Assembly: GCA_001643675.2 (NCBI GenBank)
Contig: LSRY02000078.1
Coordinates: 4,959 to 68,958, forward strand
Origin: Monocercomonoides exilis PA203
Taxonomy: Eukaryota > Protista > Preaxostyla
Reading direction: 5' to 3'
DNA length: 64,000 nt
In this document: positions 1 through 64,000 of the stretch, in pieces
How the letters are laid out: the number at the start of each line of letters is the position of its first letter
Position numbering within the stretch: position 1 is the first letter of the stretch
Notes under the pieces: generated by a model
Told to the model about the DNA's origin: nothing
Seen by the model: the letters and a program-made list of their open reading frames with translations, nothing else
Database searches by the model: none
Position numbers and translations under genes: made by a program

Positions 1-2258
1 ATTAATAGAGAGAGTTGTGAGGGAATTCAAAGATCTTTGGGTGAGGTTTTTGGAAGGGATAGTTCTTGAGAGTGTGAAGTGATGTTTAATCATTGTGTCT
101 GTCTTTTTCTTTTTGGATTTGATCTTTTGAGTCAAAGTTAGAGAACTATCAGAAAATGAAGAGTGGATGGAAAACAGAGGGAAATTAGACAAGTTTGTTT
201 TTGTACCTAAAGTTTTTTTATTTTTTTGTTTTGAATTGCCTATGACACCATGTATGTGTTGAAATATACTTTTTATTGATTTTTTATTGTTCATATGAAT
301 TGAAATTGAATTGACTGTCGGGAAATGTTTTAATGATGATATAGTTAAAATATATTCCTTTGAGAGTGATGCAACAAAAAAGAAACTTATATGATGCTTT
401 CTATATTTCAGATGATTAATACATTGAAGTGCTATTGTTATTTGTGTGTCATTTTGTTTTAAGATTGTTATCTTATTAGCAATGAATTTTTCTTTATGTT
501 TTTCTCATCACTGAATATTCATCAACCGTTGTAGTTACTCAACAATGAAGATATTGATATCAAAACAGTTATATATTGAATAGAACAATAATAAGAAACA
601 TGTTCTTTCATTAACAAAACATTTTTGAGTTTTATATTTTTCAAAGATAATTTTCTCCTTTGACATGAAAATTCAATAAAAATAAAAAAACACATTTTCA
701 CCTTTATTCAAACAACAAAAATTCAAAAATAATTTCTGATGACTTATTTGCATTAATAAAGCAATTATATTCACAAATTAAATGAAACAAAAATAAAAAA
801 TTGTCATTCATTTTTGAAATTTTTGATCATTAAAAATACAAATTATTATTAATGGCGCCATTAAGAATACCATGATCTATTTTGCTCAATGTGAATAAAT
901 AACGATAATAAACATGTCTGATGCTTTTTTGAAAATCTATTTGTGGAAAAAGTTGGTAATAATTTGTTTTTACATATTTTTTATTTGGGATGAAGTGTTG
1001 TGTGAAATGAATTGTTTCCCATGCACTGTCTTCGAAGATTTTTCTCATTATTTTACAGTTATTCGATATATTAAACATGTGAGAACGTTTGACTTATAAT
1101 GACAAAACGGCATAAAAGGTTTGGAATAAATCGTTGTTATTTTTCACAAATATAAGATTTTTGACTTATTTGTTTGAAACCAGTCTTTCTATTTGACTCA
1201 TCGACAATTTTTGATGAAACAAACAGAAAGACTATTCAATGTGACTTTTATAATTGTTTTTTATTTTTGACAAAGTTTGTTTTTATTAATTATTCACAAA
1301 ATTCTCAAAAATTAATTTTTTGCTGCTTTGAATGCATTCTGTGAAATTATTATCAAATTATCAATGTTTTTCTTTAATAGAAAGTGTATCGGAAATATGA
1401 AATGTCACAGAACAAAAGCACCGTGTGAAAGATTGAAAAGTCAAGAAAAGAACTATATAAAGTACTGGAAAAGCTCCACAGACAGTACAAGAAAGATGAA
1501 TATACACATAGAATGAAGTTTGAAACTGAAGAAGAGAATGGATCTGAAACGAATTCTGGAAAAAAATCTTTGATAAGAAAATGAAGATGAGCAAGATAAT
1601 TCTTGCCACGACGAGGAGAGATGAAGTTTGAAGAAAGTTCTATTTAAAGCGGTAGCAGAAAGCGTGAGTGTTTAAAGGAGATGGATGGAGTGAAGACGCA
1701 CCAGCAGTTCATGTGGAGCAAAAAATGTTATATGGGAGTTACGGAGCAGATATGGAAGAGGAGGAAATAAAAACATTTCAGGATTAATCGGTCTGCGTTG
1801 GATTCTTAGCTGTTTGTGTCGAATGGGGCAGATACGCTGGAGAAGAAAAATATCATACGGTCAAAGAGGATAACGATTGAAAAGAAGACACAATTCACAT
1901 CACATGAGAAGGAGTTTGGAGAAGAGGCAAAGTTGAATGCACCCAGAGCAGCAAGCCTTGCAAGAACAGCAAGTGAATACAGCAATTATTGTGGAAATTG
2001 AGTTTTTCCATTCAATGTTACCAGATTTCTCGAAGAAGAGATAAGTCAGGAAAGTTGAGATGGTGAAGGAGGCGGAGAAGATTCTTAACTCAGCGAGAGA
2101 AAAGAACAGAATTTCAGGTGGATCAATGTTGGTGATGGAGAAGATTGGAATAAATGTTTGTGTTGATTTTCTTTTTATTAAACAAACAAATATTATCAAT
2201 TTATAATAAATAATTTATTTTTATTATTATTTCATATTCTTTTTCAAATATTGAACTA

Positions 2259-2705
2259 CAGTCAAAACCGGATATAATCACATCGGTTTTTGCAGGACTT
2301 TTTGTGACTATATCCGATTGTGATTATAAGCGATGTGACTTAACACAGAAAAAAATGAAATTAAATTTTATAAATAATAAATTTTGGGTCAATTTTTTAT
2401 TTTTGAAAAACTTGTCAAATACACATTTTTCAATAGAAAAACAATTTTTTGGATTTTATTATGTTATTTAGACTTATTTTAACATTATTTTGAAAAATCG
2501 ATTTTTTGAAAATTTTGATCAAAAAACCGATTTTTCATTGAAAAAATCACCCATTATAATTTAAAATGTGATTATATATTTTCATCCCTGTGATTATATT
2601 CGATGGAAAATGAATGAAAAATAGGCCAAAAATGTCGGTGCATGGAAAAATGTGACTATAAACGAATGTGATTGTATACGACGTGATTATATCCGGTTTA
2701 GACTG
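2259..2705. mobile_element. 447-bp non-autonomous DNA transposon (MITE), Tc1/mariner superfamily, pogo/Tigger-like CAGT termini; left arm only
   Basis: TA|CAGTCAAAACCGGATATAATCAC ... GTGATTATATCCGGTTTAGACTG|TA: 23-bp TIR with 1 mismatch, TA duplicated at 2257-2258 and 2706-2707. The mirrored-coordinate sum changes from 62591 to 63040 (449 bp) across this site. Confidence 0.96.
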
Positions 2706-4871
2706 TATTTGCTTTTATTTTCCTCATTTTCCTGTGAACAGATATTCTTGATAGGGACTTATGTATTGATTTCGACGGTCATTTTGTGAATGTGCTAATT
2801 AACAATCTGCAGCTCATCGCTCACTGAACAACTTTGGAAGAAAAATCATTGAGACGCTTTATCTTTCCAGTCTGATTGGACTGGAGCAATCAATAACCAA
2901 TATGTTCTGATCAAGAAGAGATAAAGGTGCAATTTTTGACTGGATAAAGTTTGTCAAATTTTTATCAAATTGTTTTCATTGTTTTTATCATATTTCTTGT
3001 TTTTTTATTAACTAATTCAAACTCTCATTTTATATTTTTCAACAATTGATACAAAAAGATATGAGCCATAACTTTTCACGTTTTATTTCATTCATCTTCT
3101 TCTTTTGAGAATGAGAAGCTGATTCTTCCACGAACACTTCAATACATTTCTGTCGTCATTGGAGTCAGAGCTGATGAAAAAGACTGAACTAAAAAATTCA
3201 TCTTCCTTTCCCTTGCTGTTGCCTTTGTTGTCCCTGCAATGCAACTGACTGCCACCTCTCCACGCACCTTGGCTACCTCTCAAAGCATATTTTCTTCATC
3301 CCCATCGCCTTCTTCATCTTCTTCTTTCTCAGATCAACTATCCACATATTGCTTCATTTCCGCATTGTTCGAATCAGTCAAGCGCCCTTCATTCAAAGAA
3401 AACAACCTTTCATATTTCAAACAAAAGACCCCCTCCTCTTCTACTTCACCGCCAATTATCTTTTGAATTTATTTCTTCTCCATCACCCTCCAGATCTCCT
3501 TCTCCTCTTCCTCTCTCCTGCACCACTTGTCCTCTTTATTATCATCAGCTTCCACAGAAAAGATCTCTTGCCACTGATATTCTCAATGGATGGTTCATCT
3601 TCTTTGTGCAACATCACAAGCACAACCAGAGCTTCCACAAGCTTTCAATGTGTTTATTCTGGCAGATCTTGTTCATTCTTTAAGTTTATAACAACATTCT
3701 TCTTCTTCTTTGATATCCTTCTCCCACTGAAAGAATATCATACAGGAGGATACACTGCTCCACTCGCAGCATTCAATCACGTTTGATTCATTCATGCATT
3801 CTTCAATCATCCCAAATGACTCCTCATATCTTTTCCTTCATTTGAACCCCAACTGCCTACATCACTCTTCTCCCACATGCTGCAAACACAGTTCCAGAAA
3901 AATACCATTTGATTTCTATTGTTTCCATTCAGTCAACAAGTTTTCAATAACTGATGAATCATCAAAGTTCATCATTTGGGAACGACAATAGTTCAGTCCG
4001 ACTGTGAGTGTCAGGGCATACGGGTTGAGGGAGCCTTCAGTTGCATCACACCTGAACGAATGAATGAGAGGAAGAAGAAGGGGAAGAAGAGAGAGAGAGA
4101 AAGAGTAGGAAGAGAGGAACAAACATGTTATGAGTGAAATACTTTGTGGAGAAATTATGTAAAAAAACCAAAGACAGCGTTGGGAATGAAAAATTGACAG
4201 AGATTCCAAGATGCAAGAAGAGAAATGATTATTATCAAAGTTTTAAAAAAGGAAAAGAGATCAATAAAGCAGCGTGGTTGATTGAGAAAACCAGGCATAA
4301 GAAAAGACCTCCAAAAGAGGGTTATTGAAGAATCTGCTTGTGAAAAACGATTGAATACGATAGGGAAGCGCCAAAATGATGAACGTTTAAAGTTTGGAAG
4401 GGAAAACACTGAAGATGGATTTCAAACATTCTCGAGAGGTTTGTTATTATTATTTTTGATTTTCAAAATGATTCTTTTTTCGCATTCAGGATACAAAAAG
4501 AATTGGAGATCGCACGACAAAGAAGAAGATTCGACAGAAGCGACGAAAAAGGAGAATGTGAAAAGAACTAATAATGAAGAAGGTGAAGATGCAGCTTATT
4601 TCGTGCATACCTGACATTCAGCTGTTGAAAAGAACAGTTTCAGAGGAAGGATGATTTTCATGAAAAAAGGGAAGTGAAATTTGAAAATGAGGAAAGAGCA
4701 GCTTGTAAAAGAAGTTTTGCAATATGTTATAATTTTAATAGATTAATGAGGAAAGATTGAGTTGAATGAATAAAAGTATTGATGAAGATTATTTTATCTT
4801 TCCAAATAATATGCATTCACTCACTTCTATCCACTTCCACAGCTGCTGATGAAATCTTTTTCCACTCTTCC

Positions 4872-6724
4872 TTAAGATTCTCCTTCTGACAATGATCCAT
4901 TTGCATTAGACTTGTTCCTATCAACCTTCTTTTCTTCGCTGTTTCTCTTTCCAACAGCTAACGACAGATTGCAGGGAGCGAGGAGCAATCCGCTGAACGT
5001 GAGAGCCATGGTGTCAGGTGTGTGGTTGGCTTGCACGCAGTCAAGCTCAGAAATGAAAAGCAGAGAAGAGTTGTGAGAGGGGATGCCGTGGAGGGTGCAT
5101 CTGCGGTTGAGGAGCCACAAGGAGGAGACAGGGAGGAAAGCGTCGCCAGGCCAGAGGGAGGGCATGGAGGGGCTGTTGTTGGCGAACCCGTAGCGGTCGA
5201 CACGGATGCTGCTGGCAGCTGCAAAGAGTGCGCCCAGCTGTGCGCCAGAGATGTTTGTGTCTTTGAGGACAGTGGTGATGCTCTGGCAGTGGATGAGAGA
5301 GGTATTCCATTCGCAGACACTCTCTTGTGCCTCTTGTCCATATTGAACATCTGATGCATCTGGCTCAATGGTCACTCTGCGCTGTTGCTGCAGCCGTATA
5401 AGGAGTTGCTGGCGGAAGTTTGTGATGGCTGGGGAGCACCTCCATTAATTGAGCAGGCATCGAGCGTGAGTGAAGAGCAATGGGAGAACAAGGTTGCAAG
5501 CCCAAGAGCAGAGGGAGCTCCTCTCTGGGAGATGGTGCAGTTTGCGAGATGGCAGTGAAGATGGAATGCATCATAGTGAAGAAGCTTATTGACTGATTAA
5601 ACACAGTGAGATGAGAATAACAACGCTGAAACCTCCAACGGAGAGATCCATGGTGATGTGATGCTCAATAAAGTTTCTGATGTAATCGTCGAACAGGAGC
5701 ACAGGCGAGGCAACATTGAGGGCGGAGAAGTTGGCGTCGGAGAAGAAGAGGGAGGAAGCAGCGAGAGCATGATGAGCAGGGCAGGTGATGGGGGAGGGAA
5801 TGGACATACATATTGGAGAGGCAAAGGGTTCCTCGGCAAGAACAAAGGTGGGTGGAGTTGAGGTGGACGAGCTGGTAAACCGCGGAAAAGAGGAAGGAGT
5901 ACACAGCTAGTTATCCGTCGAGGAGGAAGAAGAGGGAAGAGTGGGCTGATCCAGAGGTATTTTTCTATTGAGCGGTTGATGTATAACACAGTTATGGAGA
6001 TGAAGTCGCAGGGGTAAAGCAGGTAGCTGACCTGGCGAGCAGAAAAGCCGGTGTCCTGATCGATGAACATTTAGTAGGCGCGGTAGGATGTGATGAAGGG
6101 GAGGAGGTCGACATCGAGGTTGGGGCTGGTGGGAGGAGTGGGAGGTGAAGTGGAGGTTGAAAATGAGAGAGGGAGGTGGAGTGAGTCTGAGGGAAAGGGC
6201 GCGAGGGATGGTCGGGCAGGGAGCAGCTCGAATCCGCTGAGCTCGTCGAGCGAACTGATATCGGCGCTGGGCATGTTCCAGTTGAAATGGGCTGTATCAA
6301 CCACAGCCAACACCACGTGCTCGAGGGCAAACTGCCTGGAGACATCAGCCTCCCCCAAGAACACACCGTAACCCAAGCCATGGGTCTGTGTCTGGCCTCG
6401 CTAGCCTCCTCTTGCATCGCTGCGATCTTTACACATCCCCCATCTCAGCTCCCCTTCTCCCCAACCCCAATCACACACCCGCTGCACTCGACCACGCTGC
6501 TGCTCCCAGTGCACTTTATCTGTGAAAACACTGTGCTCTCCACTTTGCCAAGGGTTTCGAACTCGCACAGCCCCAGCCTCCAAGAGCCGATTGTTATCAG
6601 CCCGAAAATTATCATCTCCACTTTCCAAAGTCATCCTTGCATCCTCAATCAGAATTGAAACTGAACCAAGCAAAGATATTGAAGTATTCAAAGGAACAAA
6701 GTCACATATCTGTCCAGCTTTCAA
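4872..6724 (-). pseudogene. Disrupted member of a large surface/beta-helix-like protein family
   Basis: Chain of minus-strand ORFs (6401..6724, 6071..6376, 5597..6070, 4872..5375) broken by stops and frameshifts. It contains a 'DLLPFITSYRAY*MFID...LLYPC' block resembling the 'LLLRVMRY..TIFV...CG...PC' block at 17646..17909. The family call is from motif recall only. Confidence 0.5.
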
Positions 6725-8184
6725 AGTGATTTGCGAAGAGGTAGAAATAGCACAGATAAGAAGATTCAGAAAAAAAGTTGAATGGAATGTTCGTCAAGCA
6801 CTTTATGCAATACAAAAAAAGGATAGGTGATGAGAAAGATGAGGTCATAATAGTTGTGAGCTTTTAAAGGAACAAAAGCAGAAATTTTCGGATATCTTTT
6901 CATATTTTTAAACAATTTTTTCTCGTAATTTTCATAAAATAACTTTTATCAATAAATTTTAAATGTGTTAAATTTTATTTGACAAATAAACCTTTATTCA
7001 AATTCTTCTCTTCATATTGAGAGATGTCACTTAATGTGACATGTCACTTCTGTGATCAAAAATGATATTCACCCCACAAACTCCATTGCAAGCTGTGCTT
7101 TCATCTTCAACTGGAACTTGTGGGCAGATGAGTGTGCTAACGAGTTCCCTAGGAAGAAGTGCATAGATTCCAACAGTTTCTTCGAGTTTTTGCACAGGAA
7201 GGATCAGAACTACTCCCTTTCCCCAGCTTGACAGATGAATCAAATTCTCAAGCAATCGTTGTGTTATATAAATCCGTTTTTGATGCTGAGCAGACAATCT
7301 CTCTGTTTGATGTCAGAATTCCGAAGTCAATTGTGGAAGATATTGCAACATGTTACAATGAACAGGATTTCAGCCCGGTATTACAAGCATCTCCTTTAGC
7401 AGATGTTTGAACTGAATATTTGTATAGAGATACATTGGATAAAGCCAGGGAACAAGATGAGAGATATCTGTTCCGTGCCTTCATAGCCATTTTATGATCG
7501 ATTCAGAATATAATGAGGAAGGCCAATTCTGCTGAGGAAGTTGCAAGAGAAGCGTTGATTCTGGGAGCACAAGCAATGCAGGAGGCAAGAAGAGAACGAA
7601 TTCATGGATAATTTGGTTTTTCAGCAGCAAGAAAAATGGAGGGCGAAGTCACTTGAGGACTGCTAACAAAGAGACATCGGGATATACTGGAAGAGACAAG
7701 AATGGTATTGAAACAAATTCAAAGAGTCGCATTTGAAAGAAAATTGGAAAGAAAAACAGATAATTATCACAGTGCAACACATCGAGAGGAGCTGTCAAGA
7801 AGTTTCTGCGAAAGACAGTTTTTCGGAGGTGGCCCCGGACGTCAGGCAGTCAGTATTGCTTCAGTAACTCCCAGAGAAGAGCAGGAGAAACTTGGAAGAT
7901 GGATGCTTCAAGACGTTCCGAGGGAGACATGAAATATTGATGGAAACCTAATAGAGGATTGGAAGCAGGACAGAGCAGTTTTGGAGGAATGGGACAAGAT
8001 CAAAATAAGAAGCTTTAAAAGACTGCGTGCACATGATGCATGAACAAACAAAAAAACAAAGGAAGCACTGAGGAAGAAATCATGGGAGGACGGAACAACG
8101 GATATGAGCATGGAACAACTATTGGATATCAGAAACGTGTTAAAAGAACAGCTGGAGACAATCATCGTCAGCGCAATACCTCCA

Positions 8185-8720
8185 GAACAGGTCATTTTTG
8201 TCAGAATGTTTTTCTTTTCATGAAGAAGTCATGCACATGGCGCCAAATCCTGGATTGCAGTTATTTGAATGCTGCAATGAAAAAGTGGCATTTCAAATGT
8301 TAAAACGAACGGAATGTGGAACGTTTGAAAGAAAAGAGGGACTTTGCGTTAACGTTGGATCTTTCCCAGTCGTTTCACTAAAAACCAACATCCGAAGACC
8401 TGAAGCCGTTTCTTTCTTTTCAGTTCGAAGAACAAGACTATGTTTTCGAAGGAATTCCCTTCGGGTTAACAGACACACCTCGGTTTTTCACAAAGATAAT
8501 GAGGAAAGTGACAGCAGCGATAAAGGAAAAATGGAAAGTCAGAGTGGATTCTCACTTGGACGATCTTATTCTGTTGCACCAAGACTGAAGCTTTCTGAAG
8601 AAAATTACAGAAGAAGTGACTCTGTTTTAAAATAGACTGGGATTGCTCATCAACAAAGAGAAATGTCATCCGAAACCAACACAGAAGTTTGTGTTCTTGA
8701 GGTTCCTTTAGAACACAAAA
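8185..8720 (+). pseudogene. DIRS reverse transcriptase domain, frameshifted
   Basis: Manual translation: VFLFMKKSCTWRQILDCSYLNAAMKKWHFK; DFALTLDLSQSFH; YVFEGIPFGLTDTPRFFTKIM from 8439; HLDDLIL at 8553 (YxDD motif); LGLLINKEKCHPKPTQKFVFL. Confidence 0.92.
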
Positions 8721-9044
8721 AAATTTACAGTACAATTGATTGAGGAAAAGCGTTCTTCTCTCCAAGAGCTGCTGAGACGTTGGGAAAAAATATTCATAAA
8801 AGCCAAACAGATTCGTGTGAAAGACTGGGCGTCAGCTATTGGGAAGTATAACACAGCTCGTTTTATCATTCCAGACGCATCCCTCCATCTCGTAACTTTG
8901 CATCACTAACTCCAAAAGAGTGTCAGAGCGATCGGATGGAAGAAGATGATGAGGATGAATTCATCAGTCCTCAAGGAGATCAGAGAATGGAGGAGGATAT
9001 TGAGATAAACCAGAAATCGGGAATTTGTTCTCGTTTTCATTCCT

Positions 9045-9420
9045 CAAGCTGTTCTGACAACAGATGCAGCCGAACGAGCATGGGGTGAAACTTTCAGAAT
9101 GAACAACAATCTTTTGGACTGGCATGTCAGGTTCTCCAATTATGACCATCGCCATTCGTCCAACTTCAGTGAACTGTCAGCTGTTTTGTTTCCCTTCTTC
9201 ATTTTTCACAGACAATTTAGCACAACAAAATATCCCATCTGCAACTCCGATCAGACAACAGTTCAGTAGTTTTCAATGTGAATCGTTGTAACGCGAGTAA
9301 GAATCTTCGACCAGTTTTTCACAAGATAAGGAACTGGACAGAAGCGAGGAATTTGTGAATGAGAGCACAACATCTTCCAGGAAGGAAGAATCACATATCA
9401 GATTAACTATCTCGGCTGGA
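9045..9420 (+). pseudogene. DIRS RNase H domain
   Basis: LTTDAAERAWG (Asp at 9063), SSNFSELSAV, LRSDNSSVVFNVNR (SDN at 9251), AQHLPGRKNHISD*LSR. Confidence 0.92.
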
Positions 9421-9481
9421 AAGGGAATGGAACAACGAGATCGGAGACAATTTACTCAGACAAATACTTGCTCGATGGAAA

Positions 9482-9784
9482 GTGAGACCGACTTTCGATG
9501 CTTTTGCTTTGACACATAATCACAAAGTGAAAAGATGGTGCGGTATGGGCAGTCCTATTGACAAAGACGGATTGACAGTTCCGTGGAGCTATGGGTTTGT
9601 TCTGGTCCATACTCCGATTCCTCTGATTCCGAAGGTCATACGAAAGGCTCAGATGGAGAAAGTTCAAGCGATCACACTCCTACCGAGCTGGAAGGTTCAG
9701 AATTGGGACATCCTTCTTCAAACGAGCAATTATTACAGCTTGGAATTGAATTACAGCTCCAAGATTCTTCGAGAGTGGACATAG
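9482..9784 (+). pseudogene. DIRS methyltransferase-like (phage Dam/N6A-type) domain
   Basis: PTFDAFALTHNHK...DGLTVPWS...VHTPIPLIPKVIRK...LLPSWKVQNW follows the DxFA..N / W / xPP / PxW..QxW pattern of DIRS1 MT domains and lies directly after RNase H. Confidence 0.8.
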
Positions 9785-9859
9785 ATGAAGAAAACGGGAG
9801 CCTGTTTCCATCCATGGAAAATGAAAGTGATCCTGCTGAATCCATTAAGGAGAGAGGAG

Positions 9860-11204
9860 AAGCCTGGTGGATGCACGCGCTTCATGAAAGAAATATCCCC
9901 TTGGAGCTCGCAGAGGAGTGCAAGGCTGGAATTGCAAGGACAACATGGGATGGATATTTATTCTATTTTCCGCACTTTTCAGACCAATGGAAGAAGTGTG
10001 CCCATGGACATATTCCAGACAACTCACCGGACTGGACCGTCAAATGTGCGGATGTATTTTTAACGATGAAGAATAGAGGATTCAAGGTTTCAGTTATACA
10101 GATGGTGAGAGCCGCTGAATTTTTTTACTCAGTTCTTGTTTTTAAAACCGTTTGGGGAAGACATATGCAATCATTCGGATTCTGTTTCGTGTCTTTCGTT
10201 TAACAGACAAGTCGATGAAGAAACTTGCGCCTGACATTATGAATCCGAATGTTTTGTTAAAATACTACACTGAGTTAGGCACTAACAATTTGTTATCTTT
10301 CAAAGAAGGAACAATGAAATTCATAACGTTGACAATGTTCTTCTCTGTTGCAGATTTTCAAAACTGGAGAGGATAAGCATGGAGGACTCTCGGGAAGAAG
10401 AAGAGCGTGTCTATTTGGATGCAGCATTAAAGACATTACAAACACGATCAGAGATTGTAGTTCATTTTCTTCCGGAACTCCCATAAAAATGACCAGCTTC
10501 AACAATAAAAGAGTTGTATTTCCTGGTCAAACATAAGCAGAACAGCAACAAACTTGCACAATTCCACATCGTTCTAACCTCTAACAGCATCCGGAATCCG
10601 TAAGCTGGCTTCGAAGGCAATGAAGCTTACAGGAGTTTTTCAGGGATTCAAGCCGTTCTCTTTTAAGGAAGCAACCTTGTCTCCATTAACAATAGCAAGA
10701 ATCCTTCCTTCACAGTTTGCCAAGTACGCAAGGGTTTTACAGAATATAAATACTTTTGTTTAGCACTATTTCAGGATAAATTTTGTATCGTTAATAACAC
10801 GAGTTATTGTTGGAACAATGAAAGAACAAAAGTTTACTGACGAGGAGAACGAAGAATGTCCAAAAGCAAGTGTTGAAGATGAAGCAAAAAGAGAACAAGC
10901 CAATGAAAGAACTCTTTCAGAAGAGGAATTAAAGAGTGAAGAAGTGGATGCTTCCATGGAGAAGTTAGTGGAAGAGGTGAAAACGAAGACTGTCAGGAGG
11001 AAAAGGACAAAAGGAAAGAAGTTGCAAACTCTAGGAGACGATGATAGAACAAGAGATGAATTGAATGTTGAACAGAACAGACAAGAAGAAGAAAATGACA
11101 TTTTCATTATTCGCACAAGGGCACAAGCCAAAAGAGAATCCAAGACATGTGATTTCCGCTCTTTCGATAGAAGTCCAAAGGGCAAAGCAACAACCACAAA
11201 TTAA
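9860..11204 (+). pseudogene. DIRS tyrosine recombinase with a charged C-terminal tail
   Basis: N-terminal GIARTTWDGY; first-Arg region LTMFFS..CRFSKL near 10350 (frameshifted); LTASGIRKLASKAMKLTG..FKPFSFKEAT; TFV*HYFR with the catalytic Tyr at 10767. The frame continues into ORF 10818..11204. The right arm keeps the N-terminal part open as 52673..53464. Confidence 0.82.
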
Positions 11205-13379
11205 GTTTTTCTCTCAATGAGAAGAGAAGAAATTGAATGTTCGTTATTTTTTCTAATTAATAGACCTTATTTTGGTATCAAAGTGTTTTAAACATAAATT
11301 TACTAAACATCTTCGTCACATGCCTTCTGACGTGAACATTTTTGAGTGAAGTGACGTGACGGAATAAATTACTTCACTCATATTAAAAGTATTATTTTTT
11401 GACAAAAAAGTCAACACAGGCAATTATTAAATTTTATTTACAATTAATTTTTGATAACTTTGGAATTTATTATTATTATAATCGATTTTTCAACTGTTCA
11501 TTTTCAATTTTTTCATGAACATTGGGTTGAGTCGTGATCTTTTTTGCGGTGTAAATACCGCGGCACTTTCGTTACTACCGGTCACTGTCGGAATTTAAGT
11601 CAAGAAAGCATTTGGAAATTATTATTTATTTGTTTATCATGGATGCCTCACATGTGTTTGCCTTTTCATTGGATACAACGGGAAATCGTTTTGAGGATTG
11701 TTTTTAAATTTTTATATTTTAAACAACAGTATTTTATTGATTTTAATCAAAATAGTGTGAGCAATAATAAGAAACTGTGGAGATGTTAAACATACACAAG
11801 TGAAAGATGATCAAACTCGAAAAAGAAGAATACGGTGAATACACAAACTGTATTATTTAATTTATTTTTTCTTGAAATTTATCTATTTGAAATGCAATAT
11901 TTTATCACATGTTATTTTCATCCAAAGCAGAAAGAATTGGTTATTTCCAAATCAACTCTTGACGTCGTTAATCGTATATTGTTTATTGCATTTGCTCCTT
12001 TGTTTAATGGTAGAACTTCGAAAAAGGATTTGAACAGACTTTTGATGTGTCCATGTCAAAAGATTGTGTTGTTTGTGGATTGATGTATTGTAAGGACTAC
12101 TCTTTGATTTTTAATCACGAATGTGATCTAATTTTGAATAATCAGATCTCATTGTTATTTTCATAGAAGTCAAATTATTTAATACGTTCGGTTAATTCGA
12201 AGCCAAGTTATAGCTCTTCTGTTTCAACATTGACAGAAGAACTTGCTCTTTCTTTTAACAACATTGTTGCTCATAGGAATATCACTTTTCTTTCTGTTGA
12301 AATAAATTGCACAAAAGCTCTGAATATTGAGTTCTCAAACTCAAAACTTCAAAATTCATATGATCACATATCAACTCTTGATTCGAATCCTCAAGAGAAA
12401 ACAAAAGAATTTGAAGAACAATACGAAATCGATTATTTTGATGAACTATGTTTGTTTGGATTGATTCTAGCAGAAGAATAAGAAAAGGATGACGAATTTC
12501 AACATGAAAGCAATCAAGCGGATCTTGTCAATTGCAACTTGACAAGAAAAACTGCTCAGTGTGATGAAGTGTTGGATAGTTTGTTAATAGACATTACCAA
12601 AAAAAACACAATCTGAAGAAGATAATTCAAGAAATGCAAAAGAATCAGCGAACAATGAAGAAGACAATGAAAGTGAAAGCGAAAGCGATAGTGATGTGGA
12701 TTTCATTTGCAATGATACTCGATTCAGAAGAATTGAAGTGTGCAATATTTATTTGATAAATAAAACATCGAAAACACTTTGGGATAACACATTTTTGATT
12801 GGTGTGGAGAGATTGTGGCAAGTTTTTGAGTTTTATTTGATCACATGATGTTCGAAAGGCACAATAGAATTAAGTCTCAATGCATGAAGTTTTTTCAAGA
12901 ATTATCACTTATAAAAGAGAAAGATGAAGTCATTGAATAAAATGGTTACAATTTTTATTAAGATTAAAGTAATAACAGAGAAACATATTCAATATTTCCT
13001 AACATTGTTTTCAGCATAACAATATCTCCTTGCTGTGAATCATAATATGAGAGAATATTTTCAAATTGCTGTGTAATAATTGGAGATCATCACCACAATA
13101 TTTCAGACAGAACACTCAATGCTCTTCTTCGTCTTTAATATCTCATGGAAATAAATTTTTTCAGTTTTGAATCTGTTGAATCGATCATTTTGTTTGTCAC
13201 TTATTTATTTTCTTTCCTTTATCTCTCGACCTTAATAAAAAGCTGAAATATAGAACAAATTATAAATGTTTTTTGTATTGACAGAAAATTGAAGTTAATT
13301 AACTGAATATTGAATGAGCTGAAGCAAAAAGAAAAGGCGAAATATGTGATTTGAGGAGAATAGTATCGAACCTACATGG

Positions 13380-14050
13380 AGATGGAGCAGAGAATGCGTT
13401 TTTGGTGGGAGGCGGGGCGCTGGATGTGGAGGACAGTTGTATAGTGTTTAATTGTTTGGAGGCAGAGGTGGAAACAGAGTCATGCGATGAAGAAGAGTTT
13501 TAACTTTTGCATGCCACAGGCTTGGAGCTGCTGGTTAGTAATACTTACGTCGTGCTGCAGAATGAAGCGAATATGCTTTCTGAGACAGTGAATAAGGTGG
13601 TTCAAATGACATGCAAGTTTGTGAGAGTGAATCCATTGAATATTGGAGAGCCTGAAAGCAGGGGAGGCGGAGCTATGGCAGCGGATCTTTGAGCTGCGAA
13701 GTGACTGAAGTTGAACAGCTAAGCAGTATCAGGATGAACAACTTCAGTGTGCTTGCGCTCGGAGTTTTGTGGGTGATGAGAGTTTATGTATGTGGGGAGA
13801 GCTCGGGGAGCACGGAAGTGGAGGTGAAGCTGTTGGGGTTCAGCAAGAACGAGACGCGGTGGTGGAAGAATACGTATGTGCGGGAAGTAAGTCTGGGGGC
13901 AGTGGCGAAAAAGGAGCGGATGCTGTTTGGGTGGGAGATGTGGATGGGAGATTAGGATTCTGTGGAAGAAGAAGAAGAAGTACTTGCTGTTGATAAAGAT
14001 TTTTTGAGCAAAGGGACCGAAGATGATCTGGCTCTGCCTTTTGATTGGAA
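13380..14050 (+). pseudogene. Decayed fragment, probably of a surface/beta-helix-like gene family; mirror at about 48995..49665(-)
   Basis: GC-richer coding-like island with GGAL/GGGAM motifs; ORFs 13507..13692 and 13689..13955, multiple stops. Confidence 0.3.
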
Positions 14051-14224
14051 CAACTGAGCTGAGAGTCTTCAACGTCAGCTGCTGAACGGATGATGGAATG
14101 CTTTGTTATGCATTGTGTTTTTGGGATTCTCTTCAAATGATCATATGAATCTGTGTTTAAAGAATAAGCCTAAGAACTTGATGAAGACAAAAAGGTTTGC
14201 ATCTGAAGAAGATAACTGGAATTT

Positions 14225-15325
14225 TTAGAGGAATATCGAATAACATATGATTTGTGTGGCACACTGCACATGCTTCCCATCCATCAATTCCATCACGCGC
14301 GACAGAAACGGGTCAAACGGAAGAACAGTCGCACATAGAAGCTGAATCTTGCAGCTGGTCACTTCTCTCGCAAACATTGAGGAGGTGAACGACTCTTCCG
14401 TCTTCTTCAGAGAGAACATCGTTGACTGTGCGCGATTCTGTGTCTGTGATTGTGAATTAGATTGTGATTGCGAATGAGAATGTGCCTGTCCCTCTGCTTT
14501 GCCTGGTGAAACAAACAATCTTCCTGTGCTAGCTTTTGTCAGCATTGCCAAGTGCTTCGAGGAAGCAGAAGATGGCAGAAGACAATCGAGTCTGGCTGTG
14601 TTTCCATCTTCATCTGCAAAAAGAGGATAATCGGTGATTCTATTGTTTCTATCACTTCTGCTTCTTCCATTGCTGCTGCTGTTGTTGTCTTCACCAAGCA
14701 GAGAAAGCGAAGAAAGAGCAGCCTTCATAGACCAGAGAAGCGATGTCACTCCTCTCAACATTTTCACATCATTTGATGGGAGACACGGATAAAGCAAGGC
14801 AGCCGTGGTACGCGACGACTGCAGAACAAGAGGCCTTTCACGGAGTACTGAACGGCTTTTGGATGAGGATGAGGATAAAGAAGAATGCGACATTGAAAGA
14901 AAATGTGAAGCAGCACACTATTCTGTTAAAGAAGAAGAAGAAGAAAGTGAAGCGAATGCATTTGATATGCTTCTGATAGATGCTGGCTGTGTTGATAGAT
15001 GTGAAGGCGGTTTTTGAGTGTTGGTGAAATGAATTGACTCAGAAAAGGAATTTTCAATGAAAAATTTCATTTCCTTTTTATTCTCATTCTTTCTACCTTC
15101 TCCTTCCTCTTTTTTCTTCTTCCCAGATCTATTCTCACTCTCTCTATTTCTATTCTCTTCCTCTTCTCCCTCTTCTCCCTCTTCTGCTTCTTCTGCTTCT
15201 TCTCCAAATCTGCTATTTTCTCTGTTTTCCATTTCACTAAGCAAAATCAAGTCATCTTTATTTTCTTTTTCCTCTTCCTCATCATCATAATATCCTTCTC
15301 CTCTTCTTTCTTCATCAAAATTCAA
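14225..15325 (-). pseudogene. 3' part of a low-complexity Glu/Ser-rich hypothetical gene with an in-frame TAG; mirror at 47723..48820(+)
   Basis: ORF 14918..15325 and ORF 14225..14893 are in the same frame, separated by one TAG and 8 codons (TE*CAASHFLS-M). Confidence 0.45.
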
Positions 15326-17081
15326 ATTTCTTTCTCAATCTCCATTCCCAAGCTCCATTTCTCCTCCTCCTCCTCCTCCTCCTCCACTTCTTCTTCTTCT
15401 TCCTCTTCTTCCTCCTTCTTCACTCATCCTCTTCTCTTCCTTCCTATTCTTCCCCTTCTTCCCCTTCTTCCCCTTCCCTTTCTATTTCCCTCTCTCCTCT
15501 TTCCTCTGCCCATGGTCTGTCCGTGAAGGCGCTGAAGGAACAAAATCACGCTGCGGAAGAGGAGGCGGAGGAGGAACGTAATTCACACCAGAAACAGGAG
15601 CAGTGGTGTCGTTGGAGAGGTGGAGAGGGCTGAGTGCAGTAGGGATGCGCTGAGTGTAGCTGGGGATGAGGAGAAGGAGAAGGAGGAGAAGGAGAAGGTG
15701 AGGAGAGGAGGAGAAGGTGAGGAGAGGAGGAGAAGAGGAAGAGGAAAAGGAAAAGGAGATGAAAAAGATAGAGAAGAGAAGAGAAGAAGAGAGAAGAGAG
15801 AAGATGAGAAGATGAGAAGATGAGAAGAGAAATAGAAATATTGAAGAAAATACTATAATAGAGGAGAGAAATCAACAGAACATTGTGAAGGAAAGCGTTA
15901 TGCATTGAAACTTTCATTAATAAATAAACTCACACACACGTTTTTTTGAAGCAACACAAATACGAAGAAATGGAAATAAATTGGTCAAAGAGAGAAAGAA
16001 AAAAAAGAATTATATATAATTACATATAAACAAAGAGAAAGAGAAAGAGAAAGAGAGAAGGAGAAAATAAATATGACATGGATTAGTTAAAAAAAGAAAT
16101 AGAGAAAGACGATTAATTTGACACAAACGTGTTGCTGTTGCTTTCTCGAAAGCAGTCTTTGTTGAGCAGCCGATACACTTTGCTCCATACTCAATGGCTC
16201 TGCTATCAGCTCTTCTATTTCCTTTGATAAACTGGATGCAACTTCTTCTAAATGCTGAAGGAGAAAGAAGAAGAAGAAGAAGAAGAAGAAAAAGAAGAAG
16301 AGGAAGAAGAAGAAGAAGAGGAAGAAGAAGAAAAAGAAGAAGAAGAAGAGAAAGAAAAGACTGCAAAAGATGAAGATAAAGATAAAGATAAATTCAAATT
16401 AAAAAAGGGATGAAGAAAATCAAAAATGTCATGCGAATAGCTGTGACGTTCACTAACTTTTTATTTGTTCAAAGAAAAAACTATCACAAAGGAGAAGGGT
16501 AACGGAAAAATGAAAAAAAAAAACAAATAAAAAACTTAATAGACTTAAATTGAAATGAACTTTTAATTCAGATCAGATTGTTTTTAAACATTTTCATAAA
16601 AGAATTTTTTTATTCATATTCATTGAAATTAATTCTCTCAAGTCAATTTATTTCCGAACAACATATCAAACAAATATTTATTTGTGAAAATAAACAATCG
16701 TAAAATAAAAAGGAAAGAATTTTCTTTAACGAATTGCAAAAATGCAAAATAAAAATTTAGATAATTTTTGACGATCAGAAATAACTTGTTAAACATGAAA
16801 AATCACTTAGATTTTAAGCCTTTGAAAAATGATTAATTATAAAAATGTGAAAATGAAAACATAACTTCAAAAACATTGATAAACGAATTGAAGAATATTG
16901 ATATTCATTTGCATTGAATTATATGGCTTCTGTCAAAGCGTTAATAGAAATTTAATAAAATAAGATTAAATTAAGGTTTGTTTGAAGAAAATCAATCTTT
17001 CTGAACAATCAAATATGTTTCAAATATTAGGTGATTATTTGTGTTCAATAAATAATTAATATCAATAAGTTTGTTTTTGTC

Positions 17082-17107
17082 AAAAAAAAAAAAAAAAAAA
17101 AAAAAAA
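17082..17107. repeat. Poly(A) tract, A26; T24 at 45952..45975 in the right arm
   Basis: Direct read of the sequence. Confidence 0.95.
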
Positions 17108-17645
17108 CGGTGTCGGGCACTAACTGATGCGAGCCCACTTTTTAAAAGGTGACTCAGATGTTTAAAATTTACAATCAACAATTATATATATGGGTCATTC
17201 TTTTGAAAAGTCACCACAGATCAATAATTTGACCCATGAAAGTTTAACAATAAACTTTCCTTCACAATTATACTGGGGAAAAATAAAAATTTCACAATAA
17301 TGTGTGCTAGTTCGAAACAAACATCTTTACAAGAAAAAACGATTTGGATCAAAAAACAATATATTCAATATTTTGAAAATAGTGAAAATATCAGTTTTTC
17401 AATGTGAAAAGGGTTTTATTGCTTGAACTATTTAGCAATTGTTGATCCATAAATGTTCAAGGGTTTTACCGATTTAATTTCATCAAAAAATTGAGATTCG
17501 TTGATAAATAAAATTCTTATTTGATTGAAATTTTTCATTGCACAGAATGTGCCTGGAATTTTAATAGATGCATAGTTTTCTTCCACAAGTTTGATAAAGA
17601 TGAAAAACATACATATCAAAATGTTTTCATTCAGCTTTTATTTGA

Positions 17646-18545
17646 ATGTTTTATTTATTAATTCAAATAAAATTATTCATTTTTTTAGCTTGGCAAATTC
17701 GCAGTACTAACAGAGAACATGACAAGAAAGAAATGGTAATCTGGGGAGTCACAACAGAATTGTTTGTTGGGGAAGAAGAACTTCTGCTGAGGGTTATGAG
17801 ATACCAGAACGAGACGATATTTGTGTCTTCTGTTTCTGAAAATCACACAGACAGCAAGCAATGTGGAGAATTCAATGCGCCATGCCACTCATTGAATGTG
17901 GGAGTTTAGCACATCATTCCATCACGTTATTCGCAACTGCTGATATCAGAGGAGACGATCATCAATAGGGAATGTGATGTACATGATGTGATCATCCGCT
18001 CACTAGAATCTCCCTCAGTTGCTTTGGTTCATCTGAACTCCACAATAACCAACGAGGGAAGTCTTATCACAACCTCAGAGAAAGTTCGTATCGAAAGTGT
18101 TAAGTTTTCCTTTGGCAAATTGTTTTCTTATTCTGGAAGTTCTATCATTCATGAAGCAAATGGACAGCTTTCTCTTTCAATTGTTGATTTCTCTTTAGTT
18201 GTGGAGTCAAACAGCATTCCATCTGTTACTCTCAATTCAACATTATTGAGCATCGAAAATGGAATTATGCATGTTAACAACTGCTCAATATCAATGATTT
18301 CATTCAAGAAACCTTCATTTCTGCTAAATGGAGATGAGATTAACATCACAAATTTCAAACTGGAACAGATTGAATCAACGTCAAATGTATTTGAGATTGG
18401 TCATTGCAAAGAAGTTGCATTTAATTGTGTTGTGGCTGATGAAGTGAAGCTGTCTGATTGCTGTATCATTTCCATGAACGAAAAAACTTCAGGAGCAACC
18501 TCTTTTGTTAATTCATCATTCAACAACTGTTCGAGGAATTCGTAA
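17646..18545 (+). pseudogene. Fragment of a Cys-motif / parallel beta-helix-like surface protein family
   Basis: IFVSSVSENHTDSKQCGEFNAPCHSLNVGV*HIIPSRYSQLLI continues in frame across the TAG at 17907-17909 into ORF 17988..18545, which has beta-helix-type repeats (VNNCSI, FVNSSFNNCS). It ends at TAA before low-complexity DNA. Confidence 0.65.
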
Positions 18546-18760
18546 GGAGCTTCTTTTCTAATATTGTCTTTTCCTCCTATTCTTCCTCTTCCTCTTCCTC
18601 TTCTTCTTCCTCTTCCTCCTCTTCCATTTCTTCCTCTTCCTCCTCTTCTTCTTACTCTTCTCCTTCTCCTCTTTCTTCTCCTTCTGATTCATTATGCATT
18701 CCAATTTTAGACCTTTTCATATCTATTTGTTCAAAACAACATTTCCTTCTTCTTCTTCTT

Positions 18761-18907
18761 CTTCTTCACCTTCTTCACCTTCTTCACCTTCTTCACCTTC
18801 TTCACCTTCTTCTTCACCTTCTTCACCTTCTTCACCTTCTTCACCTTCTTCACCTTCTTCACCTTCTTCACCTTCTTCACCTTCTTCACCTTCTTCACCT
18901 TCTTCAC
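18761..18907. repeat. 9-bp tandem repeat (CTTCTTCAC)n, about 16 units; mirror at about 44150..44288
   Basis: Direct read. It accounts for the SSP/KKV repeat ORFs. Confidence 0.95.
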
Positions 18908-19823
18908 TATTATTTGCTCAGAAATAAGCAAAAAGAAAACAAAACATTTTCAATGTTGACTACATATTTGTTAATTTCAAAGAATTTTTTGAAAGAAATT
19001 TGTTGTAAAAAGAAACAGGAAATGGTTGGAAAATGAGGTTAGTAGATAAAGCAAAATCAAATTTTGAAGAAAAATTGAGAATACAAAAATCGATTAATAA
19101 AGAATAAAAGAGAAAAAGGAGAAAGAAGGTTTAGAGGAAAAAGAAGAATACGATATGGATAATGTCAATACCAATGAAGAATTTGGTAAGGCTTCGCTAT
19201 TAACTTCCTCAGCTTCTCCATCGTCTGCAGAAACTGCACCACTCATCGCCCATCCTCTAGAGAAAGACCAAAGAAGGAAACTATTTTTGAGTTGTTCATT
19301 CACAGCTTCAGTTCCAACAGCACTCCTGGCAGCCGCACAAGTGTGGGAACAACGTCTACCGCCCTTCTTTCTTCTCTTTCACCAACAGAACAATCTACAC
19401 ATGTAGCTTCAGCACAAACCATTCCCACGTCACCTTCGATACTGTGTTTAACTCCTACTCCAAATTGACCGACTCCATCTTGCTGCCTTCACAATCACAT
19501 AATTCAAAGACTGCTCAAAAGGCTGTAAATTGTCAGCTTCGTCGCAAACATCCGGAAGCTGCTTCTTCCCTGAAGTTATTCAGTAAAAACGATGGAAACA
19601 CAGATAATTCGGAAAATTTCTCTACCGACTTTATTCCCTCAAACAACAAAAAAACACTTTCATCTTTTCTCTTACACCCCTTCTAACACCATTCAATTAC
19701 CAGGAAAACTCCAATTCACCTCAAGTTTACTCTTTCCGCACAAATTTCTCAAACAGTTCCATCTCTGCAAAGTCCTTCTGGAACAGTTCTTCCCCATACA
19801 TCCCCACCCACATCATCGCCTAG

Positions 19824-22250
19824 TTATTCTTCTGCACCGCTTGCTTCTCCCCCAGCCACATGTACGCAAAGTCCCCAAACTCCTGCCTCTGCACGCCCAC
19901 CCCCATTCAAAGATCTGCTGAAATAATGTTTCCGCATCACCCACGGATCCTCGACAGCTTCCGAATTAGCTACGACTGCAGCCCTGTCTCCAGCGGTATC
20001 GGCGACTGCTGCATCAGCACATGCAACCGCTGCGAGTGTGGAACCCGAAGCACATGTGCTGATTAAAACGTTTCTTGTTCCAGCGACCCAGACACTGCAC
20101 TCATCTATAACTCCTCGCCATCGACACCGCCTACAAAGGCACCCCATTTGCCCCAGACAGCCCAACCCCGTTCCACCACGCGAAGTCACTGGACACTCCA
20201 ACTCTTCCCGGTCTCGGCTGTCTGTCGTCTGCTCAAGAAGCATGTACAGCCACTGCACAACAGTCGCCTTCCCTGCCCCTGCCCCTGCCTCTGCCCCAGC
20301 TGGGATCCAGTCCTCCAGCTCTCTCTTCGGATTGTTGTGCAGCGACAGCTGAATCCCATACAGCGCGCTTGCATCTTTTTCTTCTGCCTTTTCCACCTCC
20401 TCTGCCTCCTCGTATTCTCCCCCTCCGCTTCTGCTCCTCCTCCTCCTCCTCCCCGCCCCATCCCTCCCTCTCCCCCCTTTCTGCTCTGTCCTTTCTTCTC
20501 TGCTCTCTCCAAAGTCCACTTGCACCACATTCTCTTCTAGCTTCTTCACTGAACCAGGCATTCATAAAGCAATATCTTCATTCGAAGCTTAAATATTCAT
20601 CTACTCCTGCTTCTTTTGAGCAACAGACATCTGCTGCTTTGCAATCACCTCATTGAACAGTCCCTTCTTCTCGCATATAGTCTTTATGTGCACATTCAAC
20701 AGCGCAATCAGCATCTTCGTTTCCTTTTCCATCTTGTTCATCTTCGACCGCACTGTTGCATCCACTCCTCCTTCATAGCCAATACAAACACCACCACCAC
20801 CATTTGTCCCAACGCCTTTCTTCTCTGATCTCTTACTAATCCCAGATCTCGTTCCCTTACTTCTACCACCTCATACACTATCGTTGTTTGCTTTACTCAC
20901 AATACTCACTCCGCTCCTCGCTTTTGCAACAACCCCCTTCCTGCTCGGGTCTGGCCCAACTACCACAATGCTGCCATCCCCGATGCTCGCTGCAAACTTC
21001 TCCTGGCACTTTTCACACAGCCCCGACGGAAGGATCAACGAAGCCTTAGACAGAATTATTTGTCCACATGCATACATTAATAAAGAAAACGTAGAAAGGG
21101 AAACTTCAATTTCCTGCATCGACCCCTTGCTGTTCCAACTCACCACAACGACCTGCTGTGCGCATCGATTCTTCACTTCTCAATCCTCATATAAATCAGT
21201 TCCACCTTCTCCTTCATCGTCACCAGATGCTCCTTCACCTCCTTCACCTCTGAGTTGTGCTTCTCGCTCAGCTCCAGAATCTTTCCGATTCATCCAGATG
21301 ATATTGGCCTTCTCCTTCATCTGCTCTGTCAGCCAGCTCATCTGATTTGCCTTTTTTCCTTTTTAAACTTCTTCTTCTTCTTCTTTTCTTTCATCCAGCA
21401 AATGCAGCACTATCACTGCAGGCGACAGAACCACATCTTCCATCCTTCATCCTTCATCCTCTTCACCACACCCTCCACGTCTTCTACACAATCTCTCACA
21501 CTTGGCGCACTTCAACCATTCCCCTCCTCATTTTGCTCTCCAGCTTCGTCGCTCCCATTCTTCGATTGCTTCTATCGGTTCTACAGCCATTCAATGGCCA
21601 ATGAAGCCAGCGATGGATCAGGCGGATTGCAGATTGGCAGGAACGCAACCACATCAACCGCTGTTAATAACTGCTTCTTCGACGAATTCTTTCTCGGCAA
21701 GTCCTCAAGAAACGGGAGAAGAGCAAGAAGTGGAATGGAAAGCATCACGCATTGAGCGGACACAGCACGTTCTGTTCAGCAGAGCGCAGCAAGCCAACAT
21801 TGAAACCTCGCGGCATGTGCAACATCCACAGCAACAGGAGCAGCGACAGCTTCATAACCATGCAGCTTTCGCAGCTCAGCTGCTTTCTTCACAACTATCC
21901 GTAGCCACCTCTCAATTTCGTTCGTCGCTGCTGCCGACATGTATGACGCCTCCACTGACGATGCATCCGAAGGAACAACCGCAGGCGCTGATGACGAAGG
22001 CAAAGATGAAGATGATTTATCATCTCCTGCAGCTTTCTTCTCCTTGTTTCTCCTTCTCCAGAATGGAGAAACTGACTGGAGAGCTGCTCCAGTTTAATAA
22101 GATAAAGAATTTTAATGGCGATGAGAAAAGAGGCAACTGCATCGTTGCACTTCCCACAAAAGGCTTTTTGATACAACTCATCACACAAAATTGCAGCGCC
22201 TTTTGTGTCACAAGCGCAAAGTCCATGTTCAAATTATAAATTTCAATCAT
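19824..22250 (-). pseudogene. Fragmented large hypothetical gene, strand tentative; mirror at about 40807..43233(+)
   Basis: GC-richer island with a chain of minus-strand ORFs (22020..22250, 21776..22003, 21581..21763, 20871..21176, 19824..20561) and helical-looking segments such as EIERWLRIVVKKAAELRKLHG. No domain recognised. Confidence 0.3.
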
Positions 22251-23103
22251 CGCCGAAATCTCATCTATTTTGATTTGATGGAAAAGAAGGAACAGAATTT
22301 CTTTTGGAAGGGAATTGAAATGAGAACAAAAAGATAAGCAAAAAAGAAAATGAAAAGTTGAAAACTATTTAAGATATGATTCATGATTTGATTCAAAACA
22401 TGGGATACCATTTCAATTAAGAATTTCATATATAAGTACATTTAATTTTGAGAAATTTCATGTTATTCTACATTTATTTTTTATAACATTTTCAATTGAT
22501 CAATATTAACAACTTTTTGAATTTCTTTTAATTTCAATGAGGACGGCATCGATGAAATTTTCCTGTTTAAAAATTTTTTTTCAAAATACTCAAATTAAAG
22601 CAAATTAAAATCTATTTGTTTTATAAAATAGGAAAAGAATAATTGTGGAGTCAAAATTCAAAAATTCAAATGTTTATATGAACAGTTGAAATGAAAACAA
22701 AGAAATATGAACAAATTATTAAGTTGCTACAAAATACAAGAAAAACAAAATTTAATAATATTGATATGATTTGACAGTGAAAATAATATGTGAAATCAGT
22801 TTTTTTGAAACGTAATATTCGGGGATATGGTGACAAAACTGAAAAGATTAATACTCAGCAATATATGATGGTAAAGAATGATCGACATTTAATGATCATT
22901 TTTGATCTTAATTTCAGATCAGTTAAATGTTTGCGACTTTTCATAAAAGAATGACCCATATTTGATAAAAATCTTGTTATGCTTTTATATTTTTTCAATG
23001 TGAGTTTTCGAAAATTGTGTGCGTTCATTTTATTTTTAAAGTTTTCAACAGATCTTATTTTATTCTTTTTCAAGAACGTTGTTTTACAGTTTATACCTAA
23101 AGA

Positions 23104-23348
23104 TATGAGTAATTTATTTCGAAAAGTCGCAAATGTTTAATTTTTATATTAAACAAAAATTTCATATTTTGATCAAATTTCTGTTCCTGCTCACGAATCT
23201 TCTTAAGAAAGTATGAAATAGCATTATCAAGAAATAGATTACATATTTATGAAGTTTGGTGTATGTCAACAATATTTTGAGAAAAATTAGAAAATTTTTA
23301 TTTATTTGAAAATTTAACATTTGCGACTTTTCAAAAGAATTACCCATA
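23104..23348. mobile_element. Degenerate ~245-bp MITE-like element with TATG(A/G)GTAATT..GAAAAGTCGCAAATGTT inverted ends; mirror at 39707..39952
   Basis: 23104 TATGAGTAATTTATTTCGAAAAGTCGCAAATGTTTA matches the reverse complement of the end at 23348, TATGGGTAATTCTTTTGAAAAGTCGCAAATGTTAA. Further copies of the motif at about 22930-22960(-) and 17188-17213(+). Confidence 0.55.
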
Positions 23349-23919
23349 AAAAAGAAATAATAAAAAAAAATAAAATAAAAAATCAACCTTATAGTTGTAA
23401 TTTTTAAAAAAATTATTCTTCATCATTAAACCGTTCAATTTACATTAATGTTAATTTTTTGTGACACGGAAAAATCTATCACGTCCGTTAAAAGTCAAAA
23501 AGTTCACATCAGAAGTCAGCACGCCACCCCAGGCTATTTAAAAGTGCACTCTGTAATTAGAAATTTCAGATCCCAAAAAAAAGAGTGCTTTATTAATTAT
23601 TGTTTCGAAATGTTTTGAGCATTATTCATTAAAACAAAAGTGTTCAATGTTTTGTAACATTTCACACAATAAATTAATAATGCAAAAAATAATAATGCAC
23701 AAAAAATTATTACTTTCCTTGTTTTGTTTCGGAACATGATGATTTTTGTTTCAATAAAAAAATTTAATTTATTTTTTGGAAAATAATGATTTCAAAAAAA
23801 AGTTCTACATTAAAGAAAACTACAACGTTCGTATATGTGATAAAAGGAATGATTAAAATGAAATTATACAAACAGACAGACTGACTGACTGACTGACAAA
23901 GAGAAAGAGAAAGAGAGAT

Positions 23920-23920
<1 letters not shown>

Positions 23921-24010
<90 letters not shown>
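23921..24010. repeat. (TAGA)n microsatellite, about 22 units
   Basis: Direct read. Confidence 0.97.
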
Positions 24011-24011
<1 letters not shown>

Positions 24012-24153
24012 AGAGAGAGAGAGAAAACAGGAGTGATAATTGTTAAACAAAACAAGAAATGAATCTTATTTTTATTGTGTGATTTCTAAAGAAATTATTA
24101 ACAATATTATATATATATAATGATAAGGACAAATCAATCGAAATCCTCAATTT

Positions 24154-26494
24154 TTAATTTTCTAAATATTTTTCCAAATACCCTTTGCATTCAAACATTT
24201 GATTCCATATGAGGAATATCTCATCAATTGCATCTGAAACAAGCTTTGGATCATATTTTCCATCTCTTTCTAAAAGAAAAGATTTGCGTTTTTTGGTCTC
24301 TGAATCAATGTCCTCCATCGCAACAACGAACCTCGCAAGCATCCTCTTATTCTCATCATTTTGACTCAAATGCAAGAAATTCTGTTGTTTTTCTTGCCAT
24401 TTGGCTTCGCTCCTCGACAATGAAGACTCCATCCCTGCTTGTCTACTCGCTGATGCGCTGAGTGCAGATGGAGTCGCTGAAGACGATTGAAACATTGAAG
24501 AAGATGGAGAAAATTGTTCAAAATTTCCTTTTCTAACTTCTTCGACATATTCTTTTGGAATATGAAAACAAGAGAAGAGATACATTTGTTCGATGATTTT
24601 ATTATTATTTTCCCATTGTTCATCGCATTCCCTGCAAAACTCTAAACATTTTTGCAACCTTGAACTCCCTGTTGATCCATTTCTCCTCCTCATTTTTCAA
24701 ATATTCTATCCGCTCCTCCATATCCCTCTTCTTTTTTCATTTGTGTTTATCTCATCCTTTTTCCTGTCGTTACGTTTTTGGACCATATCTAATTCTCTTT
24801 TCAATGTATCAATACTTATTCCACATTCCTCTTTTCTGTTTTCGCACTCTTTCACTTTGATCTGATATTCTTGTATCTTCTGTCTATTTGAAGGAATATC
24901 ACGCTTTGGGGCAAACAGATCAATTTTCCCTTCACAGACACTTGAATCGTTTAAAAATGCTGTTGGAATTCCTAATCCCACCACAGCTCCAACAACATTA
25001 AGAGCATGCCTTAATGCTTTTGGTGCTTTGAAAACTCCTCTCAAGACCCCATCTTTGATGCAAACTTCTTGTTCTTCCTTGTCGTTGTATGTGTATTTAT
25101 TTCCAGCAGTGAAAAAGCAAGTGGCATTTGGAACATTGATTGGTCTCTCTATGACAACTTCATTTGATGCATAATTGTCAAATTCACAGAATTCAATTGT
25201 GTCAAATTTCACGGTTTCAGGTTGATCTAGTTCATTGATCCTTTTTTGATATTCGACAACATCATCATTGCATTGCCTGATAGTGTTTTCTTGATTTTTG
25301 ATTTTTGTTTCGATTGATTCTTCTGATTCAAAAGTGATGTTTCTCAGCTTATCCTCCAATTCCTCAACATCGTCGCTCACTTCTGAATACAACTTTTCCG
25401 AATCTTTTGCAAAATCCTTGCACGCCTCTATTATCTCTTGAAGCATATTCGGCACTTGAACTCTCCCCTCTTGGCTAATACAAGCCAATATAGCTTGCTC
25501 GCCATCGATGATGCAGAGTCCATAAACCAGTAATAAGATGGTGTGCATCGGTCAAGATTGACATCATTGGGACTCTTATAGTTATTTAAATTTTTAATCT
25601 CGTCTTTAATTGGTTCCTCAGATCCGTCGAGTGTCGGATCATAGTATATTAGTCTGCCATTAGCGTGAGCCTTCTTCCACACAAGAAGTGTCTGAAGTTG
25701 ATTCAAGCTTCTCCTGATTTCCTCTCCTTGCACACCTGTTGCTCCTTTCGCTTTTTGCAGAAGAATTCCAATTATTTGTTCGAGAGATTGTGCTGCTTTA
25801 ATTTCCGGAAACTTCTTTTCGATTTTATCCACTGTTGTTTTTCCAGTTCTGTAAATTTTCCAATCAAACTTCCTTGAACCTTCTCTATAATTTCTGATGT
25901 TTCCTTTTGCTGAATTTTCATTTTATGCAGCCAAAGTTCCTTGCATTTGTTGGCAACGAACACAACTGGAAACTCCTTGTTTTTGCATATCTGGTTAATG
26001 AACATCATATCATCATATGCATTTGTCAAATTGTAGTAGTTTTCATATTGAGAAATATACGCAATCATCACTTTTGATGCATTTCTCTGGAAAAACTGTA
26101 ATAAAAGCATACTGACAACTTCTTCTTTGACATCCACCTCTGATCCAAGAAAGCCTCGAGTATCTAACAAGATAACCTTTTCATTTAATCCATATGATTC
26201 TGGAATGATGGTCTCTGGCTCAATTCCTTTTCCCATTTTAGCCATATCCTCCACTTTTGTTTTCACTACCAAATCTCCATTGTCATCCTCTTCCATTTCC
26301 ACTCCGCGTAATTTGTTTATCATGGTACTTTTTCCAACCTGGCTCCTTCCAAGAACGATCGCCATGTTTTTGCCTGATCCGCAATTGCAACATCTCTTGT
26401 AAAACTCTTTCAAAATATACAAGAAGTCTTCTTGCGAGAACTTCACCTTCCCTCCATTCGCTTTCTCATCTGCCATATGATCTATAAGAGACAT
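24154..26494 (-). CDS. Intronless P-loop GTPase (TRAFAC-like) with coiled-coil C-terminus; left copy, frameshifted in this sequence
   Basis: G1 GRSQVGKS, G2-like ET, G3 DTRG, G4-like NKC. ORFs 25772..26500, 25431..25832, 24706..25548 and 24154..24693 join at homopolymer runs. Confidence 0.8.
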
Positions 26495-29400
26495 TTTCAA
26501 TGACTAACTCAAATATTTATTCACTCCCATATTACTGTTTGAATGGATTCTTTTATTTTGGGCGTTAAGAATTAATCCAGTCCCATTGCAAAATCCGTAA
26601 TTCTTGCAGAAAAAGCAGCAGTCAGAGAATATGCACAATGCAATGTTCATAACACCCGCATTGATTTCAATGAGAGAAGAAGTATCATTTTTGAAAGCTC
26701 GTTGAAACACAGAAATTGGAGCAAGATCGAGTATGGAACATGTTTCGGCACTCTTTGAGCTCCATCATCAGCTTGAGAAGACTGTTCCACAAATCAAGTC
26801 CATTTAATTATTGTCAATCAGACAGAAAAAACTGTTATTCATTGCTCTTTTAACACAAAAAAAGGAGATATCCTTCCTTTATGCAGACATGTGAATATTT
26901 AGCGAATAACGTTTATGTGAATATTAAAAACGAGCAGCATCAACGGAGATAATGGATACAAATGCACTTTTATAATGTATTGAAGAAATACAAAGGATGT
27001 GGAAATTTGTATTTAAAAATAAATAGCAAAAGAAAAATATAATCCAAAGATGAAAAGAAAATGATGTTTTAACAGAATGAGCCTTGAATGGAAGAGCAAT
27101 AATCATTTCTGGTTTGTCATCATTCTCTCTATTGATTTCAAATTGCAATTTCAATCGTTGGTGCACTGGCAAAGAAGTCATTTTCTGTTTGTTGTGACAT
27201 CTATCAGTTGATTTATCGTCTTCAGTTGGCGAATTGTAATGGGAAATGAACACATAAAGGAGGGGATATTCCGACAAGATAACTCCATTGTGCGCGAAGA
27301 TAAGGTGATGCGAACCCAATGATTATGAGGCAAGAAATGCTGGAGGATCTTCATCTCTGAATGATTTTGAAGCGTCACGATCAGGACATGTGGGAGCAGA
27401 AAAGAAAGAAGGCAATAATCAGTGACAGCTCAACTGCAATCCCATTTTGTGTCCAATGACAAATTCTGGCGCCAGAAAGATGATTTGCCAAAGTGTTCCA
27501 GCAGCATTCACAGCTGTGGCTATTCACTTTCTCCTTTTTCATTGCTCAGCATCTGCAAGGCAAGGAGGATTGAATATGGAGCCAGATAAGCAAACATCTC
27601 TCTGCGACAGACTTGGTGTACATTCTATTTTCTTTTGCGAGTGACGATGGTTGGCCAACCATCCCTTCGATCGTTGTGTGCACCTGAATGAAAGGTACAA
27701 ACATTTTGAATAAAGTGATTTGTTCCAGAAGGAGCACATCTCAGATTCCGATGAAATGGGAGCGAAGCTTTCATTGGAATAGAGTTCTTCAGGAAATACA
27801 AAAAGAAGGGGCAGATAGCGCATAAAGGAGAAGAGAGATCGGCATGAGCAGAGGATTACGGGAATGCCACGAAGGAGATTCGTTTGAAGAGCGAGTCAGG
27901 GTCATGCCTGGGCGTGGCAGTGGTAGTGGCGAGCATGAAACAGGTGGCGTCGATAACTACAATACTCGGCAGGAGGCGCGGAGGCGAAGAAGAAAACAGC
28001 TAGTGCTGGGAGAGAAGAAGATGAAAGTTGTGGAGAGAGGAAGGACGATGAGCATGATTGAGACGAACTCGCTTTCTTCGTCTTCAGTAACACTATTCGG
28101 CGTGTCGTGCTGGCCGATTGATGCGCTGCACCTGGAGAGCGATCGAGGAGCAACAAGAAGCCCATCGCCGAGTGTACTTCCAGTGTCACTGGAAGAAGCA
28201 GCGATTAGATGAGATGCCGAGGGAGGCGCATGCGATGGAATCGTTAATACGCTTGATGCCTCTTTCACAGCCCGAAACAAGCAACAATGTGACAAAAAAC
28301 GCAATGACAGAAATCAAAGAAAATATGATCATTTGAAAGCCATTGATTTCTTAGCCTGATTTGTCCATCGCTTTATCGCCTTCTTCGTCAGCACCAGAGC
28401 TCGGAAAGAGTGTCCTCTAGAGCGCAGCAATTCGGAGCATGAAGAGGGAAGCATGAGAAATTTCGATGGCATTGATAGAGGTTGAAGCAGAAGAGAGGCA
28501 TCTGTGGGCGCGGAACTTGACGGCAAAAGAGGATGATGAGCGAGAGAAGGAAGGGTGGAGAACACAAAAACAAGTCTGAACTGGCATGCAGATGTTGTTG
28601 CGAATGGATTATGCGTGCTGAAGAGATGAATTCAGAGGATTTTGGGGGATTTCTCGAGTCAGGTATTGTTTTCGCCATTGCCTTTTGCAAAAACAGAATT
28701 CGGGGCTGAATTGTTGTTCCCTGCAACAAAGGCAAAGCATCTTTCTTTAATTTTTCTGGTTTTCTATTTTTAATTGAAGGAAAGACAGTCCAAAAACAAA
28801 ATTTGTTTGTTCATTCAAGGAATTTTCATTGAAATGGAGCAAACAGTTATCAAAAGCATTCACACCAACCGCTGACTTGTATTCTCGTTGCTCATGCAAG
28901 CTTGCACAAGTGCTGCAATCATCTCCAAAAGCCAAGAGACGAACGTTCATTGGCCAATCAAAACAATGTCTGCTTCCAAGTTCAGAGAAATTCAAATGGG
29001 GCGCCTTGCTATGTCTGTCAAATTGTTGATTAGAGTCTTCCATTGTTCCAAAGTGTTTTGCAATTGTTTTCGATCATTTGATTTTTCGCTTCCATTTTCG
29101 GTGCTCATCTGCCCACACGAGAAATCAGCAATTGGGAGGCAAACATGCATGTTATCTGAGCAGTTTATTTCAGGATCAAAATAAGCGCCCATATCAAAAT
29201 TTTTAGCCAGATTTGATCTGATTAATTATTTGCAAAAATAGAAAGAAAGGAAAAAAAAGTTGATGTTGGCAGCAAACAACCGACATAACATTTAAAAATG
29301 CTCAAGCGTGAGGGGAAGCAGAATGGAAGCGGGCAGAGGGGCAGAGGGGCAGAGGGGCAAAGGAGCAGCAGCTGTGAATTGGGTTGAACATGCAAAAGGG

Positions 29401-30529
29401 AGGGATGTGACACCTGAATTGGCGCCAAAAACGGAAGGGCAATGGCCCCTCGCACAGGATCCGTTGGATTGAAGCGCAGCTGTTCACAGCGTGTGCTTTA
29501 TGATTTCATGCCGAAGGATGCAGATGGATTGATGGACAAGAGCTGCAAAGCAGAGAAGATTTGCTGGAGCAGAGCTGCCAGGATGATGGGAAACAAACAG
29601 TTCAAATATTTATGGCACGCATTTCTTGAAGACAAAAACTCCATTCGATGAAGCCGTTGAGGCATTCGAATGAACTGATTTATTTTCATGTTCTGCAGGA
29701 TCATATTTATTTTTAATTTTTAATTTTTATTTTTTTTTTATTTTTGTTCGAAAAACACAAGTATCTCATAATTTTCGCAGTTTCTGGCTCCGCTTGATGT
29801 TTTTATTTGGCCAGTTTATTTTATTGCAGTTTCCGATGCCTCACGTTCTTGTTTCTGATATGATTTTTTATTGCAAATAAAACACATCAACCAAAATAAT
29901 CTTTTATGCTTTTCTTTTTTATGTTACTTGCAAATAAACAAACAGGAGCTGATTGATCCGAGGCTTAGAAATGAAGAAGCGCATGGAGCAATGGAAAGTA
30001 TTTGAACCTCTTCATTGGATATCAAAAAGGAAACGAATGAAGATAATTCAAGAATCATCTGCTTTTTTTGAGTGGAATGATCAGAATCGAAGCAATTTCC
30101 TTTTGCAGACTGTGCAGGATAAAGGCGTTGTGCAGGTGTTGGATGTGGGCAGAATTTTTGAAAAATGGTTTTTGTTTTGTGCCGAAAGGGACAGAATTGA
30201 AAGGAAAGCATGCGCCTCACTTTCTTTGCAGAAAACTCGGAAAATTGAAGTGTTTTTGGAGGGAAGACTCCAGAAATTGATTATTGACAAATTCACCTCA
30301 AAAATTGTTGGATTTTGAAGAAGCAAATGGAAATGGTGGATTTGTGGAGATTCGGAGGAGGAGACATTTGGCTGCATCGCGAGGTGACTTTGAAGGCTGA
30401 TTTCAAGTATGTCTTGATGGTTTGCTGCTATTTTGTTTTATTAATGTATTTCTGAGATATTCATCGATGTAAATGGATAATTTTAGGAGGAAGGAGAAAT
30501 TGGGTTGTTTCAGAGAGATCAAAAACATT

Positions 30530-32490
30530 TACAATGAAAAAGATGAAGATGAGGAAGGAGGAGGAGGTGGAGGAAGAAGGGGGGAAATGAAGATGATAAT
30601 GTTGAATTGCTTTGTGGAATATCACTGCTTGAAGAAACTGGATGTGCTTCTGCTTGTTTTTGTTCTTATTTTGTTGATGTTGATGCTTTCGCTATCTTAT
30701 TTGTGCCCTTTTCAACATTTTCCACTGAATTTTCGACTTTTTGTTCTTTTGTTGTTCTTTTCTGTATTTTTATCTCTGTTTTCTTGTTGAGGTTTGATAG
30801 TGTTTATCTTTTTGCTCTTCCCTGTGTCTCCGATTGACAGCGCATTTTCGTGTTTGCTCGATTTCTTCAACCGCTGCCTCTTCTTCTTTTTCCTTTTCTT
30901 GTTCTTGTTCTTTTTCCTCATCATTTTCATCTTCTTCTAACTCCAGGAAGGCATCTTCGTTGTCTAAAACTATCAGCTCTTGCTCCTCTTCCTCTCCTCT
31001 TCCTCTATCTCATCATCATCATCCTCCTCTTCCTCTTTCTCACTTTCTTCCTTTTTTGTTCTGTCTATCTTTTCCTCTTCTTCTTCTGCTTTTTCCTCCT
31101 TCTCCTCCTCCAACATCCTATTAGCCTCTCCTGACTGCTCTTCTTCTCTCTCGCCGACGCTCCTCGTCCGCATGATGCATCTGCTGCTGACGCTTTTTGA
31201 GGAAACTGAGATGAAGCATGCGATGGACGACTCGTATTTGCTGCTGCAGAAGGCGGCAGAGATCGAAGAAGTGAGGAACAATAACAGCAGCAGCAGCAGT
31301 GGAGGAAGAGGAGGAGGAACAGGCAGAGGAGCCAGTATAAAGAGGAAGAATGCGAAGAAAGAGAAGAGAAGAGAAGAGAAGAGGCAAAACAAGGAGAAGA
31401 AGAAGAAGATGATGATGGAGAAGAAGAAGCATAAACAAAGAAGAAGAAGAAGAAGAAGAAGAAAGCTGATATGAATAAATTTTATTATTGTTATTTTTAT
31501 TATTGGAAGAAGACAAAGAAGAAGAAGAATACGAAGAAAAATAATAAAATTTATTCATATCAGCTTTCTTCTTCTTCTTCTTCTTCTTTGTTTATGCTTC
31601 TTCTTCTCCATCATCATCTTCTTCTTCTTCTCCTTGTTTTGCCTCTTCTCTTCTCTTCTCTTCTCTTTCTTCGCATTCTTCCTCTTTATACTGGCTCCTC
31701 TGCCTGTTCCTCCTCCTCTTCCTCCACTGCTGCTGCTGCTGTTATTGTTCCTCACTTCTTCGATCTCTGCCGCCTTCTGCAGCAGCAAATACGAGTCGTC
31801 CATCGCATGCTTCATCTCAGTTTCCTCAAAAAGCGTCAGCAGCAGATGCATCATGCGGACGAGGAGCGTCGGCGAGAGAGAAGAAGAGCAGACAGGAGAG
31901 GCTAATAGGATGTTGGAGGAGGAGAAGGAGGAAAAAGCAGAAGAAGAAGAGGAAAAGATAGACAGAACAAAAAAGGAAGAAAGTGAGAAAGAGGAAGAGG
32001 AGGATGATGATGATGAGATAGAGGAAGAGGAGAGGAAGAGGAGCAAGAGCTGATAGTTTTAGACAACGAAGATGCCTTCCTGGAGTTAGAAGAAGATGAA
32101 AATGATGAGGAAAAAGAACAAGAACAAGAAAAGGAAAAAGAAGAAGAGGCAGCGGTTGAAGAAATCGAGCAAACACGAAAATGCGCTGTCAATCGGAGAC
32201 ACAGGGAAGAGCAAAAAGATAAACACTATCAAACCTCAACAAGAAAACAGAGATAAAAATACAGAAAAGAACAACAAAAGAACAAAAAGTCGAAAATTCA
32301 GTGGAAAATGTTGAAAAGGGCACAAATAAGATAGCGAAAGCATCAACATCAACAAAATAAGAACAAAAACAAGCAGAAGCACATCCAGTTTCTTCAAGCA
32401 GTGATATTCCACAAAGCAATTCAACATTATCATCTTCATTTCCCTTCTTCCTCCACCTCCTCCTCCTTCCTCATCTTCATCTTTTTCATT
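30530..32490. repeat. GAA/TTC-rich low-complexity tract (acidic protein remnant) flanking the palindrome centre on both sides
   Basis: Runs of GAA/GAG/GAT triplets and poly-E/K/S ORFs. Confidence 0.7.
31490..31539. other. 50-bp unique spacer at the palindrome centre
   Basis: GTTATTTTTATTATTGGAAGAAGACAAAGAAGAAGAAGAATACGAAGAAA lies between ...AAATTTTATTATT and its reverse complement AATAATAAAATTT... Confidence 0.95.
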
Positions 32491-33833
32491 GTAAATGTTT
32501 TTGATCTCTCTGAAACAACCCAATTTCTCCTTCCTCCTAAAATTATCCATTTACATCGATGAATATCTCAGAAATACATTAATAAAACAAAATAGCAGCA
32601 AACCATCAAGACATACTTGAAATCAGCCTTCAAAGTCACCTCGCGATGCAGCCAAATGTCTCCTCCTCCGAATCTCCACAAATCCACCATTTCCATTTGC
32701 TTCTTCAAAATCCAACAATTTTTGAGGTGAATTTGTCAATAATCAATTTCTGGAGTCTTCCCTCCAAAAAACACTTCAATTTTCCGAGTTTTCTGCAAAG
32801 AAAGTGAGGCGCATGCTTTCCTTTCAATTCTGTCCCTTTCGGCACAAAACAAAAACCATTTTTCAAAAATTCTGCCCACATCCAACACCTGCACAACGCC
32901 TTTATCCTGCACAGTCTGCAAAAGGAAATTGCTTCGATTCTGATCATTCCACTCAAAAAAAGCAGATGATTCTTGAATTATCTTCATTCGTTTCCTTTTT
33001 GATATCCAATGAAGAGGTTCAAATACTTTCCATTGCTCCATGCGCTTCTTCATTTCTAAGCCTCGGATCAATCAGCTCCTGTTTGTTTATTTGCAAGTAA
33101 CATAAAAAAAAGAAAAGCATAAAAGATTATTTTGGTTGATGTGTTTTATTTGCAATAAAAAATCATATCAGAAACAAGAACGTGAGGCATCGGAAACTGC
33201 AATAAAATAAACTGGCCAAATAAAAACATCAAGCGGAGCCAGAAACTGCGAAAATTATGAGATACTTGTGTTTTTCGAACAAAAATAAAAAAAAAATAAA
33301 AATTAAAAATTAAAAATAAATATGATCCTGCAGAACATGAAAATAAATCAGTTCATTCGAATGCCTCAACGGCTTCATCGAATGGAGTTTTTGTCTTCAA
33401 GAAATGCGTGCCATAAATATTTGAACTGTTTGTTTCCCATCATCCTGGCAGCTCTGCTCCAGCAAATCTTCTCTGCTTTGCAGCTCTTGTCCATCAATCC
33501 ATCTGCATCCTTCGGCATGAAATCATAAAGCACACGCTGTGAACAGCTGCGCTTCAATCCAACGGATCCTGTGCGAGGGGCCATTGCCCTTCCGTTTTTG
33601 GCGCCAATTCAGGTGTCACATCCCTCCCTTTTGCATGTTCAACCCAATTCACAGCTGCTGCTCCTTTGCCCCTCTGCCCCTCTGCCCCTCTGCCCGCTTC
33701 CATTCTGCTTCCCCTCACGCTTGAGCATTTTTAAATGTTATGTCGGTTGTTTGCTGCCAACATCAACTTTTTTTTCCTTTCTTTCTATTTTTGCAAATAA
33801 TTAATCAGATCAAATCTGGCTAAAAATTTTGAT

Positions 33834-36102
33834 ATGGGCGCTTATTTTGATCCTGAAATAAACTGCTCAGATAACATGCATGTTTGCCTCCCAATTGCTG
33901 ATTTCTCGTGTGGGCAGATGAGCACCGAAAATGGAAGCGAAAAATCAAATGATCGAAAACAATTGCAAAACACTTTGGAACAATGGAAGACTCTAATCAA
34001 CAATTTGACAGACATAGCAAGGCGCCCCATTTGAATTTCTCTGAACTTGGAAGCAGACATTGTTTTGATTGGCCAATGAACGTTCGTCTCTTGGCTTTTG
34101 GAGATGATTGCAGCACTTGTGCAAGCTTGCATGAGCAACGAGAATACAAGTCAGCGGTTGGTGTGAATGCTTTTGATAACTGTTTGCTCCATTTCAATGA
34201 AAATTCCTTGAATGAACAAACAAATTTTGTTTTTGGACTGTCTTTCCTTCAATTAAAAATAGAAAACCAGAAAAATTAAAGAAAGATGCTTTGCCTTTGT
34301 TGCAGGGAACAACAATTCAGCCCCGAATTCTGTTTTTGCAAAAGGCAATGGCGAAAACAATACCTGACTCGAGAAATCCCCCAAAATCCTCTGAATTCAT
34401 CTCTTCAGCACGCATAATCCATTCGCAACAACATCTGCATGCCAGTTCAGACTTGTTTTTGTGTTCTCCACCCTTCCTTCTCTCGCTCATCATCCTCTTT
34501 TGCCGTCAAGTTCCGCGCCCACAGATGCCTCTCTTCTGCTTCAACCTCTATCAATGCCATCGAAATTTCTCATGCTTCCCTCTTCATGCTCCGAATTGCT
34601 GCGCTCTAGAGGACACTCTTTCCGAGCTCTGGTGCTGACGAAGAAGGCGATAAAGCGATGGACAAATCAGGCTAAGAAATCAATGGCTTTCAAATGATCA
34701 TATTTTCTTTGATTTCTGTCATTGCGTTTTTTGTCACATTGTTGCTTGTTTCGGGCTGTGAAAGAGGCATCAAGCGTATTAACGATTCCATCGCATGCGC
34801 CTCCCTCGGCATCTCATCTAATCGCTGCTTCTTCCAGTGACACTGGAAGTACACTCGGCGATGGGCTTCTTGTTGCTCCTCGATCGCTCTCCAGGTGCAG
34901 CGCATCAATCGGCCAGCACGACACGCCGAATAGTGTTACTGAAGACGAAGAAAGCGAGTTCGTCTCAATCATGCTCATCGTCCTTCCTCTCTCCACAACT
35001 TTCATCTTCTTCTCTCCCAGCACTAGCTGTTTTCTTCTTCGCCTCCGCGCCTCCTGCCGAGTATTGTAGTTATCGACGCCACCTGTTTCATGCTCGCCAC
35101 TACCACTGCCACGCCCAGGCATGACCCTGACTCGCTCTTCAAACGAATCTCCTTCGTGGCATTCCCGTAATCCTCTGCTCATGCCGATCTCTCTTCTCCT
35201 TTATGCGCTATCTGCCCCTTCTTTTTGTATTTCCTGAAGAACTCTATTCCAATGAAAGCTTCGCTCCCATTTCATCGGAATCTGAGATGTGCTCCTTCTG
35301 GAACAAATCACTTTATTCAAAATGTTTGTACCTTTCATTCAGGTGCACACAACGATCGAAGGGATGGTTGGCCAACCATCGTCACTCGCAAAAGAAAATA
35401 GAATGTACACCAAGTCTGTCGCAGAGAGATGTTTGCTTATCTGGCTCCATATTCAATCCTCCTTGCCTTGCAGATGCTGAGCAATGAAAAAGGAGAAAGT
35501 GAATAGCCACAGCTGTGAATGCTGCTGGAACACTTTGGCAAATCATCTTTCTGGCGCCAGAATTTGTCATTGGACACAAAATGGGATTGCAGTTGAGCTG
35601 TCACTGATTATTGCCTTCTTTCTTTTCTGCTCCCACATGTCCTGATCGTGACGCTTCAAAATCATTCAGAGATGAAGATCCTCCAGCATTTCTTGCCTCA
35701 TAATCATTGGGTTCGCATCACCTTATCTTCGCGCACAATGGAGTTATCTTGTCGGAATATCCCCTCCTTTATGTGTTCATTTCCCATTACAATTCGCCAA
35801 CTGAAGACGATAAATCAACTGATAGATGTCACAACAAACAGAAAATGACTTCTTTGCCAGTGCACCAACGATTGAAATTGCAATTTGAAATCAATAGAGA
35901 GAATGATGACAAACCAGAAATGATTATTGCTCTTCCATTCAAGGCTCATTCTGTTAAAACATCATTTTCTTTTCATCTTTGGATTATATTTTTCTTTTGC
36001 TATTTATTTTTAAATACAAATTTCCACATCCTTTGTATTTCTTCAATACATTATAAAAGTGCATTTGTATCCATTATCTCCGTTGATGCTGCTCGTTTTT
36101 AA
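33834..36102 (+). pseudogene. Heavily decayed hypothetical gene(s); mirror at 26924..29192(-)
   Basis: Coding-like composition with a run of short same-strand ORFs (33834..34034, 34461..34697, 34722..35069, 35289..35480, 35707..36102). No recognisable domain. Confidence 0.25.
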
Positions 36103-36531
36103 TATTCACATAAACGTTATTCGCTAAATATTCACATGTCTGCATAAAGGAAGGATATCTCCTTTTTTTGTGTTAAAAGAGCAATGAATAACAGTTTTTT
36201 CTGTCTGATTGACAATAATTAAATGGACTTGATTTGTGGAACAGTCTTCTCAAGCTGATGATGGAGCTCAAAGAGTGCCGAAACATGTTCCATACTCGAT
36301 CTTGCTCCAATTTCTGTGTTTCAACGAGCTTTCAAAAATGATACTTCTTCTCTCATTGAAATCAATGCGGGTGTTATGAACATTGCATTGTGCATATTCT
36401 CTGACTGCTGCTTTTTCTGCAAGAATTACGGATTTTGCAATGGGACTGGATTAATTCTTAACGCCCAAAATAAAAGAATCCATTCAAACAGTAATATGGG
36501 AGTGAATAAATATTTGAGTTAGTCATTGAAA

Positions 36532-38872
36532 ATGTCTCTTATAGATCATATGGCAGATGAGAAAGCGAATGGAGGGAAGGTGAAGTTCTCGCAAGAAGAC
36601 TTCTTGTATATTTTGAAAGAGTTTTACAAGAGATGTTGCAATTGCGGATCAGGCAAAAACATGGCGATCGTTCTTGGAAGGAGCCAGGTTGGAAAAAGTA
36701 CCATGATAAACAAATTACGCGGAGTGGAAATGGAAGAGGATGACAATGGAGATTTGGTAGTGAAAACAAAAGTGGAGGATATGGCTAAAATGGGAAAAGG
36801 AATTGAGCCAGAGACCATCATTCCAGAATCATATGGATTAAATGAAAAGGTTATCTTGTTAGATACTCGAGGCTTTCTTGGATCAGAGGTGGATGTCAAA
36901 GAAGAAGTTGTCAGTATGCTTTTATTACAGTTTTTCCAGAGAAATGCATCAAAAGTGATGATTGCGTATATTTCTCAATATGAAAACTACTACAATTTGA
37001 CAAATGCATATGATGATATGATGTTCATTAACCAGATATGCAAAAACAAGGAGTTTCCAGTTGTGTTCGTTGCCAACAAATGCAAGGAACTTTGGCTGCA
37101 TAAAATGAAAATTCAGCAAAAGGAAACATCAGAAATTATAGAGAAGGTTCAAGGAAGTTTGATTGGAAAATTTACAGAACTGGAAAAACAACAGTGGATA
37201 AAATCGAAAAGAAGTTTCCGGAAATTAAAGCAGCACAATCTCTCGAACAAATAATTGGAATTCTTCTGCAAAAAGCGAAAGGAGCAACAGGTGTGCAAGG
37301 AGAGGAAATCAGGAGAAGCTTGAATCAACTTCAGACACTTCTTGTGTGGAAGAAGGCTCACGCTAATGGCAGACTAATATACTATGATCCGACACTCGAC
37401 GGATCTGAGGAACCAATTAAAGACGAGATTAAAAATTTAAATAACTATAAGAGTCCCAATGATGTCAATCTTGACCGATGCACACCATCTTATTACTGGT
37501 TTATGGACTCTGCATCATCGATGGCGAGCAAGCTATATTGGCTTGTATTAGCCAAGAGGGGGAGAGTTCAAGTGCCGAATATGCTTCAAGAGATAATAGA
37601 GGCGTGCAAGGATTTTGCAAAAGATTCGGAAAAGTTGTATTCAGAAGTGAGCGACGATGTTGAGGAATTGGAGGATAAGCTGAGAAACATCACTTTTGAA
37701 TCAGAAGAATCAATCGAAACAAAAATCAAAAATCAAGAAAACACTATCAGGCAATGCAATGATGATGTTGTCGAATATCAAAAAGGATCAATGAACTAGA
37801 TCAACCTGAAACCGTGAAATTTGACACAATTGAATTCTGTGAATTTGACAATTATGCATCAAATGAAGTTGTCATAGAGAGACCAATCAATGTTCCAAAT
37901 GCCACTTGCTTTTTCACTGCTGGAAATAAATACACATACAACGACAAGGAAGAACAAGAAGTTTGCATCAAAGATGGGGTCTTGAGAGGAGTTTTCAAAG
38001 CACCAAAAGCATTAAGGCATGCTCTTAATGTTGTTGGAGCTGTGGTGGGATTAGGAATTCCAACAGCATTTTTAAACGATTCAAGTGTCTGTGAAGGGAA
38101 AATTGATCTGTTTGCCCCAAAGCGTGATATTCCTTCAAATAGACAGAAGATACAAGAATATCAGATCAAAGTGAAAGAGTGCGAAAACAGAAAAGAGGAA
38201 TGTGGAATAAGTATTGATACATTGAAAAGAGAATTAGATATGGTCCAAAAACGTAACGACAGGAAAAAGGATGAGATAAACACAAATGAAAAAAAGAAGA
38301 GGGATATGGAGGAGCGGATAGAATATTTGAAAAATGAGGAGGAGAAATGGATCAACAGGAGTTCAAGGTTGCAAAAATGTTTAGAGTTTTGCAGGGAATG
38401 CGATGAACAATGGGAAAATAATAATAAAATCATCGAACAAATGTATCTCTTCTCTTGTTTTCATATTCCAAAAGAATATGTCGAAGAAGTTAGAAAAGGA
38501 AATTTTGAACAATTTTCTCCATCTTCTTCAATGTTTCAATCGTCTTCAGCGACTCCATCTGCACTCAGCGCATCAGCGAGTAGACAAGCAGGGATGGAGT
38601 CTTCATTGTCGAGGAGCGAAGCCAAATGGCAAGAAAAACAACAGAATTTCTTGCATTTGAGTCAAAATGATGAGAATAAGAGGATGCTTGCGAGGTTCGT
38701 TGTTGCGATGGAGGACATTGATTCAGAGACCAAAAAACGCAAATCTTTTCTTTTAGAAAGAGATGGAAAATATGATCCAAAGCTTGTTTCAGATGCAATT
38801 GATGAGATATTCCTCATATGGAATCAAATGTTTGAATGCAAAGGGTATTTGGAAAAATATTTAGAAAATTAA
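36532..38872 (+). CDS. Intronless P-loop GTPase with coiled-coil C-terminus, ~780 aa composite; right copy
   Basis: ORFs 36526..37254, 37194..37799 and 37814..38872. The break near 37780 (A5 here, A6 in the left arm) is repaired by the other arm. Only the A5 break near 37185 is shared by both arms. No in-frame stops in the composite frame. Confidence 0.82.
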
Positions 38873-39012
38873 AAATTGAGGATTTCGATTGATTTGTCCT
38901 TATCATTATATATATATAATATTGTTAATAATTTCTTTAGAAATCACACAATAAAAATAAGATTCATTTCTTGTTTTGTTTAACAATTATCACTCCTGTT
39001 TTCTCTCTCTCT

Positions 39013-39154
<142 letters not shown>

Positions 39155-42100
39155 CTTTGTCAGTCAGTCAGTCAGTCTGTCTGTTTGTATAATTTCATTT
39201 TAATCATTCCTTTTATCACATATACGAACGTTGTAGTTTTCTTTAATGTAGAACTTTTTTGAAATCATTATTTTCCAAAAAATAAATTAAATTTTTTATT
39301 GAAACAAAAATCATCATGTTCCGAAACAAAACAAGGAAAGTAATAATTTTTGTGCATTATTATTTTTGCATTATTAATTTATTGTGTGAAATGTTACAAA
39401 ACATTGAACACTTTTGTTTTAATGAATAATGCTCAAAACATTTCGAAACAATAATTAATAAAGCACTCTTTTTTGGGATCTGAAATTTCTAATTACAGAG
39501 TGCACTTTTAAATAGCCTGGGGTGGCGTGCTGACTTCTGATGTGAACTTTTTGACTTTTAACGGACGTGATAGATTTTTCCGTGTCACAAAAAATTAACA
39601 TTAATGTAAATTGAACGGTTTAATGATGAAGAATAATTTTTTTTAAAAATTACAACTATAAGGTTGATTTTTTTATTTTATTTTTTTTTTTATTATTTTT
39701 TTTTTTTATGGGTAATTCTTTTTGAAAAGTCGCAAATGTTAAATTTTCAAATAAATAAAAATTTTCTAATTTTTCTCAAAATATTGTTGACATACACCAA
39801 ACTTCATAAATATGTAATCTATTTCTTGATAATGCTATTTCATACTTTCTTAAGAAGATTCGTGAGCAGGAACAGAAATTTGATCAAAATATGAAATTTT
39901 TGTTTAATATAAAAATTAAACATTTGCGACTTTTCGAAATAAATTACTCATATCTTTAGGTATAAACTGTAAAACAACGTTCTTGAAAAAGAATAAAATA
40001 AGATCTGTTGAAAACTTTAAAAATAAAATGAACGCACACAATTTTCGAAAACTCACATTGAAAAAATATAAAAGCATAACAAGATTTTTATCAAATATGG
40101 GTCATTCTTTTATGAAAAGTCGCAAACATTTAACTGATCTGAAATTAAGATCAAAAATGATCATTAAATGTCGATCATTCTTTACCATCATATATTGCTG
40201 AGTATTAATCTTTTCAGTTTTGTCACCATATCCCCGAATATTACGTTTCAAAAAAACTGATTTCACATATTATTTTCACTGTCAAATCATATCAATATTA
40301 TTAAATTTTGTTTTTCTTGTATTTTGTAGCAACTTAATAATTTGTTCATATTTCTTTGTTTTCATTTCAACTGTTCATATAAACATTTGAATTTTTTGAA
40401 TTTTGACTCCACAATTATTCTTTTCCTATTTTATAAAACAAATAGATTTTAATTTGCTTTAATTTGAGTATTTTGAAAAAAAATTTTTAAACAGGAAAAT
40501 TTCATCGATGCCGTCCTCATTGAAATTAAAAGAAATTCAAAAAGTTGTTAATATTGATCAATTGAAAATGTTATAAAAAATAAATGTAGAATAACATGAA
40601 ATTTCTCAAAATTAAATGTACTTATATATGAAATTCTTAATTGAAATGGTATCCCATGTTTTGAATCAAATCATGAATCATATCTTAAATAGTTTTCAAC
40701 TTTTCATTTTCTTTTTTGCTTATCTTTTTGTTCTCATTTCAATTCCCTTCCAAAAGAAATTCTGTTCCTTCTTTTCCATCAAATCAAAATAGATGAGATT
40801 TCGGCGATGATTGAAATTTATAATTTGAACATGGACTTTGCGCTTGTGACACAAAAGGCGCTGCAATTTTGTGTGATGAGTTGTATCAAAAAGCCTTTTG
40901 TGGGAAGTGCAACGATGCAGTTGCCTCTTTTCTCATCGCCATTAAAATTCTTTATCTTATTAAACTGGAGCAGCTCTCCAGTCAGTTTCTCCATTCTGGA
41001 GAAGGAGAAACAAGGAGAAGAAAGCTGCAGGAGATGATAAATCATCTTCATCTTTGCCTTCGTCATCAGCGCCTGCGGTTGTTCCTTCGGATGCATCGTC
41101 AGTGGAGGCGTCATACATGTCGGCAGCAGCGACGAACGAAATTGAGAGGTGGCTACGGATAGTTGTGAAGAAAGCAGCTGAGCTGCGAAAGCTGCATGGT
41201 TATGAAGCTGTCGCTGCTCCTGTTGCTGTGGATGTTGCACATGCCGCGAGGTTTCAATGTTGGCTTGCTGCGCTCTGCTGAACAGAACGTGCTGTGTCCG
41301 CTCAATGCGTGATGCTTTCCATTCCACTTCTTGCTCTTCTCCCGTTTCTTGAGGACTTGCCGAGAAAGAATTCGTCGAAGAAGCAGTTATTAACAGCGGT
41401 TGATGTGGTTGCGTTCCTGCCAATCTGCAATCCGCCTGATCCATCGCTGGCTTCATTGGCCATTGAATGGCTGTAGAACCGATAGAAGCAATCGAAGAAT
41501 GGGAGCGACGAAGCTGGAGAGCAAAATGAGGAGGGGAATGGTTGAAGTGCGCCAAGTGTGAGAGATTGTGTAGAAGACGTGGAGGGTGTGGTGAAGAGGA
41601 TGAAGGATGAAGGATGGAAGATGTGGTTCTGTCGCCTGCAGTGATAGTGCTGCATTTGCTGGATGAAAGAAAAGAAGAAGAAGAAGAAGTTTAAAAAGGA
41701 AAAAGGCAAATCAGATGAGCTGGCTGACAGAGCAGATGAAGGAGAAGGCCAATATCATCTGGATGAATCGGAAAGATTCTGGAGCTGAGCGAGAAGCACA
41801 ACTCAGAGGTGAAGGAGGTGAAGGAGCATCTGGTGACGATGAAGGAGAAGGTGGAACTGATTTATATGAGGATTGAGAAGTGAAGAATCGATGCGCACAG
41901 CAGGTCGTTGTGGTGAGTTGGAACAGCAAGGGGTCGATGCAGGAAATTGAAGTTTCCCTTTCTACGTTTTCTTTATTAATGTATGCATGTGGACAAATAA
42001 TTCTGTCTAAGGCTTCGTTGATCCTTCCGTCGGGGCTGTGTGAAAAGTGCCAGGAGAAGTTTGCAGCGAGCATCGGGGATGGCAGCATTGTGGTAGTTGG

Positions 42101-44511
42101 GCCAGACCCGAGCAGGAAGGGGGTTGTTGCAAAAGCGAGGAGCGGAGTGAGTATTGTGAGTAAAGCAAACAACGATAGTGTATGAGGTGGTAGAAGTAAG
42201 GGAACGAGATCTGGGATCAGTAAGAGATCAGAGAAGAAAGGCGTTGGGACAAATGGTGGTGGTGGTGTTTGTATTGGCTATGAAGGAGGAGTGGATGCAA
42301 CAGTGCGGTCGAAGATGAACAAGATGGAAAAGGAAACGAAGATGCTGATTGCGCTGTTGAATGTGCACATAAAGACTATATGCGAGAAGAAGGGACTGTT
42401 CAATGAGGTGATTGCAAAGCAGCAGATGTCTGTTGCTCAAAAGAAGCAGGAGTAGATGAATATTTAAGCTTCGAATGAAGATATTGCTTTATGAATGCCT
42501 GGTTCAGTGAAGAAGCTGGAAGAGAATGTGGTGCAAGTGGACTTTGGAGAGAGCAGAGAAGAAAGGACAGAGCAGAAAGGGGGGGAGAGGGAGGGATGGG
42601 GCGGGGAGGAGGAGGAGGAGGAGCAGAAGCGGAGGGGGAGAATACGAGGAGGCAGAGGAGGTGGAAAAGGCAGAAGAAAAAAGATGCAAGCGCGCTGTAT
42701 GGGATTCAGCTGTCGCTGCACAACAATCCGAAGAGAGAGCTGGAGGACTGGATCCCAGCTGGGGCAGAGGCAGGGGCAGGGGCAGGGAAGGCGACTGTTG
42801 TGCAGTGGCTGTACATGCTTCTTGAGCAGACGACAGACAGCCGAGACCGGGAAGAGTTGGAGTGTCCAGTGACTTCGCGTGGTGGAACGGGGGTTGGGCT
42901 GTCTGGGGCAAATGGGGTGCCTTTGTAGGCGGTGTCGATGACGAGGAGTTATAGATGAGTGCAGTGTCTGGGTCGCTGGAACAAGAAACGTTTTAATCAG
43001 CACATGTGCTTCGGGTTCCACACTCGCAGCGGTTGCATGTGCTGATGCAGCAGTCGCCGATACCGCTGGAGACAGGGCTGCAGTCGTAGCTAATTCGGAA
43101 GCTGTCGAGGATCCGTGGGTGATGCGGAAACATTATTTCAGCAGATCTTTGAATGGGGGTGGGCGTGCAGAGGCAGGAGTTTGGGGACTTTGCGTACATG
43201 TGGCTGGGGGAGAAGCAAGCGGTGCAGAAGAATAACTAGGCGATGATGTGGGTGGGGATGTATGGGGAAGAACTGTTCCAGAAGGACTTTGCAGAGATGG
43301 AACTGTTTGAGAAATTTGTGCGGAAAGAGTAAACTTGAGGTGAATTGGAGTTTTCCTGGTAATTGAATGGTGTTAGAAGGGGTGTAAGAGAAAAGATGAA
43401 AGTGTTTTTTTGTTGTTTGAGGGAATAAAGTCGGTAGAGAAATTTTCCGAATTATCTGTGTTTCCATCGTTTTTACTGAATAACTTCAGGGAAGAAGCAG
43501 CTTCCGGATGTTTGCGACGAAGCTGACAATTTACAGCCTTTTGAGCAGTCTTTGAATTATGTGATTGTGAAGGCAGCAAGATGGAGTCGGTCAATTTGGA
43601 GTAGGAGTTAAACACAGTATCGAAGGTGACGTGGGAATGGTTTGTGCTGAAGCTACATGTGTAGATTGTTCTGTTGGTGAAAGAGAAGAAAGAAGGGCGG
43701 TAGACGTTGTTCCACATTGTGCGGCTGCCAGGAGTGCTGTTGGAACTGAAGCTGTGAATGAACAACTCAAAAATAGTTTCCTTCTTTGGTCTTTCTCTAG
43801 AGGATGGGCGATGAGTGGTGCAGTTTCTGCAGACGATGGAGTAGCTGAGGAAGTTAATAGCGAAGCCTTACCAAATTCTTCATTGGTATTGACATTATCC
43901 ATATCGTATTCTTCTTTTTCCTCTAAACCTTCTTTCTCCTTTTTCTCTTTTATTCTTTATTAATCGATTTTTGTATTCTCAATTTTTCTTCAAAATTTGA
44001 TTTTGCTTTATCTACTAACCTCATTTTCCAACCATTTCCTGTTTCTTTTTACAACAAATTTCTTTCAAAAAATTCTTTGAAATTAACAAATATGTAGTCA
44101 ACATTGAAAATGTTTTGTTTTCTTTTTGCTTATTTCTGAGCAAATAATAGTGAAGAAGGTGAAGAAGGTGAAGAAGGTGAAGAAGGTGAAGAAGGTGAAG
44201 AAGGTGAAGAAGGTGAAGAAGGTGAAGAAGGTGAAGAAGGTGAAGAAGGTGAAGAAGGTGAAGAAGGTGAAGAAGGTGAAGAAGGTGAAGAAGAAGAAGA
44301 AGAAGAAGAAGGAAATGTTGTTTTGAACAAATAGATATGAAAAGGTCTAAAATTGGAATGCATAATGAATCAGAAGGAGAAGAAAGAGGAGAAGGAGAAG
44401 AGTAAGAAGAAGAGGAGGAAGAGGAAGAAATGGAAGAGGAGGAAGAGGAAGAAGAAGAGGAAGAGGAAGAGGAAGAATAGGAGGAAAAGACAATATTAGA
44501 AAAGAAGCTCC

Positions 44512-45411
44512 TTACGAATTCCTCGAACAGTTGTTGAATGATGAATTAACAAAAGAGGTTGCTCCTGAAGTTTTTTCGTTCATGGAAATGATACAGCAAT
44601 CAGACAGCTTCACTTCATCAGCCACAACACAATTAAATGCAACTTCTTTGCAATGACCAATCTCAAATACATTTGACGTTGATTCAATCTGTTCCAGTTT
44701 GAAATTTGTGATGTTAATCTCATCTCCATTTAGCAGAAATGAAGGTTTCTTGAATGAAATCATTGATATTGAGCAGTTGTTAACATGCATAATTCCATTT
44801 TCGATGCTCAATAATGTTGAATTGAGAGTAACAGATGGAATGCTGTTTGACTCCACAACTAAAGAGAAATCAACAATTGAAAGAGAAAGCTGTCCATTTG
44901 CTTCATGAATGATAGAACTTCCAGAATAAGAAAACAATTTGCCAAAGGAAAACTTAACACTTTCGATACGAACTTTCTCTGAGGTTGTGATAAGACTTCC
45001 CTCGTTGGTTATTGTGGAGTTCAGATGAACCAAAGCAACTGAGGGAGATTCTAGTGAGCGGATGATCACATCATGTACATCACATTCCCTATTGATGATC
45101 GTCTCCTCTGATATCAGCAGTTGCGAATAACGTGATGGAATGATGTGCTAAACTCCCACATTCAATGAGTGGCATGGCGCATTGAATTCTCCACATTGCT
45201 TGCTGTCTGTGTGATTTTCAGAAACAGAAGACACAAATATCGTCTCGTTCTGGTATCTCATAACCCTCAGCAGAAGTTCTTCTTCCCCAACAAACAATTC
45301 TGTTGTGACTCCCCAGATTACCATTTCTTTCTTGTCATGTTCTCTGTTAGTACTGCGAATTTGCCAAGCTAAAAAAATGAATAATTTTATTTGAATTAAT
45401 AAATAAAACAT
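44512..45411 (-). pseudogene. Mirror copy of 17646..18545
   Basis: Identical translated ORFs 45148..45411 and 44512..45069. Confidence 0.65.
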
Positions 45412-48400
45412 TCAAATAAAAGCTGAATGAAAACATTTTGATATGTATGTTTTTCATCTTTATCAAACTTGTGGAAGAAAACTATGCATCTATTAAAATT
45501 CCAGGCACATTCTGTGCAATGAAAAATTTCAATCAAATAAGAATTTTATTTATCAACGAATCTCAATTTTTTGATGAAATTAAATCGGTAAAACCCTTGA
45601 ACATTTATGGATCAACAATTGCTAAATAGTTCAAGCAATAAAACCCTTTTCACATTGAAAAACTGATATTTTCACTATTTTCAAAATATTGAATATATTG
45701 TTTTTTGATCCAAATCGTTTTTTCTTGTAAAGATGTTTGTTTCGAACTAGCACACATTATTGTGAAATTTTTATTTTTTCCCCAGTATAATTGTGAAGGA
45801 AAGTTTATTGTTAAACTTTCATGGGTCAAATTATTGATCTGTGGTGACTTTTCAAAAAGAATGACCCATATATATAATTGTTGATTGTAAATTTTAAACA
45901 TCTGAGTCACCTTTTAAAAAGTGGGCTCGCATCAGTTAGTGCCCGACACCGTTTTTTTTTTTTTTTTTTTTTTTTGACAAAAACAAACTTATTGATATTA
46001 ATTATTTATTGAACACAAATAATCACCTAATATTTGAAACATATTTGATTGTTCAGAAAGATTGATTTTCTTCAAACAAACCTTAATTTAATCTTATTTT
46101 ATTAAATTTCTATTAACGCTTTGACAGAAGCCATATAATTCAATGCAAATGAATATCAATATTCTTCAATTCGTTTATCAATGTTTTTGAAGTTATGTTT
46201 TCATTTTCACATTTTTATAATTAATCATTTTTCAAAGGCTTAAAATCTAAGTGATTTTTCATGTTTAACAAGTTATTTCTGATCGTCAAAAATTATCTAA
46301 ATTTTTATTTTGCATTTTTTTGCAATTCGTTAAAGAAAATTCTTTCCTTTTTATTTTACGATTGTTTATTTTCACAAATAAATATTTGTTTGATATGTTG
46401 TTCGGAAATAAATTGACTTGAGAGAATTAATTTCAATGAATATGAATAAAAAAATTCTTTTATGAAAATGTTTAAAAACAATCTGATCTGAATTAAAAGT
46501 TCATTTCAATTTAAGTCTATTAAGTTTTTTATTTGTTTTTTTTTTTCATTTTTCCGTTACCCTTCTCCTTTGTGATAGTTTTTTCTTTGAACAAATAAAA
46601 AGTTAGTGAACGTCACAGCTATTCGCATGACATTTTTGATTTTCTTCATCCCTTTTTTAATTTGAATTTATCTTTATCTTTATCTTCATCTTTTGCAGTC
46701 TTTTCTTTCTCTTCTTCTTCTTCTTTTTCTTCTTCTTCCTCTTCTTCTTCTTCTTCCTCTTCTTCTTTTTCTTCTTCTTCTTCTTCTTCTTCTTTCTCCT
46801 TCAGCATTTAGAAGAAGTTGCATCCAGTTTATCAAAGGAAATAGAAGAGCTGATAGCAGAGCCATTGAGTATGGAGCAAAGTGTATCGGCTGCTCAACAA
46901 AGACTGCTTTCGAGAAAGCAACAGCAACACGTTTGTGTCAAATTAATCGTCTTTCTCTATTTCTTTTTTTAACTAATCCATGTCATATTTATTTTCTCCT
47001 TCTCTCTTTCTCTTTCTCTTTCTCTTTGTTTATATGTAATTATATATAATTCTTTTTTTTCTTTCTCTCTTTGACCAATTTATTTCCATTTCTTCGTATT
47101 TGTGTTGCTTCAAAAAAACGTGTGTGTGAGTTTATTTATTAATGAAAGTTTCAATGCATAACGCTTTCCTTCACAATGTTCTGTTGATTTCTCTCCTCTA
47201 TTATAGTATTTTCTTCAATATTTCTATTTCTCTTCTCATCTTCTCATCTTCTCATCTTCTCTCTTCTCTCTTCTTCTCTTCTCTTCTCTATCTTTTCATC
47301 TCCTTTTCCTTTTCCTCTTCCTCTTCTCCTCCTCTCCTCACCTTCTCCTCCTCTCCTCACCTTCTCCTTCTCCTCCTTCTCCTTCTCCTCATCCCCAGCT
47401 ACACTCAGCGCATCCCTACTGCACTCAGCCCTCTCCACCTCTCCAACGACACCACTGCTCCTGTTTCTGGTGTGAATTACGTTCCTCCTCCGCCTCCTCT
47501 TCCGCAGCGTGATTTTGTTCCTTCAGCGCCTTCACGGACAGACCATGGGCAGAGGAAAGAGGAGAGAGGGAAATAGAAAGGAAGGGGAAGAAGGGAAGAA
47601 GGGGAAGAATAGGAAGGAAGAGAAGAGGATGAGTGAAGAAGGAGGAAGAAGAGGAAGAAGAAGAAGTGGAGGAGAGGAGAGGAGGAGAAATGGAGCTTGG
47701 GAATGGAGATTGAGAAAGAAATTTGAATTTTGATGAAGAAAGAAGAGGAGAAGGATATTATGATGATGAGGAAGAGGAAAAAGAAAATAAAGATGACTTG
47801 ATTTTGCTTAGTGAAATGGAAAACAGAGAAAATAGCAGATTTGGAGAAGAAGCAGAAGAAGCAGAAGAGGGAGAAGAGGGAGAAGAGGAAGAGAATAGAA
47901 ATAGAGAGAGTGAGAATAGATCTGGGAAGAAGAAAAAGAGGAAGGAGAAGGTAGAAAGAATGAGAATAAAAAGGAAATGAAATTTTTCATTGAAAATTCC
48001 TTTTCTGAGTCAATTCATTTCACCAACACTCAAAAACCCTTCACATCTATCAACACAGCCAGCATCTATCAGAAGCATATCAAATGCATTCGCTTCACTT
48101 TCTTCTTCTTCTTCTTTAACAGAATAGTGTGCTGCTTCACATTTTCTTTCAATGTCGCATTCTTCTTTATCCTCATCCTCATCCAAAAGCCGTTCAGTAC
48201 TCCGTGAAAGGCCTCTTGTTCTGCAGTCGTCGCGTACCACGGCTGCCTTGCTTTATCCGTGTCTCCCATCAAATGATGTGAAAATGTTGAGAGGAGTGAC
48301 ATCGCTTCTCTGGTCTATGAAGGCTGCTCTTTCTTCGCTTTCTCTGCTTGGTGAAGACAACAACAGCAGCAGCAATGGAAGAAGCAGAAGTGATAGAAAC

Positions 48401-51400
48401 AATAGAATCACCGATTATCCTCTTTTTGCAGATGAAGATGGAAACACAGCCAGACTCGATTGTCTTCTGCCATCTTCTGCTTCCTCGAAGCACTTGGCAA
48501 TGCTGACAAAAGCTAGCACAGGAAGATTGTTTGTTTCACCAGGCAAAGCAGAGGGACAGGCACATTCTCATTCGCAATCACAATCTAATTCACAATCACA
48601 GACACAGAATCGCGCACAGTCAACGATGTTCTCTCTGAAGAAGACGGAAGAGTCGTTCACCTCCTCAATGTTTGCGAGAGAAGTGACCAGCTGCAAGATT
48701 CAGCTTCTATGTGCGACTGTTCTTCCGTTTGACCCGTTTCTGTCGCGCGTGATGGAATTGATGGATGGGAAGCATGTGCAGTGTGCCACACAAATCATAT
48801 GTTATTCGATATTCCTCTAAAAATTCCAGTTATCTTCTTCAGATGCAAACCTTTTTGTCTTCATCAAGTTCTTAGGCTTATTCTTTAAACACAGATTCAT
48901 ATGATCATTTGAAGAGAATCCCAAAAACACAATGCATAACAAAGCATTCCATCATCCGTTCAGCAGCTGACGTTGAAGACTCTCAGCTCAGTTGTTCCAA
49001 TCAAAAAGGCAGAGCCAGATCATCTTCGGTCCCTTTGCTCAAAAAATCTTTATCAACAGCAAGTACTTCTTCTTCTTCTTCCACAGAATCCTAATCTCCC
49101 ATCCACATCTCCCACCCAAACAGCATCCGCTCCTTTTTCGCCACTGCCCCCAGACTTACTTCCCGCACATACGTATTCTTCCACCACCGCGTCTCGTTCT
49201 TGCTGAACCCCAACAGCTTCACCTCCACTTCCGTGCTCCCCGAGCTCTCCCCACATACATAAACTCTCATCACCCACAAAACTCCGAGCGCAAGCACACT
49301 GAAGTTGTTCATCCTGATACTGCTTAGCTGTTCAACTTCAGTCACTTCGCAGCTCAAAGATCCGCTGCCATAGCTCCGCCTCCCCTGCTTTCAGGCTCTC
49401 CAATATTCAATGGATTCACTCTCACAAACTTGCATGTCATTTGAACCACCTTATTCACTGTCTCAGAAAGCATATTCGCTTCATTCTGCAGCACGACGTA
49501 AGTATTACTAACCAGCAGCTCCAAGCCTGTGGCATGCAAAAGTTAAAACTCTTCTTCATCGCATGACTCTGTTTCCACCTCTGCCTCCAAACAATTAAAC
49601 ACTATACAACTGTCCTCCACATCCAGCGCCCCGCCTCCCACCAAAAACGCATTCTCTGCTCCATCTCCATGTAGGTTCGATACTATTCTCCTCAAATCAC
49701 ATATTTCGCCTTTTCTTTTTGCTTCAGCTCATTCAATATTCAGTTAATTAACTTCAATTTTCTGTCAATACAAAAACAACATTTATAATTTGTTCTATAT
49801 TTCAGCTTTTTATTAAGGTCGAGAGATAAAGGAAAGAAAATAAATAAGTGACAAACAAAATGATCGATTCAACAGATTCAAAACTGAAAAAATTTATTTC
49901 CATGAGATATTAAAGACGAAGAAGAGCATTGAGTGTTCTGTCTGAAATATTGTGGTGATGATCTCCAATTATTACACAGCAATTTGAAAATATTCTCTCA
50001 TATTATGATTCACAGCAAGGAGATATTGTTATGCTGAAAACAATGTTAGGAAATATTGAATATGTTTCTCTGTTATTACTTTAATCTTAATAAAAATTGT
50101 AACCATTTTATTCAATGACTTCATCTTTCTCTTTTATAAGTGATAATTCTTGAAAAAACTTCATGCATTGAGACTTAATTCTATTGTGCCTTTCGAACAT
50201 CATGTGATCAAATAAAACTCAAAAACTTGCCACAATCTCTCCACACCAATCAAAAAATGTGTTATCCCAAAGTGTTTTCGATGTTTTATTTATCAAATAA
50301 ATATTGCACACTTCAATTCTTCTGAATCGAGTATCATTGCAAATGAAATCCACATCACTATCGCTTTCGCTTTCACTTTCATTGTCTTCTTCATTGTTCG
50401 CTGATTCTTTTGCATTTCTTGAATTATCTTCTTCAGATTGTGTTTTTTTTTGGTAATGTCTATTAACAAACTATCCAACACTTCATCACACTGAGCAGTT
50501 TTTCTTGTCAAGTTGCAATTGACAAGATCCGCTTGATTGCTTTCATGTTGAAATTCGTCATCCTTTTCTTATTCTTCTGCTAGAATCAATCCAAACAAAC
50601 ATAGTTCATCAAAATAATCGATTTCGTATTGTTCTTCAAATTCTTTTGTTTTCTCTTGAGGATTCGAATCAAGAGTTGATATGTGATCATATGAATTTTG
50701 AAGTTTTGAGTTTGAGAACTCAATATTCAGAGCTTTTGTGCAATTTATTTCAACAGAAAGAAAAGTGATATTCCTATGAGCAACAATGTTGTTAAAAGAA
50801 AGAGCAAGTTCTTCTGTCAATGTTGAAACAGAAGAGCTATAACTTGGCTTCGAATTAACCGAACGTATTAAATAATTTGACTTCTATGAAAATAACAATG
50901 AGATCTGATTATTCAAAATTAGATCACATTCGTGATTAAAAATCAAAGAGTAGTCCTTACAATACATCAATCCACAAACAACACAATCTTTTGACATGGA
51001 CACATCAAAAGTCTGTTCAAATCCTTTTTCGAAGTTCTACCATTAAACAAAGGAGCAAATGCAATAAACAATATACGATTAACGACGTCAAGAGTTGATT
51101 TGGAAATAACCAATTCTTTCTGCTTTGGATGAAAATAACATGTGATAAAATATTGCATTTCAAATAGATAAATTTCAAGAAAAAATAAATTAAATAATAC
51201 AGTTTGTGTATTCACCGTATTCTTCTTTTTCGAGTTTGATCATCTTTCACTTGTGTATGTTTAACATCTCCACAGTTTCTTATTATTGCTCACACTATTT
51301 TGATTAAAATCAATAAAATACTGTTGTTTAAAATATAAAAAATTTAAAAACAATCCTCAAACGATTTCCGGATTATCCAATGAAAAGGCAAACACATGTG

Positions 51401-51670
51401 AGGCATCCATGATAAACAAATAAATAATAATTTCCAAATGCTTTCTTGACTTAAATTCCGACAGTGACCGGTAGTAACGAAAGTGCCGCGGTATTTACAC
51501 CGCAAAAAAAGATCACGACTCAACCCAATGTTCATGAAAAAATTGAAAATGAACAGTTGAAAAATCGATTATAATAATAATAAATTCCAAAGTTATCAAA
51601 AATTAATTGTAAATAAAATTTAATAATTGCCTGTGTTGACTTTTTTTGTCAAAAAATAATACTTTTAATA

Positions 51671-54600
51671 TGAGTGAAGTAATTTATTCCGTCACGTCAC
51701 TTCACTCAAAAATGTTCACGTCAGAAGGCATGTGACGAAGATGTTTAGTAAATTTATGTTTAAAACACTTTGATACCAAAATAAGGTCTATTAATTAGAA
51801 AAATAACGAACATTCAATTTCTTCTCTTCTCATTGAGAGAAAAACTTAATTTGTGGTTGTTGCTTTGCCCTTTGGACTTCTATCGAAAGAGCGGAAATCA
51901 CATGTCTTGGATTCTCTTTTGGCTTGTGCCCTTGTGCGAATAATGAAAATGTCATTTTCTTCTTCTTGTCTGTTCTGTTCAACATTCAATTCATCTCTTG
52001 TTCTATCATCGTCTCCTAGAGTTTGCAACTTCTTTCCTTTTGTCCTTTTCCTCCTGACAGTCTTCGTTTTCACCTCTTCCACTAACTTCTCCATGGAAGC
52101 ATCCACTTCTTCACTCTTTAATTCCTCTTCTGAAAGAGTTCTTTCATTGGCTTGTTCTCTTTTGCTTCATCTTCAACACTTGCTTTTGGACATTCTTCGT
52201 TCTCCTCGTCAGTAAACTTTTGTTCTTTCATTGTTCCAACAATAACTCGTGTTATTAACGATACAAAATTTATCCTGAAATAGTGCTAAACAAAAGTATT
52301 TATATTCTGTAAAACCCTTGCGTACTTGGCAAACTGTGAAGGAAGGATTCTTGCTATTGTTAATGGAGACAAGGTTGCTTCCTTAAAAGAGAACGGCTTG
52401 AATCCCTGAAAAACTCCTGTAAGCTTCATTGCCTTCGAAGCCAGCTTACGGATTCCGGATGCTGTTAGAGGTTAGAACGATGTGGAATTGTGCAAGTTTG
52501 TTGCTGTTCTGCTTATGTTTGACCAGGAAATACAACTCTTTTATTGTTGAAGCTGGTCATTTTTATGGGAGTTCCGGAAGAAAATGAACTACAATCTCTG
52601 ATCGTGTTTGTAATGTCTTTAATGCTGCATCCAAATAGACACGCTCTTCTTCTTCCCGAGAGTCCTCCATGCTTATCCTCTCCAGTTTTGAAAATCTGCA
52701 ACAGAGAAGAACATTGTCAACGTTATGAATTTCATTGTTCCTTCTTTGAAAGATAACAAATTGTTAGTGCCTAACTCAGTGTAGTATTTTAACAAAACAT
52801 TCGGATTCATAATGTCAGGCGCAAGTTTCTTCATCGACTTGTCTGTTAAACGAAAGACACGAAACAGAATCCGAATGATTGCAATGTCTCCCCAAACGGT
52901 TTTAAAAACAAGAACTGAGTAAAAAAATTCAGCGGCTCTCACCATCTGTATAACTGAAACCTTGAATCCTCTATTCTTCATCGTTAAAAATACATCCGCA
53001 CATTTGACGGTCCAGTCCGGTGAGTTGTCTGGAATATGTCCATGGGCACACTTCTTCCATTGGTCTGAAAAGTGCGGAAAATAGAATAAATATCCATCCC
53101 ATGTTGTCCTTGCAATTCCAGCCTTGCACTCCTCTGCGAGCTCCAAGGGGATATTTCTTTCATGAAGCGCGTGCATCCACCAGGCTTCTCCTCTCTCCTT
53201 AATGGATTCAGCAGGATCACTTTCATTTTCCATGGATGGAAACAGGCTCCCGTTTTCTTCATCTATGTCCACTCTCGAAGAATCTTGGAGCTGTAATTCA
53301 ATTCCAAGCTGTAATAATTGCTCGTTTGAAGAAGGATGTCCCAATTCTGAACCTTCCAGCTCGGTAGGAGTGTGATCGCTTGAACTTTCTCCATCTGAGC
53401 CTTTCGTATGACCTTCGGAATCAGAGGAATCGGAGTATGGACCAGAACAAACCCATAGCTCCACGGAACTGTCAATCCGTCTTTGTCAATAGGACTGCCC
53501 ATACCGCACCATCTTTTCACTTTGTGATTATGTGTCAAAGCAAAAGCATCGAAAGTCGGTCTCACTTTCCATCGAGCAAGTATTTGTCTGAGTAAATTGT
53601 CTCCGATCTCGTTGTTCCATTCCCTTTCCAGCCGAGATAGTTAATCTGATATGTGATTCTTCCTTCCTGGAAGATGTTGTGCTCTCATTCACAAATTCCT
53701 CGCTTCTGTCCAGTTCCTTATCTTGTGAAAAACTGGTCGAAGATTCTTACTCGCGTTACAACGATTCACATTGAAAACTACTGAACTGTTGTCTGATCGG
53801 AGTTGCAGATGGGATATTTTGTTGTGCTAAATTGTCTGTGAAAAATGAAGAAGGGAAACAAAACAGCTGACAGTTCACTGAAGTTGGACGAATGGCGATG
53901 GTCATAATTGGAGAACCTGACATGCCAGTCCAAAAGATTGTTGTTCATTCTGAAAGTTTCACCCCATGCTCGTTCGGCTGCATCTGTTGTCAGAACAGCT
54001 TGAGGAATGAAAACGAGAACAAATTCCCGATTTCTGGTTTATCTCAATATCCTCCTCCATTCTCTGATCTCCTTGAGGACTGATGAATTCATCCTCATCA
54101 TCTTCTTCCATCCGATCGCTCTGACACTCTTTTGGAGTTAGTGATGCAAAGTTACGAGATGGAGGGATGCGTCTGGAATGATAAAACGAGCTGTGTTATA
54201 CTTCCCAATAGCTGACGCCCAGTCTTTCACACGAATCTGTTTGGCTTTTATGAATATTTTTCCCAACGTCTCAGCAGCTCTTGGAGAGAAGAACGCTTTT
54301 CCTCAATCAATTGTACTGTAAATTTTTTTGTGTTCTAAAGGAACCTCAAGAACACAAACTTCTGTGTTGGTTTCGGATGACATTTCTCTTTGTTGATGAG
54401 CAATCCCAGTCTATTTTAAAACAGAGTCACTTCTTCTGTAATTTTCTTCAGAAAGCTTCAGTCTTGGTGCAACAGAATAAGATCGTCCAAGTGAGAATCC
54501 ACTCTGACTTTCCATTTTTCCTTTATCGCTGCTGTCACTTTCCTCATTATCTTTGTGAAAAACCGAGGTGTGTCTGTTAACCCGAAAAGAATTCCTTCGA

Positions 54601-56027
54601 AAACATAGTCTTGTTCTTCGAACTGAAAAGAAAGAAACGGCTTCAGGTCTTCGGATGTTGGTTTTTAGTGAAACGACTGGGAAAGATCCAACGTTAACGC
54701 AAAGTCCCTCTTTTCTTTCAAACGTTCCACATTCCGTTCGTTTTAACATTTGAAATGCCACTTTTTCATTGCAGCATTCAAATAACTGCAATCCAGGATT
54801 TGGCGCCATGTGCATGACTTCTTCATGAAAAGAAAAACATTCTGACAAAAATGACCTGTTCTGGAGGTATTGCGCTGACGATGATTGTCTCCAGCTGTTC
54901 TTTTAACACGTTTCTGATATCCAATAGTTGTTCCATGCTCATATCCGTTGTTCCGTCCTCCCATGATTTCTTCCTCAGTGCTTCCTTTGTTTTTTTGTTT
55001 GTTCATGCATCATGTGCACGCAGTCTTTTAAAGCTTCTTATTTTGATCTTGTCCCATTCCTCCAAAACTGCTCTGTCCTGCTTCCAATCCTCTATTAGGT
55101 TTCCATCAATATTTCATGTCTCCCTCGGAACGTCTTGAAGCATCCATCTTCCAAGTTTCTCCTGCTCTTCTCTGGGAGTTACTGAAGCAATACTGACTGC
55201 CTGACGTCCGGGGCCACCTCCGAAAAACTGTCTTTCGCAGAAACTTCTTGACAGCTCCTCTCGATGTGTTGCACTGTGATAATTATCTGTTTTTCTTTCC
55301 AATTTTCTTTCAAATGCGACTCTTTGAATTTGTTTCAATACCATTCTTGTCTCTTCCAGTATATCCCGATGTCTCTTTGTTAGCAGTCCTCAAGTGACTT
55401 CGCCCTCCATTTTCTTGCTGCTGAAAAACCAAATTATCCATGAATTCGTTCTCTTCTTGCCTCCTGCATTGCTTGTGCTCCCAGAATCAACGCTTCTCTT
55501 GCAACTTCCTCAGCAGAATTGGCCTTCCTCATTATATTCTGAATCGATCATAAAATGGCTATGAAGGCACGGAACAGATATCTCTCATCTTGTTCCCTGG
55601 CTTTATCCAATGTATCTCTATACAAATATTCAGTTCAAACATCTGCTAAAGGAGATGCTTGTAATACCGGGCTGAAATCCTGTTCATTGTAACATGTTGC
55701 AATATCTTCCACAATTGACTTCGGAATTCTGACATCAAACAGAGAGATTGTCTGCTCAGCATCAAAAACGGATTTATATAACACAACGATTGCTTGAGAA
55801 TTTGATTCATCTGTCAAGCTGGGGAAAGGGAGTAGTTCTGATCCTTCCTGTGCAAAAACTCGAAGAAACTGTTGGAATCTATGCACTTCTTCCTAGGGAA
55901 CTCGTTAGCACACTCATCTGCCCACAAGTTCCAGTTGAAGATGAAAGCACAGCTTGCAATGGAGTTTGTGGGGTGAATATCATTTTTGATCACAGAAGTG
56001 ACATGTCACATTAAGTGACATCTCTCA
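51671..56027 (-). mobile_element. Mirror copy of the DIRS1-like element
   Basis: Reverse complement of 7018..11380. The RT motif IPFG reads ILFG here because of a CC>TT change. Confidence 0.9.
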
Positions 56028-56318
56028 ATATGAAGAGAAGAATTTGAATAAAGGTTTATTTGTCAAATAAAATTTAACACATTTAAAATTTATTGATAAA
56101 AGTTATTTTATGAAAATTACGAGAAAAATTGTTTAAAAATATGAAAAGATATCCGAAAATTTCTGCTTTTGTTCCTTTAAAAGCTCACAACTATTATGAC
56201 CTCATCTTTCTCATCACCTATCCTTTTTTGTATTGCATAAAGTGCTTGACGAACATTCCATTCAACTTTTTTTCTGAATCTTCTTATCTGTGCTATTTCT
56301 ACCTCTTCGCAAATCACT

Positions 56319-58167
56319 TTGAAAGCTGGACAGATATGTGACTTTGTTCCTTTGAATACTTCAATATCTTTGCTTGGTTCAGTTTCAATTCTGATTGAGG
56401 ATGCAAGGATGACTTTGGAAAGTGGAGATGATAATTTTCTTGCTGATAACAATCGGCTTTTGGAGGGTTGTTCTGTGCGAGTTCGAAACCCTTGGCAAAG
56501 TGTCGAGCAATGTTTTCACAGATAAAGTGCACCGGAAGCAGCAGCGTGGTGGAGTGCAGTGTGTGTGTGATTGGGGTTGGGGAGAAGGGGAGCTGAGATG
56601 GGGGATGTGTAAAGATCGCAGCGATGCAGAGGAGGCTAGCGAGGCCAGACACAGACCCATGGCTTGGGTTACGGTGTGTTCTTGGGGAGGCTGATGTCTC
56701 CAGGCAGTTTGCCCTCGAGCACGTGGTGTTGGCTGTGGTTGATACAGCCCATTTCAACTGGAACATGCCCAGCGCCGATATCAGTTCGCTCGACGAGCTC
56801 AGCGGATTCGAGCTGCTCCCTGCCCGACCATCCCTCGCGCCCTTTCCCTCAGACTCACTCCACCTCCCTCTCTCATTTTCAACCTCCACTTCACCTCCCA
56901 CTCCTCCCACCAGCCCCAACCTCGATGTCGACCTCCTCCCCTTCATCACATCCTACCGCGCCTACTAAATGTTCATCGATCAGGACACCGGCTTTTCTGC
57001 TCGCCAGGTCAGCTACCTGCTTTACCCCTGCGACTTCATCTCCATAACTGTGTTATACATCAACCGCTCAATAGAAAAATACCTCTGGATCAGCCCACTC
57101 TTCCCTCTTCTTCCTCCTCGACGGATAACTAGCTGTGTACTCCTTCCTCTTTTCCGCGGTTTACCAGCTCGTCCACCTCAACTCCACCCACCTTTGTTCT
57201 TGCCGAGGAACCCTTTGCCTCTCCAATATGTATGTCCATTCCCTCCCCCATCACCTGCCCTGCTCATCATGCTCTCGCTGCTTCCTCCCTCTTCTTCTCC
57301 GACGCCAACTTCTCCGCCCTCAATGTTGCCTCGCCTGTGCTCCTGTTCGACGATTACATCAGAAACTTTATTGAGCATCACATCACCATGGATCTCTCCG
57401 TTGGAGGTTTCAGCGTTGTTATTCTCATCTCACTGTGTTTAATCAGTCAATAAGCTTCTTCACTATGATGCATTCCATCTTCACTGCCATCTCGCAAACT
57501 GCACCATCTCCCAGAGAGGAGCTCCCTCTGCTCTTGGGCTTGCAACCTTGTTCTCCCATTGCTCTTCACTCACGCTCGATGCCTGCTCAATTAATGGAGG
57601 TGCTCCCCAGCCATCACAAACTTCCGCCAGCAACTCCTTATACGGCTGCAGCAACAGCGCAGAGTGACCATTGAGCCAGATGCATCAGATGTTCAATATG
57701 GACAAGAGGCACAAGAGAGTGTCTGCGAATGGAATACCTCTCTCATCCACTGCCAGAGCATCACCACTGTCCTCAAAGACACAAACATCTCTGGCGCACA
57801 GCTGGGCGCATTCTTTGCAGCTGCCAGCAGCATCCGTGTCGACCGCTACGGGTTCGCCAACAACAGCCCCTCCATGCCCTCCCTCTGGCCTGGCGACGCT
57901 TTCCTCCCTGTCTCCTCCTTGTGGCTCCTCAACCGCAGATGCACCCTCCACGGCATCCCCTCTCACAACTCTTCTCTGCTTTTCATTTCTGAGCTTGACT
58001 GCGTGCAAGCCAACCACACACCTGACACCATGGCTCTCACGTTCAGCGGATTGCTCCTCGCTCCCTGCAATCTGTCGTTAGCTGTTGGAAAGAGAAACAG
58101 CGAAGAAAAGAAGGTTGATAGGAACAAGTCTAATGCAAATGGATCATTGTCAGAAGGAGAATCTTAA
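56319..58167 (+). pseudogene. Mirror copy of the 4872..6724 pseudogene, with a locally divergent patch
   Basis: ORFs 56319..56525, 56624..56968, 56969..57442 and 57664..58167 mirror the left-arm set. Confidence 0.5.
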
Positions 58168-60332
58168 GGAAGAGTGGAAAAAGATTTCATCAGCAGCTGT
58201 GGAAGTGGATAGAAGTGAGTGAATGCATATTATTTGGAAAGATAAAATAATCTTCATCAATACTTTTATTCATTCAACTCAATCTTTCCTCATTAATCTA
58301 TTAAAATTATAACATATTGCAAAACTTCTTTTATAAGCTGCTCTTTCCTCATTTTCAAATTTCACTTCCCTTTTTTCATGAAAATCATCCTTCCTCTGAA
58401 ACTGTTCTTTTCAACAGCTGAATGTCAGGTATGCACGAAATAAGCTGCATCTTCACCTTCTTCATTATTAGTTCTTTTCACATTCTCCTTTTTCGTCGCT
58501 TCTGTCGAATCTTCTTCTTTGTCGTGCGATCTCCAATTCTTTTTGTATCCTGAATGCGAAAAAAGAATCATTTTGAAAATCAAAAATAATAATAACAAAC
58601 CTCTCGAGAATGTTTGAAATCCATCTTCAGTGTTTTCCCTTCCAAACTTTAAACGTTCATCATTTTGGCGCTTCCCTATCGTATTCAATCGTTTTTCACA
58701 AGCAGATTCTTCAATAACCCTCTTTTTGGAGGTCTTTTCTTATGCCTGGTTTTCTCAATCAACCACGCTGCTTTATTGATCTCTTTTCCTTTTTTAAAAC
58801 TTTGATAATAATCATTTCTCTTCTTGCATCTTGGAATCTCTGTCAATTTTTCATTCCCAACGCTGTCTTTGGTTTTTTTACATAATTTCTCCACAAAGTA
58901 TTTCACTCATAACATGTTTGTTCCTCTCTTCCTACTCTTTCTCTCTCTCTCTTCTTCCCCTTCTTCTTCCTCTCATTCATTCGTTCAGGTGTGATGCAAC
59001 TGAAGGCTCCCTCAACCCGTATGCCCTGACACTCACAGTCGGACTGAACTATTGTCGTTCCCAAATGATGAACTTTGATGATTCATCAGTTATTGAAAAC
59101 TTGTTGACTGAATGGAAACAATAGAAATCAAATGGTATTTTTCTGGAACTGTGTTTGCAGCATGTGGGAGAAGAGTGATGTAGGCAGTTGGGGTTCAAAT
59201 GAAGGAAAAGATATGAGGAGTCATTTGGGATGATTGAAGAATGCATGAATGAATCAAACGTGATTGAATGCTGCGAGTGGAGCAGTGTATCCTCCTGTAT
59301 GATATTCTTTCAGTGGGAGAAGGATATCAAAGAAGAAGAAGAATGTTGTTATAAACTTAAAGAATGAACAAGATCTGCCAGAATAAACACATTGAAAGCT
59401 TGTGGAAGCTCTGGTTGTGCTTGTGATGTTGCACAAAGAAGATGAACCATCCATTGAGAATATCAGTGGCAAGAGATCTTTTCTGTGGAAGCTGATGATA
59501 ATAAAGAGGACAAGTGGTGCAGGAGAGAGGAAGAGGAGAAGGAGATCTGGAGGGTGATGGAGAAGAAATAAATTCAAAAGATAATTGGCGGTGAAGTAGA
59601 AGAGGAGGGGGTCTTTTGTTTGAAATATGAAAGGTTGTTTTCTTTGAATGAAGGGCGCTTGACTGATTCGAACAATGCGGAAATGAAGCAATATGTGGAT
59701 AGTTGATCTGAGAAAGAAGAAGATGAAGAAGGCGATGGGGATGAAGAAAATATGCTTTGAGAGGTAGCCAAGGTGCGTGGAGAGGTGGCAGTCAGTTGCA
59801 TTGCAGGGACAACAAAGGCAACAGCAAGGGAAAGGAAGATGAATTTTTTAGTTCAGTCTTTTTCATCAGCTCTGACTCCAATGACGACAGAAATGTATTG
59901 AAGTGTTCGTGGAAGAATCAGCTTCTCATTCTCAAAAGAAGAAGATGAATGAAATAAAACGTGAAAAGTTATGGCTCATATCTTTTTGTATCAATTGTTG
60001 AAAAATATAAAATGAGAGTTTGAATTAGTTAATAAAAAAACAAGAAATATGATAAAAACAATGAAAACAATTTGATAAAAATTTGACAAACTTTATCCAG
60101 TCAAAAATTGCACCTTTATCTCTTCTTGATCAGAACATATTGGTTATTGATTGCTCCAGTCCAATCAGACTGGAAAGATAAAGCGTCTCAATGATTTTTC
60201 TTCCAAAGTTGTTCAGTGAGCGATGAGCTGCAGATTGTTAATTAGCACATTCACAAAATGACCGTCGAAATCAATACATAAGTCCCTATCAAGAATATCT
60301 GTTCACAGGAAAATGAGGAAAATAAAAGCAAA

Positions 60333-60334
60333 TA
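60333..60334. other. Empty TA target site of the MITE in the right arm
   Basis: GCAAA-TA-GTTCAA is the reverse complement of TTGAAC-TA-TTTGC, i.e. the two left-arm flanks joined by a single TA with no footprint. Confidence 0.95.
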
Positions 60335-62688
60335 GTTCAATATTTGAAAAAGAATATGAAATAATAATAAAAATAAATTATTTATTATAAATTGATAATA
60401 TTTGTTTGTTTAATAAAAAGAAAATCAACACAAACATTTATTCCAATCTTCTCCATCACCAACATTGATCCACCTGAAATTCTGTTCTTTTCTCTCGCTG
60501 AGTTAAGAATCTTCTCCGCCTCCTTCACCATCTCAACTTTCCTGACTTATCTCTTCTTCGAGAAATCTGGTAACATTGAATGGAAAAACTCAATTTCCAC
60601 AATAATTGCTGTATTCACTTGCTGTTCTTGCAAGGCTTGCTGCTCTGGGTGCATTCAACTTTGCCTCTTCTCCAAACTCCTTCTCATGTGATATGAATTG
60701 TGTCTTCTTTTCAATCGTTATCCTCTTTGACCGTATGATATTTTTCTTCTCCAGCGTATCTGCCCCATTCGACACAAACAGCTAAGAATCCAACGCAGAC
60801 CGATTAATCCTGAAATGTTTTTATTTCCTCCTCTTCCATATCTGCTCCGTAACTCCCATATAACATTTTTTGCTCCACATGAACTGCTGGTGCGTCTTCA
60901 CTCCATCCATCTCCTTTAAACACTCACGCTTTCTGCTACCGCTTTAAATAGAACTTTCTTCAAACTTCATCTCTCCTCGTCGTGTCAAGAATTATCTTGC
61001 TCATCTTCATTTTCTTATCAAAGATTTTTTTCCAGAATTCGTTTCAGATCCATTCTCTTCTTCAGTTTCAAACTTCATTCTATGTGTATATTCATCTTTC
61101 TTGTACTGTCTGTGGAGCTTTTCCAGTACTTTATATAGTTCTTTTCTTGACTTTTCAATCTTTCACACGGTGCTTTTGTTCTGTGACATTTCATATTTCC
61201 GATACACTTTCTATTAAAGAAAAACATTGATAATTTGATAATAATTTCACAGAATGCATTCAAAGCAGCAAAAAATTAATTTTGAGAATTTTGTGAATAA
61301 TTAATAAAAACAAACTTTGTCAAAAATAAAAAACAATTATAAAAGTCACATTGAATAGTCTTTCTGTTTGTTTCATCAAAAATTGTCGATGAGTCAAATA
61401 GAAAGACTGGTTTCAAACAAATAAGTCAAAAATCTTATATTTGTGAAAAATAACAACGATTTATTCCAAACCTTTTATGCCGTTTTGTCATTATAAGTCA
61501 AACGTTCTCACATGTTTAATATATCGAATAACTGTAAAATAATGAGAAAAATCTTCGAAGACAGTGCATGGGAAACAATTCATTTCACACAACACTTCAT
61601 CCCAAATAAAAAATATGTAAAAACAAATTATTACCAACTTTTTCCACAAATAGATTTTCAAAAAAAGCATCAGACATGTTTATTATCGTTATTTATTCAC
61701 ATTGAGCAAAATAGATCATGGTATTCTTAATGGCGCCATTAATAATAATTTGTATTTTTAATGATCAAAAATTTCAAAAATGAATGACAATTTTTTATTT
61801 TTGTTTCATTTAATTTGTGAATATAATTGCTTTATTAATGCAAATAAGTCATCAGAAATTATTTTTGAATTTTTGTTGTTTGAATAAAGGTGAAAATGTG
61901 TTTTTTTATTTTTATTGAATTTTCATGTCAAAGGAGAAAATTATCTTTGAAAAATATAAAACTCAAAAATGTTTTGTTAATGAAAGAACATGTTTCTTAT
62001 TATTGTTCTATTCAATATATAACTGTTTTGATATCAATATCTTCATTGTTGAGTAACTACAACGGTTGATGAATATTCAGTGATGAGAAAAACATAAAGA
62101 AAAATTCATTGCTAATAAGATAACAATCTTAAAACAAAATGACACACAAATAACAATAGCACTTCAATGTATTAATCATCTGAAATATAGAAAGCATCAT
62201 ATAAGTTTCTTTTTTGTTGCATCACTCTCAAAGGAATATATTTTAACTATATCATCATTAAAACATTTCCCGACAGTCAATTCAATTTCAATTCATATGA
62301 ACAATAAAAAATCAATAAAAAGTATATTTCAACACATACATGGTGTCATAGGCAATTCAAAACAAAAAAAATAAAAAACTTTAGGTACAAAAACAAACTT
62401 GTCTAATTTCCCTCTGTTTTCCATCCACTCTTCATTTTCTGATAGTTCTCTAACTTTGACTCAAAAGATCAAATCCAAAAAGAAAAAAGACAGACACAAT
62501 GATTAAACATCACTTCACACTCTCAAGAACTATCCCTTCCAAAAACCTCACCCAAAGATCTTTGAATTCCCTCACAACTCTCTCTATTAATGAATCTCTA
62601 TAAATACAAATATAAACGGGACAATAACAAAGAAATAAATAGGGACATTATAGGGACAAAAAGCACAAGAAAACAATCGGATTCTAAC

Positions 62689-62816
62689 TGTTGTGCACCT
62701 GGGAGGCTGTTCGTCGTATCCAGGTCCGGATAAAGCAGCCCGAAGGCTGCAATATCTAATACGAACAGTCATGTCCAGCACCCTTGCGATAGAGTGCCAG
62801 CTAAGCACACACAACA
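62689..62816 (-). ncRNA. Candidate structured RNA/DNA element of unknown family
   Basis: GC-rich island in AT-rich flanks. Minus-strand helices: outer UGUUGUG/CACAACA; CUGGCACUCU/AGGGUGCUGG; CUGUUCGU/ACGAACAG enclosing GCAGCC-UUCG-GGCUGC and UAUCCG-GACC-UGGAUA. G-U wobbles and the C(UUCG)G loop favour the minus strand. Confidence 0.55.
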
Positions 62817-62825
62817 ACTAGTTTC

Positions 62826-64000
62826 TTAATAGGGGACACCAATAGAACAATTTTGAGATTCATTAATAGAAGAAGAGTCAAGAAGAAGCTCAAATCTCCT
62901 TGAAAGAAGATCTTGAGAAGATTGAGAAAGAAGAGAAGAGTTGGATGATGTGATATCAGAGTGAAATGACTTTCTTGAACGTTGAACCTTTTCTTTCATT
63001 GTCGAAGATTCGAGTGCAACCAGAGAGCGTTGAGGAAGATATCCAACAGCTGAAGCACAGACAAATGAGCCTTTGCGCTCAAAATATAAGTAGTCCTTCA
63101 TGTGTGGGACTGACAATGACTGCCATGAGATATGTTGAGAAGGTACATATTCTTCAAAGTTCCTCTCATGCTCAAAACAATTAACAGATGTTGAAGATGG
63201 TGAAGAGTTTGATGATGATGTTGAGAAAATGTTTGATTGTGAAGTTGAAGAAGCTGATGTCGAAGTGTTCATATTGTTTTCGAAGAAGTTGATCAAATCA
63301 TGAAGGGTGGTGATGTGTTCAGTCGAAAGATTGTTGTCGATTGCATTCACTAACGTACCAAATTCACTATCACAGATATTTTTCCATGATGCTCAGCGAA
63401 GAAATTGAGTTGTATTTTTTTTTGGAGTTTTGATTGTTTTGAAAGGATGAAGTGAAGAAGGAAGCGATTACGGTTGTGTGGACCTGAATCGCAGAAGAAC
63501 TTAAAAGTGTGAGTGTCTGTGAAGAAGTGTCTTTTGATCACAGATTCCAGACACTCAATAACAAATCTGTGATCATTTGAAAGGCAGTCGGAGAAGAAGT
63601 TGAAAGTTCGTTTGACAAGTTGATTGTTTATTTTTGAAGGAGATGATTGTGAATTGAGAAACCTGTTGATAATTAAAGAATTCTTGTTGAAGTTGGTTCT
63701 TTCGGATTGGCAGTTTCCATTTTTCTTTAAAGTCGAAGACGAAGACTGCTTCTCCCTCTTTCATATTATCAACAGTTGATTGATAATGTTTTCGTTGCAT
63801 TTCTGCAACAAGACGATGTTGTCGAAGTAGTTTGAGTGTATGAAACTCAGCAGAAGAAAGTCCATTTTTGTTTTGAGATGACTAATTTGTTTTCCAGATA
63901 GTTGAGTTTCTCGCACATTCCACAAAGATCTGTTCTCCTTTTTGCTTTGGAGAAGTTGGTTGTGAGTTTGTTGAAATGGGGAAGAGAAACTTTGATGTTT
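62826..64000 (-). mobile_element. Sola-like DDD transposase gene, frameshifted; 5' end lies outside the window
   Basis: Manual joining gives RRTDLCGMCEK (about 63900-63940), RQHRLVAEMQRKHY, VFVFDFKEK (D1), FFSDCLSNDHRFVIECLE, FFCDSGPHNRN (D2) and NFFAEHHGK[N]ICDSEFG (D3, needing one extra A in the T5 run at 63379-63383), then ORF 62826..63350. Confidence 0.75.

What the first reader, a model, noticed from the sequence alone, without database searches (positions are those of the whole stretch)
1..62591. Giant palindrome of at least 62.6 kb (two ~31-kb arms, 50-bp spacer) whose arms have diverged
Seen: the window up to 62591 is self-complementary about 31490..31539, duplicating a retrotransposon, a GTPase gene and several pseudogenes. 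Known: such fold-backs arise in vivo (breakage-fusion-bridge, palindromic amplification, isochromosomes) and also as artefacts of whole-genome amplification or fold-back long reads. Seen: the arms differ by a clean 449-bp transposon insertion, non-homopolymer SNPs (near 1606, 1898, 4704, 5228, 8458-8459, 19215, 20118, 20538, 20837, 31133), a dense divergent patch and microsatellite lengths. Inference: a single-molecule fold-back cannot create a TSD-flanked insertion. So this is either a real near-perfect palindrome that has persisted long enough to gain a transposon, or two haplotypes or paralogous segments joined head-to-head by the assembler.
Basis: partly seen in the sequence, partly recalled or inferred. 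Interest (0 to 1): 0.85.

Follow-up and report, generated by a model that had tools for sequence, protein, structure and literature searches.

The report
Real 63-kb palindrome joining two contigs
The mirror-image 63-kb stretch is most likely a real inverted duplication inside one chromosome of the protist Monocercomonoides exilis, grown from a small pre-existing inverted repeat by fold-back repair; it is a known kind of rearrangement, and it shows that three separate assembly contigs are one 1.55-Mb chromosome.

Summary
Window 1-31489 and 31540-62591 are reverse complements (99.5-99.7%) around the 50-bp asymmetric spacer 31490-31539. Near-identity runs on to window 62842, about 31.5 kb per arm.

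The window is almost all of a 68,958-bp contig (C78) of the M. exilis ONT/Canu assembly. C78 is redundant. Its left arm equals the end of C59, which starts with a telomere. Its right arm equals the start of C31, which ends with a telomere. All three contigs cross the spacer. Beyond the arms the flanks are unrelated. The join gives a chromosome of about 1.547 Mb.

Substitutions and the TA-flanked 447-bp MITE are arm-specific and repeat in the independent contigs. Most indel and microsatellite "divergence" does not repeat and is ONT noise.

A 97% paralog at C31:76850-84238 has the identical spacer but only a ~385-440-bp inverted repeat. It shares the left/right asymmetry at 31134/31892. The right arm switches to left-arm sequence within 14 nt after that site.

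Best reading: fold-back priming from a short inverted repeat, closed distally inside inverted transposon copies.

Short-read contigs did not cover the spacer, so direct read proof is missing. The "retrotransposon" was not confirmed. Other unchecked scan notes report giant palindromes elsewhere in this genome. This is a new member of a known kind.

The parts
1..31489 (+). Left arm of the palindrome, inferred to be the ancestral copy. It continues about 250 bp left of the window to C78:4707. It equals the end of contig C59 (435852-472593).
31490..31539 (+). 50-bp non-palindromic spacer (axis). It is identical in sequence and orientation to the spacer of the paralog at C31:83772-83821.
31540..62842 (-). 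Right arm, inferred to be the derived copy. It equals the start of contig C31 (1 to about 31.6 kb). It lacks the MITE.
31105..31905 (.). Ancestral short inverted repeat (arms of about 385 bp plus the spacer), shared with the paralog at C31:83385-84210. The right arm changes from ancestral right-arm sequence to a copy of the left arm between 31892 and 31906.
31134..31134 (+). Asymmetric site with partner 31892. The left and right alleles differ in the same way in the paralog's short inverted repeat.
2259..2705 (+). 447-bp Tc1/mariner-like MITE with TA target-site duplication, found only in the left arm (also in C59:443057-443507). The empty site is at 60333-60334.
6413..6634 (.). Dense divergent patch (mirror at about 56410-56627). 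C31 carries about 42 differences and C78-right a subset of 14, which points to a blended consensus. It lies in a family of at least 30 copies, so ectopic gene conversion is likely.
62843..64000 (-). Diverged outer homology (93-97%) inside a multi-copy DNA-transposon-like element whose left copy encodes an 824-aa UCH/USP-domain ORF (C78:2250-4724). This is the inferred distal junction zone. The element's inner end is near window 62120.
25772..26500 (-). GTPase (MMR_HSR1) ORF, duplicated in mirror image in the right arm. It is part of a ~7-kb unit (about 24575-31958) that recurs on the same chromosome.

Best explanation
A real inverted duplication (palindrome) sits inside one chromosome of Monocercomonoides exilis PA203. 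It has two arms of about 31.5 kb around a 50-bp spacer. The chromosome reads telomere - C59 - left arm - spacer - right arm - C31 - telomere, about 1.547 Mb. Contig C78, which holds the window, is a redundant bridging contig that Canu built because the arms are longer than the reads. Inferred origin: the ancestral locus had only a short inverted repeat (arms of about 385-440 bp and the same 50-bp spacer) next to the 7-kb GTPase-containing unit. A break distal to it was resected. The 3' strand folded back on the short repeat by intramolecular annealing. The non-homologous tail was clipped at the end of the homology, about 355-367 nt from the spacer. Synthesis then copied the left arm outward for about 31 kb. 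The event was closed by homology between the newly copied transposon end and a resident inverted copy of the same transposon family on the C31 side. This kept the distal chromosome arm and its telomere. Afterwards the left arm gained a MITE, the right arm gained a ~230-bp ectopic conversion patch, and about 9 isolated substitutions accumulated (about 0.03%). Shown here: the structure, the linkage of each arm to its flank, and the paralog with the short repeat and the shared asymmetry. Inferred: the break, the fold-back, the direction of copying and the distal recombination.
For: Structure. C78:2-36782 matches C59:435852-472593 at 99.25%. C78:36226-68958 matches C31:1-32812 at 99.36%. C59's end and C31's start each cross the spacer by about 250-300 bp. 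C31 and reverse-complemented C59 lose all homology beyond about 34 kb. Telomeres: C59 starts with (CCCTAA)n and C31 ends with (TTAGGG)n, in the orientation needed for one chromosome. The joined size lies within the 0.86-2.54 Mb reported for complete chromosomes. Not a read artefact: reads were sheared to about 20 kb with N50 8.9 kb and no amplification, whereas the contig is 69 kb. The MITE and 23 substitutions follow the pattern C78L=C59 and C78R=C31. Only four full copies of the arm interior exist in the assembly, and there is no A-IR-Z contig at 99%. Precursor: C31:76850-84238 is 97% identical to 6.9 kb of the left arm plus the spacer plus about 440 bp of the other arm. Its spacer is letter-identical. 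At the site 353-356 nt from the spacer, palL=parL=T and palR=parR=A. Fourteen nt further out palR follows the left-arm sequence while parR diverges. Independent library: short-read contig X1 record 4 (31876-32080, 0 differences) carries the right allele together with left-type sequence beyond the short repeat. Distal end: identity steps from 100% to 97.5%, then 93-95%, then about 70% inside two inverted copies of a multi-copy element. Mechanistic precedent: inverted repeats with short spacers near a break form fold-backs by intramolecular annealing and channel repair into BIR (PMC6103520).
Against: No short-read contig was laid on 31316-31715, the spacer plus or minus 200 bp, which is rich in GAA repeats. 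Adjacency of the two arms therefore rests on ONT contigs only. No read can span a whole arm, so the path from the MITE to the axis depends on Canu's phasing across SNP gaps of about 10-11 kb. Depth could not be normalised to single-copy sequence. The shared-asymmetry argument rests on one substitution plus the spacer orientation. The paralog could instead be a later asymmetric copy of the palindrome centre. Which arm is older and how the distal end was closed are inferences. The claim that Canu uses each read in only one contig is from my knowledge of the program and was not tested.
Confidence: 0.7

Rival explanations
1. Assembler mis-join. C59's end and C31's start are two real inverted paralogous segments at separate loci, each ending in the short inverted repeat followed by other sequence. 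Canu joined them head to head through the shared ~0.8-kb repeat and made C78.
For: The short repeat is a real repeated unit that could confuse overlaps. No independent short-read contig covers the axis. Canu was run with corMinCoverage=0, which keeps poorly supported reads. Canu misassemblies from chimeric ONT reads are documented (PMC7500977).
Against: Reads of 9-20 kb easily span a 0.8-kb repeat. Both large contigs stop 250-300 bp past the spacer instead of running into another flank. No contig holds an alternative continuation at 99% or more. The short-read contig at 31876-32080 shows arm-type sequence directly beyond the short repeat on the right side, together with the right allele. Telomere orientation fits a single chromosome.
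Confidence: 0.1
2. An old palindrome kept nearly identical by arm-to-arm gene conversion, as in sex-chromosome palindromes. On this reading the C31:76.8-84.2 kb segment is a later asymmetric copy of its centre and not a precursor-like state.
For: Substitution identity is about 99.97% with a decaying outer edge. The arms still differ by a MITE and a conversion patch, so they are not brand new. The paralog is 3% diverged, so under this reading the palindrome is older than 3% divergence.
Against: Conversion strong enough to hold 31 kb at 99.97% over the time needed for 3% divergence should also have erased the single asymmetry 353 nt from the axis, yet both loci keep it. The paralog's right arm fades gradually into low-complexity similarity, with no sharp duplication breakpoint.
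Confidence: 0.12
3. Library or sequencing fold-back artefact (template-complement ONT reads or snap-back molecules), or two haplotypes of one locus fused by the assembler.
For: Fold-back reads are a known ONT artefact. Most arm differences are error-like indels.
Against: The contig is 69 kb while fragments are about 20 kb. The MITE sits in one arm only, with a clean empty site in the other. Substitution haplotypes are reproducible. The flanks are unrelated and each ends in its own telomere. The spacer is genomic and not adapter sequence, because it recurs in the paralog.
Confidence: 0.03
4. Two separate, perfectly symmetric palindromic (isochromosome-like) molecules, X-A-s-A'-X' and Y'-A-s-A'-Y. 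Their centres were mixed into the asymmetric contig C78.
For: No read spans from the axis to the MITE, so arm pairing across the axis is fixed only by the 31134/31892 site.
Against: C78 is L-type on the left and R-type on the right at a pair of sites only 758 bp apart, which any axis-crossing read covers. This reading needs two dicentric-like chromosomes. The same asymmetry in the paralog explains the pattern more simply.
Confidence: 0.04

Closest known systems
Large palindromes or inverted duplications initiated by a short inverted repeat next to a double-strand break (intramolecular annealing / fold-back priming followed by BIR). Studied in yeast (PMC6103520) and, from my own knowledge, in Tetrahymena rDNA and mammalian gene amplification.
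   Same: The axis is a short non-palindromic spacer flanked by a pre-existing short inverted repeat. The derived arm keeps the ancestral repeat sequence up to the end of the homology and then becomes a copy of the other arm. The distal end is resolved through a dispersed repeat.
   Different: This is a fixed, natural, stable monocentric-looking product in a wild protist genome, with both telomeres retained. It is not an induced or tumour rearrangement. There is no sign of further amplification or breakage-fusion-bridge cycles. The break and the proteins involved are unobserved.
Ampliconic palindromes of mammalian sex chromosomes (P1-P8 type), maintained by arm-to-arm gene conversion (from my own knowledge).
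   Same: Tens of kilobases per arm, at least 99.9% substitution identity, and an outer boundary where identity decays.
   Different: The spacer is 50 bp instead of kilobases. The arms are gene-poor and repeat-rich. No evidence for ongoing conversion could be obtained. The preserved asymmetry near the axis argues for youth and against long maintenance.
Origin-dependent inverted-repeat amplification (ODIRA; PMC4689423).
   Same: Short inverted repeats lie at an inversion junction, and a replication- or repair-based origin is plausible.
   Different: ODIRA gives an interstitial inverted triplication with two inverted junctions. Here only two high-identity copies exist.
Chimeric or fold-back long-read artefacts that produce false contigs in Canu assemblies (PMC7500977).
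   Same: A small contig made wholly of a palindrome, with error-like indels between its arms.
   Different: The contig is far longer than the reads. It carries arm-specific MITE and SNP haplotypes and distinct telomere-bearing flanks, and its spacer is found elsewhere in the genome.

Membership tests
Short-inverted-repeat-primed fold-back inverted duplication | Two long arms in inverted orientation around a short non-palindromic spacer | tested here: met
   arms of about 31.5 kb, 50-bp spacer at 31490-31539
Short-inverted-repeat-primed fold-back inverted duplication | A short inverted repeat with the same spacer existed before the large palindrome | tested here: met
   the 97% paralog at C31:83385-84210 has the identical spacer and arms of only about 385-440 bp. 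Precedence is inferred from the shared asymmetry and was not dated.
Short-inverted-repeat-primed fold-back inverted duplication | The derived arm keeps ancestral right-repeat sequence up to the end of the homology, then copies the other arm | tested here: met
   palR=parR at 31892, and palR=palL from 31906 outward where parR diverges. This rests on one informative site.
Short-inverted-repeat-primed fold-back inverted duplication | Distal end resolved by telomere addition, a second junction or homologous recombination in a dispersed repeat | tested here: inconclusive
   identity steps down inside inverted copies of a multi-copy element. A hybrid element is plausible, but no donor was shown.
Short-inverted-repeat-primed fold-back inverted duplication | Loss or replacement of the sequence originally distal to the short repeat | not testable with these tools
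   This needs an outgroup strain or species with the ancestral locus.
Long-read fold-back / chimeric-read assembly artefact | Arms derive from one duplex, so they differ only by random read errors | tested here: not met
   MITE with TA duplication in one arm, and 23 reproducible arm-specific substitutions
Long-read fold-back / chimeric-read assembly artefact | The structure is no longer than one or two reads and has no independent linkage to unique flanks | tested here: not met
   69-kb contig against ~20-kb fragments. The arms continue into C59 and C31 with different flanks and telomeres.
Long-read fold-back / chimeric-read assembly artefact | The junction is absent from independent libraries | tested here: inconclusive
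   no short-read contig covers the spacer itself (31316-31715 uncovered). Recombinant words specific to the right arm at 31876-32080 are present in run X1.
Gene-conversion-maintained ampliconic palindrome | Arm identity of at least 99.9% | tested here: met
   9 isolated substitutions in about 29 kb outside one patch
Gene-conversion-maintained ampliconic palindrome | Evidence of continuing arm-to-arm conversion (arms more alike within a lineage than orthologous arms between lineages) | not testable with these tools

The most novel reading that the evidence does not exclude
This locus may be the clearest before-and-after example of a recurrent process in M. exilis. On this reading, short inverted-repeat units repeatedly seed fold-back repair that builds giant palindromes, and this is a major route of segmental duplication and gene-family growth in this oxymonad. 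Other unchecked notes of the scan report many 18-60-kb palindromes centred on small inverted-repeat elements.
Probability: 0.25. Interest if true: 0.65.

Novelty: new member of a known kind. Interest (0 to 1): 0.45.

Why it matters
Three things follow if this is right. (1) The published assembly can be improved. C59 and C31 join into a telomere-to-telomere chromosome of about 1.547 Mb. C78 is redundant, and the locus is represented four times where the genome has two copies. That redundancy also explains why Pilon left homopolymer errors there. (2) It is a natural, fixed example of a short-inverted-repeat fold-back duplication in which a precursor-like paralog survives beside the product. The priming point can therefore be read to within about 14 nt. 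Such resolution is usually available only in engineered yeast or tumour junctions. (3) Neither the assembly paper nor any paper found mentions palindromes in Monocercomonoides. If the many other palindromes noted in this genome have the same anatomy, fold-back repair would be a notable shaper of oxymonad genomes.

Tried and rejected
Read evidence. The axis could not be confirmed or refuted, and depth could not be normalised because no single-copy reference stretch could be laid.

Exact-protein look-up of the ORF crossing the spacer (31471-31905) found nothing.

Fetching the putative donor of the dense patch, and more of C59 and C31, failed.

A 'P/Q' nested inverted-repeat family near the axis was considered because many loci matched on both strands. 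It was rejected because those matches are GAA/CTT low-complexity sequence.

A SMRTbell or ONT adapter at the spacer was considered from memory. No resemblance was seen, and the spacer's identity with the paralog makes the question moot.

Haplotig reading: rejected because C31 and C59 share nothing beyond about 34 kb.

Retrotransposon: 27 ORFs of at least 110 aa were scanned against Pfam without any reverse-transcriptase hit. Shorter or broken ORFs were not searched.

ODIRA: rejected because there is no third high-identity copy.

Full report
**1. Observation**

The window is self-complementary. blastn of the left half against the right half gives 1-2258 <-> 62591-60333 (99.69%) and 2706-31504 <-> 60334-31525 (99.50%). 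The symmetry axis is the asymmetric 50-bp stretch 31490-31539. The only large interruption is a 447-bp insert at 2259-2705. It has terminal inverted repeats (CAGTC...GACTG) and a TA duplication. The right arm shows the clean empty site at 60333-60334. The insert belongs to a MITE family with at least 40 full-length copies at 84-96% identity.

**2. Where the window lies**

The window is G000:C78:4959-68958, and contig C78 is only 68,958 bp, so the contig is essentially the palindrome. The genome has 82,301,135 bp in 101 contigs. These figures match the ONT assembly of Monocercomonoides exilis PA203. That assembly used:
- unamplified HMW DNA sheared to about 20 kb
- the LSK108 ligation kit, read N50 8.9 kb, 12.9 Gb of data
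- Canu 1.8 with corMinCoverage=0
- Nanopolish followed by ten rounds of Pilon (PMC8767320)

An earlier scan note suggesting an oxymonad gave the lead to the organism.

**3. C78 is redundant with two large contigs**

- C78:2-36782 equals C59:435852-472593, the last 36.7 kb of a 472,593-bp contig, at 99.25%.
- C78:36226-68958 equals C31:1-32812, the first 32.8 kb of a 1,074,681-bp contig, at 99.36%.
- C59's end and C31's start each run about 250-300 bp past the spacer.
- C31 and reverse-complemented C59 are about 99.4% identical for 29.1 kb and about 100% for a further 2.4 kb beyond the MITE site. Identity then falls to 97.5%, then 93-95%, then about 70%, and there is no homology beyond about 34 kb.

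The two arms therefore sit next to different unique sequence, which rules out haplotigs. C59 begins with (CCCTAA)n and C31 ends with (TTAGGG)n. Joined through the palindrome in the orientation given by C78, they form a molecule of about 1.547 Mb with correctly oriented telomeres. This lies within the 0.86-2.54 Mb range of the complete chromosomes. Arm-interior sequence occurs exactly four times in the assembly: C78 twice, C59 once and C31 once.

**4. Which differences between the arms are real**

I aligned four versions of the arm (C78-left, C59, C78-right, C31).
- 23 of the inner substitutions follow the pattern C78L=C59 and C78R=C31. Contig-private substitutions are few outside one patch.
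- The reproducible isolated sites are 4705, 5228, 8458, 8459, 19215, 20118, 20538, 20838 and 31134. That is about 0.03% divergence.
- Only 6 of 97 indel bins are arm-specific. The 20-bp ATAG-microsatellite difference is private to C78-right.
- Short-read contigs bring the G-run at 30579/32441 to one length in both arms.

The indel and microsatellite "divergence" is therefore uncorrected ONT noise. This is expected where a region is present four times in the assembly and short reads map ambiguously; that explanation is my inference.

The dense patch is real but larger than it looks in the window. C31 has about 42 differences from the left type over 6413-6634, and C78-right has a subset of 14, which looks like a blended consensus. 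The patch lies in a repeat family with at least 30 copies at 75-83%. Ectopic gene conversion into the right arm is the likely cause. The donor could not be fetched.

**5. The axis is genuine genomic sequence and has a short-form relative**

C31:76850-84238 matches C78:29533-36916 at 97.0%. That span is 6.9 kb of the left arm, the spacer, and about 440 bp of the other arm. Its spacer (C31:83772-83821) is letter for letter the same 50 bp as in the window, in the same orientation relative to the long side.

I read all four arms outward from the spacer.
- They are almost identical for about 355 nt.
- At the site corresponding to window 31134/31892, the two left arms carry T and the two right arms carry A.
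- Fourteen nt further out (window 31906), the paralog's right arm starts to diverge and decays into unrelated sequence.
- From that point the palindrome's right arm follows the left-arm sequence for the next 31 kb.

The full short repeat with spacer exists only at these two loci. The left/right asymmetry therefore predates the split of the two loci. The giant right arm is a copy of the left arm, grafted onto the ancestral right repeat at the end of the short homology.

**6. Mechanism (inferred)**

This anatomy is what fold-back repair predicts.
- A break occurs distal to a short inverted repeat and is resected.
- The two repeat arms anneal within one strand.
- The non-homologous 3' tail is removed.
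- Synthesis copies the other arm outward.

In yeast, inverted repeats with short spacers near a break form such fold-backs and channel repair into BIR (PMC6103520).

The distal end lies inside a multi-copy element. Its left copy has an intact 824-aa ORF with a UCH/USP domain (C78:2250-4724). Near-identity between the arms stops at C78:4707 / window 62843, within this element. Outward of that point, the C59 and C31 copies belong to different subfamilies. The simplest reading is that the newly copied element end recombined with a resident inverted copy on the C31 side. That would have retained the distal arm and its telomere. The MITE, the patch and the about 9 substitutions came later. That number of substitutions is far more than a few decades in culture could give, by my rough estimate from typical mutation rates. 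The structure is therefore a natural feature of the strain.

**7. Why not an artefact**

A single-duplex fold-back read cannot carry a TSD-flanked MITE in one arm, reproducible SNP haplotypes, or two different telomere-bearing flanks. It also cannot be 69 kb when fragments are about 20 kb.

An assembler mis-join through the 0.8-kb short repeat is unlikely for three reasons.
- Reads span the repeat easily.
- No alternative continuation exists at 99% or more.
- Both big contigs end symmetrically just past the axis, which I would expect when reads beyond the axis duplicate reads already placed (my knowledge of Canu, not tested).

In run X1, a short-read contig covers 31876-32080 without a single difference. 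It combines the right allele at 31892 with left-type sequence beyond the short repeat. That word combination is unique to the giant right arm.

Weaknesses:
- No short-read contig was laid on 31316-31715.
- Depth could not be normalised.
- No read can span an arm.
- The precedence argument rests on one site plus the spacer orientation.

I put the reality of the palindrome at about 0.85, and the whole statement including the fold-back origin at about 0.7.

**8. Comparison and novelty**

The structure works like the short-inverted-repeat-initiated palindromes of yeast, Tetrahymena rDNA and amplified mammalian loci. It resembles sex-chromosome palindromes in arm identity. It differs from ODIRA products, which are triplications (PMC4689423), and from chimeric-read contigs (PMC7500977).

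Neither the assembly paper nor any other paper in the library mentions palindromes in Monocercomonoides. Unchecked notes of this scan report many other giant palindromes in this genome, some said to be centred on small inverted-repeat units. I could not test them.

Verdict: a real but ordinary kind of rearrangement, and a new member of a known kind. It has an unusually legible origin and a practical consequence for the assembly.

**9. Content of the arms**

The arms are gene-poor.
- Only 7 ORFs of at least 180 aa occur in 31.5 kb.
- One ORF is a GTPase (MMR_HSR1, 25772-26500 minus strand).
- Several segments belong to dispersed repeat families.
- The inner ~7-kb unit recurs on the same chromosome at C31:76850-83822 (97%), C59:326078-331392 (89%) and C59:381408-383564 (99.5%, GTPase part).
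- No reverse-transcriptase domain was found in 27 ORFs.

Noticed in passing
whole contig C78 (window 1-64000 plus L009): C78 is fully redundant with the end of C59 and the start of C31. C59 (telomere at its start) and C31 (telomere at its end) overlap by about 557 bp across the axis and would join into a telomere-to-telomere chromosome of about 1.547 Mb.
   Followed up: yes
L009:2250-4724 (C78), mirror in L013:1629-3444 (C31): A multi-copy element (at least 40 copies at about 88%) with an intact 824-aa ORF that carries an N-terminal UCH/USP deubiquitinase domain. The C31 copy has the ORF split (327 + 261 aa), and its outer 1.3 kb belongs to another subfamily.
   Followed up: partly
window 24575-31958; L026-L027 (C31:76850-84238); L030-L031 (C59:325401-331392); L032 (C59:381408-383564): A ~7-kb unit containing the GTPase gene and ending in the short inverted repeat recurs on the same chromosome at 97%, 89% and (GTPase part only) 99.5% identity. 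Two copies share a left boundary near window 24575-24616, so it may be a discrete mobile or segmentally duplicated unit.
   Followed up: partly
window 6413-6634 and mirror at about 56410-56627: The C78-right consensus is intermediate between the left type and the C31 type (14 of about 42 differences). This suggests that reads of both arms were blended in the redundant contig.
   Followed up: partly
L009:1-1980 and C59:434373-437801 (L015): A tandem array of about 3.4 kb of CAT/CAC-type triplets lies just outside the left arm. C78 starts inside it.
   Followed up: no
window 30557-31072 (mirror 31954-32466): Short-read contigs in all four runs show a form in which about 514 bp are skipped or replaced by 30 other letters, at lower depth than the arms. 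It is probably another paralog of this segment.
   Followed up: no
window 34339: All four short-read runs insert one A here. The same homopolymer error seems to be present in both arms, so it is a residual assembly error in a region that Pilon could not polish.
   Followed up: no
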